From Candidatus Bathyarchaeota archaeon (GTDB lineage Archaea; Thermoproteota; Bathyarchaeia; Bathyarchaeales; Bathycorpusculaceae), in NCBI GenBank assembly GCA_903901015.1, contig CAIUPH010000004.1, positions 36,219 to 100,218 of the forward strand: DNA of 64,000 bases, written 5' to 3'. Position numbers and translations under genes: made by a program. Positions 1-64,000 of this stretch are shown piece after piece. Positions within the stretch are counted from its first letter, which is position 1; each line of letters starts with the position of its first letter. The notes below the pieces were generated by a model that worked only from the letters and a program-made list of their open reading frames with translations, searched no databases and was not told where the DNA came from.

Positions 1-313
1 ATCCTGCTCGGTCTATAAGGGCCTTCATTTCGGAGGACATCATGGAAAAGTAAGTTGGTGAACCCAATATTATGCCGTCTGCCATAGCCATCTTCTCAAT
101 GTAGACGTTGACGTTGTCGTTTACAATTTTGCATTGCTTGTTCTGGACTTTTCTGCAAATTCCACAGGCTGTGCAGCCGTGAATTTGCTCTCCGGCGAGC
201 TGGATAAGTTCGGTTTCTATTCCTTCACTCTCAAGAACACTGAAGACCCGGCGGATCAAAATGGTGGTGTTTCCGTCTTTTCTTGCGCTTCCGTTAATGG
301 CTACAACTTTCAT
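1..313 (-). CDS. Iron-sulfur flavoprotein (Isf)/flavodoxin-family protein, N-terminal part (runs off window edge)
   Basis: Not in the ORF track. Manual translation from ATG at 313: MKVVAINGSARKDGNT...IHGCTACGIC...QC...ADGIILGSPTYF. This has the GSxRxxGNT FMN loop, a Cx2Cx2Cx5-7C cluster motif and GSPxY. GGTGA RBS upstream. Confidence 0.88.
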   Translation of the reverse strand, partial: MKVVAINGSARKDGNTTILIRRVFSVLESEGIETELIQLAGEQIHGCTACGICRKVQNKQCKIVNDNVNVYIEKMAMADGIILGSPTYFSMMSSEMKALIDRAG

Positions 314-365
314 CTATTCACCATTTAACAAATTAGGATAATGGGATAAAAGAATAGCGCAAACG

Positions 366-1289
366 CTAATTTCTCTTTCTGCTTCTATACACAACCGCGG
401 CAACAGCCACAACCGCCGCTGCCGAAAACCCCAAAACTATGGTTTCAACGGGAACTTTTGCCGCTGGACTGGGCATTTTGGTTGGGCTCTGCATCAAAGG
501 GTAGCGGTCTTGGTTTAATGCGTCGATTACGTAGCGTGTGTCGCCTATACCGTCGCCGTTGCTGTCGGTGCCGTTGTAGTTGCTCCAGTGGTTGCCTTGG
601 CGGCCGTTATCCCAGCTGTGAGGCGGCTCGGAGGCGTTGATGTATTTGCATTCACAGCCGTTCAACTGCACAACGTTGTTTTCAAAATCGTTGTGGTTGA
701 TTACTATATCTGAAGGGATAACGTCGCCTGCATTGTTGAAGCCGAAAAACAAGCCGCGCTGATTGTCGGCGATATAGTTTTTTGTCACGGTTTGGTTTGA
801 GCCTGAAAGCAGGATGCCCACGATGTTGTCAAATACGCCGTTGCCAGTTATGGTGTTGTTCTGTGTCCAAATGTACATGCCAATGCTGAAGTTTTTGACG
901 TCCAGGTTCTCAATAGTGACCCCCTTAACATCAGGACTGCCCAAATCGATGCCTATTACGTACTGCGCCAGCGTTCCATTAGGCAGCTGGTCGTTTCCTT
1001 CACCTATCACCCAAGCATCCATCGCCGTGCCGTTGTAGGGACCCGAAAGCGTGAAACCTGCGCCATCGAGCACTATGTTGCTTTTCTGAATTTTTATCGC
1101 TGCATACAAGTTATCGGTGAAAGTGTAAGTGTTTCCATTCTGGACAATAGCCTCAGTAGGAGGATAAACAGTGCCGTCGGGCTGAATCACAACCGTTGGC
1201 AAAGGCTCTTTGGAACGTGCGGGTTGAGCCGAAACGAGCACTAACGTGAGCGCTAAGAAAACGACAGTTAAAACAAGCACTTTACGCAT
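366..1289 (-). CDS. Secreted NosD/CASH-type parallel beta-helix protein with C-terminal TM anchor
   Basis: Signal peptide MRKVLVLTVV (RBS GAGGGG before ATG 1289), NxIxxN repeats, the WDNGRQGNHWSNYNGTDSNGDGIGDT...DRYPL motif typical of NosD-like C-termini, and a hydrophobic tail ending RSRKRN. Confidence 0.8.
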   Translation of the reverse strand: MRKVLVLTVVFLALTLVLVSAQPARSKEPLPTVVIQPDGTVYPPTEAIVQNGNTYTFTDNLYAAIKIQKSNIVLDGAGFTLSGPYNGTAMDAWVIGEGNDQLPNGTLAQYVIGIDLGSPDVKGVTIENLDVKNFSIGMYIWTQNNTITGNGVFDNIVGILLSGSNQTVTKNYIADNQRGLFFGFNNAGDVIPSDIVINHNDFENNVVQLNGCECKYINASEPPHSWDNGRQGNHWSNYNGTDSNGDGIGDTRYVIDALNQDRYPLMQSPTKMPSPAAKVPVETIVLGFSAAAVVAVAAVVYRSRKRN

Positions 1290-1305
1290 GTAAAGTCCCC
1301 TCATC

Positions 1306-2934
1306 TTATTCACCCTTAACGCTGTCGGATTTATTTAACCAATTCCTCGACTTACAAACAGTTTTACCCGCAAACTTGAACTGCAAACAATCCTCGCTTG
1401 GACACATTTCCACGCAGCGCAGACAGAAGATGCATTGGGATGACGCCACATCGCCGCTTTTTTGCTCGTAGACCTCCTTTACTTGGGTGGGGCAAACCCG
1501 TTTGCATATCCCGCATCGGGTGCATTTCTCTTCCGTTTTGTTTAGGCGCACCCCTGAGACCCATTTGAATGGCGGAAAACGGTTAAAGAGCGCAACTAAA
1601 CCGCCGAGTGGACAGATTCTGCACCAGGAACGGCGGAAGAAGAATGCGGCGGCAGTTACAATTGCCAGTATGATGAGGTTTGTTGATGTTATGTATTGTC
1701 CAAGTTGCCAAAACTGCCCGGTTGTGTTCTGTGTTAACCATTCGGGTTTCATCAAGCCCACGCTGGCTTCGGTTAGGACGCAGAAGGGTTTCATTGGGCA
1801 AACTTGACAGAATGGGGTTGAATAATAAGTGTAGGCTTCCCCGCCTTTTTGTGTTCCAGCCACAAGTTGGGTGCCCGTTATGGCTTGTGAAGCAAAAACC
1901 ACGCTGAGCACTATGAGTAAGGCAAGGAGAAGATAGCTTAATTGGTGGAAACGTTCGTTGAACTTGTCGGAGAAGTTGCGTCGCTTAATTCGCAGTGCTT
2001 TTCGCAGACGCGTCATTAAATCAACGTACAATCCAAATGGGCAGACCCAACCGCACCACACCCGCCCCAAAACCACAGCTGCCACTATGATTATGCCGAA
2101 AACAATCCCTAATCGCTCTAAACCTGCCGAATCATAGTGTACGCCCCAGCCTCCGCCAACGTTGAAGAAAGGGTAGATGTAGGCTTGAATCTGCCATAAT
2201 GCGCACGTTACGGTTCTTCCACAAGGGTAGTAGCAACCAAAGAAGGGCGCTGGAAGCCCATCGGGCATGCCGACTCCCAATACGGTGGTTCCAATTGATA
2301 GTTCATGTGGAGCAATCTGGGCTGCAGGCACAGGCAACCCGTAGTGGTCGATGAATACGCCGAAGAAAATAACGAGTATTAAGCCAACTTGGACAAGGAA
2401 ACGCAAGGAACTGATTTTTCGGGTTTTGTTTCTTGTTCCGAAGACGGCAACGACTGCACCGACGCTTAAAAGGACAGCGGATGCACCTATAACCGACCAA
2501 TTGGGTTTGTAAGTTATTGGTATGCTCGGGCTTGGAGGCGGTGCATCTGGGTGCTGGGGATCAGTGACTTGCGCGAATAACCGGTCACTGATGTGTCCGT
2601 CTATGGCGAATATATTCCAGTACCCAGCCATGTCGAGTTCCTGGGTGAAGGAGTAATTGCCCGTTTTCGCGTCGGTTAATACGTATTGTTCGATATAGGT
2701 GTAGTCGGGTCGGGTAAACGCGATTCGGATAGTTTTGTTCGACGCGGCGGGGCAGACTTGTCCAGTTACCGTGACGGATTCGTTGATGTTAATATGGGTT
2801 TTATCGATGTCCGAGGTTATGCAGGGACCATAGCACGGGTCGGCTGGCGCAACTTGGGTGCTTAAGAAACAAACAGCAATCAGGGTGGCAATCAATAAAC
2901 AGAGAAAGGTTCGCTGTTTAATATCCATCCCCAC
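1306..2934 (-). CDS. Membrane 4Fe-4S binding protein (NapH/MauN/NosR-C-like) with extra N-terminal extracellular Ig-like domain
   Basis: Two CxxxCP motifs (CGWVCP, CRICP), two CxxCxxCxxxCP ferredoxin motifs at the C-terminus, several TM helices and a signal peptide. Confidence 0.82.
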   Translation of the reverse strand: MGMDIKQRTFLCLLIATLIAVCFLSTQVAPADPCYGPCITSDIDKTHININESVTVTGQVCPAASNKTIRIAFTRPDYTYIEQYVLTDAKTGNYSFTQELDMAGYWNIFAIDGHISDRLFAQVTDPQHPDAPPPSPSIPITYKPNWSVIGASAVLLSVGAVVAVFGTRNKTRKISSLRFLVQVGLILVIFFGVFIDHYGLPVPAAQIAPHELSIGTTVLGVGMPDGLPAPFFGCYYPCGRTVTCALWQIQAYIYPFFNVGGGWGVHYDSAGLERLGIVFGIIIVAAVVLGRVWCGWVCPFGLYVDLMTRLRKALRIKRRNFSDKFNERFHQLSYLLLALLIVLSVVFASQAITGTQLVAGTQKGGEAYTYYSTPFCQVCPMKPFCVLTEASVGLMKPEWLTQNTTGQFWQLGQYITSTNLIILAIVTAAAFFFRRSWCRICPLGGLVALFNRFPPFKWVSGVRLNKTEEKCTRCGICKRVCPTQVKEVYEQKSGDVASSQCIFCLRCVEMCPSEDCLQFKFAGKTVCKSRNWLNKSDSVKGE

Positions 2935-3137
2935 CCATGTAGTTCATACAGGTTTTTTTACTCATAAATCTTTGCAAACAACCGCTGACTTTTTATCCGC
3001 CCTTATTCACATTTAAGTTCACACATGCTTGAGCATAAAGCCTTTTTTGTCAATGTTCCTTGACTAACCACCAATTTTTAGTCCAGATTCCTAAACAAAG
3101 CTAAACAGCCAGATTCATAGACAATCCATTATTCATT

Positions 3138-3183
3138 TTTGGAGCCTAATATCCAAGGTATGCAGGAAACGATAGGAGGGAGG
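3138..3183 (+). repeat. Degenerate copy A of dispersed ORB-like repeat
   Basis: TTTGGAGCCTAATA...TATGCAGGAAACGATAGGAGGGAGG aligns with the copies at 17267, 34876 and 50809. Confidence 0.55.
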
Positions 3184-3327
3184 CTACGCACGAACATATT
3201 TGGATCTGAGGGGTGTGCAGTATTCTGTTTTTGGGTGGTTTGTTGCTTTTTTTCTGTTACTCTAAAGTTGATCATCAGGAAAGTTAAACAGTAAAGAAAA
3301 CACAAAACCGAATTATGCACAGGGCTC

Positions 3328-3425
3328 GGATCCTATTAGGAACTCATTGCACAAACCATAGAGGGGTTCTATCTCTAAGGGTGTAGGTCGCTATTGTCGT
3401 TTTTCACAGTTAATAACATGTTGAA
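3328..3425 (+). repeat. Copy B (long form) of dispersed ORB-like repeat
   Basis: GGATCCTATTAG...AAACCATAGAGGGG...TAAGGGTGTAGGTCGCTATTGTCGTTTTTC...ACATGTTGAA. The distal part matches copy E (GGGGGTAGGGTCGTATTGACGTTTTTC) and copy D (GTAGGTGTTATTAGCGATTTTC...ACATGTTAAA). Confidence 0.65.
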
Positions 3426-3554
3426 TAGCAGCGCCTAAAACACGGGGTGTAAGATTTGGCTAACCCCGGAATTTCCCGTGTCATTTTAGATTTAGTTTAG
3501 ACGGGTAAAGGTTTAAGTGCATCATCCATGCATATTTTGCCAAAGGTATGGAAT

Positions 3555-3716
3555 ATGCCAACTCACGGAAGCTTATCAAAAGCTGGAAAAGTAAGGTCTC
3601 AAACGCCAAAAATCGTTGCAAAAGAGAAAACTGCTCCAAGCCCAAAAATCAGAAACAAACGCAATTATGAAAAGCGTGTGATTCTGCAAAGAAAAGCAGG
3701 GCAAAACTGGGTCTAA
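3555..3716 (+). CDS. rps30e: 30S ribosomal protein S30e (eS30)
   Basis: [20 protein letters not shown]...RNKRNYEKR signature; start moved to ATG 3555. Confidence 0.95.
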
Positions 3717-3804
3717 GCAGACCATTTTTTCAAGCTGATTTTTCCTTTTAACTTAGTGTAGTTTATTTATTCGTAGTCTTAACCTTATTTCTGGTACTTT
3801 CCAC

Positions 3805-5403
3805 TTGAACAACCAAGACGCCCTCAGAGAAATAATCTCCACTTTACTTTCTATGACTTCGCCCACTCATGAGGATGTTAATCGCCTAAAAATTAAAGTC
3901 TCGGCAAAGTACCATTTGGAAGCGGTCCCAAGTAACGCCGATTTAATAAGCGTCTTAACATCGATGGAAGCAAAAAAGCTTTTACCCATAATACGGAGAA
4001 AAGCAACCCGCGGTATCTCAGGCGTTACAGTAATAGCCGTTATGACAAAGCCTTATCCATGTCCGCAGCCGGAGCCCTGCGCTTATTGCCCAGGCGGACC
4101 AACACAGGGCAGCCCGCAAAGCTACACGGGGTATGAACCTGCGGCGCTGCGCGGAACCCAGAACAGTTTTGACCCTTACGAGCAGGTTAAGAGCCGATTC
4201 CGCCAGCTCACCGCGATTGGGCATAAAGTGGATAAGGTCGAGTTAATTGTGATGGGTGGAACCTTCCCGGCTACTCCCATGGAGTACCAAACGTGGTTTA
4301 TCCAACGCTGCCTCGACGCCCTAACAAATAAAACCTCCGCGAACTTAGAAGAGGCAAAGGCGAATGCGGAAGTCAGCAAAACCCGCAACGTCGGTATAAC
4401 CATTGAAACCCGCCCCGACTGGGCAAAACAACCCCACATCGACGCAATGCTCGACATGGGTGTAACCCGCATTGAGCTAGGCGTGCAGAATCCCGACGAC
4501 GAAATCTATCGTTTAGTCGGCAGAACCCACAGCGTCGCGGACGTGGTTGAGGCAACGCGCATCGCAAAGGATGCTGGATTAAAAATAGTTTATCACATGA
4601 TGCCTGGAATGCCCGGTTCCGACCACCAGAAAGACCTCGCTGCTTTCAAGCGGATTTTCACGGATTCAGATTTCAAACCTGATATGATAAAAATCTATCC
4701 CTGCTTAACCATCGCGGGAACCAAAACCTACGAATGGTATCAAAACGGCACATACGAACCCTACACCACCGAAGAAGCCGCAAACATCATCGCTGAAATC
4801 AAAAAAACCATCCCGACATGGGTGAGGCTGATGCGGGTGCAGCGCGACATTCCTGCAAGATTGATTTTAGCGGGGGTAAAAAAGAGTGACCTGCGCGAGC
4901 TTGTTCAAACTAAACTCAGAGCGCAGGGTAGCCAATGCCAATGTATCCGATGCCGCGAAGTGGGACACCGATTAGCCGTTGACCACATCAAGCCTGACTT
5001 GGAAAAAATCAAAATCTTAACCCAGCGCTACGAAGCCTCGGAGGGCACGGAATTTTTCATCTCAGCCGAAGACCCAGAAAACAACGTTCTACTTGGCTAC
5101 CTGCGCATGCGAGTTCCCTCCGCGAAAGCCCACAGACCTGAAATAACAGCCGTGCCATCTGCAATAATTCGGGAGCTCCACGTTTACGGGCAACTTGTTC
5201 CAGTGGGAAAACACGCCAAAGACGCCACACAGCACAAAGGCTACGGACAAATCCTCCTAAAAGAAGCCGAACACATAGCTCACGAGGAATTGGGTCTGAA
5301 AAAGCTTTTAGTCATCAGCGCGTTAGGAACAAGAAGGTACTACATGCGTTTCGGGTACGAGTGCGATGGAGTTTACGTTTCAAAAACCTTGGAGAAAAAG
5401 TAG
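3805..5403 (+). CDS. elp3: Elp3 tRNA wobble-uridine acetyltransferase (radical SAM + GNAT)
   Basis: CPQPEPCAYCPGGP radical SAM motif, ETRPD, ELGVQ, QCQCIRCRE, RELHVYG, QHKGYG acetyl-CoA motif and ISALGTRRYY. Confidence 0.95.
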   Translation: MNNQDALREIISTLLSMTSPTHEDVNRLKIKVSAKYHLEAVPSNADLISVLTSMEAKKLLPIIRRKATRGISGVTVIAVMTKPYPCPQPEPCAYCPGGPTQGSPQSYTGYEPAALRGTQNSFDPYEQVKSRFRQLTAIGHKVDKVELIVMGGTFPATPMEYQTWFIQRCLDALTNKTSANLEEAKANAEVSKTRNVGITIETRPDWAKQPHIDAMLDMGVTRIELGVQNPDDEIYRLVGRTHSVADVVEATRIAKDAGLKIVYHMMPGMPGSDHQKDLAAFKRIFTDSDFKPDMIKIYPCLTIAGTKTYEWYQNGTYEPYTTEEAANIIAEIKKTIPTWVRLMRVQRDIPARLILAGVKKSDLRELVQTKLRAQGSQCQCIRCREVGHRLAVDHIKPDLEKIKILTQRYEASEGTEFFISAEDPENNVLLGYLRMRVPSAKAHRPEITAVPSAIIRELHVYGQLVPVGKHAKDATQHKGYGQILLKEAEHIAHEELGLKKLLVISALGTRRYYMRFGYECDGVYVSKTLEKK

Positions 5404-6750
5404 ATGAGTCAAATTGAAAATTCAGGTTACAAGGGCGAAGCTTTGCGCCAGCTTAAATTGGCGGACTGCGACATCGGCGACATCATCAGAGTTACCAGCA
5501 AAAGCAAAGTTTACGAGGGCATCTTGATTCCACGTGCTGAGCTGGGCGAAGGCACCATCGTCATTGTTAAGATGAAGAGCGGCTACAACGTGGGCATCAA
5601 CGTTACAAAAGAAGTTAAAGTGGAGAAAATCGGCAAAGGCACAAAACCCGCATTTGCCTCTCCGTCCATCCCCAAACAGAACCCTGCATTGCCCCACGTA
5701 GTCATTATGAGCACAGGCGGCACAATCGCCAGCCGAGTCGACTACCGAACAGGAGCCGTGCGCTCAGCAATTTCAGCAAGCGACCTCTACGGCGTCGTTC
5801 CCGAACTCGCGGATGTAGCCCGAGTTGACACAGAAATCGTTTACAGCATCTACAGCGAAAACCTCACCCAGAAAAACTGGACAGAACTTGCCCAAAAAGT
5901 GGCGGAGCGCATCGAGCAGGGCGTAGATGGCATAGTAATCGCCCATGGCACAGACACGATGGCTTACACATCCGCCGCGCTGAGTTTTGCCTTGCAGAAT
6001 TTGCCTGTGCCAGTTATAGTTGTGGGTGCGCAGCGTTCGTCTGATCGACCCAGCAGTGACGCAGCCACAAACCTTATTGGCGCAGTGAAAGCCGCTGGAG
6101 AAGCGCCGTTTGCCGAAGTGTGTTTAGTCATGCATGAATCTGTTTCCGACATCGCCACGGTCGTGCATCGAGGCACAAAAGTTCGCAAGTGCCATACGAG
6201 CCGCCGAGACACCTTCAAATCCATCAACGGATTCCCAATCGCCAAAGTCAAAAACCTGCAGGTAACCATGGAAACTGACCAGTACCAACGCCGAGACCCC
6301 AAGAAAAAGCTGGTCCTAAAACCCAACTTCAGCGAAAAAGTCGCACTTGTAAAGTTCTATCCCGGGCTAGACCCAGCGGTCATAGATTTCTACGTTGAAA
6401 AAGGCTTCAAAGGCATCTTGCTTGAGGGTTCAGGTTTAGGTCATGTTAGCAAATTCTGTTTTGACTCCATCAAAAACGCCGTAGCGAAGGGCGTTTTGGT
6501 TGCGTTGGCTTCCCAGTGTATTTGGGGTCGCGTAAACATGAACGTCTACGATACAGGGCGGGATTTGCTGTCTTTTGGTGTTGTGCCGCTCGATGACATG
6601 TTTCCCGAAACGGGATTAGTTAAATTAATGTGGGTTCTTGGACAAACCAGCGATGTTGAAGAAGCAAAGAAGCTATTGAAAACTAACATTGCAGGCGAAT
6701 TTTCGTCACGTACGCTTCCGCAGGACAAAATCGTTGAAGGAGCACAATAA
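5404..6750 (+). CDS. gatD: Glutamyl-tRNA(Gln) amidotransferase subunit D
   Basis: KMKSGYNVG N-domain, STGGTIASRVDY, HGTDTM, GAQRSSDRPSSD; adjacent to gatE. Confidence 0.96.
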   Translation: MSQIENSGYKGEALRQLKLADCDIGDIIRVTSKSKVYEGILIPRAELGEGTIVIVKMKSGYNVGINVTKEVKVEKIGKGTKPAFASPSIPKQNPALPHVVIMSTGGTIASRVDYRTGAVRSAISASDLYGVVPELADVARVDTEIVYSIYSENLTQKNWTELAQKVAERIEQGVDGIVIAHGTDTMAYTSAALSFALQNLPVPVIVVGAQRSSDRPSSDAATNLIGAVKAAGEAPFAEVCLVMHESVSDIATVVHRGTKVRKCHTSRRDTFKSINGFPIAKVKNLQVTMETDQYQRRDPKKKLVLKPNFSEKVALVKFYPGLDPAVIDFYVEKGFKGILLEGSGLGHVSKFCFDSIKNAVAKGVLVALASQCIWGRVNMNVYDTGRDLLSFGVVPLDDMFPETGLVKLMWVLGQTSDVEEAKKLLKTNIAGEFSSRTLPQDKIVEGAQ

Positions 6751-6751
6751 A

Positions 6752-8650
6752 ATGACCATTGACTACGCTAAAGTTGGCTTAAAAGTGGGCTTGGAAATCC
6801 ACCAACAGCTAAACGTGGGCTCTAAACTATTCTGCAGTTGCCCACCCGAACTCTTCAAAGAAGACCCTGAAATCACTTTTCTACGCAGGCTCAGGCCAAC
6901 CCAGAGTGAACTGGGACAAATCGACCCAGCCGCCTATTTCGAGTTCCAGAAGGGCGTAAAAATCCTCTACGAAGCCAACCGAAAAAGCAGCTGCCTAGTC
7001 GAGATGGATGAGGAGCCGCCGCACCCAATCAACTTGGACGCGGTACAAGTGGTTTTAACGGCTTCGCTCATGATGAACATGCAGCCCGTTGACGAAGTAC
7101 ACGTTATGCGCAAAACCGTCATCGACGGCTCAAACACCACTGGTTTCCAGCGCACCTGCATCATCGCGCTCGACGGCTGGATAAAAGTCGGAGAAAAAAT
7201 CATTCCCATGCAAGCCTCAAGCCTTGAAGAAGATGCCGCTCGCAAAACGGGGACACAGGATGAGGGCAAAACCATCCGCTACCGCATCGACCGCCTGGGA
7301 ATCCCGCTTATCGAAGTTGCGACGGCGCCAGTGATCTATTCGCCCATGGAGGCGCAGGAAGTCGCGTTTGCCATCGGCAGGATTCTGCGTGATACGGGCA
7401 AGGTTATGCGTGGCTTGGGCACGATTAGGCAGGACTTGAACGTGTCTTTGCCAAACGGTGCTTTAATCGAAATTAAGGGTGTTCAGGAACTTGAGTTAAT
7501 ATCCACCGTCGTGGATTATGAGGTCCAGCGGCAACTGGGTTTAATCGCTATAAAAGAAGACCTCGCCAAATGCGGCGTAAACCATGAGTCGCTTAAATCG
7601 GACTTCGTGGACGTCACAGACATATTCAAAGAAACAAAAAGCAAGGTTATTCGCAAAGCAGTCGACAAAAAACAAAAGGTCCTAGCCGTCAAACTCCAAG
7701 GATTCGCAGGTTTAACGGGCCGCGAATTGATGCCTAACTTCCGTCTTGGCAGCGAGTTGTCTGACCGCGCCAAATTCTGGGGCAGAGTCGGCGGCATATT
7801 CCACACTGACGAGGTACTTGCCAACTACAGTATCACAGCCGAAGAAGTGGAGGCTTTGAGAAAAGCAGTGGGTGCCGCAGAAACCGACGCAGTGGTTTTC
7901 GTCGCTGACACTGCAGAGAACACGCAAGATGCACTCAAAGCTGTCGTGGAACGTGCGCAGGAAGCCTGCACAGGCATCCCGGCGGAGACTCGGACTGCAA
8001 AAGACGACGGAACCACACGTTACATGCGTCCACGTCCCGGTGCGGCAAGAATGTACCCCGAAACCGACATTCCCCCACAGATGATAACAGACGAATTGGT
8101 GCACAAAGTCATGTCGAACTTGCCTGAACCAGCCGAAAAGAAGCTGGCACGTCTTGTCAAGCAGTACGGCTTGAACGAGAAGTTGGGTAAGCAGCTTATT
8201 GACTCGGAGTATGGCAGCCTCTTTGAGGTAACGGTGAAAGAGAGCGGCGTTGCGGCTTCCACGGTTGCGGCGTTCTTGACAGAAACGACGAAGGCGCTGA
8301 AACGTGAAGGCATCCAGCTTGACAACGTTTCAGATGAGCAAATCAAAAGTATATTCAAAGCCGTAGGTTCAGGAGAACTCGCAAAAGAAGCCATCGCAGA
8401 TGTGTTTAGCTGGTTATCCAAGAACGAGGGCAAAACAGTGCAGGACGCAATTGGTGCTTTGGGCTTGAAAATGTTCACCGAAGCGGACTTGGCGCCTGTT
8501 ATCGACCGCGTAATCGCCGCAAACAAGGCGCAAGTAGACAAACTGGGTAAGAACGCATTTGGCATGCTTATGGGCGCCGCAATGAAAGAGGTCCGCGGTA
8601 AAGCCAACCCCGAATTGGTAGGCAAACTCCTGAGGGAACGGCTAAAATAG
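6752..8650 (+). CDS. gatE: Glutamyl-tRNA(Gln) amidotransferase subunit E
   Basis: GLKVGLEIHQQL, IDGSNTTGFQRT, LEEDAARK, DRLGIPLIEVAT, RPRPGAARMYPETD; start at ATG 6752. Confidence 0.96.
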   Translation: MTIDYAKVGLKVGLEIHQQLNVGSKLFCSCPPELFKEDPEITFLRRLRPTQSELGQIDPAAYFEFQKGVKILYEANRKSSCLVEMDEEPPHPINLDAVQVVLTASLMMNMQPVDEVHVMRKTVIDGSNTTGFQRTCIIALDGWIKVGEKIIPMQASSLEEDAARKTGTQDEGKTIRYRIDRLGIPLIEVATAPVIYSPMEAQEVAFAIGRILRDTGKVMRGLGTIRQDLNVSLPNGALIEIKGVQELELISTVVDYEVQRQLGLIAIKEDLAKCGVNHESLKSDFVDVTDIFKETKSKVIRKAVDKKQKVLAVKLQGFAGLTGRELMPNFRLGSELSDRAKFWGRVGGIFHTDEVLANYSITAEEVEALRKAVGAAETDAVVFVADTAENTQDALKAVVERAQEACTGIPAETRTAKDDGTTRYMRPRPGAARMYPETDIPPQMITDELVHKVMSNLPEPAEKKLARLVKQYGLNEKLGKQLIDSEYGSLFEVTVKESGVAASTVAAFLTETTKALKREGIQLDNVSDEQIKSIFKAVGSGELAKEAIADVFSWLSKNEGKTVQDAIGALGLKMFTEADLAPVIDRVIAANKAQVDKLGKNAFGMLMGAAMKEVRGKANPELVGKLLRERLK

Positions 8651-8730
8651 CCTTTTTTATGTTAAAAGAAGCTATTAGCCGCAAATCCTAAATGCTTTCT
8701 AAGAGTTAGCAGTAACGAGGCAGAAATCTG

Positions 8731-9207
8731 TTGAAACGCATCGAAGCACACATAAAAACTGGTTTTGGCGAAGTCGTCATCGAAGGCGAAAGCCCACAAG
8801 ACATAATGAACATGCTCGAATCCATTCCAGAGAACTTCGTTGAGAAACTCTCCGATTTCGTCTCAAACCGCCTAACACCCTCGGGAGCACAGCTCAAAGG
8901 TATAATCGAACCTACAACCGAAGGACCAATCATCGTTACCCGCGAAAACCTCACCCACTACGAAGCAGTCGGTTTGGTTTTATACGCTTCAGATGAACGA
9001 AAAAACACCGCTGCCCAAGTTCAGAAGCTTTTGGAGTCCAGCGGCATAAAAAGCATGGTGCCTGCTAGGCTTAACGAAATGACTAAGCGAGGGCAAATCT
9101 TCAAACCTGACCCATCGAAACCCGATTTCAAGTTGACGATTCAGGGCGAAAAATGGGTTGAAGACGATGTTCTCTCAAGGCTCAGGGGCAAAATGAGCGA
9201 ACGCTAA
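8731..9207 (+). CDS. Hypothetical protein, C-terminal winged-helix-like region
   Basis: 158-aa ORF with TTG start and a codon pattern like its neighbours. The ARLNEMTKRGQIFK...FKLTIQGEKW segment resembles a wHTH. Confidence 0.65.
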   Translation: MKRIEAHIKTGFGEVVIEGESPQDIMNMLESIPENFVEKLSDFVSNRLTPSGAQLKGIIEPTTEGPIIVTRENLTHYEAVGLVLYASDERKNTAAQVQKLLESSGIKSMVPARLNEMTKRGQIFKPDPSKPDFKLTIQGEKWVEDDVLSRLRGKMSER

Positions 9208-9390
9208 ATTCGAAAAATCCACGTGCTGGTGACCTAACGTTTAGGATAGCAACTTTTGGTGTGCTTCAGGTTCAAAGAGAGGTTCTTCCAAGAATTAAAT
9301 CAAAAATAACCATCTAAATTTTGTTTGAGCGCTAATCTGTTTAGGTAACGCTTATTAGCCTCCGTTACAACGGTTAATTGAGGACTTTTA

Positions 9391-9639
9391 TTGAATTTAA
9401 TTTTTTTGACTATAATTTATTCGATACTTAGCAGCTTGGGTCTCGGTGGATTCGACATTGCTTTCCTCATCGGACTTGTCATAATTGGCGTGATAATCAT
9501 TATTCTCATCAAACTGTTTCTGGTTTTGATTCCCGCAATTCTCGTTGCCGTCGTAGTATGGTTCCTCACAGGCGACCTGTTATGGACTGGCATCGCGTTT
9601 CTGGTCGTTGCGGCATTGTCATTATTGGCTAAGCTATAG
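9391..9639 (+). CDS. Small hydrophobic membrane protein
   Basis: Almost wholly hydrophobic, 2-3 TM helices; exact start uncertain. Confidence 0.6.
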   Translation: MNLIFLTIIYSILSSLGLGGFDIAFLIGLVIIGVIIIILIKLFLVLIPAILVAVVVWFLTGDLLWTGIAFLVVAALSLLAKL

Positions 9640-9853
9640 TTTCGCAACCAATCTCCAAATCCCTTTTCTTTTGTGTCCTTGTTTTAGTTAGCTCAATTAA
9701 AAGTAATGATGGCTAATGAAGACCAAGTTTTACGCTTAGTTTTCTTAAATAAACCGTTTTCTAACCTTACCGAACCTGTTTTTGCTTAATTAATTATGGG
9801 ACGCTTTCATAAGGCTTTTATATTTGGTAGGGGGTTCTTGCATATCAACAGGA

Positions 9854-10120
9854 ATGGACAGGGACCCTAAATTGACGATGATGGAACCAAGTAAAAAACC
9901 ATTGAACGTTCTCATTAAACAACTGCATGGCAACATCGAAGTTGTACTGAAAAACGGCTACGAATACAAGGGAAAAATGATAAAGTGCGACGGGCACATG
10001 AACATACTCTTGGAAGGCGCCACAGAATTCAAAGAAGACCAATTAATGACTAACTACGGGAACGTGTTGCTTCGAGGAAACAACATTCTCTACATAGTCA
10101 TGGATGCCAACCACCACTAA
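9854..10120 (+). CDS. Sm-like archaeal protein (SmAP/LSm)
   Basis: Sm1 motif (VVLKNG.EYKGKM..CDGHMNILL) and Sm2 motif (GNVLLRGNNILYI); start may be 9854, 9878 or 9881. Confidence 0.92.
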   Translation: MDRDPKLTMMEPSKKPLNVLIKQLHGNIEVVLKNGYEYKGKMIKCDGHMNILLEGATEFKEDQLMTNYGNVLLRGNNILYIVMDANHH

Positions 10121-11016
10121 AAAGCCAGATTTCTGGCTTCTCCAGTAACGTAGTCACAGGCGCTTTTTGCAGCTAAATCTACGTTAAATTTGCGGCTAAA
10201 AAAAACCAGCACATTTTTAATGTCCCTTTCAAGGTACTCGCCAGCGTTTGCGTGGTCGGTTTTTACTGCCTGTGGCCAATCGATGATGAGCAAGTGACCG
10301 TCAGGTTGCAGTATAATGTTGTATTCGCTCAAATCGCCGTGGATAATGTGTGCTTTTAAGTATGCTTTTCTGACGTTGCGCAGGATGTCTTTTAGGATTT
10401 TTTCGGGTTTGCCGATGTCTTTGTACTTGTAGAGTTGAGCACCTTCAATCATGCCCATGGCGACGACGTGGCGGTTGTGGCTTATGGGTTCAGGAACCGC
10501 AACACCTTTGGAGTAAACCAGCTTCATGGCTTCAAACTCTTTTTCCGCAGCTATATGAGATTGAAAAAGCCAACTCGAGTGTTCCCGGCTATAGCTCCTC
10601 TTGCGTCTGGTCTGTCTAAAACTTATTCGCCCCAGCCTATGGAATTTTATAGCTATGCGTCTGCCCTCAGAGTTCAACGCATCATAGACATCGGCTTCTT
10701 TTCCAACACCTAACGTTTGCCCAAACGATTCAATCACCCCTGCCTTGACCAGCGCGTTTATGGCTAAACAGTCGTACCCCGTGTAGTTGAGGGTGTGGCC
10801 GTTGTAGGTTTCTTGTGTGCGGTAAGTTAAGCCCAGTTTGTTTAACTTGCCAAGGATAAAGTCTACACGGTCCATTGGGAGTTTGGAGTGTTTCTGGATT
10901 TGTTCTTTGGGTACAAATTCGTGTTTGCTCATTCCAGCTTCGATTATGTTGAGGATTCGGAAGTCTTCATTTTCCAATTCCTTGAATACTTGGACAGCTA
11001 CTTCGGCGCTTGACAT
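10117..11016 (-). CDS. rio2: RIO2-type serine/threonine kinase with N-terminal wHTH
   Basis: GVGKEADVY, KFHRLGRISF, HGDLSEYNI, IIDWPQ. Confidence 0.92.
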   Translation of the reverse strand: MSSAEVAVQVFKELENEDFRILNIIEAGMSKHEFVPKEQIQKHSKLPMDRVDFILGKLNKLGLTYRTQETYNGHTLNYTGYDCLAINALVKAGVIESFGQTLGVGKEADVYDALNSEGRRIAIKFHRLGRISFRQTRRKRSYSREHSSWLFQSHIAAEKEFEAMKLVYSKGVAVPEPISHNRHVVAMGMIEGAQLYKYKDIGKPEKILKDILRNVRKAYLKAHIIHGDLSEYNIILQPDGHLLIIDWPQAVKTDHANAGEYLERDIKNVLVFFSRKFNVDLAAKSACDYVTGEARNLAF

Positions 11017-11182
11017 ACAATCATTTATAAAGTTGTTTTTCTGCTATTAAAACTAGGTTTTACTGGGATTAACATGTTTTTTTGAGTGGCACTTATATTG
11101 GCGTAAGCCTTTTTAATGGATTATATGCCAAAACCGTTCATCAACAAGGTATCATTAAATAGTAAACTCATGGTTTTACAAT

Positions 11183-11905
11183 ATGGCAGTAGATCAAGGA
11201 AACGTTTCAAAGGTACTTTCCGTCCTTTCACATCCCATACGAAGGGAAATATTACTAGACCTCAGCAATAACGGCGAGTCATCTTTCACAGACTTGCTAA
11301 ACATGCTCAAGGTCGATACTGGAAAGCTCAGCTTTCACCTCCGCGCACTCGCACCTTTCATAGAGCAAACCTCCAACGGCAAGTACAAGCTCAGTAGAGC
11401 TGGCGAGAGCGCTGTGCGCGTCATTCATGATGTTGAGGGTTGGGCAGAAGTGGCTGACGTGCAGGGGAAGGCAAGTTCACTTCCGCTTGCTTCTTTTAAA
11501 AATCGGGCTTTTGCATTCCTTATCGATTTTTCGATGATATTAGCTATCACGGCGGCAATTACTTTCATTCCTGACGTGCTTTCGATTTCTCAGGCGGGTT
11601 TCTTTAGCAACAAAATTAGCTCATTGCTTTTCATAACAATTGGCCTTCTTTGGCTTTACTCCACTTTACTCGAGGGCTTTAACGGTCAAAGCATAGGAAA
11701 ACGTGCAATAGGATTAAAGGTCGTTAGAACTGATGGAAAGAAAATGTCCTACGACCATGCAGCAGTACGAAACTTTGGCAAAGTTTTACCATTACTCCCC
11801 TTCGACTTACTTATAGGGTGGCGGATAAAAAACAGCGCGTTCATGCGGTACTTTGACAAGTTCGCAGGTACCACCGTCATCAATCTGCGTTCTAATATTC
11901 AATAA
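11183..11905 (+). CDS. ArsR-like wHTH fused to an RDD-family membrane domain
   Basis: LSHPIRREIL...GKLSFHLRAL HTH, followed by the RDD motifs RAFAFLIDF and GQSIGKRAIGLKVV. Confidence 0.8.
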   Translation: MAVDQGNVSKVLSVLSHPIRREILLDLSNNGESSFTDLLNMLKVDTGKLSFHLRALAPFIEQTSNGKYKLSRAGESAVRVIHDVEGWAEVADVQGKASSLPLASFKNRAFAFLIDFSMILAITAAITFIPDVLSISQAGFFSNKISSLLFITIGLLWLYSTLLEGFNGQSIGKRAIGLKVVRTDGKKMSYDHAAVRNFGKVLPLLPFDLLIGWRIKNSAFMRYFDKFAGTTVINLRSNIQ

Positions 11906-11976
11906 ATTTTCTGTTTTGTTTTGAGTAAAATCTTATTTGTTGCATCTTCATAGCTTATGCGGGAGACAAAAAGGGT

Positions 11977-12441
11977 ATGAGTGACAAGGAGCTCAGAGTT
12001 ACTAAAATCAAAGACGGCACCGTCATCGACCACATCCGCGGCGGATACGCGTTGGATGTTGTGAAGATTTTAGGTATAACGGGCAAAGAAAAACGGGTTA
12101 TGACCATCGCAATCAACGTTCCCAGCAAAAGCATCGGCGTTAAAGACATTGTGAAGATTGAAGGCAAAGCCCTGAGCCCGCAGGAAGTCAACAGGATTGC
12201 ACTGGTGGCTCCCCATGCATCTATAAACATCGTTCGCGACTACGCGGTAGTCGAAAAATTAGAGGTTAAATTGCCCAGCGCCATCGAAGGTATAGTTAAA
12301 TGCGTAAACCCCTGCTGCATAAGCAACGCCGAGGAACCCGTAACATCCAAATTCCATGTTAAAAGTGAGGAACCGCTACTGCTAAAATGCCACTACTGCG
12401 GCGTCACATTGGAGCAGGCGGATGTTCTGGGGAAGCTTTAA
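11977..12441 (+). CDS. pyrI: Aspartate carbamoyltransferase regulatory chain
   Basis: IKDGTVIDHI, KDIVKIE, CVNPCCIS and CHYC zinc ligands. Confidence 0.95.
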   Translation: MSDKELRVTKIKDGTVIDHIRGGYALDVVKILGITGKEKRVMTIAINVPSKSIGVKDIVKIEGKALSPQEVNRIALVAPHASINIVRDYAVVEKLEVKLPSAIEGIVKCVNPCCISNAEEPVTSKFHVKSEEPLLLKCHYCGVTLEQADVLGKL

Positions 12442-12881
12442 GGCAGCTTTTCTTGAGCCAACAAAAACATTTCTTCAAAATCTTTTCGAGTCAACGTTTT
12501 GCCCTTGCCTATCGCAGGGCACTCGAATGTAAAATCGAAAACATGCAAGTCTTTGTCAGCATCAAATTTTAGTTCAAAGGGATAGAACCTGCAAATTAAG
12601 GGTCTATACGCGTAGATACTGCACTGGTTGTCTTCGAGGAAAACACATTTGCCCACGCGGTTTTTCTTCATTTCATAAAGGTAAGGCGTTTTATCTGCAA
12701 CTATCTGGGTAAAATCCTGTTTTGGCAACCGCGTTTTTTTGGAAATAGCGTTTGCTTCTGACTCCAAAACCAAGATGTGCCTTGTCTTCTGCTTTGTGTC
12801 GCCGCAGCATAAACCGCATTTGCTGCATTCGAAAACTACAGTGTTGGGATAGGTGAAATCCAATTTCTTTTCAGCAAACAA
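12438..12881 (-). CDS. YkgJ-family (CxxCxxCC) cysteine-cluster protein
   Basis: FECSKCGLCCG...CVFL..NQCSIYAYRPLICRFYPF. Confidence 0.88.
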   Translation of the reverse strand: MFAEKKLDFTYPNTVVFECSKCGLCCGDTKQKTRHILVLESEANAISKKTRLPKQDFTQIVADKTPYLYEMKKNRVGKCVFLEDNQCSIYAYRPLICRFYPFELKFDADKDLHVFDFTFECPAIGKGKTLTRKDFEEMFLLAQEKLP

Positions 12882-12911
12882 AATACTGTGGTTTTGCCAT
12901 AAAAACCTTAG

Positions 12912-13244
12912 TTACGGTTTTTTTGTTTCTGTGGGCTGTTTGGCGCGGTGACCTTCGCCGTACTGGAATGGTCGCCCAAGGTTTTTCTCAAGTTTCTTCT
13001 TGAACACTTCATCCATGTTCATGCTGGGGCACGCTAAGCGGCTGGCATCCAAAACGTAGAAGACAACATCGATTAGTTCCTCAGCAATTTTTTCTTCAGG
13101 CAACCCCTTCTTCCATGCGTCGCTGGCTTCGCCAAGTTCTATGAATGCAAAGAGCAGTTTCTTTGGGATGTCCTCGGGTTTGTTGTAGAAGCCTTTTGCT
13201 ATGACTAATGCTTCGATTTCTTTCTTCATTTCTTCCAGCTGCAA
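12912..13244 (-). CDS. MazG-like nucleotide pyrophosphohydrolase
   Basis: ELGEASDAWKK...EELIDV acidic all-alpha NTP-PPase motif. Confidence 0.8.
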   Translation of the reverse strand: MQLEEMKKEIEALVIAKGFYNKPEDIPKKLLFAFIELGEASDAWKKGLPEEKIAEELIDVVFYVLDASRLACPSMNMDEVFKKKLEKNLGRPFQYGEGHRAKQPTETKKP

Positions 13245-13334
13245 CCAACTTACGCTCCTTTGCTGCTCTCAAAAACTATAGCCCTCTTATATAAAGGGTA
13301 AACCGATGAAAAGCTGGCGAAGATTGTGCTCTCA

Positions 13335-13353
13335 CGACCTACCCCTCCATTAT
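13335..13353 (-). repeat. Partial copy F of dispersed ORB-like repeat (G-string part only)
   Basis: Minus strand TAATGGAGGGGTAGGTCGT versus copy E TAATGGGGGTAGGGTCGT; lies at the end of acr3. Confidence 0.5.
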
Positions 13354-13370
13354 TTATAGAAAATTTAGGG

Positions 13371-14435
13371 CTATTTCGCTGATTCGCCTTTTTTTGGTTC
13401 CCGTTTGATGCGGTTTCTTCGTCGTAGCGCAAGCGAAACCAGACTTAACATGACTGGAATCTCTATGAGTGGACCAACCACAGTTGACACTGCCACCATC
13501 GGCATCGAAGCGAATGCAGTTAAGGCGATTGCTATTGCCAACTCAAAGTTTCTGCCCGTACAGTGAAATGCCATGGTTGAGGAATCTTCGTAGTTGTATC
13601 CGAGGCGTCGCGTGGTGAAATAAACGATGTTAAAGAGGAGGAAAAAGAACAGAACCACCGGAATCGCCATCTGCCAAACCAGGGAGGGATTATCGAGGAT
13701 GACGCCGCCCCGCAGCGCAAACATAACAACCATCGTGGCGAGCAGCGCCAGCAGCTGAAGCGAGTCGAAGTACGGTATCAATTTTTTTTGGAACCACTGT
13801 TGCGATTTGCGTTTGATGATTTCTCTTCGGGTAATGGCGCCTAAAAGCAGGGGCAGCCCGAGGTACAGCAGTATGCTTTCTCCAATGATTGCAATATCTA
13901 TTGAAACATAGGTGCCAATGAGCAATGCGATGAACAAGGGCGTGGTTACTATTTGAATTATCGAGTTCCAAGCCATAAGCACTATTCCAAGCGGACCGTT
14001 CCCCTTGCACAAGTCAGTCCACACCAGCACCATGGCAATGCAGGGCGCAACCCCGAGAAGGATAAGACCCGTCCAAAGATACCGCGCGGTCACGGGATCT
14101 ATTAACCCAAAGTATGGAAAAATCACTTCAAAGAAAACGTATCCCAGAGCAAACAGGAGAAAAGGGTTTACGGCGTAGTTGAAAAAGATGATTATAGAGG
14201 TTTGCTTGGGGCTTTTTACGGCTTTTTTTAGTTCGCTGATTTCGATTTTTGTCATAGCCGGGTAAATCATGAAGAATAAGCCGATGGGTATGCCGACTTG
14301 GAGGGTGCTGCTGAAAGCTGGGAAATATTTGCCGATGGCCAACCCGATAACTATGGCTATTGCAATCCACAGCGCGAGGAGTTTGCTTATCCAGCCTAAG
14401 GTTTTAGGTTCCTCGTCACAAGTCACTGACGACAC
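13371..14435 (-). CDS. acr3: ACR3-family arsenite efflux transporter
   Basis: MIYPAM, GVAPCIAMVLVW (conserved Cys), GRNFELAIAIA, VGPLIEIPVM. Confidence 0.93.
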   Translation of the reverse strand: MSSVTCDEEPKTLGWISKLLALWIAIAIVIGLAIGKYFPAFSSTLQVGIPIGLFFMIYPAMTKIEISELKKAVKSPKQTSIIIFFNYAVNPFLLFALGYVFFEVIFPYFGLIDPVTARYLWTGLILLGVAPCIAMVLVWTDLCKGNGPLGIVLMAWNSIIQIVTTPLFIALLIGTYVSIDIAIIGESILLYLGLPLLLGAITRREIIKRKSQQWFQKKLIPYFDSLQLLALLATMVVMFALRGGVILDNPSLVWQMAIPVVLFFFLLFNIVYFTTRRLGYNYEDSSTMAFHCTGRNFELAIAIALTAFASMPMVAVSTVVGPLIEIPVMLSLVSLALRRRNRIKREPKKGESAK

Positions 14436-14449
14436 CTACCGACACCATG

Positions 14450-14791
14450 TTATTCATCTTCAGAACTGCAGCTCATCTGCTTTACAACTTCTTTCAGCAA
14501 AACACTGACCAGTTCAGGCGTCAGGGAATCAACTGCGTTGAGTATTCGCGCATTGACGATGGAGTACATTCTTTTTGTTCCGTCTTTTCGGCAGCTAATT
14601 ATTCCAACGTCACGCAGGATTTTGAGGTGTCTGGAAACGACGGGTTGGATAAGGTTTAGGTGGGGGACTATTTCGCAGACGCATTTTTCACCGTCGCGTA
14701 GGAACTCGAGTATTTCTAGTCTGTCTGATGCCGAGAGCGCATGGAAAACTTGGGCTTTGAATCTTACTTGTGCGATTGCTGGTTGGGGCAT
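14450..14791 (-). CDS. arsR: ArsR/SmtB-family repressor
   Basis: FHALSASDRLEIL..L..GEKCVCEI...QPVVSRHLKILR; probable start ATG 14791, likely leaderless. Confidence 0.9.
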   Translation of the reverse strand: MPQPAIAQVRFKAQVFHALSASDRLEILEFLRDGEKCVCEIVPHLNLIQPVVSRHLKILRDVGIISCRKDGTKRMYSIVNARILNAVDSLTPELVSVLLKEVVKQMSCSSEDE

Positions 14792-14812
14792 AGTTAAAAA
14801 ATGTTCATAACA

Positions 14813-14824
14813 ATATTTAAATAT
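14813..14824. promoter_or_regulatory. Palindromic bidirectional TATA/operator between arsR and the ferredoxin-arsC operon
   Basis: Perfect palindrome ATATTTAAATAT about 22 bp from the arsR ATG and about 32 bp from the ferredoxin ATG. Confidence 0.55.
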
Positions 14825-14856
14825 ATTCATATTAGACTATTGAATAGACGATTTCT

Positions 14857-15147
14857 ATGTCAGAAAACGAATACGACGGAATCCCAAGAAACAAAATACA
14901 CTGGGCGCCAAAAATTGACTATGAAAAATGCGTCTCCTGCGGAAAATGCGTAGAATTCTGCCACATGCAAACATTTGATTTTGAAGAGAAGAATGGAAAA
15001 AAGAAAACTGTAGTGAAAGACCAAAATGCATGCGTCGTATTCTGCAGAGGTTGTGAAGACATATGTCCAGCAGGTGCAATAACGCATCCATCAGAAGAGG
15101 AAACTCGAAGGTCGATTGAAAAACTTCAAGAAGCTGCATTAACATAG
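14857..15147 (+). CDS. 2x[4Fe-4S] ferredoxin
   Basis: CVSCGKCVEFC and CVVFCRGCEDICP. Confidence 0.88.
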   Translation: MSENEYDGIPRNKIHWAPKIDYEKCVSCGKCVEFCHMQTFDFEEKNGKKKTVVKDQNACVVFCRGCEDICPAGAITHPSEEETRRSIEKLQEAALT

Positions 15148-15162
15148 AAAAAGGCGTTTAGA

Positions 15163-15564
15163 ATGAAGAAAATTTTGTTCGTCTGCGTTGAAAATGCTGG
15201 AAGAAGCCAGATGGCAGAAGCGTTTGCAAAGAAATATGGCGCAGACAACGTTTCAGTTTCCAGCGCGGGCAACAAACCCGCCGACAAGGTTACCCCCATA
15301 GTCGTTGAAGTCATGAAGGAGAAAGGCATCGACATTTCAACTAACAAGCCTATGGAAATAACTGCCAAAATGGCGATGGATGCAGACTTGATTGTAACTA
15401 TGGGTTGCAGCGCTCAAGGAATTTGCCCCGGTCCATTCTTTAAACCCACGGTTGATTGGGCACTTGAAGACCCAAAGGGTAAATCCATAGATAAAGTCAG
15501 AGAAATCCGTGATGAAATCGAAAGAAGAGTAAAAGAACTAATAGCCAAACAAACGACGTCATAA
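15163..15564 (+). CDS. arsC: Arsenate reductase, LMW-PTP fold
   Basis: FVCVENAGRSQMAEAF P-loop, TMGC..C, DWALEDP. Confidence 0.92.
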   Translation: MKKILFVCVENAGRSQMAEAFAKKYGADNVSVSSAGNKPADKVTPIVVEVMKEKGIDISTNKPMEITAKMAMDADLIVTMGCSAQGICPGPFFKPTVDWALEDPKGKSIDKVREIRDEIERRVKELIAKQTTS

Positions 15565-15569
15565 CTCGG

Positions 15570-15716
15570 TTAGGAAAGCGTCCCTTTTACCGCATCTGCC
15601 TTTAATCTTAGAAAATCAGCGGTATCTTCGAAATCAAGGCAGGCATTGTCGACCTTTTCCGGGCTGGTAAGGGAACAGCGCCCTTCTTTATAGTTTATAC
15701 AAGTTTTTTGTGACAA
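15570..15716 (-). CDS. Possible small Cys-containing protein
   Basis: TTG start giving MSQKTCINYKEGRCSLTSPEKVDNACLDFEDT...; no recognised family. Confidence 0.3.
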   Translation of the reverse strand: MSQKTCINYKEGRCSLTSPEKVDNACLDFEDTADFLRLKADAVKGTLS

Positions 15717-15756
15717 GAAATTTGGCTCAAAGAAGTTCTCCCCAAAAGAAAAAGGG

Positions 15757-16347
15757 TTAGGGAATATCTGTATGTTTACGAGTTCCCATGCCATACCAGA
15801 AGAAGACTTTGACCACAACAGCTGTCAGTACAGCGGCGAGCATGCGTGTCAAGACGGTTAGTGCAAACCCCGTTAGTCCTGTGACTACGTTTGCGGAAGA
15901 CATCTGGAATATAGTAAACAGTACTAAACCGCCAATTGTGCATGCAACTAAAGCAGAAATAAGCAGCCTTTTGAAGTTGTCTGAGCGCTTATTTAGAGCT
16001 CCAGCCATATAACCGATTAACATTGGGCTCACAATATATGCTAACAGGACTGTGCCGGAACCAGCTATGCCATGGAAACTGCTGGACCAGTACAGTGCAT
16101 AGAAAGTGCCCATTAAAAAGCCTGAGGCGCCGCCTGCCCATCGATTCCATAGTAGACCAAGGGCTAAGGGAACACCGACTATGACGACAAGCTCCAATAT
16201 TTCCATCGTAAGTCCAAAAACGATTCCAAATCCTCCGATTAGCGATTGAAGTTTTGAAATTAACACAATAACAAAAACTGCGATTATGGGTAGAACAATT
16301 CCAAAGATAAGGTCATTTTTTGTCCATTTTTTCCAGTCTAGACTCAT
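15757..16347 (-). CDS. Multi-pass membrane protein (ECF S-component-like appearance)
   Basis: About 6 hydrophobic segments, GLLWNRWAGGASGFLMG; start at MSLDWKK, ATG 16347. Confidence 0.65.
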   Translation of the reverse strand: MSLDWKKWTKNDLIFGIVLPIIAVFVIVLISKLQSLIGGFGIVFGLTMEILELVVIVGVPLALGLLWNRWAGGASGFLMGTFYALYWSSSFHGIAGSGTVLLAYIVSPMLIGYMAGALNKRSDNFKRLLISALVACTIGGLVLFTIFQMSSANVVTGLTGFALTVLTRMLAAVLTAVVVKVFFWYGMGTRKHTDIP

Positions 16348-16472
16348 AAATGATGCCCAAGTTAGAATTTGTAGTTCATAGATATATATGAATATTGCTA
16401 TAATACTTGAGCTCAAAACTTTTGGCAACTATTATATTTAACAACCCACATTTAGGAGCACTAGGTAAAAGC

Positions 16473-17066
16473 ATGCCAAACATTTTTGAAATCGCCAAAA
16501 AAATTAAAGGCAACGGCTGCACACGCCTCGTCAAATACACGGGTGAAGAATACACTATTTCAGGCGCTAACGTTGGGTTAGGCAGTTTTAAAATTGACAT
16601 CGGCAGCTTCCAAAACAAAATTAAAGAAATCAATGCTGTCCCCCAAATCATGATGGCTTTGGATACCAACCAGTACCTGCTTTGTCAGCAAGCAACACAG
16701 TTAAAGGATAATCCTCAACTCAAAGATTTGTGCCTTAGGATTCGGATGATGCACATTATGGCTTTTAGCCAGCTGCAGGCTCTTTTAAGTATTCCAACAC
16801 CCAGTGAAGAATTGGGCAAACAGATTTTGGAATGGACCAACCAAATGAACAAGTTGACTTCTCAAAGCATCGACTTGCTTAAACCTCAGCCTAAAGCGGT
16901 TTTAATGGAGAAGAATGTGGCAACGAAAAGTGTTGGAGAGAAAGATGTAGCATCCACACGAATATACAAAGCGAGCGACGGCAAAAAGACCCTGGCTGAA
17001 ATCATGAAGTACCAAGGCATAAACGAAACCCAGATGCAGGAAGCACTAAAAACATTCAAAGAATAG
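16473..17066 (+). CDS. Hypothetical protein immediately upstream of tRNA-Leu
   Basis: Long ORF; probable start ATG 16473 after AGGT. Confidence 0.6.
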   Translation: MPNIFEIAKKIKGNGCTRLVKYTGEEYTISGANVGLGSFKIDIGSFQNKIKEINAVPQIMMALDTNQYLLCQQATQLKDNPQLKDLCLRIRMMHIMAFSQLQALLSIPTPSEELGKQILEWTNQMNKLTSQSIDLLKPQPKAVLMEKNVATKSVGEKDVASTRIYKASDGKKTLAEIMKYQGINETQMQEALKTFKE

Positions 17067-17150
17067 ATGGTTAATGATATTTTAGCGAAGTACGGGTCGG
17101 CAACGTATTTATTTACTTAGAAGTAATTGGGATAAACACCTTAAGCATGT

Positions 17151-17238
17151 GCAGAGGTCGCCGAGCATGGTCAAAGGCGTAGGCTTCAGGAGCCTATCCT
17201 TCAGAGGTTCGTGGGTTCAAATCCCACCCTCTGCACCA
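17151..17238 (+). tRNA. trnL: tRNA-Leu(CAG), intron-less, CCA encoded
   Basis: Acceptor GCAGAGG/CCTCTGC, anticodon arm TAGGC-TTCAGGA-GCCTA, long variable arm, T arm GTGGG-TTCAAAT-CCCAC, ends ACCA. Confidence 0.96.
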
Positions 17239-17266
17239 CACTAACTTCTTTGAACATGTAAAGCCT

Positions 17267-17360
17267 GCGGCATATTTGGAGCCTATTAGAGGTTCTATGT
17301 TGAAACCTATAGGGGGTAGGTCAGTATTGGCACAGAACAAGCGCATTGGTATGTTGAAAA
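17267..17360 (+). repeat. Copy C of dispersed ORB-like repeat
   Basis: CATATTTGGAGCCTATTAGAGGTTCTATGTTGAAACCTATAGGGGGTAGGT; 35 of the first 36 nt are identical to copy D. Begins about 30 bp after the tRNA 3' end. Confidence 0.85.
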
Positions 17361-17422
17361 ACAATGCCTAAAAGTTGGGTGCCCACGTAAGGGTCGGAAA
17401 TCGAGGGGCAAAACAGCTGTTC

Positions 17423-18016
17423 TTATTTTGAAAGCAAAAAAAGCCCAACTTCGCCAAACAGGTTGGGAAGGAACTTTACGGTGCGGTTTTTCGAGATGAA
17501 CGCTGTTTTTTCGATGGTTATCTTATTTTTTTTGCAGTATTCTTTGAAGTCTGCGATGCTCAAAAAATGCAGGTTGGGAGTATCGTACCATTGGTAGGGC
17601 AGTGAAGGGGAAACTGGCACTTTTCCGCCAAAGAAGATTTGAAAGCGGCTGGTGATATAGCAGAAGTTGGGGAAGCCAACGATGACTTTTCTGCCTACGC
17701 GTAACGCTTCTTTTATGGCGAAGTCGGGTTTCTTGACCTGTTGCAGTGTCTGGTTGAGGATAACATAGTCCACGCTTTTGTCGGCGTATTCAGTTAATCC
17801 CATGTCGATGTCCTGTTGGAAAACGCTTAAGCCTGCTGCGACGCAGTTGTGGATGGCTTGCTCGCTGAGTTCCACGCCCTGCGCGTGCACCTGTTTGTTT
17901 CGTATAAGCAAATTGAGCAGTTCGCCGTCTCCGCAGCCTAAATCCAGAACGGATGCTTCGCTGCTAATCCAGCTTGAAATCACCTTGTGTTCTATTATGT
18001 GGGTTTGTTTTGTCAT
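17423..18016 (-). CDS. metW: Methionine biosynthesis protein MetW (SAM-methyltransferase fold)
   Basis: [32 protein letters not shown]; ATGA overlap with metX. Confidence 0.92.
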
Positions 18017-19152
18017 GTGTGGTTACCGTTCCCGTTCTCTGCAGATTTGAGGAAATCCCGTATCAACGGAGTTTCCTGCTCCGTCTCCAGAAGGAAAGAA
18101 TCATGTCCATAAGTGCTGGTTATTTCGCAGTAACTCGCATCCACGCCTGCCAGTTTGCAGGCTTTCACGATTTCTTGGCTTTGGTAGGCTGGGTAGAGCC
18201 AGTCGGATTTGAACGCTAACACCAGCACCTTCGCCTTCAAACCCCTAACGACGTTGCCCAAGGCGTATCCGTTGAGGATGTTGAAGTTGTCGATGGCTTT
18301 GGTTAGGTAGAGGTAGCTGTTGGCGTCGAAGCGTTTGACAAAGTTATCGCCGCGGTAGCGCAGGTAGCCTTCGACTTCGTAGTCTGCGCTGAACTTGAAG
18401 GGTTCTTTGTCGGCTCGGGTTTTTCTGCCGAACTTCTCAGTCATGGATGTGTCGCTCATGTAGGTGATGTGCCCAATCATCCTTGCCACGGCTAAGCCCT
18501 TCGCTGGCGGTGCATGGGCGTAGTAGTCGCCGTTTCTCCAGTCAGGATCAGACATAACGGCTTGCCGACCCACTTCGTTGAAGGCGATTTGCTGGGGCGT
18601 ATGTTTAAGCGTGGTTGCTATTGGGATTGCTGAACGTATTTTGTCGGGGTAAGAAACCATCCACTGCAACACCTGCATACCGCCCATGGAGCCGCCGACG
18701 ACCGCTAAAAGCTTCTGGATGCCTAAGTGTTCGATTAATTGTTTTTGTGTCTCGACAATGTCGCGGATCGAAATTAAGGGTAAACTCAAGCCGTACGGTT
18801 TTCCAGTCCTGGGATCGATAGAAGATGGTCCAGTGGAGCCTTTGCAGCCTCCAATAACGTTGCTGCAGACGACAAAGTACCTGTCCGTGTCGATGCCCTT
18901 ACCCGGTCCGATTAGGTTTTCCCACCACCCATCTGGTCCAGCCGCATGTGCGTCGCCGCTGAGGGCATGAAGAATAAGAATTGCGTTTGATTTTTGCTCG
19001 TTAAGCTTGCCGTAGGTTTCGTAGGCAAGTGTTATTGGTCCAAGTTTCTCGCCTGATTCCAAAATGAGCTCCGCTGGTGGATACGCGAAGGTGAATGTTT
19101 GGGTATCTGAATTTCCCGGTTTGTTATCGTTTGTGAACTTTTGTGCCTCCAA
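18013..19152 (-). CDS. metX: Homoserine O-acetyltransferase
   Basis: [44 protein letters not shown]. Confidence 0.94.
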
Positions 19153-19189
19153 AAAATGAGAGGGATGCAGCTTTAACGCTGCTCTAGAT

Positions 19190-20491
19190 TTAAAGTTTCG
19201 CTGAAACTTTAAGTGCTTGATCTAAATCTTCGATGAGGTCTTCTGGGTCTTCGATTCCTATGGATAATCTAATGTAGTCTTCTGTGACGCCTGTTGCTTC
19301 TTGCTCTGCCGCGGTTAGCTGCTGATGAGTTGTCGAGGCTGGGTGAACGATGAGGCTCTTTGTGTCGCCGATGTTTACCAGGTGTGAAAATAGCTTTACT
19401 GACTCGATTAGTTTGCGTCCTGAGTCTTTGCCGCCTCTGATTCCGAAGCCGACGAGACCGCCGTAGTTGCCCTGAAGATATTTGGCTGCGATTTTGTGGT
19501 TTGGATTGTCAGTTAAGCCTGGATAGACAACCCAGTTTACTAGCGGATGCTGCTTTAGGAACAGCGCTACTTTCAACGCGTTTTCGGAGTGTTTGCGTTG
19601 TCTAAGAGGCAATGTTTCTAGGCCTTGTAGGAAAAGCCAGGAGTTGAATGGGCTCAGTGCTGGACCTATGTCTCTTAAGAGTTGAACGCGCACTTTGAAG
19701 ATGAACGCGACGTTTCCCAAGCCGGGGAAGTTGCTGAATGCATCCCAGTATTTGAGGCCGTGGTAGCTGGGGTCGGGTTCGGTGAATTCTGGGAATTTGC
19801 CGTTGTTCCAGTTGAATTTGCCGCTGTCCACGATGATGCCGCCGATGCTTGTGCCGTGTCCGCCGATGTATTTTGTGGCTGATGTAGTTAGTATGTCTGC
19901 TCCATAGTCAATTGGCCTGACTATTCCTATTCCAACGGTGTTATCGACGACTAAGGGGATGCCTGCTTCATGGGCTATTTTAGCTAAAGCCTCAAAATCG
20001 GGAACGTCAAGTTTGGGGTTGCCGATGGTTTCCGCGTAGATGGCGCGTGTTTTTGAGGTTATGGCTTTTTTGAATTCTTCGGGTTTTTGTGAGTCAACGA
20101 AGATTACTTTTCTGCCAAGCTTTGCGAAGGTGTAGTGCAGAAGGCTGTAGGTTCCGCCGTAGAGGTTGTTGGCTGCAACGATTTCGTCGCCAACCTGTGT
20201 TATAGCCAGCAGAGACAGTGAGATGGCGGCTTGTCCTGAAGCCACTGCCAATGCGCCTGTTCCGCCTTCGATGGCGGCTACTCGTCGCTCGAAGATGTCG
20301 TTTGTGGGGTTTATTATTCGGGTGTAGATGTTTCCGAGTTCTTTTAGGGCGAAAAGATTCGCCGCGTGTTCGGTGTTTTTGAAGACATATGAAGTCGTTT
20401 GGTAGATCGGGACTGCCCGTGACCCTGTTGTTGGGTCAGGGGTTTCTTGACCTGCGTGGACGGCTATTGTGTCTAATCTTTTTTTAGTCAT
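19190..20491 (-). CDS. metY: O-acetylhomoserine sulfhydrylase
   Basis: [29 protein letters not shown] lysine, [15 protein letters not shown]. Confidence 0.94.
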
Positions 20492-20682
20492 GTTTTTTAG
20501 TGCTCCTTGTTTTGTTTGTTAGAACAAGACAACCGATAACGCCGTTATAACCATTTTTGCAACAAATATTCCAAAAAGAATAACACAGCAAAATGCGGCA
20601 TAACCAATTCTTGGACACACAACGTTTTTTAGCTGCACAACCAAAAAATAACACCGTTATTAAACAGTCTTGAGGACAAAAA

Positions 20683-21660
20683 ATGAAAGCTTTAGGCTTA
20701 CTATCAGGCGGATTAGACAGCACTCTATCATTGAAACTCATCTTAGAACAGGGAATCGATGTTGAAGCCATCAACTTCGTAACCCCCTTCTGTCTATGCA
20801 GAAAAGGCGGATGCGGCGCCACAGAAGCAGCAAAAACATTCAACATACCACTCAAACACGTCAGCGCAGGTACCGACTACCTACGAATAGTCAGAAACCC
20901 CAAGTTCGGCTACGGAAAAAACCTCAACCCCTGCGTAGACTGCAGAATCTTTATGCTAAAAAAAGCAAAAAAATACGCCAAACAAATCGGCGCAAAATTC
21001 ATTTTCACCGGCGAAGTACTTGGCCAGCGTCCCATGTCCCAGCATAAAGGCGCCCTGGACCTAATCGAGTGGGAAGCTGGGTTGGAAGGAAAAATTCTTC
21101 GTCCCCTGTCTGCAAAGCTTTTGCCAGAAACCGAAGCGGAATCGAAAGGATTCGTTGATAAGGAATCTCTCAGGGACATCAGCGGACGTTCGAGGAAGCC
21201 GCAAATTCAAATGACCAAGGAATTCAACATCGTTAATTATCCTTGTGCGGCGGGCGGGTGTCTGCTCACTGACAAAGAATTTGCGGGCAAATTACGAGAT
21301 TTGTTCGGGCATAAAAAAAGAGTAACCGTCAAAGAAGTTAACTTACTCAAAGTCGGCAGACACTTCAGGTTTGGGGACAACAAGATAATTGTGGGCAGAA
21401 ACGAACGTGAAAACGGCGTTCTCCTACAATCCAAGCAAAAAACCGATTTCTACTTTGAAGTCCCAGAAGGCGGCAGCCCAACAACCATCCTTCAAGGACC
21501 CAAAACAAGTCTGGCAATCCGAAAAGCCGCTGCTTTAACCGTCTTTCACTCAGACACTAAACTTTCCGAGGTTCAAGTGGTCTTCGGTAAAAATAAGCTT
21601 GATAAGAAGATAACGGTGCTTTTGCCTTCTTTAGCTGAAGTGGATGAATTAAGAATTTGA
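20683..21660 (+). CDS. ThiI/MnmA-like tRNA sulfurtransferase-family PP-loop protein
   Basis: LLSGGLDS PP-loop, NPCVDC, GEVLGQRPMSQ, AGGCLLTD, GRHFR, GRNEREN. Confidence 0.8.
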   Translation: MKALGLLSGGLDSTLSLKLILEQGIDVEAINFVTPFCLCRKGGCGATEAAKTFNIPLKHVSAGTDYLRIVRNPKFGYGKNLNPCVDCRIFMLKKAKKYAKQIGAKFIFTGEVLGQRPMSQHKGALDLIEWEAGLEGKILRPLSAKLLPETEAESKGFVDKESLRDISGRSRKPQIQMTKEFNIVNYPCAAGGCLLTDKEFAGKLRDLFGHKKRVTVKEVNLLKVGRHFRFGDNKIIVGRNERENGVLLQSKQKTDFYFEVPEGGSPTTILQGPKTSLAIRKAAALTVFHSDTKLSEVQVVFGKNKLDKKITVLLPSLAEVDELRI

Positions 21661-21751
21661 CTTGAAGGATTTTTGGGGTTGTTTGTATGTGTTGTTTGGC
21701 AGGGTTTTATTCCAAAAAGAATATAACGCCGTTAAGTACTGAACTGTAAGC

Positions 21752-22306
21752 ATGTTCCCGACCCTCGAAGACATCGCCAGGCGCCGCAGACAACTAGGTC
21801 TAAAACAGAGCGAACTCGCCAAAGCTGCAAGCGTCAGCCAATCATTAATCGCCAAACTCGAAGCAGGAACCATAGATTCATCCTACACCAAAGTAAAAAC
21901 CATCTTCGACGTCCTCGAACACTTAGAATTCAAAACCAAAGTTAAAACCGAAAAAATCCTCCACAACGAAGTCGTATCCGTACAAAAAAGCGACCTCATC
22001 TCAAAAGTCGTCAACATGATGAAGGAACACGGATACTCCCAGATTCCCGTCTTCGAAGGAAAACAATCCGTCGGAAGTGTGTCAGAAAAAGCAATTTTGA
22101 GGCAGATTTTGGCGGGGAAAGATTTAGAGGATATCTCTAAGCTGCCGACTGGGGAAATTATGGAGGAGGCTTTTCCGCAGATAAACGAGGACGCGCCGCT
22201 GTCGTTAATCACCAGCCTTTTGCAGACTTACTCGGCTGTTTTAGTGTCCAGAAAAGGCGTCGTGATAGGCATCATTACGAAAGCAGACCTGCTGAGAATG
22301 CTCTAA
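21752..22306 (+). CDS. XRE-HTH + CBS-pair transcriptional regulator
   Basis: LKQSELAKAASVSQSLIAKLEAG HTH, then two CBS repeats (GYSQIPV, GIITKADLL). Confidence 0.9.
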   Translation: MFPTLEDIARRRRQLGLKQSELAKAASVSQSLIAKLEAGTIDSSYTKVKTIFDVLEHLEFKTKVKTEKILHNEVVSVQKSDLISKVVNMMKEHGYSQIPVFEGKQSVGSVSEKAILRQILAGKDLEDISKLPTGEIMEEAFPQINEDAPLSLITSLLQTYSAVLVSRKGVVIGIITKADLLRML

Positions 22307-22325
22307 TCCGCGGGTTTACTGTAGC

Positions 22326-22706
22326 TTAAATGTAGTATTCAGGTTTGGAAATTTCAGAGTTTAAAGGTTCTTTTTTGCAAAATGTGGCGCAGAGATTACA
22401 AAAATCCAGCGTAATATCGCCCGCGGCAATCTCTTTGCTCACCAGTTTCTGGGCAGTTTCAACCGCCATGGACTGGATTTTCGGCAGGTACTGCTCAACA
22501 TGTTCGATGCCTTTGTAGGCTCGTTTTGCGCTGAGGTATTGGCTTACGGCGGCTTGGGTGGTTCCGAGTTTTTTAGCTGCCTCGGTCTGTGAAAGATGGT
22601 ATTTTTGGACGAGCTCTTTGGCAAGCATAGAGCGGAAGATTGGCAGGACGTATTTGCCGATTATTTCGCATTGTGGATCCATTATTATCGCTCCATTATA
22701 ACACAC
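22326..22706 (-). CDS. Archaeal HTH transcriptional regulator with Cys motif
   Basis: PQCE...LSQTEAAKKLGTTQAAVSQYL..KR and FCNLC. Confidence 0.85.
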   Translation of the reverse strand: MCYNGAIIMDPQCEIIGKYVLPIFRSMLAKELVQKYHLSQTEAAKKLGTTQAAVSQYLSAKRAYKGIEHVEQYLPKIQSMAVETAQKLVSKEIAAGDITLDFCNLCATFCKKEPLNSEISKPEYYI

Positions 22707-22856
22707 TTATACTTATAAGTCATTTCCGAGCCAACCCACACAACTGTATATTAAACTGTATATCAAAACGTATAAGCACACACCCCTCAGTAGCTAAACA
22801 ACACCTCCAGCATAACCTTAATACCGCAGACAAACCCAAAAGGTAATGGTGATTTT

Positions 22857-23288
22857 TTGAGTACTAAAGAAAACATGAAGTTAATGACAACCTTAGACGA
22901 TGCCTGGAACGGACAAAACTGGAAAACATTCAAGGAACGCCACTCCGAAAACGTCATTGTACACTGGCCGGGGCAACCTAAACCCACAGTCGGCCGAGAA
23001 GCGCACCACAAGGAATCGGTTGAATTCTTCAAAACCTTCGACAACAAACTGGTAAACAACCCCTACAAGATTCTTTTCGGCGACGGCAACTACACCTGCT
23101 CCGTTGCGGATTGGACAGCAACCATGATTGGACCCATGAAGATGCCCGACGGCAAAATCATCCCGCCCACCCACAAAACTGCGAAGTTGGAATTCTGCAC
23201 CGTTGCAACATGGAAAAACAACGAAATCACAGAAGAACGCCTGTTCTACGACGTCGTCGGAATGATGAAGCAACTAGGATTAACATAG
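22857..23288 (+). CDS. SnoaL-like ester cyclase (NTF2 fold)
   Basis: DDAWNGQNW...GREAH...IPPTHK...ITEERLFYD. Confidence 0.8.
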   Translation: MSTKENMKLMTTLDDAWNGQNWKTFKERHSENVIVHWPGQPKPTVGREAHHKESVEFFKTFDNKLVNNPYKILFGDGNYTCSVADWTATMIGPMKMPDGKIIPPTHKTAKLEFCTVATWKNNEITEERLFYDVVGMMKQLGLT

Positions 23289-23470
23289 TCCGATATGCAA
23301 GAATGGTGCCAACAACACCTTACACCCAATACCTACCTCTCTTTTCTCGAGGTTCCCTTTTTGGCAAAGACAGCATGCTTTGGATATGTCGCAGTCAAAA
23401 TTGGAATTACAGAAAAACCTGCTTGCCAAGCCCATGCTTGAATAATGCAACGCAGTTTAAGAGTTCAAAA

Positions 23471-23710
23471 TTATGAACTGCCTAAAACCCCAACTACCTT
23501 AAGTCTACTCATAACTTCTTCATCGTGGGGCGCAATTTCCATTTCCTCAGTTAAATCTTGACCCGCCAAATGCCCCATATGGTCTCCGTCACCCCATTGG
23601 GACGAGTCGGTGGCATCGTACACTTTGCCTTTGTAGCCGACGTATGCTGGTTTACCGTCTTTTCCGTTAAACTCGCTTAGTTCGCTTTTCGAAAATATTC
23701 TGTCTTCCAA
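23471..23710 (-). CDS. Cytochrome b5-like heme/steroid-binding protein
   Basis: ELSEFNGKDGKPAYVGYKGKVYDAT...W..GDHMGHLAGQDLT...APH. Confidence 0.88.
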   Translation of the reverse strand: MEDRIFSKSELSEFNGKDGKPAYVGYKGKVYDATDSSQWGDGDHMGHLAGQDLTEEMEIAPHDEEVMSRLKVVGVLGSS

Positions 23711-23834
23711 CTTTAATCGCTCCTTTGTTCCTTTGAGTAGAATTTGCCTTGGAAGCTATAAACCATCTGTGGGTGCAGATAGACAACCATAAACAGCCTT
23801 AACGCCGCTTTGCAAGTAAAAACATGCATTGTTT

Positions 23835-24233
23835 TTATTTTGCAGTTTCAGCGTTTGCTTCGCTTTCATGTGCTTTTTTGATGGCTAAACCCAAAAATGT
23901 GTAGCCGACCGATAACGCTATGATGGTTCCAGCCGACACTGCATAACCATAAGCCAATCATGCCAAATAACCCATGACTACATTTAAAACCTGTATTAGA
24001 ACTATGATTCTCACATACTGCCAAATACTGTGAAAAGAAAGATGTTGAATCAAACTATATTCTCCAAAAATGTTTAGGTTAAAATTGAGAAACTGCTGTT
24101 TAGATAGAAGCCTTTTTTGTTTAATATTTATATGTGGTTGCTTGGAGGTAGCAACAAGTTCAACATTCACCCCCGCAACATTGTTTGACTGATTCACCTT
24201 TTTTTGGAAAAAAACTTTTTTCCCTAAAGGCAA
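23835..24233 (-). pseudogene. Membrane-protein gene interrupted by in-frame TGA
   Basis: The ORF-track frame continues past TGA 23958-23960 (VMGYLA*LAYGYAVSAGTIIALSVGYTFLGLAIKK...ETAK*) with hydrophobic helices on both sides. True start unclear. Confidence 0.4.
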
Positions 24234-24338
24234 ACTGGAAAATCAACAAAAAACTTAACTAACCCAAACCAGTTCTGTTGAAGTAGCAACCGACCGAAGA
24301 AAAATTTTGATTATTACTGTCAAGAGAGATGAAACTAT

Positions 24339-25046
24339 TTGGAAAACACACAAACCCCAAAGCCAAACGGCAATTCTAAGATACAGGTTTTAAAAAATGG
24401 ACCATACTTGGTCTCTGGAAACGTCCCATTATTCAAGGCAACCATAAAATGCGATGGACAAGGAATCCCGATTGAATGGACGTTTAGCCCCAAGCTGCAA
24501 ACTCCTGAAACCTACGCTTTGTGCCGATGCGGAAAATCAAGCAATAAACCGTTCTGCGACGGAAGCCACGTGAAGGCGCATTTTGACGGGACAGAAGTAA
24601 GCGACAATGAACCGTTTGAGAAGATGGCGAAGACAATCGATGGACCCGCGTTGAAACTTAAGGATGCTGAACTCTTTTGTGCGTCGGCGCGTTTTTGCCA
24701 TCGGGGAGGCGGCATCTGGGGGCAGATTCCAGAATCTGGCAACCCTGAACTAAAACAGAACGCCATACGAAACGCCTTCGACTGTCCCTCAGGTCGGCTG
24801 GTAGTAGTGGATAAGAAGAGCTGCAAAAACCTTGAGCCGTCCATTGAGAAATCAATCGGTTTCATCATGGACCCTGGGATGGGTGTGGATGGACCAGTTT
24901 GGGTTCGCGGCGCAATCCCAGTTTATTCTGCTGACGGAAAAATCTATGATGTTAGGAACCGCGTGACTCTTTGCCGCTGTGGAAAATCAACCAACAAACC
25001 GTTTTGCGATAGCAGTCATTACCCAGAGGAAGACAAGGAGAGGTGA
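24339..25046 (+). CDS. Tandem CDGSH iron-sulfur protein with central divergent ferredoxin-like domain
   Basis: LCRCGKSSNKPFCDGSH, CASARFCH...CPSGRL, LCRCGKSTNKPFCDSSH. Confidence 0.9.
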   Translation: MENTQTPKPNGNSKIQVLKNGPYLVSGNVPLFKATIKCDGQGIPIEWTFSPKLQTPETYALCRCGKSSNKPFCDGSHVKAHFDGTEVSDNEPFEKMAKTIDGPALKLKDAELFCASARFCHRGGGIWGQIPESGNPELKQNAIRNAFDCPSGRLVVVDKKSCKNLEPSIEKSIGFIMDPGMGVDGPVWVRGAIPVYSADGKIYDVRNRVTLCRCGKSTNKPFCDSSHYPEEDKER

Positions 25047-25388
25047 TTGATGATGAGCAAAAATGAAAACCGCAAACCCCAGCAGGGTAAAAGCAACATT
25101 GAAGACACTTTGAAATCCAAAGAGAAAGCTTTCGTTCTATTCTATGCTTCATGGTGCCCATATTCGCAGAGGTTCCTGCCGATTTTTGAAGAGTATGCAA
25201 AAGCCAATCCGCAAGAGTGTATGAGTGTTGTGATTGACGATAAACCTGATTTATGCGAAAAATACGCAATAGACTACTACCCAACCGTGCTGCTTTTCAA
25301 GAAAGGACAAGTAAAAAAGAGAATCGACGCGACACCGGGGCTTGGCCTAACCAAAAAACAGCTCAAAGATCTTACGTCTAACCCGTAA
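25047..25388 (+). CDS. Thioredoxin-fold protein with CxxS active site
   Basis: FYASWCPYS and YYPTVLLFKKG cis-Pro loop; real start probably ATG 25050 or 25053 after GAGGTGA. Confidence 0.82.
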   Translation: MMMSKNENRKPQQGKSNIEDTLKSKEKAFVLFYASWCPYSQRFLPIFEEYAKANPQECMSVVIDDKPDLCEKYAIDYYPTVLLFKKGQVKKRIDATPGLGLTKKQLKDLTSNP

Positions 25389-25396
25389 GCTCTTTT

Positions 25397-25945
25397 CTAC
25401 TGTATTTTTTGGGCAAGCTCTTTTGTCCATCTTCGGATGCCATCCAAGTCTCTTGTATCGTAGACTCCGGGTTCCGTTTCTTTATATTCCGCCGCAATTT
25501 TCGGTCGCTCCATTTCTAAGCCTTTCTTGGCAAACCACGGCACTTTGTTAAAGTTGTAGACGCCGCCAAACAAGCCCAAGGCGACGGGTTGCAGATTGTA
25601 CTTGGCGGTTTTTTCTTCAAGATACTTCCGTCGGGCATTTTCAGCTGCATCGGGTTTAGTTTTGTCACTGGCTGAACCGCAGCATACGAAAAGCGCCAGT
25701 TTTTTGGTTGTGAGTTCTTTTTGGTGTTTTTTTAGGAAGTCTTCGGGTTCGCCCGTCCACCTATTCATTTGGATTCCACTGCCAACTACGATGAGGTCGT
25801 ATTCGGCTATGCCGCTGATTTTTTCTTCTTTCGCATTCACTACTTTAACGTCTAAGCCTTCTTGACTGAGGATACCCGGGATTTCTTGAGCTGTACTGGC
25901 TGCTGCACCATACCTTGTTCCATAAACAATCAGGGCTTTACTCAT
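25397..25945 (-). CDS. Long-chain flavodoxin-domain protein (HemG/Flavodoxin_5-like)
   Basis: ALIVYGTRYGAA, YDLIVVGSGI, LALFVCC, LFGGVY, DTRDLDGIRRW. Confidence 0.82.
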   Translation of the reverse strand: MSKALIVYGTRYGAAASTAQEIPGILSQEGLDVKVVNAKEEKISGIAEYDLIVVGSGIQMNRWTGEPEDFLKKHQKELTTKKLALFVCCGSASDKTKPDAAENARRKYLEEKTAKYNLQPVALGLFGGVYNFNKVPWFAKKGLEMERPKIAAEYKETEPGVYDTRDLDGIRRWTKELAQKIQ

Positions 25946-26077
25946 CGCTTACACAATCTCTCACTGTGACTAAGTAATTATTTAATTCGTCGATTATTTC
26001 TCGTGTGATATTAAACAGATGGGAACCACATTCGCTTTAATGGAAAAAAGAGTATAAGTTTGGGTTAATTTCCCGAT

Positions 26078-26428
26078 TTATTTTTTAGTTGCTTCGGGAC
26101 TGGGCATTTTGGTGTAGATTATGTTGCAAATTGAGTTTTGAGCGTTTTTTAAATCATAGTTTTCGCATGCGCCTACATTGTCATCTTTTTCCTGTTTCCC
26201 TTTTAGTTTGCACATGTGAAGCATCTTAAAACTAAATAGCCGTAGGTTTCCCTGTGAGCGGAACCAAACGTTGTATTGTCCATGTTTCTCTTTGTTGATA
26301 GCCACAATGTCTGATTGTAAATCGCCTGTTTTGCGCATGTGCTCTTTGATTGTGCAGTTGTAAGGCACAAGTATCTTGAGTTTTAAGGTGTCATGTTTGC
26401 ATTCCCAGCAAATATTCGTGTTACTCAT
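26078..26428 (-). CDS. Hypothetical Cys-containing protein
   Basis: 116-aa ORF with CWEC; no recognised family. Confidence 0.45.
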   Translation of the reverse strand: MSNTNICWECKHDTLKLKILVPYNCTIKEHMRKTGDLQSDIVAINKEKHGQYNVWFRSQGNLRLFSFKMLHMCKLKGKQEKDDNVGACENYDLKNAQNSICNIIYTKMPSPEATKK

Positions 26429-26612
26429 ATTTCGTTACCTGTTTTCTGGTTTAACTTGAAACTGCAAATAACGGTTTTTGAGAATCCAAATTTGCCAGTT
26501 TGCCAAGTGCGACTAAAACAACCTGAAAAGTGGCGCTAACTTGTTAATTCGGCTTTGCTAAAAGCAGTATTCAACTTGACAAACAAGAAACGCCGTTGCG
26601 GCGACAAATCTG

Positions 26613-29600
26613 TTATTGTTTGGGCATTAATTGCTGGTATTCAGCGTTAACAGCGCCATGCTTGTTTAGGAGGGTGTTGTTTATTTTTCGCCAGTCATCG
26701 TTTATGCTTGGCCAGATTGGACCGCCAATGATGCTTTTCTTGACGTAGTCGCCCAGCGATTTTTGCCGTTTTATGGTTCGTTTATTCCAGTCTACAGTGA
26801 TTAATCCTGAACGTCTCAGGTACTGGAGGTTTCGCGCCATCTGGTTTGAGTTGATGGGGTAGGTTATTGCACTGTTTAAGTCGTCGGTTAACGAATCGAT
26901 TGAGAATTCATCTTCAACCCGAAGGGCTACGGTTGCAATCATGTCCTGCATCAGCTTTGCCGTTCTAGTAACGTAGAGGGTTCTTTTCGGCACCAAAGTC
27001 TGCTCGATGCGGTATGCGTGGCGTTTGTAGAACCAGTTCTTCACAAATTCAGCAAGCACCAAATACGCAGAAAGCAGAAGTAGCAACAATAAGAAGAAGA
27101 GTGGTGGAGGTGCAACGAACCCAAACACTTGACCAAGTGGGGTGAAGGGCATGATTAACGCAAAGGCAAGTATAGCTACGGCGCTAATTACTAAGTATTT
27201 GCTGGGTTTGCTCTTCCAGAAGGGGTTTCTTCGCGTTCTAATTATGAACACTACTAAGATTTGTGAGCAGAGGGACTCGATGAACCATGCTGTTTGGAAT
27301 AGGGAGACATCGTGAGGACTGTAGCCTACCAATGGGATGCTGAAGACCATGAGCATGATGAAGAAGGTTAAGAAGTCAAATAGGGAGCTGACTGGACCCA
27401 TGTACAGCATAAACCTTCTGATGTAGCTGATGTCCCATCGTTTGGGTCGCTCAACGTACTCGTCGTCAACGCTGTCGGTTGTGATTGTCGATTGGGAAAC
27501 GTCGTAGAGCAGGTTGTTTAGTAGAATCTGGACGGGAGCCATAGGTAGAAAAGTTAAGAATATGGCGGCGCCTGCAACGCTGAACATGTTGCCAAAGTTG
27601 GAGCTGACGCCAAGCATGATGTACTTCATGGTGTTGCCGAAGGTTTTGCGTCCTTCAAAAACACCTTCAGCCAGCACGGTTAAGTCGTTTCTCGATAAAA
27701 TGATGTCGGCGGATTCTCTTGCGACGTCTACAGCGTTGTCGACTGACACTCCAACGTCGCTGGTTTTCAGTGACGGCGCATCGTTAATCCCGTCGCCCAT
27801 GTAGCCTACCACGTGTCCGTTCCGCTTGAGCAAAGTTATTATGCGGTCTTTCTGGATGGGGTTAACGCGGCAGAAAACGTTTGCTTCCTCAACCACCGCA
27901 GTCAACGCTTCATCCGACATGTTAGCAATGTCCGTTCCAAGAGCAACGCCTTTCACTTCAAAGCCCAGTTCATCACAGACTTTCCGCGTGACCAATTCGT
28001 TGTCGCCCGTGAGAACTTTAAGTTCAATACCAGCCTTGATGAGCATTTGAAGCGATTGTTTAGCAGTCTCTTTAGGCGGGTCAAGGAAAGCAACAAAACC
28101 CAAAAACACCATATCGTTTTCATCGTTTATGGAGTAAACGGCTTTATCTTCTTTGATTCGTTTGTACGCGATGCTTAAGACTCGTAAGCCTTCAGCGCTG
28201 TAATCCTGATATTTCTGCTCAATTTTCTTTCGATTTTCCTCGGTGAGGTCCGCTACTCCCCTGCGCAGTTCAAAGTAGCTGCAGACTTTGAGGATTTCTT
28301 CTGGAGCACCCTTAGCTATGAAGAATCTTTGTCCCTCTCGTTCAACCACTACGGAAACACGTCTTCGGATAAAGTCAAAGGGCACTTCATCGATTTTCAG
28401 GATTTTTGAGGTGTCGATTTCTTTGTGTTTCAGGATGGCTTCGTCAAGGGGGCTTTTTAACCCAGTTTGGAAGGTGCTGTTGAGGAATGAGTAGAGGAAT
28501 ACTTTTTCGTCTTCTGTTCCTTCCATGTCAACGTTTAAGATTAGTTTAATTCGGTTCTCCGTGAGCGTGCCAGTTTTGTCAGTGCAAAGCACGTTCATGC
28601 TGCCAAAGTTCTCTATGGCGGATAGCCGCTTTACGATGACGCCTTTCTTGGACATTGCCATGGCGCCTCGAGACAGGTTAATGGTGATAATCATGGGCAA
28701 AAGCTCAGGAGTCAACCCTACGGCTAACGCAACCGCAAAAAGCAGCGCCGTCACAACGCCGTTGGTGGTGGGGTTGCGCAGAGAAATTATCAAGAAGACA
28801 AAGATGACCAAAAGAAAAGTCATTTGCATGATAAGAAAACCAAAACCTCTGATGCCGCGTTCAAACTCGGTTTCGGGCGCTTTTTCAGTGAGTTTCTTAG
28901 CGATTTTACCGTATTCTGTCAAGCTGCCAGTTTTAACAACCAATGCGGTTGCGGTGCCGCTTACCACGGATGTGCCCATGAAGCAGAAATTGTTCCATTC
29001 AGTAATGCCGCCTTCCTTGGTTTTTATTGTGCTCGCGGTTTTCTCTACTGGAAATGACTCGCCCGTTAGGGATGATTGGTTGATGAACAGGTCTTTGGCG
29101 CTTATGACGCGTGAATCTGCAGGGGCTATGTCGCCAGCTGACAGGTAAATGAGGTCTCCGGGCACGATTTCTGGCAGCTTGATTTCCTGTTTAACATTAT
29201 CCCTAAGGACGGTGGCGGTTGAGGTGACTTTTTGTTTAAGCAGTTGAGCCGCTTTCTCCGCTTTGCTCTCCTGATAATAGTCAAGTATTACGCTGATGAA
29301 AATAATGGATAGGATGATTGCAGTGTTGGCTATTTCGCCGAAGTAACCAGAAATTATGCCCGCAACCAAAAGGATGATTACGAGTGGACTTTTGAAGTGT
29401 GAGAGGAATTCTTTGAGGGCGTGGTGCTGGTGTTCGCGGGCAAGTTCGTTTCTGCCATAGACTTCAAGGCGTTCTGCTACCTGCTCGGAGCTGAGTCCCT
29501 GCGGCGAAACTTTCAAGCGCGCCATGAGTTCCTCGATGGGCAGGCTTACCATGTCGTCAGTGGTTAACAATGGCTGCGTAGCGACACCTGACTTGTTGTT

Positions 29601-29633
29601 TGCGTTGCTGCCGTTTTGCACTGCCTTCGCCAT
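26613..29633 (-). CDS. mgtA: Mg2+-translocating P-type ATPase (P3B) with ~130-aa C-terminal extension
   Basis: LTGES, GLTPELLP, CTDKTGTLT, IDEVPFDFIRRR, FLDPPKE, GDGINDAP, SSNFGNMFS, NNLLYD, QTAWFIES. Confidence 0.92.
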   Translation of the reverse strand: MAKAVQNGSNANNKSGVATQPLLTTDDMVSLPIEELMARLKVSPQGLSSEQVAERLEVYGRNELAREHQHHALKEFLSHFKSPLVIILLVAGIISGYFGEIANTAIILSIIFISVILDYYQESKAEKAAQLLKQKVTSTATVLRDNVKQEIKLPEIVPGDLIYLSAGDIAPADSRVISAKDLFINQSSLTGESFPVEKTASTIKTKEGGITEWNNFCFMGTSVVSGTATALVVKTGSLTEYGKIAKKLTEKAPETEFERGIRGFGFLIMQMTFLLVIFVFLIISLRNPTTNGVVTALLFAVALAVGLTPELLPMIITINLSRGAMAMSKKGVIVKRLSAIENFGSMNVLCTDKTGTLTENRIKLILNVDMEGTEDEKVFLYSFLNSTFQTGLKSPLDEAILKHKEIDTSKILKIDEVPFDFIRRRVSVVVEREGQRFFIAKGAPEEILKVCSYFELRRGVADLTEENRKKIEQKYQDYSAEGLRVLSIAYKRIKEDKAVYSINDENDMVFLGFVAFLDPPKETAKQSLQMLIKAGIELKVLTGDNELVTRKVCDELGFEVKGVALGTDIANMSDEALTAVVEEANVFCRVNPIQKDRIITLLKRNGHVVGYMGDGINDAPSLKTSDVGVSVDNAVDVARESADIILSRNDLTVLAEGVFEGRKTFGNTMKYIMLGVSSNFGNMFSVAGAAIFLTFLPMAPVQILLNNLLYDVSQSTITTDSVDDEYVERPKRWDISYIRRFMLYMGPVSSLFDFLTFFIMLMVFSIPLVGYSPHDVSLFQTAWFIESLCSQILVVFIIRTRRNPFWKSKPSKYLVISAVAILAFALIMPFTPLGQVFGFVAPPPLFFLLLLLLLSAYLVLAEFVKNWFYKRHAYRIEQTLVPKRTLYVTRTAKLMQDMIATVALRVEDEFSIDSLTDDLNSAITYPINSNQMARNLQYLRRSGLITVDWNKRTIKRQKSLGDYVKKSIIGGPIWPSINDDWRKINNTLLNKHGAVNAEYQQLMPKQ

Positions 29634-29784
29634 AAGCTTGCCGCCTTAAACCGTACAATAGAAAATACTGCCCTTAAAGGGGTTTCTCAGATTTGATGCT
29701 TTGAATTCCCTGAAAAACCAGAAAACCCGTCATTCTTTATTTTTTCATTAAAAAAGTCTCAGCCGACTCATCTAATAGATTGGG

Positions 29785-30540
29785 CTATTTCCATTTTGTC
29801 AGGATTTCTTCACGCTGGAAAGTAATTTTGCTTAAGTAAAATAGAGCGACGGACAGGACGCCTATTACTGCTGACATTATTAAAGCAAGCAGCTCTTTTG
29901 ATATTATAGTGCTGCCTGTTGAAGCGAAAACAACTAGCAAAACTATCGGAACAACAACAAGGCTGCCGAGTTGCTGTGCTGCCCTCACGTCATTAACTCT
30001 GGATGATATGATTACGTTGGCTTCAACGCTTAAAACACATACCAACGGCGCCAGAACACCAATTATAATTGCCCAATACGTGTTCGGAACTAGGAATGTA
30101 CCTAATGCTATGTAAGACCAACCGTCGATAAGAATCGAAAATATTGTTACGCCTATGTAGGTTACACCCATGCAGGGAATAAATGCAGCTAAGCTTTTGC
30201 CCAAGAGTAGTTCGCCGTCTGTTGTAGGAGTAGCCAATAATGGTTCGAGGCTGTGTTCAACTTTTTCACCAACGAAACTGTATGAACCAATTATTGACGC
30301 CAATGCTGTAGGTATGATAACAAAATATGTTGACCCTAAGTCGGTTATTGTCTGGGCCGCCGCTATAAGTTGAGTTCGCGTAAGCTGCCCAGCCTCAGCT
30401 TCTAGAGAAAACACGAAAATTATGGGCAGCACCACACCCAATATTAGGGGCAGAGCTACCAGTGAGTAGAGGATATACCTGTTTTTCTTAAAGACGCTGA
30501 GATCTTTTTTTGTCACAATCCACGATTTCCAAAGCCTCAC
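29785..30540 (-). CDS. ABC-2-type exporter permease
   Basis: SFVGEKVEHSLEPLLATP...LLGKS, ISSRVNDVRAAQQ; about 6 TM helices. Confidence 0.88.
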   Translation of the reverse strand: MRLWKSWIVTKKDLSVFKKNRYILYSLVALPLILGVVLPIIFVFSLEAEAGQLTRTQLIAAAQTITDLGSTYFVIIPTALASIIGSYSFVGEKVEHSLEPLLATPTTDGELLLGKSLAAFIPCMGVTYIGVTIFSILIDGWSYIALGTFLVPNTYWAIIIGVLAPLVCVLSVEANVIISSRVNDVRAAQQLGSLVVVPIVLLVVFASTGSTIISKELLALIMSAVIGVLSVALFYLSKITFQREEILTKWK

Positions 30541-31466
30541 TATGCGGAAGCCTCTCGAATAAGTTTCAAATAAACATCCTCAAGCGTTGAGCGCAGTTCG
30601 GTGACGTACTGGATGTTGCCGCCTGCTTGCACTATTGTTCTTACGACGTCTGGGTTGTCTTTCTCAGGGTTATCGATGTCAAGAATTAACTTGTTATCGC
30701 TGGCACGAGCCGTCTTAACTGAACCTAAATTCTGCACAGCCGCCAAAATCCTATCCGTAACCCTATCCAAATGCACTATGGTTTTCCGATTATAGAGACT
30801 ACGCTCCAAGTTTTTAGGCGAATCAACCACAATTAATTTAGTTTTTAGGATGGCAATTCGGTCACAGAGCCGTTCTGCTTCATCCAAATTGTGCGTATTG
30901 ATGAAAATAGTTCGTTTTTCTTTTTTAAGCTCCAAAATGAAATCCCGCACTGTTTTCGAAGCTTCAGGGTCAAGGTTCGCCGTCGGCTCATCCAAAAACA
31001 ACACCTGCGGATCATGGATTAATGCCCGGGCAATCGCGATTTTCTGCTTAGTTCCCTTACTGAAAGTGCCAACTGCATCTTCCCGCCGCTCCCAGATACC
31101 CAGCAATGTTAAGAGCCGCTCAATGTTTTCTCGGCGCTTTACCTCGGGAACTTCGTAGAGTTGTCCATAGAAGTCAAGGTTTCGGTAAGCACTCAAGCTA
31201 TCGTATAATCCAACGTTTTCTGGCAGAAAACCGACCATTTTTCGTATTTTAAGGCAGTTGGCTTCGTTGTCGACGTTGTAGTCGCCTATTTTTGCTTCGC
31301 CGCTGGTTTTGCCGATTAAACAGCAGAGTATACGAACGGTAGTGGTTTTGCCTGCTCCGTTGGGTCCAAGAAACCCGAAAACCTCGCCTTCTTCAACGTG
31401 TAATGTGACGTTGTCTACGGCTGTTAGGTTGCCAAATTTTCGGGTAAGGTTCTGGGTGTCAATCAA
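30540..31466 (-). CDS. ABC exporter ATP-binding protein
   Basis: GPNGAGKTT, FSKGTKQ, LFLDEPT, THNLDEA. Confidence 0.93.
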   Translation of the reverse strand: MIDTQNLTRKFGNLTAVDNVTLHVEEGEVFGFLGPNGAGKTTTVRILCCLIGKTSGEAKIGDYNVDNEANCLKIRKMVGFLPENVGLYDSLSAYRNLDFYGQLYEVPEVKRRENIERLLTLLGIWERREDAVGTFSKGTKQKIAIARALIHDPQVLFLDEPTANLDPEASKTVRDFILELKKEKRTIFINTHNLDEAERLCDRIAILKTKLIVVDSPKNLERSLYNRKTIVHLDRVTDRILAAVQNLGSVKTARASDNKLILDIDNPEKDNPDVVRTIVQAGGNIQYVTELRSTLEDVYLKLIREASA

Positions 31467-31487
31467 TTAGGGGTACTGTCCGCGGTT

Positions 31488-31760
31488 TTATGATTGGGCT
31501 TTTTCGTATTTGGATTCGTCTATGCGTTTCCTCTCCAGTTCTTCCTCGCTTAGTTCCTGGGGGGCAGCCTGCTGTTGTTTTGCTTCTTCTGGAGGCCAAG
31601 TGATGGGATCCTTCACTGAAGTGTAAATGTTGAGCCAGCTTCTTTTGCCGCAGGATGGACATTTTACGTAGTGCAATGGACCGATATGCGGAGCTAAAGC
31701 TGCTCCTCCGAGCCCTTGTTCGAAGACGACGCCGCATTTCTTGCATTTTACTCTGGTCAT
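31488..31760 (-). CDS. Zinc-ribbon protein heading the ABC operon
   Basis: CKKCG...CPSCGK. Confidence 0.7.
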   Translation of the reverse strand: MTRVKCKKCGVVFEQGLGGAALAPHIGPLHYVKCPSCGKRSWLNIYTSVKDPITWPPEEAKQQQAAPQELSEEELERKRIDESKYEKAQS

Positions 31761-31890
31761 TCTTATCGAGCTTTGATGGATTGTTTGGAGATTAAAATGT
31801 TTGTTAACTAAGGCGGCTTTTTCATTGTATTACGACCTTGAAAAGTATAAAGGCAAAGGCAAGGTAGTTAGTTACAAGAGAATCAGGCAG

Positions 31891-32247
31891 ATGTTTGAGC
31901 ACCACCACGAAAAACTGCTGCCAAGACGTCTATTCCTTCGGCGCTTAGCTAAGTACGCAGCCATAACGCTTAGCATAATTCTTGTTTCGCTGGTAATCGG
32001 CATGATCGGTTACCACGCACTCGAAGGGTACTCTTGGGTTGACGCTTTCCTCAACGCCGCCATGCTTATGGGTGGAATGGGACCAGTCGGAATATTGCAC
32101 ACGGAGGGAGGAAAAATGTTCGCTGGAATATACGCTCTTTACTGTGGATTCATCGAGTTGGTGGCAATCGGCATTTTTGCCGCTCCCATCGTACATCGGT
32201 TCCTGCACCATTTCCATTTGGAAGACGAAGATAAACAAAACAGTTAA
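31891..32247 (+). CDS. Small 2-TM membrane protein (ion-channel pore-like)
   Basis: MFEHHHEKLLPRR...GYHALEGYSWVDAFLNAAMLMGGMGP...GKMFAGIYALY...HRFLHHFHLE; TM-pore helix-TM layout, start ATG 31891. Confidence 0.72.
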   Translation: MFEHHHEKLLPRRLFLRRLAKYAAITLSIILVSLVIGMIGYHALEGYSWVDAFLNAAMLMGGMGPVGILHTEGGKMFAGIYALYCGFIELVAIGIFAAPIVHRFLHHFHLEDEDKQNS

Positions 32248-32318
32248 CAAAACTGAATTCCGACAAAGTGACCATGGCAAACTGTGTAAATTTGTTAATC
32301 TTTTTTAGAAGCGTTTGA

Positions 32319-33572
32319 TTGATTTTTGATATGACTACAGCCATGTTTTGGCGCAGGAGCGTACTTCCAAACGGTTTAACAATGCTCCAGTTTCCAAAGC
32401 AATCTGCCAACACAACGCAATTGTCAATCGCTGTCGAGTATGGATCGAACCAAGAACCTGAAAAAATTGCGGGAGTCGCCCATTTCCTTGAACACATGCT
32501 TGCAGGAGGCTCCGAAAAACGAATCCAGCTATCCCGAAGCATCGAGAACTCTGGGGGAATCATGGATTTCTACACTGACCATGAGCACATGATGAGCTCC
32601 ATGGATATTTTACCAGGCGAATTACCCCAAGCAGCAACTATTATTTCAGAATTGCTCTTTAATCCAGAGTTTGAGGAAGAAAAATTCAGGCAAGAACGCA
32701 AAATAATCCTAAATGAATTAGCCGAAGCATTAGATGACCCGACAGAACGGCTCGAAGAATTGCTCCTAAAAAGTCTATTCAAAAACCACCCTTTGAACCG
32801 CCCCGTCGGGGGTTTCCCAAAAACCGTGAAACACTTAACTTTTGACCAATTAAGCGATGCACACAGAGCAAATTATGTCCCCGAAAACATGATTTTAATT
32901 TTAACTGGTAATTTCACTGAAGAATTCGCTGAGATTGTTCTTAAAAACTTCAGCGGCAGAACCTCCGAGAAAAACCCTTCAAGAAAGCGTTTTCCTATTG
33001 AAACTGCTAAACCCGAGCCGCTGGTTGTTGAGAAAAAATCTGGGATAGCCCAAACATACCTGAGTATGGGTGCACGCACGGTTTGTTCAAGCCACATAGA
33101 TGTCCCTGTGTTAGATGTAATGAGCGCGTTGCTTAGCGGAGGCACCAGTTCACGGTTATTCGTAGAACTGCGTGAAAAGAACGCGTTAACCTACGATGTC
33201 AACTCGGACCATAACAAGGGTGTGGACTTCGGGTTTTTCAGCATCAGTTGTGCCGTGAAGGATAAAAATTTGGTGAAAGCTAAACGGGTAATTCTTAGGG
33301 AACTATCTAAACTGAGATCTGAGAAGGTTCCGATTGATGAGCTTGACAGGACTAAGAACCTGATTGTGGGCGCCAGCCTCCGCGGAATGGATGATCCGCA
33401 GGAGTGCCAAGAGATAATTGCTTACATGGAAATGCAGTTCAAGAATGAAAACGCGTTGGTTGACCATATTGACAAAGTTAAGGCTGTTTCAAGCCGGGAC
33501 ATAATGGATGCCGCCAACACTTATCTTCAAGAGGATTCTTTATCGACGGCGCTTCTTGAACCAAAAAAATAG
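32319..33572 (+). CDS. M16 (pitrilysin-family) zinc peptidase
   Basis: GVAHFLEHML HxxEH motif, ERKIILNE, SSRLFVELREK..L.Y. Confidence 0.92.
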   Translation: MIFDMTTAMFWRRSVLPNGLTMLQFPKQSANTTQLSIAVEYGSNQEPEKIAGVAHFLEHMLAGGSEKRIQLSRSIENSGGIMDFYTDHEHMMSSMDILPGELPQAATIISELLFNPEFEEEKFRQERKIILNELAEALDDPTERLEELLLKSLFKNHPLNRPVGGFPKTVKHLTFDQLSDAHRANYVPENMILILTGNFTEEFAEIVLKNFSGRTSEKNPSRKRFPIETAKPEPLVVEKKSGIAQTYLSMGARTVCSSHIDVPVLDVMSALLSGGTSSRLFVELREKNALTYDVNSDHNKGVDFGFFSISCAVKDKNLVKAKRVILRELSKLRSEKVPIDELDRTKNLIVGASLRGMDDPQECQEIIAYMEMQFKNENALVDHIDKVKAVSSRDIMDAANTYLQEDSLSTALLEPKK

Positions 33573-33632
33573 CTAATCTCGTATTTATCCAAAAAAAGAA
33601 AAGGGAACGTAGTGGTTTTGTTGCTTGCCGAG

Positions 33633-34421
33633 CTAATGTTTCTTCATTATTGCCAATACTGCAACGGCTATTGCGACTACACTCAAAGCGATGGCTGCAT
33701 ATTCAATCGTTGAATCTGCGGATGCTCCTTGTTCTCCAGCTACGCCGTTTTCACCTGCAACACCTGTTGCTCCCGTTGCTCCTGTTGATCCGGTTAAATC
33801 TGGAAGGGTTATAGTTGCGTTTGCAGTTGCGCTTGAAGTTGAAGCAACTAAAGTGTATGAGCCGGTTAGGTTTGTTGGAATGATTACGGTGGTGGAACTA
33901 AAGTTTCCTCGAGCGTCAGTTTTTGTACTGTTAGCGAATGTGTACACGGTTGTTCCAGCAGAGTCGGCGAGTGTTAGAGCTACTGTTTCTGAAGCGTTAA
34001 ATCCGGTGCCGTTAACTGCGATGATGTTGCTGTCATCTGGTGTGACGGTTATGGCTGTTACTGCTTGTGAAATAGTGTATTCAGTGTATGCGGCGACGGT
34101 TGATGTGTATGCTGTCATGTTGAAGGTTCCGTAAACGTTCGTTGGAAGGGTAAGGTTTGCTGAAAAGTTGCCTGCGCTGTCGGTTGTCACTGTCTCAGTA
34201 AAGTTGTACACCGATGTGCTGTCAGTTTTATTTAGTAATCCCACATGCACTGTTTCTGAAGCGTTGAATCCGCTGCCGCTGACTGCGATAACACTGTTGT
34301 TGCTTGTTGCCGAAGCTGTTAATGTTCCAGTTGTTAGAGCATCTGCTGAAGAGGTGAATGCGACTGCCAAGATACTGCAGAGCATCACTAAGAGTAAAGC
34401 GTTTTTTCGTTTTTGGGTCAA
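33633..34421 (-). CDS. Surface protein: two Ig-like repeats, collagen-like stalk, C-terminal TM
   Basis: Internal duplication (SGSGFNASETV / NGTGFNASETV), 8 Gly-X-Y triplets, signal peptide and TM+KKH tail. Confidence 0.8.
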   Translation of the reverse strand: MTQKRKNALLLVMLCSILAVAFTSSADALTTGTLTASATSNNSVIAVSGSGFNASETVHVGLLNKTDSTSVYNFTETVTTDSAGNFSANLTLPTNVYGTFNMTAYTSTVAAYTEYTISQAVTAITVTPDDSNIIAVNGTGFNASETVALTLADSAGTTVYTFANSTKTDARGNFSSTTVIIPTNLTGSYTLVASTSSATANATITLPDLTGSTGATGATGVAGENGVAGEQGASADSTIEYAAIALSVVAIAVAVLAIMKKH

Positions 34422-34617
34422 ATGGTTTTTTCTCCTTTATCTTAGAGCCCTGCATGGAAAATACTTAAGATTTATTCAGAATATCATCCCAATATAGACC
34501 CAATGAACCCCAAATTCACCCCTAAACATGCCGTTGGATTTAACGGAAGATGTTGTTCTTGTTTGAGACAACATTATTTCATATAGTATTGATGCTTTTA
34601 ATGTTCAAGTTGATATC

Positions 34618-34764
34618 TTGATTACTTGTTATAGAGTTAATTGTCCAAAATGCGGAAAAGAACTTGCGAAACCAGACAGAAAACTAGAGAACGCTGTGTT
34701 CTGCGTCGCACGTTACACATGCGATGAGTACGGTACATCGTTTACGTATTCTAAAGAATTTTAG
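34618..34764 (+). CDS. Small CPxCG zinc-finger-like protein (48 aa), second knuckle degenerate
   Basis: Not in the ORF track. TTG start: MITCYRVNCPKCGKELAKPDRKLENAVFCVARYTCDEYGTSFTYSKEF*. Confidence 0.5.
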   Translation: MITCYRVNCPKCGKELAKPDRKLENAVFCVARYTCDEYGTSFTYSKEF

Positions 34765-34875
34765 TTTTAACCCGTTTTTATCTGGTTTAAACATCGACGA
34801 ATCCATTTAGCCTGATTTGCTAACTTGTTTTTGCACCAAATTACAGCTGATTTCCCGAAATGCTTACCGTGTAAT

Positions 34876-34964
34876 CATATTTGGAGCCTAATAGAGGTTC
34901 TATGTTGAAACTATAGAGGGGTAGGTGTTATTAGCGATTTTCGCATGCATTGACATGTTAAAAA
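34876..34964 (+). repeat. Copy D of dispersed ORB-like repeat
   Basis: CATATTTGGAGCCTAATAGAGGTTCTATGTTGAAACTATAGAGGGGTAGGT..., ending about 17 bp before the amt stop. Confidence 0.85.
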
Positions 34965-34981
34965 TATTTGTTATATGCTTC

Positions 34982-36274
34982 TTAATCTAAATTGTATGCT
35001 TCTTCGCCATGCTGGCTCATGTCTAAGCCTTCGTCTTCTTCTTTCGGACTCACTCGTAGCGGCGAGAACAAATCAACAAACCTCAAGAGCAAATAAGAAC
35101 CGACAAACGAGAAAGCAGCTACAACCACCACCGCGAACACTTGAATACCGAGCAATCCTGGGTTGCCATAGAACAAGCCATTTGTAACAGCCGAGTTAAC
35201 GGTGACGGTTGCAAACAAGCCCACTGCAACTGCGCCGATTATGCCGCCGATTCCGTGGCAAGCGAAAACGTCGAGTGTATCATCGATTTTTGAGCGTCCT
35301 GCACGCCAGTTAGCCACCAAATTCGAAATTATACCCGCTGCCAAACCAATAATTACTGCTGCCGTGAAGTTAATGTACCCTGCCGCAGCCGTAACCGCAG
35401 CCATACCGCATACTGCGCCAACGGAGATGCCGATTGCTGAGGGTTTGCCCTTGATTATCCAATCCAGAATCATCCAGCTTACCGCTGCTGCAGCCGCCGC
35501 CAAGTTAGTTGCAACAACCGCGGAAACAGCAATGCTGTCGGCTCCCAGAGCGCTGCCTCCGTTGAATCCGAACCAACCAAACCACAATAAACCTGCCCCC
35601 AAAATCACGTATGGAATGTTTGTTGGTTTGAACTCAGTGCCCATTGCTGGTGCGTTGGGGTCTTTGCGGTCTAGAGCTTTCATTTGGTCTTTCCAGTAAA
35701 CGCAGCCTTTCCTTCTGCCAACGATAAGCGCCGCTGCCAACGCCGATACCCCTGCCGCAACGTGGACGACTATGCCGCCTGCGAAATCCCATGCACCCAA
35801 AACATGCAGCCAGCCGTTCGCGTTCCACAGCCAGTGGGCGATTGGCGAATAGATGAGTGTGGACCATAGAACAACGAAGATGAGCAGTGAGCGGAAGCGG
35901 ATTCTTTCTGCGCATGCACCTATGATTAACGCGGGGGTGATTGCGGCGAATTTTAGTTGAAAAGCGAAGAATAGGATTTCTGGAATGCCCGCCGCGTAAG
36001 TGGGATTAATCGTATTCACGTTTATGCCGTTTAAGCCGACCAGCGACAGGTTTCCGATGACGCCGCCGATGCTGGGTCCGAAAACGAGGCTGTACCCCCA
36101 GAAAAACCATACGAGGCTCACGACGGCGAAAATGGCGATGCACTGGACTAAGGTTGATACGAGGTTTTTTCTGCGTACTAAACCGCCGTAGAAGAAAGCT
36201 AAGGCTGGAGTCATCAGCATAACCAACGCTGTTGATGTTAGAACCCACGCTATGTCCGCTGGATTTACAGCCAT
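34982..36274 (-). CDS. amtB: Ammonium transporter (Amt family), copy 1
   Basis: LVMLMTPALAFFYGG, FQLKFAAITPALI, WDFAGGIVVH, LLWFGWFGFNGGS, DDTLDVFACHG; twin-His retained. Confidence 0.95.
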   Translation of the reverse strand: MAVNPADIAWVLTSTALVMLMTPALAFFYGGLVRRKNLVSTLVQCIAIFAVVSLVWFFWGYSLVFGPSIGGVIGNLSLVGLNGINVNTINPTYAAGIPEILFFAFQLKFAAITPALIIGACAERIRFRSLLIFVVLWSTLIYSPIAHWLWNANGWLHVLGAWDFAGGIVVHVAAGVSALAAALIVGRRKGCVYWKDQMKALDRKDPNAPAMGTEFKPTNIPYVILGAGLLWFGWFGFNGGSALGADSIAVSAVVATNLAAAAAAVSWMILDWIIKGKPSAIGISVGAVCGMAAVTAAAGYINFTAAVIIGLAAGIISNLVANWRAGRSKIDDTLDVFACHGIGGIIGAVAVGLFATVTVNSAVTNGLFYGNPGLLGIQVFAVVVVAAFSFVGSYLLLRFVDLFSPLRVSPKEEDEGLDMSQHGEEAYNLD

Positions 36275-36560
36275 CCCTTTCCCCGTTTGCGATTAGTTAC
36301 TCCCCATTTTTGTCAGAACCAATATTTAAACTATGCATTCGCATCGATTACGGGGTCAAATTTTGATAAATGTCCAATCAATCGCTCACAAGTGACATAA
36401 TCATTAACAATTATTCATACGAGCCCCAATAATCGTAAAAATGTCCAAAAAATCAGCATTAAAAGAATAATTTGTCCAACACCAAAAACGGCTTTCAAGA
36501 AAGAAATAGCAAGAAAAAAAGGGCAAGTTAAAAAAAAGAAAAATTGAGCAAAAAATTGCT

Positions 36561-37835
36561 CTAATCCAGCTGGTAGGCTTCTTCACCGTGCTCGCTTAGG
36601 TCTAAGCCCGCGTCTTCTGCTTCAGGACTTACTCTCAGAGGCGAGAACACGTTGGTCAACTTTAGCAACAGGTAGGAGCCAAAGAACGAGAACGGCACCA
36701 CCACAGCGACAGCCAATAGCTGAGCGAGGAATTGATGGACGTTTCCATAGATCAGGCCCGTTGCGCCGATGGATGCGAATATGCCCGTTCCGATTGCGCC
36801 CCAGATACCTCCGACACCGTGACATGCAAAGACATCTAACGCATCGTCGATTTTTGATCTGCCAGCTCTCCAGTTAGCTACGAGGTTGGACAATATGCCT
36901 CCTATCAGGCCCATGATTATTGCTGCCATAGGGCTAACGAAGCCTGAGGCGGGTGTGATGACTACTAATCCAACGACTGCGCCTACTGCCATACCTACTG
37001 CGGATGGTTTGCCTTTGATGAGCCAGTCCATGAGCATCCAGCTCACTGCGGCTGCTGCTGCGGCTAAGTTTGTTACCACGAGTGCTGAGACTGCGAGGTC
37101 GTTTGCTGCGAGTGCGCTACCTGCGTTGAATCCGAACCAGCCAAACCACAGTAGTGCTGCGCCTAATAGCACATAGGGTATGTTGGTTGGCTTGAATTCG
37201 ACGCGTTCTTTGTGGTCAATATCTTTCATGTGTTGCTTCCATGGAATAGCGGAGCCTTTTCTTCTACCGATTACAAGCGCGGCTGCAAGGGCTGAGACAC
37301 CTGCGGATATGTGGACGACTAGACCGCCTGCGAAGTCAATGGATCCGACGCCTTTTAGCCAGCCATCCGGGTTCCAAACCCAATGGGCAATTGGCACGTA
37401 GATGACTGTTGACCAGAGGACAATGAATATCAGTAAGGAGCGGAAGCGAACTCTTTCTGCGCATGCACCGATGATTAAGGCTGGTGTGATGGCGGCGAAC
37501 TTTAGCTGGAAAGCAAAGACGAGTAGCGTGGGTATGGTTGCGGCTAAGGCGGGGTTGATGTCATGTATGCCTACGCCGTTTAATCCTGCGAGGGACAAGT
37601 TGCCTATTATGCCATGGTAGCTGGGTCCAAAGGCTAAGCTGTAGCCCCAAAGTGCCCAGGTGAGGCTTATTACAGCAAATATGATGAAGCACTGCGCAAT
37701 CGTTGAGACCAGGTTTTTCTTGCGTACTAAGCCGCCGTAGAAAAAGCCCAGTGCTGGCGTCATCAACATTACGAGAGCTGTTGCTGTTATAATCCAAGCT
37801 ACATCTCCAGAGTTTGAAGTCAAAGCTGCACTCAT
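36561..37835 (-). CDS. amtB: Ammonium transporter (Amt family), copy 2
   Basis: Same motifs (IDFAGGLVVH, DDALDVFACHG); close paralogue of copy 1. Confidence 0.95.
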   Translation of the reverse strand: MSAALTSNSGDVAWIITATALVMLMTPALGFFYGGLVRKKNLVSTIAQCFIIFAVISLTWALWGYSLAFGPSYHGIIGNLSLAGLNGVGIHDINPALAATIPTLLVFAFQLKFAAITPALIIGACAERVRFRSLLIFIVLWSTVIYVPIAHWVWNPDGWLKGVGSIDFAGGLVVHISAGVSALAAALVIGRRKGSAIPWKQHMKDIDHKERVEFKPTNIPYVLLGAALLWFGWFGFNAGSALAANDLAVSALVVTNLAAAAAAVSWMLMDWLIKGKPSAVGMAVGAVVGLVVITPASGFVSPMAAIIMGLIGGILSNLVANWRAGRSKIDDALDVFACHGVGGIWGAIGTGIFASIGATGLIYGNVHQFLAQLLAVAVVVPFSFFGSYLLLKLTNVFSPLRVSPEAEDAGLDLSEHGEEAYQLD

Positions 37836-38265
37836 ATCATAACACCATTTAACATCTGTTTAGTTATTTGATTATTGACTGTGCAAATATTTTAATCAAC
37901 TATTTAAAACTATCCGCATGCTGCATAAAACAAAACTTTACTGAATATTTGTCGCCAAAACTTTCATTTACCCAAGCGTTTGTTCATTACAACTTGTCCA
38001 AAAGAAAAAAAATTCGAAAACCATCCAAAAAAACGCCTTTTAATAAGCAAACATCCATACACCCAAAAAACCCGTCTCAACATCTAAAATCCGCCAACTT
38101 AAAAATAATTAAAGACAAAAGTGCGCTCGGCAGTTTCAGGTGGCAAATTTTAAATTTGTCTAGCTATATTTAAAATTGTAGCAGAAAAACTGCTGATTTA
38201 TGGTTGAGTGATTTAATACTTAATGCTTCAATTCTTTGCTCCAATATACAAAACATTTTTAGTTT

Positions 38266-38282
38266 TTCATAACAATTATGAA
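38266..38282. promoter_or_regulatory. Perfect 7-3-7 inverted repeat, candidate operator
   Basis: TTCATAA-CAA-TTATGAA in the divergent amt/APC-permease intergenic region; the 14-mer TTTTTCATAACAAT recurs at 40643 upstream of glnA. Confidence 0.45.
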
Positions 38283-38348
38283 CAAATATTAACTATACTT
38301 ATATTATACTGGACAGATAGATACGTAAAATAAATCTTGGTGAACAAT

Positions 38349-38468
38349 GTGAAAAAAGTACTCGTACAATCGTTAAACGATTCCACAAAGTACATAACCG
38401 AATTCACTGACCGAGGCAAAAAAGGACACCACATCACCTACCAAAAAAGAATAACAGAGGCTAAATAA
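38349..38468 (+). CDS. Small basic protein (39 aa) coupled to the APC permease
   Basis: Not in the ORF track. GGTGA RBS 5 nt before GTG; MKKVLVQSLNDSTKYITEFTDRGKKGHHITYQKRITEAK*; stop 1 nt before the permease ATG. Confidence 0.6.
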   Translation: MKKVLVQSLNDSTKYITEFTDRGKKGHHITYQKRITEAK

Positions 38469-38469
38469 A

Positions 38470-40002
38470 ATGACTGAACAACCCCAAACTCAAGGTCAAA
38501 TGAAAAAAACTCTAACCCTTACAGGGTTAACTATCAACGCTATGGCTTTGATAGCGCCTGGAGCTTTTCTTTGGTTAAACTATCAAACCCAAGCCGCACA
38601 GATAGACCCATCCGGCGCTTCAACTGCCCCAGACATATGGTTCGGACTTTTAGTTGCATTAATATTGTCATTCTTGACTGCAGCATCATATTCGTGGTTG
38701 GCTAGACGTTATCCTGACGCAGGCACAGGCAGCTCGTACTACTTCGCTCAACGCGCCTTGCTCGATAGAGGCGCCAGCAACCGCAAAGCACGCAGCGCAA
38801 AGTTCTTAGTAGGCTGGCTTTCGCACCTTTACTACTGGGTTTATCCGGGAGTAATGGTGGCGTTCATGGGCTTTTTCATGACATATATTCTGCAGACCGT
38901 CGGAGTCGCTATATCTCCGCTGGAACAAATTGCGATAGTAGTTCTATTCGCGCTTATAGTAGGCTTAATAGCTTACAGAGGCATTCAAGGCTCCACAAAC
39001 ACGAACCTAATCATCAACATAGTGCAGCTCGTAATGTTAGTCGGCGTATCTATACTGGCGCTTTCCTACCGCTTCATTAACCCTCAACATGTAACATTCT
39101 ACTTCTCAAACCCCGCCGCATCACTCGCACCTACCAACCTGAGCCACGTACTCTTCCAAGCAAGCCTTGCCATACTAGTACTTGTAGGCTTCGAATCCAT
39201 CACCGCATTAACCTCTGAAGCCAAAAACCCCAAAGATGTCCCAAAAGCAATCATACTGTCACTAGTTATCCAAGGAGCATTCGCATATCTACTCGGCTTC
39301 TTCGCAATACAAGCCTGGATAAACGACAAATACACCTTTGGCATGGCCGCAGTCTCAGCTGGACCATTGGGAGACATAGTTCGAATCTCAACTGACGCAT
39401 TGTTCGGTGGCGGAGGCTTCGCAATAATGCTGATTGTTGCCGCAGCCGTAGTAGCAGCCGTATTAGGAACCACTTTAGCATGCCTCAACACCGGTGTAAG
39501 AGTAACCTACGCCATTAGCCGCGATACAGAAGTTCCAGAATCCCTGGGCAAATTAAACCCACGATACGGAACTCCCGCAGTTGGCACATGGGTACTGACA
39601 GCAGTCTCAGCAATAATCGGCGCCTTCGGAGTGCTATCACTACGAAACCTTACCACTATCATACTGCTGTCCAACTTTGGAACATTCCTGCTATACGGAG
39701 TTACCTGCATCGTGGCAGTCCTAGCGCTGTCAAGAGAACGCCGCTCAGTCCTGACCAAATACGTAGTGCCAATCGCTGGTTTCTTCGCAAACATAGTGAT
39801 GATGATCGCAGTCATATGGCTTGGATTTATCGGCGGAGGCGACACACAACTGGCAGCTTTGAGTGCAATAATAATCACTGCCGTTTGGATGTTGATAGGC
39901 TTTGGGTATTACTACGCCAACTCAAGAAGCAAACAATCTGCAATCTTCCCATTCCCAGGCAAAGAAGAAGCTGACGGCAAAAAACACAGCATCAACGAAT
40001 AA
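38470..40002 (+). CDS. APC-superfamily amino acid permease
   Basis: AMALIAPGA, GSSYYF, VGFESITALTSEAKNP, R..YAISRD..P..LGKLNPRYGTP; about 12 TM helices. Confidence 0.9.
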   Translation: MTEQPQTQGQMKKTLTLTGLTINAMALIAPGAFLWLNYQTQAAQIDPSGASTAPDIWFGLLVALILSFLTAASYSWLARRYPDAGTGSSYYFAQRALLDRGASNRKARSAKFLVGWLSHLYYWVYPGVMVAFMGFFMTYILQTVGVAISPLEQIAIVVLFALIVGLIAYRGIQGSTNTNLIINIVQLVMLVGVSILALSYRFINPQHVTFYFSNPAASLAPTNLSHVLFQASLAILVLVGFESITALTSEAKNPKDVPKAIILSLVIQGAFAYLLGFFAIQAWINDKYTFGMAAVSAGPLGDIVRISTDALFGGGGFAIMLIVAAAVVAAVLGTTLACLNTGVRVTYAISRDTEVPESLGKLNPRYGTPAVGTWVLTAVSAIIGAFGVLSLRNLTTIILLSNFGTFLLYGVTCIVAVLALSRERRSVLTKYVVPIAGFFANIVMMIAVIWLGFIGGGDTQLAALSAIIITAVWMLIGFGYYYANSRSKQSAIFPFPGKEEADGKKHSINE

Positions 40003-40011
40003 AGAAACCTC

Positions 40012-40042
40012 GAGCCCGAAGGCTCATTTTCCCTTTTTATTT
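40012..40042 (+). terminator. Hairpin plus T-tract terminator after the permease
   Basis: GAGCC-CGAA-GGCTC followed by ATTTTCCCTTTTTATTTTTTT. Confidence 0.55.
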
Positions 40043-40330
40043 TTTTGTGTTTGAGGAATCCTTTTTCAGACAACTTTTATTTTTAAAGTATTTTACGGCA
40101 AATTAATTTGTGAACCATGGTTACAAGAATAGTTATTCAGTTTAATCACAAAGTTATGTAAAGTTGACAAAAGTTCTGAATTGAATCAGATTTTTCGGGT
40201 TAAGAATGCAAGAAAAAAAGTTAAAAATTTTGGACACATGAAGAGGTCGAGTTTAAAAAAAATATTTTTAATAAACAGAGAGACAAAAACGGGAAGTTGG
40301 GTATTCCCGTCAATTTGGAGAAGGTTTCAA

Positions 40331-40447
40331 CTAATTGCCTTTTGGTGAGAGATTGCTTTTCTTTAATTCGGAACGTAATTGAATCGCCATTACTAGAGCT
40401 GATCCTACTATGACGGCTGCCGAGACTATATCCAATATTTCAATCAT
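40331..40447 (-). CDS. Small single-TM protein (38 aa) divergent from glnA
   Basis: Not in the ORF track. GGTGA RBS 8 nt before ATG; MIEILDIVSAAVIVGSALVMAIQLRSELKKSNLSPKGN*. Confidence 0.55.
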   Translation of the reverse strand: MIEILDIVSAAVIVGSALVMAIQLRSELKKSNLSPKGN

Positions 40448-40868
40448 TTTTTCATTCACCTTTAGTTTTATTAGTCAATTAACCAAAGAGTGGGTGATTA
40501 GATATAAAGGTGATTATGATTTGTTCATAACTTTTAAGAAATACAAGAAATATTTTCAGCAGAAAGATGTTAAGATGGACGTATGTTGCTTCATTGAATT
40601 TTTTGTTGAACATTAGTGAATGAGTGTCGACAAAATAAATTATTTTTCATAACAATCGTTGATTCTGAGGCCTTGCTTAATTAATTTTGGAGCAAACGTT
40701 AAGTAGAAAAAAGTTATGTGAGTTACGCATCCAATTTTTTAGATATTATGTGCACAAATGTCACACATTTATTAATTAGTATGAACAAATCTCAACTATC
40801 TTTAAATGTCATAAAAATGTTCCTTGCTCAAAACATAACCAGTTTAATCTGAGAAAATGGTGAAAAAA

Positions 40869-41250
40869 ATGGAGAAAACTGATTTGACAAAAAAAGCAGT
40901 TGAAACCTTAAAAACCAACAACGTCAGATGGGTCCATTCAACCTTTGTTGATGTTCGCGGTATACTCCAAGACAAGGTTCTGCCCGCAAGAGAATACTTA
41001 AACGGTTCAGCCTTTAACTAAGGCATAGGCTTTGACGGTTCCTCAGTGCGGGGCTTCAAATCCATCGAAGAATCAGACATGATATTCATGCCTGACCCAG
41101 AAACCCTCGCCATAATGCCCTGGGTAACTGACGAAAAGCAAAAAAGCGCTATCATACTGGGAGATGTCTACGAAGCATACGGCGGAAAAGAGCTCTCAGT
41201 CGTTGATCAAAGAAGCTACGTTGCGAAAAGCATTCGAAGGCTACATTCCT
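40869..41250 (+). pseudogene. glnA: Glutamine synthetase type I, 5' fragment with internal stop
   Basis: MEKTDL...VRWVHSTFVDVRG...[32 protein letters not shown]...; TAA at 41019-41021, homology lost at about 41231. Confidence 0.9.
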
Positions 41251-41613
41251 GACGAGATTCTTTGGCGCCAGAAAGAGCAGTTCTCCGATGGCGTCGGCTA
41301 CGGCTGGATAGACTACCTTAAAAAACACGCGGAAAACGCGGTGACTGACGAAATGATGAAAAACGTAAAGACCCGTTTTCCACAGCAAACGCCTTCATCG
41401 AAAGAAGAATGCTACTACCGCGAAATCTTCGATGGCTACTTCTCAAGCCCGTCTGCCGCGTTAACTGTTCCGGTTGGTCCAACGATTGCTTGTTCCACGC
41501 CGACTGCGTTTAGGTGGAGTAAAGAATTTGCTGAAGCAGCTGACCCTTCAGGAAGGTCTGTTAAAGATGTGCATGAACATTCAACCGAGAACGGCGCCAA
41601 GAGCTGCCGATAA
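41221..41613 (+). pseudogene. asnB: Asparagine synthetase B, C-terminal fragment only
   Basis: [31 protein letters not shown]...TPSSKEECYYREIF...IACST..A..W....DPSGR; no N-terminal glutaminase domain and no start codon of its own. Confidence 0.88.
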
Positions 41614-41972
41614 TTTTTTTACCAACTGCTCATAACCTGTTTTTTTAATTGCTGTTTTGCTGACGGCCGAACTTTGATTGGTAAATTCTGTTTTTAGCGG
41701 ATTTTTAGGTCTGTGACCTGCGAGATAACACTGCGTTGGATTAATTTTTTTTGACAATTTTTCTTAGCCTTACCATTTTGGTCAGGTTATGTTTTCAACA
41801 ATTATACATTTTTCTGTAAATTAGTTCAATATATCTTAATTTTTATGTACAAATCACAAATAAGTTTATAATGAGGAAGGGATACCAGTATAAAAGTTAA
41901 GGGAGAACCAAAATTGCAAATCAGTAAAAGAACGCTGGAATTCCAGAATTCTTTTGGAAAGGAAGTAAAAGC

Positions 41973-42265
41973 ATGAGTGATTTTTAGCATCAGTCAACAT
42001 ATTCGTGGAACAATCCCAAAAAGAAAAAGTACTGCTGGCTCTCTCAGAACTCAAGAGCATCGAAGAAGTCTACGAAGTCGCAGGCGAATACGACATAGTA
42101 TCCCTTGTTTCTGCATCGTGTATCGAAGAGTTCAGGGATGTTCTTCAGAAGAAAATAATGAAGATAAAAGGAATAAAGAGCACCATAACCACAATTATTT
42201 TGGAGCCTCATAAAGGACCCAAATGTCTACTGAAAAAAGTGAACGTTTCCACTTTAAAGCAGTAA
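41973..42265 (+). pseudogene. Stand-alone Lrp/AsnC ligand-binding (RAM) domain, frameshifted near the start
   Basis: ATG 41973 reads MSDF* through a T5 run (41981-41985). One more T gives MSDFLASVNIFVE, matching the paralogue MPKLLAFINIFVE. A truncated GTG start at 42005 remains possible. Confidence 0.7.
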
Positions 42266-42321
42266 GGAGCGAAAAGGAGCCATAGTGAATAAATATGCTG
42301 TCTTTTGGAGTTTCGGATTAA

Positions 42322-43977
42322 GTGATAGATGCAATTCAGGCCATTTCAGTTATCCTGATACTCGGAATTACCATACTTATAGCGAAGCTAATCGCTCCGT
42401 ACATCGCCCGAGTTTATAACCGAGCCCCAAGCCGTTTAGATAAAATCGTAAACCCCGTTGAAAATTTTATTTATAAAATATGCAGCATCGATCCATCGCA
42501 TTCTATGGGTTGGAAACAGTATTTCCTCGTTGGCTTATTGCTTAACGTTGCCCAGATGGTTATAGCATTCTTAATTCTCATTTTTCAGGGTAACCTACCG
42601 CTTAACCCATTGGGCTTTCACGGTTTAAGCTGGGACCTGTCGTTGAACACTGTAATCTCTTTTGGTACAAACACAAACCTTCAGCACTACAACGGTGAAG
42701 CAACACTGTCCATCTTTAGTCAGATGACCGCCATCCAGTTCCTCCAGTGGACCTCTGCCGCAACTGGAATATGTATGGGCATCGCGTTCATTCGGGGGTT
42801 CATCGTTGGCTCCAAAAACATGGGGAACTTCCACGTCGACTTTGTTCGTACCATAACTCGAATACTTTTGCCAATGTGCCTAACCGCCTCGGTGGTTTTC
42901 ATCGTAATGGGTGTTCCACAGACCCTGAATGCTTCCACAACAGTAACAACATTGCAGGGCACCACGCAATCTATCCTCGTCGGTCCAGTTGCTTCCTTAG
43001 ATTCAATAATGCAGTTGGGCACGAACGGAGGAGGATTCTACGGTGCAAACGCCGCGTATCCATTCATGAATCCGTCGCCTTATTCCAACGTGTTCATGAT
43101 AGCGCTTATGCTTCTTCTTCCTACAGCGCTCATTTTCGTGTTCGGTGATTTACTCGGTAAAAAACGGGAAGCCCGACCCTTATTGTGGGGCGCGTACATT
43201 CTTTTCGGTATTAACCTTGCCATAGCGTTTGCGCCAACGATACCTCTTATCGCACCAGGCATAGAAACAAGAATCGGAGGATTCATGTCCAGCTTCTACA
43301 CCGTTGCCACAACCGCAGCGACAACCGGGTCCGTTAACTCCGCGCTCTCAGGCATGCATCCTTTGACAATAACTTCGGGTTTCCTTGGAATGTTCATCCA
43401 GTCGATTCCAGGCGGAAAAGGCATTGGCATGATGTACATGGTCATGTACATAATAATCACCGTATTCATCGTCGGGTTAATGTCTGGAAGAACCCCTGAA
43501 TATTTAGGAATCAAAATCACTGGTCGCGACGTAAAACTCGTCATGGTGTCTTTCCTAATCCACCCAATTATAATTCTAGTACCTACGGTAATCGCGTATG
43601 CTTCAGGGGCAGCGTCAGCTATTGGGGTCGGTGGAAACTCTGTTGGTTACACACAAATCTTCTATGAATTCACATCAGCGGCAGCAAACAATGGCTCCGA
43701 TTTTCTTGGAGCATCAGGAAACACCCCGTTCTTTAACATAGCAACTGCAATCGTTATCTTCATCGGACGTTTTGCGCCACTTGCAATTTTACTTGCATTA
43801 TCTGGCTCGATGATTGGGCGAAAACGTGGTGGAACATCGGGACTTAAAACTGACAGCCCAATATTCACAATAGTTCTAGTCGCCAGCATAATCATACTCG
43901 TAGTATTAACGTTCTTCCCATTCTTGGCGCTTGGACCAATTTCGTCATTCTTCAGAGGGTTAACCAATGGCTTCTGA
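42322..43977 (+). CDS. kdpA: K+-transporting ATPase A chain
   Basis: SFGTNTNLQHYNGE, QLGTNGGGFYGANAAYPF.NP, TGSVNS, GRTPEYLG, SAAANNGS. Confidence 0.95.
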   Translation: MIDAIQAISVILILGITILIAKLIAPYIARVYNRAPSRLDKIVNPVENFIYKICSIDPSHSMGWKQYFLVGLLLNVAQMVIAFLILIFQGNLPLNPLGFHGLSWDLSLNTVISFGTNTNLQHYNGEATLSIFSQMTAIQFLQWTSAATGICMGIAFIRGFIVGSKNMGNFHVDFVRTITRILLPMCLTASVVFIVMGVPQTLNASTTVTTLQGTTQSILVGPVASLDSIMQLGTNGGGFYGANAAYPFMNPSPYSNVFMIALMLLLPTALIFVFGDLLGKKREARPLLWGAYILFGINLAIAFAPTIPLIAPGIETRIGGFMSSFYTVATTAATTGSVNSALSGMHPLTITSGFLGMFIQSIPGGKGIGMMYMVMYIIITVFIVGLMSGRTPEYLGIKITGRDVKLVMVSFLIHPIIILVPTVIAYASGAASAIGVGGNSVGYTQIFYEFTSAAANNGSDFLGASGNTPFFNIATAIVIFIGRFAPLAILLALSGSMIGRKRGGTSGLKTDSPIFTIVLVASIIILVVLTFFPFLALGPISSFFRGLTNGF

Positions 43978-46150
43978 TAGTGAGAAAGCTTCGGCCCCAA
44001 CAAAAAGCAATGAATCAGCCCCTGGAGGACTGAGATCAGCTTTCTCCAGAAAAGTGTTAGTCGATTCAGTGGTTCGTTTAAGCCCAAAATCACTGTTAAA
44101 AAATCCAGTGATGTTTATCGTTGAAATCATGTTCTTTATTGTGGCAGCAATGGCTATCGTTCCACAGGCTTTCGTGCCGGTAGCTAGTCCAAGCCTGCAA
44201 GTCTTCTATGTTGAAGTCGCAGCGATTCTTCTCATTACAGTTTGGTTCAGCACACTCTCCGACGCTCTTGCTGAGCAACAGGCAAAAAGCACAGCTGGCG
44301 CCTTACGGAAACTGGAAACCGAGGTCTCCAGCAAGAGAATAGTAACCGAAGACTGGACGAGAAAGATAATTAATTTAAAATCAACGCAACTTAGAAAAGA
44401 CGACCTTATCCTTATCGAAAAAGACGACATCGTTCCCTTAGACGCCGATGTCCTTGAGGGGATTGCTATGGTCGATGAATCGCTTGTCACAGGCGAATCG
44501 GCCCCAGTTCGGAAGGCGCCTGGAGACTCCCTTATCGGGGGGTCGCGAGTTGTTAGCGACAATTTAACTGCGAAAGTTACGACGAACCCTGGAGAAACCT
44601 TTATCGACCAAATGATAAAGATGGTTGAATCCTCCAAGAGACCAAAGACACCTAACGAAGTGGCAATAACAACTGTCCTGATAGGGTTGACAGCGATATT
44701 TACCATAATCATACTTGCCCTTCTAGGAATGTCAGTCACACTTGGCCTTGGCGCAGACCTCTCGGTGCTGATTGCACTTTACGTTTGTCTTCTGCCCACA
44801 ACCATAGGCGCCTTGTTGCCTGCAATTGGGCTTTCAGGAATGTCCAGACTCTACAAACACAAAATAATTGCCAAGTCAGGCAAAGCCATAGAGACGGCAG
44901 GTGACACAGACGTTGTTCTTCTGGACAAAACCGGCACAATTACCGTTGGCAACAGACGGGCAATAGAATTTGTTCCGTTTGAAGGATACACAGAAGAAGA
45001 TGTTGGAGAAGCCGCGTTTCTCTCATCATGGCATGATGACACACCAGAAGGACGCAGCATACTAACTCTTGCCCATGAGAAAGGTTTTGTTCCAAACGAA
45101 TTAAACTCCCTCGCACTATCCGAAGCAACTCCATTCTCCGCCAGCACCCGCACAAGCGGAGTCAAAATAACTAACGTTGGAATGAGGCTGCCAAAAGGCG
45201 ACAAATCAGGACATGACCGCCTGCGCATCAGAAGAAAATCCTCAACTGTTTCCGACGAATCCATGGCTTCGATGCTTGAACCCGAAATCAACATAATAAA
45301 GGGCGCTCCAGAATCCATCAAAAAAATAGTTGACCCTGTGCCACAGAATTATGACCTCATAGTGGAAGGAATCTCGGCAGCGGGCGAAACACCCATTGCA
45401 ACTGCCAGAAACGGCAAAGCCATCGGAATAATCAGACTAAAAGACGTCCTCAAAGAGGGCATTAAAGAGAAAATTCAAGCTCTTAAAATGATGGGGATTC
45501 GCCCAGTCATGATTACCGGTGATCAACCGTTAACCGCGAAAAACATTGCTTCAGAGGTCGGAATCGAAGAATTCGTTGCTCAAGCTAAACCCGAGGACAA
45601 ATTCAGTATAGCTAAGAAAGAGCAGGCTGAAAGCAGAATCGTCGCCATGATAGGCGATGGAACCAACGATGCCCCCGCCCTCTCTGCCGCAGATGTTGGG
45701 TTAGCCATGAATTCAGGCACCGAGGCCGCCAAGGAAGCTGCGAACATGGTTGATTTGGAATCGAACCCTGCAAAAATTATCGATGTTGTGATGCTGGGCA
45801 AACAGCTGCTCATGACTCGTGGAGCCGTTACAGCGTTTAGCATCGCCAACGACATAGCTAAGTACTTTGCAATCATGCCGGTTCTGTTCAGCGCAGCAAT
45901 ACCTCAACTGCAAGCTCTAAACGTACTGCAGCTTGGCTTGAAGAGCGCTGTTCTCTCAGCCCTAATATTCAACGCCATAATCATACCACTCCTGATTCCG
46001 CTTGCTATGCGGGGCATTGCATTCAAGCCGACCAGCACGATGACGCTTTTCCTAAAAAACACCCTTATCTACGGTGTTGGCGGAGTCATTGTGCCCTTCA
46101 TTGGAATTAAACTCATAGATCTACTGCTGGTAGGAGTGTTTCACGTTTAA
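43967..46150 (+). CDS. kdpB: K+-transporting ATPase B chain
   Basis: KNPVMF, TGESAPV, KTPNEVA, LLPTTIGALL, LDKTGTITVGNR, GDGTNDAPAL, SIANDIAKYF. Confidence 0.96.
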   Translation: MASDSEKASAPTKSNESAPGGLRSAFSRKVLVDSVVRLSPKSLLKNPVMFIVEIMFFIVAAMAIVPQAFVPVASPSLQVFYVEVAAILLITVWFSTLSDALAEQQAKSTAGALRKLETEVSSKRIVTEDWTRKIINLKSTQLRKDDLILIEKDDIVPLDADVLEGIAMVDESLVTGESAPVRKAPGDSLIGGSRVVSDNLTAKVTTNPGETFIDQMIKMVESSKRPKTPNEVAITTVLIGLTAIFTIIILALLGMSVTLGLGADLSVLIALYVCLLPTTIGALLPAIGLSGMSRLYKHKIIAKSGKAIETAGDTDVVLLDKTGTITVGNRRAIEFVPFEGYTEEDVGEAAFLSSWHDDTPEGRSILTLAHEKGFVPNELNSLALSEATPFSASTRTSGVKITNVGMRLPKGDKSGHDRLRIRRKSSTVSDESMASMLEPEINIIKGAPESIKKIVDPVPQNYDLIVEGISAAGETPIATARNGKAIGIIRLKDVLKEGIKEKIQALKMMGIRPVMITGDQPLTAKNIASEVGIEEFVAQAKPEDKFSIAKKEQAESRIVAMIGDGTNDAPALSAADVGLAMNSGTEAAKEAANMVDLESNPAKIIDVVMLGKQLLMTRGAVTAFSIANDIAKYFAIMPVLFSAAIPQLQALNVLQLGLKSAVLSALIFNAIIIPLLIPLAMRGIAFKPTSTMTLFLKNTLIYGVGGVIVPFIGIKLIDLLLVGVFHV

Positions 46151-46162
46151 GGTGGATAAATC

Positions 46163-46615
46163 ATGACTGAAAACAAAGAAAAAATAAGTTTTAAACCGAT
46201 AATTGGGCTGGCACTGGTCTCTCTTTTGATATGCGGATTACTCTTCCCACTTGTAGTAACTGGTATTGCCCAAGTTTTCTTTCCCTACCAGGGAAACGGC
46301 GAAATCGTTCAATTAAATGGAAAACCCGTTGGGTCAAACCTCATAGCCCAAAACTTCACCATGCCCTTCTTCTTCCACGCAAGAAACGACTCGGCTTCAG
46401 GCGTTGACCCAGACATCACCCTGAAAGATGCGTACTCCCAGATAACTCAAATAAACAACGCTACAGGCATTTCTTCGGCGGCGCTGACCAATATTGCGGA
46501 GCAGAATCAGGAGGGTACTTTTTGGGTTTTCGGAACTCCTTACGTGAATGTTCTGCGAGTTAACCTTGTGCTCATAAAAGATTATCCGTCAGTCTATGGC
46601 AATTTCTCGGGGTAA
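46163..46615 (+). CDS. kdpC: K+-transporting ATPase C chain
   Basis: FPYQGNGE...GSNLIAQNF...SASGVDPDI...YVNVLRVNL.L. Confidence 0.92.
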   Translation: MTENKEKISFKPIIGLALVSLLICGLLFPLVVTGIAQVFFPYQGNGEIVQLNGKPVGSNLIAQNFTMPFFFHARNDSASGVDPDITLKDAYSQITQINNATGISSAALTNIAEQNQEGTFWVFGTPYVNVLRVNLVLIKDYPSVYGNFSG

Positions 46616-46812
46616 TGCTGCAAAGATTAGGTGTTAAACCCGCTTTGGCTGACAAGTTGCGGGTTAAACAAATTGACTGATATTCCAACGTATTTTTAGT
46701 GAAAACCTAATTTTACGTTACAAACGTCGCAAAAAAAATAGAAATACTGCCTGATTGGCTGGAAAAAGTATAAATATGCCTAACACATGTTCGAGTAGGC
46801 AAGACGACCTAT

Positions 46813-47106
46813 ATGCCCAAACTATTAGCATTCATAAATATTTTTGTGGAATCACCTGAAATGGACAATGTCCTTGAAGCCCTTGGAAAACTTGAAAACC
46901 TCGAAGAACTCTACGAGGTAACAGGAGAATTTGACATTGTCACTTTAGTCTCAGCAGCAGACATAGAAGAATTCAGGGATGTCCTCAAAAATAGGATCAT
47001 GAAGATTAAGGGAATAAAAAGTACAGTAAGTTCAATTGTCCTTAAAGCCCATAAAGGGCCTAAGTGTGAAGAAGAAATCCATTCTTCACCAATCCCTCAA
47101 GCTTAA
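46813..47106 (+). CDS. Stand-alone Lrp/AsnC RAM-domain protein
   Basis: YEVTGEFDIV...IKGIKSTVSSIVL; no HTH. Confidence 0.88.
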   Translation: MPKLLAFINIFVESPEMDNVLEALGKLENLEELYEVTGEFDIVTLVSAADIEEFRDVLKNRIMKIKGIKSTVSSIVLKAHKGPKCEEEIHSSPIPQA

Positions 47107-47231
47107 CTTCTGATTTTTAAATTTTGGGAATTTGATTATTATTTTTTTAATTGATAAAAACTATTTCTGAATATGTTTTATGAGAATAAGGAAAAAAAAA
47201 GTTGAGAGGTAGGTTTTTCTGCTTTCAACAT

Positions 47232-47468
47232 CTACATTGGTGATAGAACGATGGATGTTTCTGTGCGGATGACGTTGGGGTCTTTTTCGATTATTTTGTA
47301 AACTACTTGGTTGATGTTCTCGAGCGCTGGCGCCTCGAGGATTATGATTGCGTCGTATCTGCCGAAGATGGCGTCTGCGACGATGGCTTCTTTGACTTTT
47401 GATTTTATTTTTGACACGACATCTAATGAGGTGCCTGGTTTGGTGCTTAATAGGATGTATGCTTTCAT
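47232..47468 (-). CDS. Stand-alone Lrp/AsnC RAM-domain protein
   Basis: AYILL...IFGRYDAII...VIRTETSIV. Confidence 0.85.
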   Translation of the reverse strand: MKAYILLSTKPGTSLDVVSKIKSKVKEAIVADAIFGRYDAIIILEAPALENINQVVYKIIEKDPNVIRTETSIVLSPM

Positions 47469-47614
47469 GTTTTTCTTTCCTCCGTGTTTAATCTTTTGTT
47501 CGATATTAATGCTGATTACTCAACCTTTGTATATAAATTTTGTGCAACATTGAAAAGATTTTAATCAATAAGCACAAAAACTCAACCTTTGTTTACTAAA
47601 GCTTCCCCAAAAAA

Positions 47615-48109
47615 CTAAAGCTTAATCTTAAAATCATCTTTAACCACATTAAGCGTAATGTTCGTCATAGTTTTCCTAATGTGAGGCGTCACAAGCAAAT
47701 TCTTGAGCAAACTATTCAAGCTATCGCGGTCCTTAAGCTTAACCACAGCCACAACATCAAAATCACCCGTGATTTCGTAGAGAGCGATAACGTTGGACAT
47801 CTGCGAAAGTTCATTCTCTAAATCCTTTAGGTACCCGCCTTCGGTTTGCATAAAAATTACGGCCGTCAAATCAAAACCCAACTTAACCGGGTCAAGAATC
47901 ACGGTGTAGCCCTTCAGTATGCCTTTGGTCTCCAAGTTTTTGATCCTTGAAGCGGTCATAACGCCTGATATGCCTATTTTGTCAGCTAGTTTTCGGAAGC
48001 TTAGGTGACAATCTTCCTGTAGGGTATCGAGAATTTGGAGATCAATTTTGTCGATTTCCGTTTCTAGGTTTTGTTTTTTTCTCACAATGGTCTCTTCATG
48101 ATGGCTCAT
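47615..48109 (-). CDS. Full-length Lrp/AsnC transcriptional regulator
   Basis: DKIDLQIL..LQED.HLSFRKLA...RIKNLE..GILKGY HTH, then YEITGDFDV. Confidence 0.92.
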   Translation of the reverse strand: MSHHEETIVRKKQNLETEIDKIDLQILDTLQEDCHLSFRKLADKIGISGVMTASRIKNLETKGILKGYTVILDPVKLGFDLTAVIFMQTEGGYLKDLENELSQMSNVIALYEITGDFDVVAVVKLKDRDSLNSLLKNLLVTPHIRKTMTNITLNVVKDDFKIKL

Positions 48110-48362
48110 TTGATGGGTTTAGGTTGTAACGGTTTTTACGCCTGTTAGATTAATTTTGGCTTTATTGCACACTTATTGCATTCAGCTATTTAAAACTACC
48201 CAGTTGAACAGCATAAAACAAACAATCTGTCCACTTGTTAAAGGGCATGTTTAGCTTGCCGCTTTTTTAAAACAGCACGAAGAAACCAAACCGCCGCCGA
48301 CCTTGCCAACACAAAAAACTTATAACCACACAAGCGTTTCTTTGCGACAAAGGCACACGACT

Positions 48363-49271
48363 ATGAAGTTTGGTTCATTCACATTTCAACCCCAGAAACC
48401 CGAGGGATTCGACCTTCACGTTTTCCGCGTAAAAATTGAAACAGGCATAAGATTTCAGCCAGTTCACGACATGGTCAGCAACGTTGCCGTCTTCGCAGAC
48501 AACGTTGCGGTGAAGGATCACCCTGACTGGATTTCTCAGTCACCACTTGGCCCAGCAAAAATTGGAAACCCCAACTTCAACATTTACTGGAACATCGTGT
48601 GCCAAACTCAGCCTGAACACAGAGCTGAACAACTAAAGTACATAGCCGAAGTCGATAGGCAATCACCAGGGGTTTGTTTAAACAATCAATACTTTGCCGA
48701 CCACGGCCACTGCACCTGCTCGCGCTGTCAAGAACTATGGAAAAACAGCGGTCTTAGCTGGCTTGAGTGGCGCAGAAAAGAAGTAACCGATTACATTGCT
48801 CAAATCCGCGAAAACGTTAAGAAAGACCTCATTTTAAGCATCCAGCCCGATCCAGTAACCTCCCTTGAACGTTACGGCGTAGACTTCGATGACTTAGCCA
48901 AGTACGCCGATGCATTCAACGTCGTTATGTTCAGCAAAAACTATGCTACCCCTTGGTATTTTGAAATGCTCACGCGCAACTTTAAGAAACTGCTCAAAAA
49001 ACCGTTCTACATCAGCTTATACGTTTACGGTCCAGGAGACAACCCAAAAGACGTTCCGACTCCTGCGGAAATACTTACCGTTAGCGTTCGCTGTGCTCGG
49101 GCAGGCGCAGATGGATTCCTCTACTTGACTGACGGCGCATCCCAAATGCTGGATTACCAGAAAGCGGTAGTTGCAGATACTCAGCTAAGAGAGCGGCTTA
49201 GGAGTTATGGAGGAAAGCCGGTGCAGGAAGTTCTTGATCGGGTGGCGAGCTGGGAAAAAATCGTAAAATAA
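48363..49271 (+). CDS. Putative TIM-barrel glycoside-hydrolase-like protein
   Basis: DHPDW, CQTQPEHR, HCTCSRC, WLEWRRKEVT, YGVDFDDLAKYAD...M.F.KNY pattern recalls GHL10/DUF4015-like families; start ATG 48363. Confidence 0.5.
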   Translation: MKFGSFTFQPQKPEGFDLHVFRVKIETGIRFQPVHDMVSNVAVFADNVAVKDHPDWISQSPLGPAKIGNPNFNIYWNIVCQTQPEHRAEQLKYIAEVDRQSPGVCLNNQYFADHGHCTCSRCQELWKNSGLSWLEWRRKEVTDYIAQIRENVKKDLILSIQPDPVTSLERYGVDFDDLAKYADAFNVVMFSKNYATPWYFEMLTRNFKKLLKKPFYISLYVYGPGDNPKDVPTPAEILTVSVRCARAGADGFLYLTDGASQMLDYQKAVVADTQLRERLRSYGGKPVQEVLDRVASWEKIVK

Positions 49272-49370
49272 TTTCTTTTATTTTTTATTCCATCCGTCCT
49301 TTTAGGGCTGCTTAGCGTTACGTTTTTATCGAATCCCGAGTAAACCTAATGCATTAACTGGGATGCCACG

Positions 49371-49967
49371 TTGGACTTCATGCTTTTCATTTCGGAGTTA
49401 GGCAAAGCTGCCCTAGCCCTTTTTATTATCGTTGATCCATTTGGAAACATCCCAATTTTCGTTGGTTTAACCGAAAACGTGCCCAGTACCCAGAGGAAAA
49501 AAGTCTACAACACCGCAACAATCGTCGGCATGGTTCTGTTGCTTGTTTTCGCATTTGCTGGAACTGGCATTTTAACGGCTTTTGGGCTTTCAATCTGGAG
49601 TTTTGAAGTTGCAGGCGGTATCTTGCTGCTTATTATTGCCATCAGGATTTTGGTTACGGGCAGCATGCATGAAAACGTTGAATCGCCAGAGAGTTTAGGT
49701 GCTGTTCCCATAGCTATTCCGCTTCTTGTCGGTCCAGGTGCAATCACCACCACCATATTTAACATTCAACAGTACAACGTGGAAATCGCGATTGCATCGG
49801 TTTTAGTTGTGATGCTGGTAACATGGGTTATTCTCAGGTACATTGATGGAGTATACAAGGTTCTGGGAAAAACGGGTTCTCTGATTATTGCACGGGTTAT
49901 GGCGTTGCTTATCGCTGCGATTGCAATTCAGTATATCTTGACTGGAGTAATACACTTCGTAGTTTAA
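49371..49967 (+). CDS. MarC-family membrane protein
   Basis: LFIIVDPFGNIPIF, FEVAGGILL, VPIAIPLLVGPGAIT, RVMALLIAAIAIQ. Confidence 0.92.
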   Translation: MDFMLFISELGKAALALFIIVDPFGNIPIFVGLTENVPSTQRKKVYNTATIVGMVLLLVFAFAGTGILTAFGLSIWSFEVAGGILLLIIAIRILVTGSMHENVESPESLGAVPIAIPLLVGPGAITTTIFNIQQYNVEIAIASVLVVMLVTWVILRYIDGVYKVLGKTGSLIIARVMALLIAAIAIQYILTGVIHFVV

Positions 49968-50066
49968 CCCAAACTTAAGCCGGTTTAAGAGTACCCAAAC
50001 AACAAGCCATTTCCCCTAAAGCCAAATCAAACAATAAATAAAACCCCGCAAATAGTATTTTTCAAC

Positions 50067-50570
50067 GTGAACAATATGCGGTTTGAATGCAGCGGTTGCA
50101 AAAAATCCTTCTCTGGTAAAGGCTTAACTGTGAATTTGAACGGTAACGAACAGATGTATTGTGCCGAATGCTACTGGACGCTCCAGAAAGAATACGACAA
50201 GAAGAAAAATTGTGAAAACTGCGGACACTTCGATGAAGAAACCTGTGAGAAAAACGGGAAAAAGATGAAACCCGCGAAAATTGGGTTTAACGAGTATTTC
50301 ATTGAGGCAGAAAACTGCAGAAACTACTCAACCGAGGCAAAAGCTGGGGCTGACAAAAAGAAAAAAGAGTTATCTGAGGAGCAGAAAGAAGCTGTTGCCC
50401 TGGTTAAAAAACTCGCGGAGAAAAACCAAACCCTAACCTATTATTGTTGCCATTGCGGAGCACCCCTAAAAATCGGTGCAAAATCACCTGAAATCCAAAA
50501 AACCTGCCCCCGATGCAGCGGCGACTTAGAAGTCATTAATCTTGCCCGATTCGTCAAGCAACACCAATAA
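50067..50570 (+). CDS. Multi-zinc-ribbon hypothetical protein
   Basis: CSGC/CAEC, CENC..C, CCHCG/CPRC pairs. Confidence 0.7.
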   Translation: MNNMRFECSGCKKSFSGKGLTVNLNGNEQMYCAECYWTLQKEYDKKKNCENCGHFDEETCEKNGKKMKPAKIGFNEYFIEAENCRNYSTEAKAGADKKKKELSEEQKEAVALVKKLAEKNQTLTYYCCHCGAPLKIGAKSPEIQKTCPRCSGDLEVINLARFVKQHQ

Positions 50571-50678
50571 AAAATAGCTGCCTCTCAAAGCCTTTTTCTT
50601 ACAAAGCTTTGAGCTTTTGGTACAGGCAGAACTGTTTATGTGGCTATTTTGTAAACTTTATGATAATAATAAGTCTGG

Positions 50679-50795
50679 ATGGCTTTAGGTTCAGCGGGGT
50701 TTGATGGGTTGGCGTTTGTGGTTGCAGCCTTGGTTTCTGCGTTGTCGGTGCCGCTGGTTTTGATGTTTAAGAAAGCGTCTGAAGCGGCGGCGTGA
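50679..50795 (+). CDS. Possible small TM peptide or transporter C-terminal remnant (38 aa)
   Basis: MALGSAGFDGLAFVVAALVSALSVPLVLMFKKASEAAA*; ends next to repeat E. Confidence 0.3.
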   Translation: MALGSAGFDGLAFVVAALVSALSVPLVLMFKKASEAAA

Positions 50796-50808
50796 TGGTT
50801 TTGGCTTG

Positions 50809-50910
50809 GAAAAACGTCAATACGACCCTACCCCCATTAGTGGCTGCCTACCCCTCTATCGTTTCAACATAGATCCACTATTAGGCTCCTAATATGCTCC
50901 AACTATGCCG
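50809..50910 (-). repeat. Copy E (long form, minus strand) of dispersed ORB-like repeat
   Basis: Minus strand GCGGCATAGTTGGAGCATATTAGGAGCCTAATAGTGGATCTATGTTGAAACGATAGAGGGGTAGGCAGCCACTAATGGGGGTAGGGTCGTATTGACGTTTTTC. Confidence 0.85.
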
Positions 50911-51089
50911 CTGAAATTTCCTATGATTTGGGGCTCAAAAGAATAACCCTCCAATACACTAGGACTAAATCTCTCTATCACTCAAAACACCACAACCCCC
51001 GAACCTTAAGAACCCTCACGAAATTTAGCAATTGCAAAATTCACAAAGAAAACAAAAAATTTGGAACTTGCCCAAAAACAGCCAGCAAC

Positions 51090-51191
51090 TTATTTTTTGC
51101 CAGCTTTCCTAGCGCAAGCATCACTACAATACTTCGATTTAGCATCAAAAGTAGTGTACGGTTTTTTGCAGACTGGACATTTCTTTTCCAT
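51090..51191 (-). CDS. Micro zinc-finger protein (33 aa, TRASH/MYM-like)
   Basis: Not in the ORF track. MEKKCPVCKKPYTTFDAKSKYCSDACARKAGKK* with CxxC...YCSxxC. Confidence 0.75.
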   Translation of the reverse strand: MEKKCPVCKKPYTTFDAKSKYCSDACARKAGKK

Positions 51192-51233
51192 ACCAAGTCC
51201 CTGCCCAATAATGCGCGCGCTTAGAGATAAGTT

Positions 51234-51503
51234 TTAAGGACGCTTAGCAGGCGTAAACGCTAAATCCACATCCAACTTCAAATCCAATTTCCCGCCAGAT
51301 TGACCGACAGAGAAACTGAAGCCCTCAACGCTCACAGCCAGCTTCTGATCGCCCACAGACACCGTTTTTAAGTTATCTACATAACCGCGGACTTTGCCAA
51401 CTATTTCGTTAACGTCAAAGTTTCCAACTGAAACCTTCACAGAACCGCCCAAAGATCCAGACGCTTCAACATCAACCATCAAAAATCCCTGCATAAAACT
51501 CAT
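51234..51503 (-). CDS. Small beta-rich hypothetical protein
   Basis: 89-aa ORF; probable start MVDVEASG; same strand as the micro zinc finger just downstream. Confidence 0.6.
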   Translation of the reverse strand: MSFMQGFLMVDVEASGSLGGSVKVSVGNFDVNEIVGKVRGYVDNLKTVSVGDQKLAVSVEGFSFSVGQSGGKLDLKLDVDLAFTPAKRP

Positions 51504-52186
51504 GCATCAGACGCTTTAAACGTTGCGCGGCTCCGACATTTATGAAGCAGAGTTCCTGCTGCCCCAGCATCTCGTAATCCCTTGAAAAATCCAGCGTTCT
51601 CCCGATTTCCTCCGACGCATGCGCCGCCGCAGCTAATACGTCTTTGGTGTTGCCGTTTTTATGGGCTAAGTGCACGGTGGCGTTGAGGGCAAATAGCCTG
51701 TTGGATATGTCATGCCGAACTAAGCCGCCGACCGTTAGGAGTTTTTCGTTGGCGACTTCGAGTTTGCAAGTGGTTTCCCTGAGTTTCTCCTCATTCTTTA
51801 CCCGCTCGCTTATGTCGCGGACAATATCGGTAAATCCCACTGATGCTCCGCCTGCGTTTTTTATGGGTGTACACGTGATTTCGACGGGAAACGCTGCGCC
51901 TGCTTTGTTTATGATTGTGAACTTGTCTTTCCAGCCCTCGCCCGTTTTGAAGCTGTCGGTGGAGTTCTCGATTGCGCGCGCCCTCTGGGGGACGGCTATG
52001 AAGTCGAGGACATGTTTTCCCAGTAACTCGCCTTTGTCTGTGCATCCGTACATTTTCAGGATTGCAGCGTTGACGTAGGTTATGTTGCCTTCTACGGTGC
52101 CGATTATTATGCCGTCTATAGAAATTTCTACGGCGGCTGCGAAGAGTTGCTGGGTTTGGCTGGTTTCAGGCGTGCGCTTGTATCAT
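51472..52186 (-). pseudogene. PAS + HisKA sensor kinase remnant (5' lesion, ATPase domain missing)
   Basis: PAS N-terminus (FAAAVEISIDGIIIGTVEGNITYVNAAILKMYG) has no in-frame start, and the ATG at 52186 is one base out of frame. H-box VRHDISN is present; homology ends at CFINVG. Confidence 0.7.
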
Positions 52187-52453
52187 CCGACAGTTTTCGG
52201 GTAAGCGGCTTTGCAATAAAACGTTATGTACGCTAAGTTCTTGTCCACATAGACCTTTGATGTTAGCAAGCGAGCATTTTTTGATGCAGCTCCGACTGGC
52301 ATGCGTGCATACAACGAACAAAAATCTGGAAAAACTCTCAAACAAACCAAAACAAACCCCCTCCTAAACAGCCATTCTTTAGCTTCGATGCTTCGTTTTG
52401 TTTAAATATTAGTACTATGAATATGATGTTGCAAAAAGAAGGAATATCTTAGA

Positions 52454-52894
52454 ATGGGTTCCAAGTCACCAAGGGGCGAATTTGCCGCAAGGCAACTAGC
52501 AAAGAAACGGAAAAACTTCCGTTGGTCAGATCGTTACTTTAACCGACGCATGCTTAGACTCGACGAAAAAGTCGACCCCATGCAGGGTGCACCTCAAAGC
52601 CGGGGCATCGTGCTTGAGAAAGTCGGCGTCGAATCAAAACAGCCCAACAGCGCCATCAGAAAATGCGTACGCACACAACTCATCAAAAACGGCAGAACCA
52701 TCACAGCATTCCTGCCCGGAGACGGCGCCCTCAACGTAGTCGATGAACACGACGAAGTTGTCGTAGAAGGCATCGGTGGAACAAGAGGCGGCGCAATGGG
52801 AGACATTCCAGGAGTTAGATGGAAAGTCGTCATGGTAAACGGCGTATCCTTAAACGAACTCGTCTACGGACGAAAACAGAAACCGGCAAGGTAA
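52454..52894 (+). CDS. rps12: 30S ribosomal protein S12 (uS12)
   Basis: [34 protein letters not shown]. Confidence 0.97.
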
Positions 52895-52900
52895 TGAATT

Positions 52901-53491
52901 ATGGCAGCAGTAACTGTAGCTCAACCTCAAGAAATTAAACTCTTCCAGAAATGGAGTTTCAAAGACATCGCAGTCGTCGACATCGGCTTGCAAAGATACC
53001 TCAACTTAACCCCGATGGTTGCACCCCACAGCATGGGACGCCACGAACACCAACGCTTCCGCAAATCCAAAGTCAACATCGTCGAACGCTTAATCAACGG
53101 CTTAATGCGCAGCGGCAAAAACGCAGGTAAAAAAGCCAAAGCAACCAACATCGTTAAAGAAACCTTCGAAATCATTAACCTACGCACAAACAAAAACCCA
53201 ATCGAAGTCCTCGTGAAAGCAGTCGAAAACGCTTCTCCATGCGAAGACACTACAAGAGTTAGCTACGGAGGAGTCGTCTACCACCTATCCGTCGACGTTG
53301 CGCCGCAACGCAGAATCGACCTCGCCATACGCCACATCACCGAAGGCGCAAGAGCAAGCTCAGCCAACACCCCACGCAGCATCCAGGAAACCCTCGCCGA
53401 CGAACTCATGCTCGCAGCCAACAAAGACATAAAAAGCGTCGCCATCGCCAAACGCAACGAAATCGAACGCGTCGCGCAATCCAGCAGATAA
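52901..53491 (+). CDS. rps7: 30S ribosomal protein S7 (uS7)
   Basis: GRHEHQRFRKSKVNIVERLIN, SVDVAPQRRIDLA, RNEIERVAQSSR. Confidence 0.97.
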   Translation: MAAVTVAQPQEIKLFQKWSFKDIAVVDIGLQRYLNLTPMVAPHSMGRHEHQRFRKSKVNIVERLINGLMRSGKNAGKKAKATNIVKETFEIINLRTNKNPIEVLVKAVENASPCEDTTRVSYGGVVYHLSVDVAPQRRIDLAIRHITEGARASSANTPRSIQETLADELMLAANKDIKSVAIAKRNEIERVAQSSR

Positions 53492-53656
53492 ACCAATCTT
53501 TTTCTTTCTTATTTTTTAAACTACCCTTCTCTTTTAGCGAAGAATCCCTGTTTGCTATGCCCCGGCGCCGCACATTTGGAGGCAATGTGGAAAAAACCTT
53601 ATAACTCGTTAACGCTAAACCAGAGATTAAAGTACAAAATGTTTGAGGGGAGACAC

Positions 53657-54598
53657 TTGAAAAAAACCTTAGCCTTTGTAATTCTATGTGTTTTAGCGTT
53701 AGCATCGTTTAACGTTTTATCCATGTCGTTTGTTGGAGCGCAAACTAATAGTGCTCAGATTCTAAGTTACACCTGGTACGTTGCGCCAGCAACCACCACT
53801 TCAGCCGAATATACCTATGACTTGGTCGCGGTCGGCGAAGTGCAGAACACAGGTTCAAACACTGTAGGCTCCATATGGGTTGTCGGGCAAGTTTACGATT
53901 CCAACGGAACAGTCGTGGCTGCAACTGAAGCGCAAACAATTGCAACCAACATCGTGTCCAACCAGAAAGCGCCCTTCTATTTGGATTTCACCCCTGAAAG
54001 CAGCGCAACCCTGGATCAAAGCTGGGTTGCCAACGCCTCCACAGTTACCGTTTCAGTTGGAGCCATCACCCCTTCCAGCGCCACAAACACACAATACTCG
54101 GGTTTAACAACTTCAAACCTTAACGCTGCCAACAACGCTGGGAACTACACCGTCAGCGGCAACATCCAAGATAGCGGCAGTCAAAGCGTCAGCGACGTCG
54201 CGTTAGCCACAACATTCTACTATTCCAATAACACGGTTGCAGCGGTAAGTTTCTCAGATTTGGGGACTGCGCTTTCACCAGGGCAATCAGTGGCTTTTTC
54301 CGTGACTCCCTGGGACAACACAGCTGCCCTGTCGAGTGCAATATCAAGCTACGCGATATTGATTGGCTCCACCCCGATTGCTCCCACCCCGACCCCTGCG
54401 CCGACTGCAGCACCGACAACCCAACCCACCTCTGCCGCGACTGGCACACCAAACCCCACAGAAACCCCCGTCACCCTCTCTTCAACACTGATATACGTCC
54501 TAGTGATTGCGGTAGTAGGCGTCATAGCGATAGTCGGCATCTTTCTGGTTCTTAGAAGAAGCAACCGCAAGAGCCAAACGCCAGCACCGCCAGCCTAA
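53657..54598 (+). CDS. Surface protein with two FxLYD-like domains, Pro/Thr linker and C-terminal TM
   Basis: VGEVQNTG...GQVYDSNGTVV...APFYLD and VSGNIQDSG...LSPGQSVAF repeats; TTG start after GAGGGGAG. Confidence 0.72.
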   Translation: MKKTLAFVILCVLALASFNVLSMSFVGAQTNSAQILSYTWYVAPATTTSAEYTYDLVAVGEVQNTGSNTVGSIWVVGQVYDSNGTVVAATEAQTIATNIVSNQKAPFYLDFTPESSATLDQSWVANASTVTVSVGAITPSSATNTQYSGLTTSNLNAANNAGNYTVSGNIQDSGSQSVSDVALATTFYYSNNTVAAVSFSDLGTALSPGQSVAFSVTPWDNTAALSSAISSYAILIGSTPIAPTPTPAPTAAPTTQPTSAATGTPNPTETPVTLSSTLIYVLVIAVVGVIAIVGIFLVLRRSNRKSQTPAPPA

Positions 54599-54706
54599 AC
54601 CAACTTTTTTCTTTTTTTGTTTTCTGACTAAATTGGTTTTTGCCTAAATTTTCATGTGAATATTCTTAAATACAACCTGCATCCATACACAAAGTGGTGA
54701 TTTCTA

Positions 54707-55234
54707 TTGGGATGCTACTCTGAACTTGCAAGTGATTCATTCCTCCTCAACCAAGTCGGCGATGCCAAATCCGTAACCATCTACGGCTGCGCGTTTTGCG
54801 CCAACCAAAGCATAGCCTACGTCAAAGAAATGCCCATCATCGGAGAATCCTCACTCTTCGGTTTGAGGTTTCGCAGTTACGGCACCGCAAAAGAAGCAAA
54901 ACGCCTAAAAGAACTGCTGGAGCAAAACGGCAAAACCGCAACGATAAAATTCTTCAACCTGCCCACCTCGCCTTACTGCCAACTAAACCAAAGCGACCGA
55001 AAAAAAGTCGCCAAAGCATGCGGCGACTCCCAAGCCGCCATTGCACTAAGCTGCATCGCAGGCTACGGTGGAATAAGAAACGCCCTGCCCCCCTCAGTTA
55101 AGGTTATTCCGGGAATGGCGACGGTTGGCACAATCGCTTCGTACCTCACCGTCGAGGATGGAAAAGTGCTGTTGGACAGGGACAAAACCAGGGTTATCCG
55201 CTTCAAACAACCCGACCAGTCAATCAGAGAATAA
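54707..55234 (+). CDS. Cys-containing protein resembling the N-terminal domain of MetV-type MTHFR partner subunits
   Basis: IYGCAFCA...L..NGK...C...AIALSCIAG...VIPGMATVG parallels the recalled IVGCxxCA...LACGAG...PAxNT pattern; unverified. Confidence 0.45.
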   Translation: MGCYSELASDSFLLNQVGDAKSVTIYGCAFCANQSIAYVKEMPIIGESSLFGLRFRSYGTAKEAKRLKELLEQNGKTATIKFFNLPTSPYCQLNQSDRKKVAKACGDSQAAIALSCIAGYGGIRNALPPSVKVIPGMATVGTIASYLTVEDGKVLLDRDKTRVIRFKQPDQSIRE

Positions 55235-55282
55235 ACGCCGACACATCAAACGCTGCATAACCAGTTAGCTGACAGCTTAAAC

Positions 55283-56470
55283 CTACGCTATTTTCGCGTG
55301 AATCTCCACTATGTCGCCATCGTCCAAAACAAAGTTCATCCCAACCTTCTTGGGGCTAAACTGCAGCCGCTTCGCCCAAACCATGGCAAACATGAAGTTC
55401 ATCAAAAGCTCCTTATGGATGTTTTTGGCTAATTCGTTGACGGTGGCGCCTTTTTTAAGGGCGAACGGGCGGTCGGCGTGTGCCTTCATGCCTGGCTCCT
55501 TGGTGTAGATTCGTATGAGTCCCAGCGATTCAAACACTGCTTTTCCCAGTTCCTGAATGCCAACCTTGTTCTGGGCAGACATTGCAACGATGGGCAATTT
55601 TCCGTTTAAAAACGCTTTTAGGCGTCGCAGGTTGGATTGGGCACCCTTCAAATCGAGTTTGTTTGCCACGATGACTGCGGGCTTGTACATTGTGGTCTCG
55701 TAGATGGCGTTCTCGACGTCTTCCAAGGTGACTTCGCCGCTTATGTGCACGATGGCGTCGTGGACTTTGTGGTCCCGCAGCAGCTGCTCTACCTGGTTCA
55801 TGCTGCAGCCAATTAGTTTGCCCACGAGGATAACTCGCAGTGCCGTGCCTGAGTGGCGTCTGTCAATTTCGACTTTTCCACTGGGCTTGTAGACTAAGAT
55901 TCGGGTTTTTTCTAGTTCAGCTAAAAGCAGCACCAGCTGCGGAATGGGGTCGCAGCTTAAATCAACCATTAAGATTACCCCGTCAGCGTTGCGTGTTAAG
56001 CCCAATGTGACGTTGCCGCCTGCTTTTCCCTCCGCCGCCCCCGCCATCACTGCGGGTGCTTCGACAAGCTGGAACTGTACATCCATGTAACTCATGATGC
56101 CTGGCACAGGTTCATGGGTGCTAAACGGGGTAGGTGTAACGAGGACTTTTGAGTTGGTTACGGCGGACATGAGTGCGCTTTTGCCCACGTTCGTCATGCC
56201 CACCAATGCTATTTGGGCTGAGCCTTCTTTTTCGATGAAGAGTTTGGGTCCGCCGCTGCTCTTGCCCGTGCCCATGCGCTTCTTTTTGTCTAAGTCTTCT
56301 CGAATCAGCGCGATTTTGCGGTTCATTTCGCCCCGAAGTTTCATAGTGCCCTTGTGGTGCGGAACAAACTTTAAGAACTCAAGCATCGCATCCATTTTTT
56401 CTTTCGGAGTCTTGGCGGCCTCAACCAGCTCCCACTTATCCATCGCTTCAGGCGGCAAATTAGTCGGCAT
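55283..56470 (-). CDS. DRG/OBG-family GTPase with TGS domain
   Basis: MPTNLPPEA, PHHKGTMKL, GMTNVGKS, PFST, ANKLD, RIYTKEPG, LDDGDIVEIH. Confidence 0.93.
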   Translation of the reverse strand: MPTNLPPEAMDKWELVEAAKTPKEKMDAMLEFLKFVPHHKGTMKLRGEMNRKIALIREDLDKKKRMGTGKSSGGPKLFIEKEGSAQIALVGMTNVGKSALMSAVTNSKVLVTPTPFSTHEPVPGIMSYMDVQFQLVEAPAVMAGAAEGKAGGNVTLGLTRNADGVILMVDLSCDPIPQLVLLLAELEKTRILVYKPSGKVEIDRRHSGTALRVILVGKLIGCSMNQVEQLLRDHKVHDAIVHISGEVTLEDVENAIYETTMYKPAVIVANKLDLKGAQSNLRRLKAFLNGKLPIVAMSAQNKVGIQELGKAVFESLGLIRIYTKEPGMKAHADRPFALKKGATVNELAKNIHKELLMNFMFAMVWAKRLQFSPKKVGMNFVLDDGDIVEIHAKIA

Positions 56471-56652
56471 GTAAACTACGCAGATACAATCCACCAGTCA
56501 ACCATAAGACTATTTCTAAAACAAAACAGTGAAAAAACCGTGATTGCATGCTTGCAAAGCTTGCCAGCGGTTAATTGCATGAGGGTTAATCTATAGTTTA
56601 TTGATAAATGAGATATTGGAAAGTTTTTTATGCACTTACGTGTCAATAACTA

Positions 56653-58320
56653 TTGGTGATAAAGATAGTACGCTCTATCGATGTTGCTCAGTCTAAGGCA
56701 AACAAACAGATGCACCCTTTAATCCATTCTTCACAAACCGCCATTCAAACCAAAAACTTCGCCGATGAAAGCAAAAAATTACTCGAAGAATTAGGGGTAA
56801 ACAGCCAACAGTTTAACATTTTATTCGACAGCCTTCCATACGGCGTCGCCGTTTACAAGATTGTTTGCAACCAAAAAGGCACTCCCATCGATTATATCCT
56901 CCTCGAAAGCAACAAAGTATACGATAATATTCACGAGTTTAAAGGTGACCGAATCGGACAGAGAGCAACTGAGTTTAACCCACAAATAAAGAATGCCCCA
57001 ACCGACTGGATAGCGGTCTACGGCAAAGTAGCCTCAACCTGCGTGCCCAAGCACTTTGAAACCTACTGTGAAACCGAAAACAAATGGTATCAAATCTACA
57101 TCTGCAGTCCGAAGAAGACCTTTTTTATCTCTATTTTCATGGACATAACCGAACAGAAAAAAAAGGTGGTACAGGAAGTTAAGGCAAAAAGGAAATCGGA
57201 ACAGGAGCTTTCGTTTGCAGAAAAAAAGTACCGCAGACTCTATGAAACAACACAGGATGGTATAATGGCGCGTGACCTGCAGGGAAGAATGATTGACTGC
57301 AACCTAGCCTACGCTAAAATGTTAGGCTACACAAAAAAAGAACTAAAAAATCTCACGGTCCATCATCTGCTCCCCGAAAAGTGGCATAGGCAAAGAGAAG
57401 AAATAGTTAACAAAGTCCTCCAAACTGGGCGCTCAATCGTTTTTGAAAGAGAATATCAGCGCAAGGACGGCTCGGTGTTTCCAGCATCAGTGAGAACTTG
57501 GCGGTTAACTGACGGAAAAGGAAAAGTAATCGGCATCTGGTCGATAGTGCGAGATATCACCGAACAGAAGACTTCTCAGAAAAATCTTGAAAATGCCGCC
57601 GATGTTCTAAAAAAAATTGTTGAGGAACGAACCAAGCAGCTTAAGGATTCCGAGCGTTTAGTGGCTATTGGTCAAACCGCGGGCATGGTGGGACATGACC
57701 TTCGCAACCCGCTGCAGACTATAACTGGCGAATTGTATTTGGTGAAGGGAGATGTGGAATCGCTTATTGAAGGAGAAATCAAAAGCAACCTGCAAGAGAG
57801 CATTAATGTGATCGAAGAGCAGGCGGCTTACATGGATAAGATTGTTTCTGATTTGCAAGCGTTTGTGCAGCCGGTTCGAATAGACAAAAAACCAATCAAC
57901 CTGAAAGAACTCGTTGCCGACGTTTTAGCCTTGGTCGCCACACCAACCAACATAAAGGTGCAGAGCCGAATTCAAGAGGATTTTCCCCAAGTAAAAGCCG
58001 ACCTTCATCTCCTCAAACGGGTTTTAATCAATCTTATAACCAATTCGGTGCAGGCTATGCCAGACGGCGGCAAACTAACTTTGACGGGTCACGTTAATCT
58101 AGATGGTCAAGTCTCGATTACCGTGAAGGATACGGGAGTTGGGATACCTGATGAGATTAAAAACCAGATTTTCACGCCCCTCTTCACAACTAAATCCCGT
58201 GGGCAAGGTTTCGGTTTAGCTGTCTGCAAGCGGGTTATAGAAGCGCATGGCGGCACCATAAACTTCGAGAGCACAGTGGGCAAGGGTACAGAATTCAAAA
58301 TCCAGTTTCCAGCCTCTTAA
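56653..58320 (+). CDS. PAS/PAC sensor histidine kinase
   Basis: Two PAS domains, VGHDLRNPL, NLITNSVQAM, DTGVGIP, FTTKSRGQGFGL. Confidence 0.93.
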   Translation: MVIKIVRSIDVAQSKANKQMHPLIHSSQTAIQTKNFADESKKLLEELGVNSQQFNILFDSLPYGVAVYKIVCNQKGTPIDYILLESNKVYDNIHEFKGDRIGQRATEFNPQIKNAPTDWIAVYGKVASTCVPKHFETYCETENKWYQIYICSPKKTFFISIFMDITEQKKKVVQEVKAKRKSEQELSFAEKKYRRLYETTQDGIMARDLQGRMIDCNLAYAKMLGYTKKELKNLTVHHLLPEKWHRQREEIVNKVLQTGRSIVFEREYQRKDGSVFPASVRTWRLTDGKGKVIGIWSIVRDITEQKTSQKNLENAADVLKKIVEERTKQLKDSERLVAIGQTAGMVGHDLRNPLQTITGELYLVKGDVESLIEGEIKSNLQESINVIEEQAAYMDKIVSDLQAFVQPVRIDKKPINLKELVADVLALVATPTNIKVQSRIQEDFPQVKADLHLLKRVLINLITNSVQAMPDGGKLTLTGHVNLDGQVSITVKDTGVGIPDEIKNQIFTPLFTTKSRGQGFGLAVCKRVIEAHGGTINFESTVGKGTEFKIQFPAS

Positions 58321-58322
58321 GG

Positions 58323-58622
58323 CTATGACACTGGCTTGTTTTGTTTGGGGCTTCTGAGTTTCTGTTTAAGGCTGTAGACAAAAGCGATAAACCAGAAAGC
58401 CACCGTAAACCATCCTAAAATAAACCCGATGGTGTTTCCCAGCAGATGATAGGCTAACTCGAAGCCCACGATGGATACAAACGTCAAGAAAGACCCTACG
58501 ATGCTGTACCCGCGCAGCACATTCCGGTTTTTAATGATGGCTCGAAGCATCCACAAAAGTGCGATGAAGTTTATGGCGCTGGCGACGTCTAAGAGTAGGT
58601 TGGCTAAAGCCATCGTATCCAT
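58323..58622 (-). CDS. Small 3-TM membrane protein (PQ-loop/SemiSWEET-like size)
   Basis: Three hydrophobic helices in 99 aa. Confidence 0.6.
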   Translation of the reverse strand: MDTMALANLLLDVASAINFIALLWMLRAIIKNRNVLRGYSIVGSFLTFVSIVGFELAYHLLGNTIGFILGWFTVAFWFIAFVYSLKQKLRSPKQNKPVS

Positions 58623-58757
58623 TTTCAGGTTTCCTCATGCCAAAACAGTTTGCCGCCACTTAAAACTATCGCAGTCGCCAAGCTCTAAGATGTAAATTAC
58701 CTTAAATCCCCATTCAGCTATTGTATTTTGAAATGTGAAGCAACGGGTGAAAAAAAA

Positions 58758-58892
58758 TTGATTTCGCGAGATTGCGATTGATGCGAAAAACAGAAGTCCT
58801 GCATCACACGCTACAGCAAAGTTTTGAAGGGCGAAAAAGTTTATTGCCCCGACGGAACAGAACACTTGGTGGATAGAGCGAGCCCAGCCTAA
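58758..58892 (+). pseudogene. Small Cys-rich peptide gene with in-frame TGA inside CxxC
   Basis: GGTGA RBS then TTG: MISRDCD*CEKQKSCITRYSKVLKGEKVYCPDGTEHLVDRASPA*; TGA at 58779-58781. Confidence 0.55.
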
Positions 58893-59044
58893 CAGCCGGA
58901 AAAACAGTTTCTTAATTTTTTCAACTGCGTTATTTTTTTGGTTTTTTGTCTATTTAACATGTTTTTCTGGGATTCTGGCATGTTTTGGGGTAAAGTTAAA
59001 AAAGCATAAGCACAGAAGATAACACTAAGAGAGAGGGGAAATAT

Positions 59045-59722
59045 ATGAAATCACTAAAAACATTGTTTATCTTAACAATCCTCGTTGTTGCTTTCCTATG
59101 TACTGGTTTTGCTGCGGCTCTAAACCAAGATGAAGCCATAGTTCACGCGGTTTTTTCAAGCGGTATTTCAATGCAAGCAGGTCAAACAACAACAGTCACC
59201 CTGTTATTCGCCAGCCTCTCTAATGATTCACTTAGTATAACATACGTGGGTATACACTTCGACTGGATGCCCACCGATACCCTTCTCGGATTCAATCTAT
59301 CCACTTCACCCGTCTACCTTGCTCCAAATGGTGGTCAAGTCTTTCCAATAAATGTCAGTGTTCCATTGTCTACCTCTTCGGGTTCACACACTTACTTCGT
59401 TGAATTTGATGGAACACAAGGGTCTTCAGCAACCACATTTGCTTGGGACTCCGCTGCAGCCACAGAAGAAGTTTCTGGAGGATCCTCAACAACGGGTACT
59501 CCGACAAGTACTCCCTCCAGTGGAGGATCAGGAGATTCAACCTTGATTCTTTACGCAGCAGTTATAGTGGCAGTCGTCGTCATCGTTGCAGCGTTGATAA
59601 TGTTCCTGACTATGCGGAAAAAACGTACAAAGCCCCAGTCAACTCCAAAACAGAGCCCTAATTCGCCAGAGACGCCTGCTCCAGAAAAGAAACCTGAAAC
59701 CGGCCAAGACTTCAACATTTAA
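59045..59722 (+). CDS. Secreted Ig-like protein with C-terminal TM anchor
   Basis: Signal peptide, YVGIHFDWM, Ser/Thr/Gly linker, TM + RKKR tail. Confidence 0.75.
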   Translation: MKSLKTLFILTILVVAFLCTGFAAALNQDEAIVHAVFSSGISMQAGQTTTVTLLFASLSNDSLSITYVGIHFDWMPTDTLLGFNLSTSPVYLAPNGGQVFPINVSVPLSTSSGSHTYFVEFDGTQGSSATTFAWDSAAATEEVSGGSSTTGTPTSTPSSGGSGDSTLILYAAVIVAVVVIVAALIMFLTMRKKRTKPQSTPKQSPNSPETPAPEKKPETGQDFNI

Positions 59723-59819
59723 TTCTTTTTTCAAAATCGCCGGCGGTCTCATCTGTAAAGCCTTAAGTTGAAAAGCCTTATAGCCCATATGCAACATACT
59801 TAAATCATACAGTGAGACT

Positions 59820-60491
59820 TTGAGGGCAACCAACAGCAAAGCAGTCCTGACTGGACTTGTGGCAGCCATAATTGTAGCTATAGTTTTTCCTTTAGTTTGC
59901 TTAGGTACAATGGCTGAAAGTTCCACCACCTTTACGCCAGCAACCAAATTTAGCATTCCACAGCTTAATGGTTCAATCAGCTTTGCAGTCAACGGTTCAT
60001 GTTCATCGGCGACGCTGAAGAACGATACTTGGAGTTTTAGGGACCTGAGACTAATGAACTCTGTATCTTTGGGGACCCTTGAGGTTTCTGCTGAAAACTC
60101 CACCATGACTATCTATTCATACAGAGGCAACTCAATAAATGCTGGCGGAACTTTAAGATGCATGGTTCAAGGTCAAGGCAAACAAACAGTTAATCTTGGC
60201 CTCAACACTACGCAGCCAACTCACGCGAGCGAATGGTATATTACTATTCCAGGACCTGGTGGACATACAGTTTTTCTCGGTGAACATGAGGGCTGGATAC
60301 TTCTGCCAGACAATACTGTGGTTGTAACCGGCATAACGGGCAACATGTCAATAACCCATTATAGCTTCGCCGTTCCGAATAACAACAATTTGCCGTTTTA
60401 TCAGGCGCATTCTGTAATCATTGCAGTGATTGCTGTGTTAGCGGTCATGGTTGCAATCGCACTTGTTATTAGAGTTAAAGTGAGGATCTGA
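59820..60491 (+). CDS. Secreted/membrane-anchored hypothetical protein
   Basis: N- and C-terminal hydrophobic segments; stop 2 nt before the polyferredoxin ATG. Confidence 0.7.
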   Translation: MRATNSKAVLTGLVAAIIVAIVFPLVCLGTMAESSTTFTPATKFSIPQLNGSISFAVNGSCSSATLKNDTWSFRDLRLMNSVSLGTLEVSAENSTMTIYSYRGNSINAGGTLRCMVQGQGKQTVNLGLNTTQPTHASEWYITIPGPGGHTVFLGEHEGWILLPDNTVVVTGITGNMSITHYSFAVPNNNNLPFYQAHSVIIAVIAVLAVMVAIALVIRVKVRI

Positions 60492-60493
60492 AG

Positions 60494-61747
60494 ATGTCTT
60501 GGATAAACGACCCTGCAACCACAATCGTATTGGGGTACGTGCTGATAGTGGCGGCCGGCATAATCCTTATCCTTAAACTATCCAAAGACAAAACCCGAAA
60601 AATCAGCACACTTAGGCTTTTCATACAAGGAGCTGCCGTAGTTGGCGTATTCATGGGGCTAATAATAGGTCCTTTGAACAAGCCAGGAACATTATTTTAT
60701 CCCTTGGGTATTTCGCCGCGTGACCGTTTAGTCGGCGCTGGCTTTTTGGGCAATCAGTTCCCCGACGGTATCTCCCTGCCCATCTTAGCTTGCTACTACC
60801 CCAACGGGCGAACCGTAACCTGTGCAATTTGGCAGCTTCAAGCCTATATTTTTCCTTTCTGGAACTACCCTCGAGGCTACAACGTAATCTACTCCACTTC
60901 TGGGCTGGAAAAAATAGGCATAGTTTTGGGCTTGATAGTTACCGCCGCAATAATTTTAGGGAGGTCATTCTGCGGCTGGATTTGTCCTTTCGGTTTATAC
61001 CAAGACGCGCTGACAAGGGTGCGCAAATCTGCGCGGCTACGCCACCTGAGTTTCTCCCAAAAAACCAACACCGCGCTTGGGCAATCACGGTACATAATAA
61101 TCGCGGTCTTCATGATTCTAAGCGTTATTTTCGCCTCATACACCATCTTCGGTGCAGAACTCATCCCCGGAACCAAACTTGGCGGACCACAAGGAACGGA
61201 AGCTGGCATAGTCAGCAATATCAATGAGCCCTTCTGCTTAGTCTGCCCCATGCGACCCCTCTGCATCCTCATCGAAGTCGCTATTGGCCAAATGAACTGG
61301 CACTACATCTCCCAAATCGTGTATGGACCCGGATGGATAACAGGTTTCTACTTGACCTCGATAAACCTGATTATTCTCGGGGTAATCACGGCGTTGGCGC
61401 TGATTTACCGGCGGTTCTGGTGCCGAATCTGCCCCTTAGGCGGGTTAACTGCATTGTTCAGCAGTTTTACGCCATTCAAACAAATAGCACTGACAAAACT
61501 CCAGAAAGACGAGCATAAATGCACTAAATGCGGCGTCTGCAAACGCGTTTGTCCCACACAGGCCACAGCGATGTACGAGAAGAAAGGCGGCGACGTAACC
61601 GAATCACGGTGCATGCTGTGCGCACGATGCGTCGAAATCTGCCCCTATGAAGGCGCCTTGAAAATGACGTTTGCGGGGAAAACCGTGGTTACATCGAGGA
61701 ACTGGCTAAACGAGAACCAAGCGGGGAGTCAACAAAATGTGGATTAG
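60494..61747 (+). CDS. Membrane 4Fe-4S binding protein, paralogue of 1306..2934
   Basis: CGWICP, CRICP, CTKCGVCKRVCP, CMLCARCVEICP; shares CYYP.GRTVTCA.WQ.QAY with the first copy. Confidence 0.85.
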   Translation: MSWINDPATTIVLGYVLIVAAGIILILKLSKDKTRKISTLRLFIQGAAVVGVFMGLIIGPLNKPGTLFYPLGISPRDRLVGAGFLGNQFPDGISLPILACYYPNGRTVTCAIWQLQAYIFPFWNYPRGYNVIYSTSGLEKIGIVLGLIVTAAIILGRSFCGWICPFGLYQDALTRVRKSARLRHLSFSQKTNTALGQSRYIIIAVFMILSVIFASYTIFGAELIPGTKLGGPQGTEAGIVSNINEPFCLVCPMRPLCILIEVAIGQMNWHYISQIVYGPGWITGFYLTSINLIILGVITALALIYRRFWCRICPLGGLTALFSSFTPFKQIALTKLQKDEHKCTKCGVCKRVCPTQATAMYEKKGGDVTESRCMLCARCVEICPYEGALKMTFAGKTVVTSRNWLNENQAGSQQNVD

Positions 61748-61848
61748 ATTCGCTTAAAATACATGCATTGGTTGTCTCTGACTTCGGGCATGACTGCGCT
61801 GTTTTTTGATGTGCCGAACCGCTGGGTTTTTTGGTTTTGGGTTTGCAT
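61744..61848 (-). CDS. Possible small protein (34 aa)
   Basis: GAGGTGA RBS 8 nt before ATG; MQTQNQKTQRFGTSKNSAVMPEVRDNQCMYFKRI*. Confidence 0.4.
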   Translation of the reverse strand: MQTQNQKTQRFGTSKNSAVMPEVRDNQCMYFKRI

Positions 61849-62040
61849 AGAAAAATTCACCTCTCTTTAAAACTGGCTAAAACAACTATTATGTACTAAC
61901 TCGCGCGATTGCTCATAGAGTTAACGGTTGGCTGCTTGACTGGAAATGGCACGGTACCTTTTTCACAAATAAATCCTATTTATTTTTCTGAATAGGAATA
62001 TTTTTACGGTAGGATTAACTATCACTGATGAGGGAAAATC

Positions 62041-62268
62041 GTGGAAAACATCGTAAAAGTTACACGGCGGGGACAGACCACTATTCCGCTGAAAATCAGA
62101 GGTCAATGCGGAATCAAAGAAGGCGACCGTTTATCCGTAGAGGTCACCGAAAAAGGAATTCTCTTCAAGCCTGTGCCAAAACTTTTGGATATGATTGGTA
62201 TCGATGCTGGATACGCAACCATTGAGCAAGTCAACAAAATGATAGATAAACTCAGAGAAGAATACTAA
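62041..62268 (+). CDS. vapB: AbrB/MazE-type antitoxin (VapB)
   Basis: VKVTRRGQTTIPLKIRGQCGIKEGD swapped-hairpin motif. Confidence 0.9.
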   Translation: MENIVKVTRRGQTTIPLKIRGQCGIKEGDRLSVEVTEKGILFKPVPKLLDMIGIDAGYATIEQVNKMIDKLREEY

Positions 62269-62270
62269 CT

Positions 62271-62669
62271 TTGAAAGAAGTCTTGGACACCAGATTTTTA
62301 AGAGAATGTTTCTATTCTCAACAAGTTGAAACAAAAGAACGAACTAACAGGAAATTAAAGGCACTCATATCACGAAACGAAGGTCTACTGCCCACAATAG
62401 TCATGGCGGAAATAACCCAGATTTCTTGCGCGATAAGAGGAAAAGATATGGCGCAAAGCCGCTACCAAGCTCTTCTCCAAAGCGGCCTAGAAATCCAAAA
62501 CTTAACCCCGCCAATAGCCCAACAAGCAGGCCTATTCAAATGCCAATACAGCAATTTACCCATGGGCGACTGCATAATTGCTGCAACCGCGCTGTTTAAT
62601 CATGCACGAGTGCTTTCGGATGATCCGCATTTTGACGTTATAGCTGAAATCAAACGCGTCTGGATATAA
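62271..62669 (+). CDS. vapC: PIN-domain toxin (VapC)
   Basis: VLDTRFL, IVMAEI, PMGDCIIAATA, LSDDPHF. Confidence 0.9.
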   Translation: MKEVLDTRFLRECFYSQQVETKERTNRKLKALISRNEGLLPTIVMAEITQISCAIRGKDMAQSRYQALLQSGLEIQNLTPPIAQQAGLFKCQYSNLPMGDCIIAATALFNHARVLSDDPHFDVIAEIKRVWI

Positions 62670-62811
62670 TTACTTAAAATTACACTTTGCGGCTCACTGA
62701 TGCTTGGGCTCTTGAGTTGTGTGTTTTGTTTTTGTTTTGGGTTTTTTTGCGTTTTTTGTGTTAATAATTTTGAAACGGTTCTTTGAGTGTACTGGGTGTG
62801 TCTTGGAGTGG

Positions 62812-63186
62812 GTGAAATTGAGGGGTAAGCCGTGGTCGGTTGATGAGGAGCGGCAGTTGCGTTTGCTTGTTGAGGAAGGAAAGGGCTTTAGTGAGATTTC
62901 GCAGGTTATGGGTAAAAGCCGTGTCTCTGTTAAGAATAAAGTATACAATTTGGGTTTATCTTTGAAAGATAATGCCCAATTGCAGATTCCATTCGCAGTA
63001 TCATCATTATCATCATTATCTTCTAAAGCGCCGATTGCTGATTCATCTTCTGCTGTCGAATCTGCCGGCGTAAATGAGGCTGTCCTCGAAGTGGGTAACC
63101 GCTGTGCAGGAGCCTTAGAGGGCCGCTTTCAGATACCAAAAGAAGGAAATGATGTTGGGATCAAGAATCCAGAAGGAAGAAAATAA
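62812..63186 (+). CDS. HTH (Myb/GcrA-like) protein, probably truncated
   Basis: RGKPWSVDEERQLRLLVEEGK.FSEISQVMGKS...VKNKVYNLGL. Beyond about 63030 the frame overlaps a convergent pseudogene. Confidence 0.6.
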   Translation: MKLRGKPWSVDEERQLRLLVEEGKGFSEISQVMGKSRVSVKNKVYNLGLSLKDNAQLQIPFAVSSLSSLSSKAPIADSSSAVESAGVNEAVLEVGNRCAGALEGRFQIPKEGNDVGIKNPEGRK

Positions 63187-63460
63187 TGCTGCAGCAAATT
63201 CGCCGGCAATCACCAATCTTGCTGGCTGGATAGGTCGTCTGAGGCTTCGGATGAAAAATCCAAGGGCTCCAAAGGCAGCCTATTAAAGCAAAGTCTCCGA
63301 TTAGAATCTCAACACCAGTATAATACGGGTGGTCTATGACGTCGAGTACGTGTCAAGGGTAACTGGCCCAGGGCAAAAAGAGACCAGCCAAGCTTAGAAC
63401 AATTCCTGAGGCGGAAAACCAACTGAGAATCTTTGGAATGTTAACTTTTTTGGTTGACAT
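63030..63460 (-). pseudogene. Membrane-protein pseudogene (stop plus frameshift)
   Basis: MSTKKVNIPKILSWFSASGIVLSLAGLFLPWASYP*HVLDV... (TGA 63353-63355). Hydrophobic reading resumes in another frame (LGFFIRS...FWILDPN). 3' boundary approximate. Confidence 0.5.
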
Positions 63461-63606
63461 TCAAATCTGTTAGTTTTGTGTTTGGGTTTGTTCATAAAAT
63501 TTTCGCTTGAGAAATCCATTCGATTTCTCAATGAAGTCCCTCTGAACCTGATATGGAGAGACAAGTGGCGGTGAATCTCGTTGATTTATCCGTCAAAAAG
63601 CATGCA

Positions 63607-63755
63607 GGTGACATCTCCATTGGACGGAGGGTTCAAATCCCACCCCTTACGCGCTCGTAAATTAAACCAAAAGTTAAACGAAAACTTGAACAAACATTAA
63701 TTCAAGAAAAAAGGAGATTTTGTGGGTGACATCTCCACGGGAGGTAGTGTTCAAA
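63607..63755 (+). repeat. 31-bp imperfect direct repeat containing a tRNA 3'-end-like (att-like) sequence
   Basis: 63607-63637 vs 63725-63755 match at 26 of 31 nt. 63629-63645 GGGTTCAAATCCCACCC is identical to tRNA-Leu 17213-17229. Confidence 0.6.
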
Positions 63756-63764
63756 AGGAAGTTA

Positions 63765-63977
63765 TTAAATTAGAGATATTTTCTTAAAAATCTCGTTTGG
63801 TCTGATGGGTGTTAGGCAATATTGACAAATGATGATATTTCCAGCCTCTGGAATCTTAACTGCACTGTGGCAGTTAGGACATTCAAATTTCGTCATTGTT
63901 ATTCCCGTTTTTGTCATTACATCTCTCAAAGAAGAGAAATCAAGTATAATCTGAAAACTGTCTTCTTCCTTATTCAT
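63765..63977 (-). CDS. Small zinc-ribbon protein
   Basis: FECPNC...ICQYC; start uncertain. Confidence 0.55.
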   Translation of the reverse strand: MNKEEDSFQIILDFSSLRDVMTKTGITMTKFECPNCHSAVKIPEAGNIIICQYCLTPIRPNEIFKKISLI

Positions 63978-64000
63978 CTCTCTACTCAGATCTTTCTTTT

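Follow-up and report, generated by a model that had tools for sequence, protein, structure and literature searches.

What is the short non-coding repeat that recurs in the gaps between genes of an uncultured Bathyarchaeia archaeon, and does it mark replication origins, former integrative elements or something else? The window, a 64,000-nt stretch of this genome, had been described in a sequence-only reading as carrying six dispersed copies at accessory-block boundaries that resemble origin recognition boxes (ORBs). We conclude that the repeat is real and behaves like a selfish, decaying element, not like replication-origin boxes.

Repeat unit and window copies

The repeat unit is about 51 nt long and comprises a 37-nt head, TATTTGG-A(G/T)-CCTAWTAG-N5-CTATGTTGAAAC, followed by CTATAGGGGGTAGGT. 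Three boxes of the head (TATTTGG, CCTAWTAG and either [C/T]ATGTTGAAAC or CATTGCAGAAAC) are conserved in primary sequence; the spacing between them is flexible, and they form no secondary structure. One to three units of two types lie head to tail at each locus, separated by short linkers that end in ..ACGAA, and this separating stretch is itself conserved. A head-like terminal module usually ends the array, often after a second G-string. The tail that follows the head is subfamily-specific, being a G-string in the window's genome (G-type) and a T-run in others (T-type). About half of the family (58 of 122 copies) has no G-string, and the T-type retains the head.

An nhmmer profile built exclusively from copies in other genomes recovered five window copies with significance (E = 2.8e-11 to 1.9e-5). 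There are three exact matches to the core pattern GGAGCCTAWTAGNGGNTCTATGTTGAAAC, at 17278-17306 (+), 34883-34911 (+) and 50861-50889 (-), against a chance expectation of 0 in 100 shuffles. The copies and their parts are as follows.

3134..3184, plus strand: copy A, one type-b unit (CATTTTTGGAGCCTAATATCCAAGGTATGCAGGAAACGATAGGAGGGAGGC); nhmmer 3136-3183, E = 1.9e-5; repeat-search family D3
3185..3238, plus strand: linker TACGCACGAA, then a unit with an internal deletion that joins CATATTTGGATC to GAGGGGTGTGCAGTATTCTGTTTTTGG; direct sequence reading
3320..3429, plus strand: copy A2, long form, with a degenerate box 1, a type-b unit (3328-3367), a second G-string (3378-3388) and a terminal module (3389-3429), in that order; nhmmer 3328-3367, E = 1.1e-10; repeat-search family D7; alignment
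13336..13350, minus strand: ATGGAGGGGTAGG, claimed as a G-string-only copy; not a demonstrable family member
17271..17322, plus strand: copy B, type-a unit; exact pattern match; nhmmer E = 2.8e-11
17323..17362, plus strand: terminal module of copy B (AGTATTGGCACAGAACAAGCGCATTGGTATGTTGAAAAAC)
34876..34926, plus strand: copy C, type-a unit; exact pattern match; nhmmer E = 1e-8
34927..34965, plus strand: terminal module of copy C
50846..50907, minus strand: copy E, a type-a unit (50896-50846) preceded by a partial head duplication (50907-50897, CATAGTTGGAG), by direct sequence reading; the unit is an exact pattern match, nhmmer E = 1.4e-6
50803..50845, minus strand: second G-string (CCACTAATGGGGGTAGGGT) and truncated terminal module (CGTATTGACGTTTTTCCAAGCC) of copy E, the latter without the final ATGTTGAAAA box

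Five of the six copies first proposed are thus upheld. The sixth, at 13335, was rejected (nhmmer E = 46), and a 13-mer with at most two mismatches is expected about once by chance. The copies at 3138 and 3328, regarded as degenerate, instead represent a second conserved unit type in which CATTGCAGAAAC replaces CTATGTTGAAAC and which recurs in other genomes; second units near-identical to that of copy A2 occur, for example, at locus L132. The linker behind copy A ends in ..ACGAA ahead of the next head, as in arrays of other loci, and within 3185..3238 nhmmer gives only a weak hit (3195-3206). Copy B, placed at 17267, is present but starts at 17271, where its 5' boundary is sharp (11-12 contigs carry unrelated upstream sequence); over the metagenome runs compared, such contigs number 10-12 per run. 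As reported, copies B and C match at all but one of their first 36 nt, with homology running about 40 nt further (TATTG.CG.TTTTC...CATGTTGAA), and long forms with two G-strings (3328 and 50809) coexist with short forms with one (17271 and 34876).

Of the named neighbours, tRNA-Leu/metW, amt and the small ORFs are also correct. The head of copy A points toward the 5' end of a Fer4_5 gene. Copy B begins 33 nt beyond the 3' end of tRNA-Leu(CAG), and the end of its terminal module faces the 3' end of metW (17423-18016, minus strand). The terminal module of copy C stops 17 nt short of the amt stop codon (34982-36274, minus strand).

Copy number and genomic setting

The family was found at 32 loci of 14 species-level Bathyarchaeia genomes and in 107 metagenome stretches. 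Both collection scans demanded exact matches within the head, so its conservation across lineages is partly an effect of ascertainment. A complete 3.04-Mb genome carries strict copies at 1.40, 1.77, 1.85, 1.90 and 2.38 Mb, spread over 1 Mb, and copies are spaced at roughly one per 40-100 kb. In metagenome run X1, the depth of the unit at copy C is 860 against 12.4-12.9 in the flanks (about 68x); the unit occurs in 53 contigs and the assembly breaks at the copy. In a second metagenome holding the window's genome it is 161.6 against 5.8-6.1 (about 27x). These ratios suggest tens of copies per genome (~27-68x), a figure that may include related organisms of the same sample.

These numbers bear on the proposal that the repeats are sites bound by Orc1/Cdc6, either dormant origins or origins of former integrated plasmids or viruses. 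As in archaeal ORBs and mini-ORBs (PMC1904270, PMC3089459, PMC4010727), a box ending in GAAAC precedes a G-run by a few bases, and several boxes may cluster. The G-type unit reads TTC-N6-GAAAC with GGGGGT 5-6 nt on, TGAAACCTATAGGGGGT resembles P. furiosus ORB1 TGAAACTCTGGGGGGT (PMC1904270; p ~0.05), and two copies sit on mobile DNA. Yet alignments to published ORBs (P. furiosus ORB1 and ORB2, S. solfataricus mini-ORB) do not exceed shuffle level apart from the marginal TGAAAC...GGGGGT match: p ranges from 0.05 to 0.69, and of six alignments four have p >0.1 and the other two 0.064 and 0.049. No canonical TTCC..GGAA dyad is present, the best-conserved part of the unit, TATTTGGAKCCTAATAG, has no ORB counterpart, and the G-run is dispensable, being lacking in the T-type half of the family. 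The units are direct, not inverted, around no distinct AT-rich unwinding element; the lowest flanking GC lies at the 1.8-3.4th percentile, in keeping with ordinary intergenic DNA. Unlike ORBs, the repeat exists as tens of copies scattered over megabases away from orc1/cdc6. No Orc1/Cdc6-like ORF occurs in 932 kb of fetched loci, ~0.84 Mb of which surrounds ~120 Bathyarchaeia copies, and the window was correctly said to contain neither such a gene nor an integrase. We therefore regard an origin function as very improbable.

All ~120 copies examined are intergenic. The 69 with both flanks called lie between convergent (23), divergent (12) or co-directional (34) gene pairs. Orientation relative to genes is near random, and gene 3' ends are mildly favoured. 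A tRNA lies within 200 nt of 4 of 122 copies, which is no enrichment and speaks against the origin reading as well.

Many copies start 6-55 nt past the stop codon of a co-directional gene, as would suit a small RNA, a 3'-UTR or terminator module, or a cis-regulatory leader. Archaeal transcription termination uses oligo-T, and T6-7 follows T-type heads while the reverse strand of the terminal module has T4-5. Six or more distinct contigs from one sediment metatranscriptome also contain the unit, but RNA contig depth over it is merely proportional to DNA copy number, and DNA carry-over is possible. Besides the near-random orientation, Rfam gives no match for the element, direct reading shows no TATA-box-like promoter within it, and fold z-scores range from -2.0 to +1.4 for 22 element sequences (both strands for four). 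The sole recurrent hairpin (GGAGCCU/AGGUUCU) lacks covariation, GATCC pairing alike with CAACT, TGGTT and AGGTT. For the terminal module RNAalifold yields no consensus structure, and its candidate stem is no better than shuffles, 246 of 500 of which reached the observed score. Folding and covariation thus give no hint of RNA structure, and the RNA role raised earlier is unlikely.

The repeats might instead be host-domesticated protein-binding sites on double-stranded DNA, serving a nucleoid or architectural factor or as operators of a global regulator. The three primary-sequence boxes with flexible spacing and no secondary structure, the presence of the family in several Bathyarchaeia lineages and the spacing of copies along the genome are consistent with this. 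Against it, no protein family recurs beside copies, the neighbours being unrelated housekeeping genes that form no coherent regulon, one third of copies lie between convergent genes, variants are genome-specific, and close relatives have decayed copies or none at orthologous sites. We consider such a role doubtful.

Turnover between relatives and the favoured reading

Every lineage has multiplied sequence variants of its own. The number of units per array rises and falls, and orthologous sites show copies in decay or none at all. Among six relatives, the metW 3' end carries two strong copies, one truncated and one degenerate copy, and none in two; at this metW site, 17333-17419 is missing from a related species. 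The amt 3' end has remnants in two of four relatives and nothing in the other two, including one with a 96% identical Amt. Arrays differ even where the flanking proteins of the genomes are 90-93% identical. The CCGCC and GTGCC variants are restricted to one genome, except that CCGCC is also in one other, and within a genome copies at separate loci have the same tail. A clean pair of filled and empty sites was not recovered.

The placement at accessory-block boundaries is not borne out. The genes of the window are ordinary housekeeping genes, and the 3' gaps of the metYXW and amt operons vary among relatives with or without the element. Every inter-operon junction examined differs among relatives, including the element-free L155, L159, L162 and L165; breakpoints are therefore not element-specific.

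This matters for the idea that the head is the target of a site-specific recombinase, the copies being att-like sites or end scars of integrative elements between which gene blocks move. One copy (L161) lies ~135 nt past a tyrosine integrase gene inside a restriction/helicase island, and another (L160) ~165 nt ahead of a viral large-terminase gene on its upstream side. Compared with L154 (metW-element-Fer4), the window holds a 14.3-kb block (2935-17422) between metW and Fer4 that is flanked by direct-orientation elements (B, and A/A2), with flanking-gene orthology supported. But this block consists of housekeeping genes (rps30e, ELP3, gatDE, rio2, pyrI, tRNA-Leu), and the rps30e flank adjoins the head in L157 and the tail in the window, which simple exchange between copies cannot yield. 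The mobile-DNA associations amount to two copies among ~150 loci, the integrase to one, so the link to mobile elements is weak though nonzero. The breakpoints at element-free junctions also count against this idea, which we judge improbable.

We favour, with somewhat better than even confidence, a non-coding, non-autonomous modular repeat that spreads by duplication and is specific to Bathyarchaeia. The family seems to be undescribed so far. Of the earlier interpretation, the origin part is not supported and the mobile-element link is weak. Its most modest option is supported, a new DNA motif located in inter-operon gaps, which vary among relatives. The head is conserved but lacks both a hairpin and terminal inverted repeats, and presumably serves as the recognition sequence through which a trans-acting protein copies or moves the element. 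Candidates for this protein are a transposase or a recombinase, whose gene may lie elsewhere or on a virus or an integrative element. Unit number probably changes when heads or G-strings recombine unequally, and effects on neighbouring genes or rearrangement would be by-products.

Some results count against a duplicatively spreading repeat. No transposase or recombinase with the same ends was seen in ~0.93 Mb around copies. The family has no terminal inverted repeats, no G-type target-site duplication was found (RY runs flank 1 of 45 copies on both sides), and the filled/empty pair is missing. The strong conservation of the head across seemingly distant lineages could reflect a host function instead. 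In favour of such a repeat, in T-type copies (GC)4-5 or GCATGCATGC runs occur on both sides in 17 of 44 against ~3 expected, resembling target duplications or terminal palindromes, and the two copies on virus or island DNA also speak for it.

Comparison with known repeats

CRISPR repeats of Thermoproteota can end in ATTGAAAG. The head is similarly ~30-37 nt long and ends in GTTGAAAC, and its CTAAT...CTAT motifs loosely recall Sulfolobus repeats. Unlike in CRISPR, conserved sequence and not a variable spacer lies between tandem units, and the flanking genes examined include no cas genes. Each of the 148 fetched stretches has a single exact match, which indicates that there are no CRISPR-like arrays.

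In its behaviour the repeat appears similar to BOX, MIRU, REP and MITE elements. MITEs, including the SM1-type of Sulfolobus, are small, non-autonomous, many-copy and intergenic. The repeat shares all of these features, assemblies break at its copies, and short GC-rich palindromic runs bracket T-type copies. It differs in having no terminal inverted repeats, no parent insertion sequence around the copies and no demonstrated target-site duplication for the G-type copies of the window.

REPs are imperfect palindromes, mostly in inverted pairs, and REP/BIME elements are mobilised by RAYT (IS200/IS605-like) transposases. The repeat units are direct, without palindrome or covariation, and no RAYT-like gene was seen at the loci examined. 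Like REP/BIME elements, the repeat is extragenic, high in copy number and enriched by gene 3' ends, with lineage-specific variants, and its G-string (GGGGTAGG) includes a GTAG tetranucleotide.

BOX elements of Streptococcus pneumoniae and mycobacterial MIRUs are interspersed intergenic repeats built of modules or tandem units. A long stem-loop can form between BOX A and C modules, whereas the repeat gives no folding signal; MIRUs are reported in one orientation within operons, whereas the repeat occurs in any orientation. Its host is an archaeon and its sequence is unrelated to either, but like both it consists of short, non-coding, gene-less modules at tens of intergenic loci, and its internal unit count varies by locus and between close relatives.

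Copies in the window and build of the unit

The window comes from a lake metagenome and holds three strong copies of the repeat, marked by exact matches to GGAGCCTAWTAGNGGNTCTATGTTGAAAC at 17278-17306 (+), 34883-34911 (+) and 50861-50889 (-), where 100 dinucleotide-preserving shuffles of the window gave a chance expectation of 0. A repeat search ties two weaker copies (3134-3184 and 3328-3367) to these three. All five were recovered by a profile that combined 13 units from other genomes and no window sequence.

Repeat copies in the window (coordinates, strand, copy, profile E-value)
17271-17322, +, within copy B (17271-17362), 2.8e-11
3328-3367, +, within copy A2 (3320-3429), 1.1e-10
34876-34926, +, within copy C (34876-34965), 1e-8
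50896-50846, -, within copy E (50803-50907), 1.4e-6
3136-3183, +, within copy A (3134-3184), 1.9e-5

A sixth, "G-string-only" copy proposed in a sequence-only reading (13336-13350) is not a copy: it scores E = 46, and a 13-mer of such a kind occurs about once by chance. The two copies which that reading called degenerate (3134-3184, 3328-3367) belong to another conserved kind of unit (…CATTGCAGAAAC…), which in other genomes is found again as the second member of arrays. Three of its observations hold: the copies at 17271 and 34876 differ by 1 mismatch over their first 36 nt, homology extends about 40 nt past the unit, and there are forms with one and with two G-strings.

The unit is ~51 nt long and reads (C[A/C])TATTTGG-A(G/T)-CCTAWTAG-N5-CTATGTTGAAAC-(C)TATAGRGGGGTAGGT. 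Arrays consist of one to three units placed head to tail and separated by 8-17-nt linkers that end in ..ACGAA; the tandem joints are also present in metagenome contigs. Long forms have an extra CTAAGGGGGGTAGGT, and many copies are closed by a terminal module, TATTGGC-N10-GCCATTAGTATGTTGAAAAAC, which is the head with one insertion and one deletion. Units with a G-string tail, the kind found in the window, are here called G-type. A T-type subfamily has the same 37-nt head followed by ACGAGCTTTTTTTC, and a 75-nt left arm is common on its copies. Since the T-type keeps the head without the G-string, the head and not the G-string is the conserved core of the family.

Distribution, genomic setting and turnover

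Searching one genome per species with the pattern GCCTAWTAGNNNNNCTATGTTGAAA returned 41 stretches, 32 of them in 14 Bathyarchaeia/Thermoproteota MAGs. The remaining nine, from Prochlorococcus, lie inside a conserved coding region and were set aside as unrelated. One complete 3.04-Mb genome has matches at 1.40, 1.77, 1.85, 1.90 and 2.38 Mb, and strand order along the complete chromosome (+,-,+,-,-) has no polarity trend. A looser pattern matched 107 metagenome stretches. Read depth in two metagenome runs containing the window genome implies tens of copies per genome, a figure to which relatives within the sample may contribute: unit depth is 860 in run X1 against 12.4-12.9 in the flanks (~68x) and 161.6 in run X6 against 5.8-6.1 (~27x). 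The element breaks assemblies, and in X1 53 contigs lie at it where the assembly is broken.

All of the ~120 copies are intergenic. Copies are oriented almost at random relative to genes, leaning slightly to gene 3' ends (23 convergent, 12 divergent and 34 co-directional among the 69 copies with both flanks called). The neighbours are unrelated housekeeping and transport genes, with no protein family recurring beside copies, and tRNA genes are not enriched (4 of 122 copies lie <200 nt from one).

Several neighbourhoods can be recorded in their own right. A tRNA-Leu gene is followed by a head in the same orientation both in the window (17151-17305, 35 nt apart) and in a Ca. Bathyarchaeum locus with a T-type copy (L037, 3787-3990, 82 nt apart), an adjacency that may be due to chance or to an old hot spot; two more copies lie near tRNA-Pro genes. 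A family of ~390-450-aa, possibly secreted proteins (no Pfam match, 33-62% identity among members) precedes the element by 6-9 nt from the stop codon in loci L019 (3270-4418) and L044 (3789-5129) of two genomes, lies upstream and co-directional in L143 and L151, and in L037 (4306-5523) lies ~315 nt downstream of it. In the window, zinc-ribbon ORFs of 48 and 33 aa (CxxC…CxxC; 34618-34764, +, and 51090-51191, -) stand upstream of, and co-directional with, copies C and E, respectively. The region of the second has a depth of 107-170 in one metagenome and is thus conserved or many-copy.

The window also encodes tandem amt paralogues (34982-36274 and 36561-37835, 72-76% nucleotide identity) and two inverted Fer4_5 membrane-protein paralogues 58 kb apart (1306-2934, -, and 60494-61747, +). 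A different, AT-rich repeat of 40-55 nt (TTCATAACAATTATGAACAAATATTAAC...) occurs in direct and inverted copies at 38250-38304, 40497-40556, 40767-40812 and 41832-41871, upstream of an amino-acid permease gene, a glnA-like fragment and kdpA, and may represent either a shared operator or DNA in decay. GC content drops to 0.37 between 40 and 42 kb and reaches its 80-nt minimum, 0.16, at 41792. The stretch at ~40868-41160, read by eye from its translation, presumably encodes the N-terminus of a glutamine-synthetase-like protein, interrupted by an in-frame stop, and could be either a pseudogene or a gene that is recoded.

Copies turn over at orthologous sites. Past the 3' end of metW, among six relatives with 86-91% identical MetW, two have strong copies, one has a copy cut short onto the stop codon, one has a degenerate copy and two have none, and the downstream neighbour differs in all seven genomes, the window counted. 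Past amt, four relatives with 88-96% identical Amt have two remnants and two absences, the 96% relative being among the latter, and again the downstream neighbour differs in all genomes compared. Unit content varies between syntenic loci; array content is unlike in loci L032 and L035, which have 90-93% identity between their flanking proteins. In locus L034, ELP3 and gatD are separated by a 700-nt spacer that contains a small ORF and the element; the window has neither. Different loci of one genome have a common tail. Variants are genome-specific: a CCGCC variant has three copies in CP170178.1 and one in a second genome, and a GTGCC variant is restricted to CP170178.1. Unit number varies among close relatives, so the element could serve as a lineage or strain marker.

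Gene order beyond operons is strongly shuffled among Bathyarchaeia relatives with 86-96% identical proteins (L154-L159, L162-L165). The small gene at 3555-3716 (+), which by its sequence we take to encode ribosomal protein eS30 (rps30e), lies between copy A2 and ELP3, and the rps30e-ELP3 pair follows metW in L157. A Fer4_5-NosD-like pair follows metW in L154 and is divergent from rps30e in the window; Fer4_5 follows amt in L162.

In L154 the order is metW-element-Fer4; in the window, 14.3 kb of housekeeping genes separate metW from Fer4, with copies in direct orientation on either side. Element-free junctions are as variable as element-bearing ones; the elements therefore mark inter-operon gaps, and a role in causing breakpoints goes beyond this evidence. 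As such, they flag fast-changing inter-operon gaps. Related metagenomes yielded no joints of an excised or empty site at copies B, C or E; the one exception is a lost terminal module at B. That the copies are recombination or att sites appears improbable.

Replication-origin, RNA and coding readings

Among the proposals for the repeats were scars of replication origins, with archaeal origin recognition boxes (ORBs) as the model. We aligned three published ORBs, ORB1 and ORB2 of P. furiosus (PMC1904270) and the S. solfataricus mini-ORB (PMC3089459), locally to both unit types and scored them against shuffles, which gave p = 0.049, 0.064, 0.13, 0.24, 0.34 and 0.69. Unit and published ORBs share only TGAAAC…GGGGGT, which is all that the best match covers. 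The ORB dyad core TTCC-N-GGAA(A) is absent from the unit, which has only TTC-N6-GAAAC.

ORBs form clusters, usually in inverted orientation, about an AT-rich unwinding element next to orc1/cdc6, whereas the units are head to tail and scattered over megabases, and the AT-richness flanking copies is ordinary for intergenic DNA. Neither the 932 kb of fetched loci nor the window contains an Orc1-like ORF; the gene content of the window likewise bears out the earlier remark that it has no cdc6, integrase or transposase gene. With dispersal, direct orientation, no orc1 nearby and a dispensable G-string against it, the ORB or origin-scar proposal is very unlikely. The result is a guard against calling GAAAC-plus-G-run motifs replication origins in new archaeal genomes.

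A role as RNA or terminator is also unlikely. Rfam returned only tRNA at gathering score (best sub-threshold E = 9.9 and 0.46), fold z-scores of element sequences range from -2.0 to +1.4, and RNAalifold found 0 consensus pairs in the terminal module. A hairpin GGAGCCU/AGGUUCU is predicted in most G-type copies; we reject it because its halves vary independently over 110 copies and the T-type is unable to form it. The terminal-module stem TATTGGC/GCCATTA does not covary (246 of 500 shuffles reach the observed score). The hairpins UCUAU/AUAGR and AGGUU/AACCU are missing from the T-type, and by inspection the second is impossible in copy C. Inspection also dismissed a C/D-box sRNA, with AUGUUGA in place of RUGAUGA and the wrong box order, and a small ORF from the head-internal ATG has no conserved frame, stops after 4 codons in copy C and is accompanied by a T-run of varying length.

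No RNA runs contained the window. One sediment metatranscriptome has at least 6 different unit-bearing contigs with depth proportional to DNA copy number; such contigs, from unrelated sediment and peat samples and without strand information, are at most weak evidence of read-through transcription.

A probable modular interspersed repeat and its relation to known families

Bathyarchaeia rank with the most abundant uncultured archaea in sediments and peat, and as far as the searchable literature shows, no repeat families of their genomes have been described. We conclude that the element is probably, on balance, an interspersed, modular and non-autonomous Bathyarchaeia repeat, so far undescribed, that spreads duplicatively and then decays. 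A trans-acting protein would recognise the head, whose 37 nt offer a sequence handle for finding that recogniser, whether it turns out to be a chromatin factor or a novel transposase or recombinase. Host protein-binding sites are an unlikely alternative.

Two strict patterns had no match in IMG/VR; a looser one had two. In one contig (L160), a unit precedes a large-terminase gene (phrog_2, 9e-48) by ~165 nt, beside an OLD-family nuclease gene. In the other (L161), a restriction/helicase island carries a full element ~135 nt beyond a tyrosine integrase gene (phrog_1, 1e-8). A speculative and rather doubtful reading is that the head, which has no hairpin or inverted repeats, is the recognition site of a novel archaeal mobilisation or recombination system. 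With one copy by a terminase gene and one by an integrase gene, this system could be carried on Bathyarchaeia viruses or integrative islands. It would place copies of single-ended modules in intergenic DNA class-wide, perhaps joining in the shuffling of blocks such as the window's 14.3-kb one.

Unlike MITEs, the element has no terminal inverted repeats: the 5' end CATATTTGGAGCC has nothing in common with the reverse complement (GTTTTTCAACATA) of the 3' end ..TATGTTGAAAAAC, and inverted-repeat pairs touching copies are only whole copies on opposite strands. No transposase domain, of the kind that a parent insertion sequence would encode, was found among the neighbours scanned. As possible target-site duplications, GC-rich alternating runs bracket 17 of 44 T-type copies (~3 expected) and co-vary, the two flanks of a copy having the same run, GCGCGCGC or GCATGCATGC; such runs are on both sides of 1 of 45 G-type copies, and no empty site was recovered to fix the exact insertion. 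A CRISPR array or solitary repeat was rejected, with a single exact match in each of 148 stretches, no arrays, and conserved linkers between tandem units where CRISPR spacers are variable. The imperfect palindrome or stable hairpin of REP/BIME elements is likewise missing, fold z-scores being -2.0 to +1.4 and candidate stems lacking covariation. The element resembles BOX and MIRU repeats, with dispersed intergenic loci of variable module number (1-3 units and an optional terminal module).
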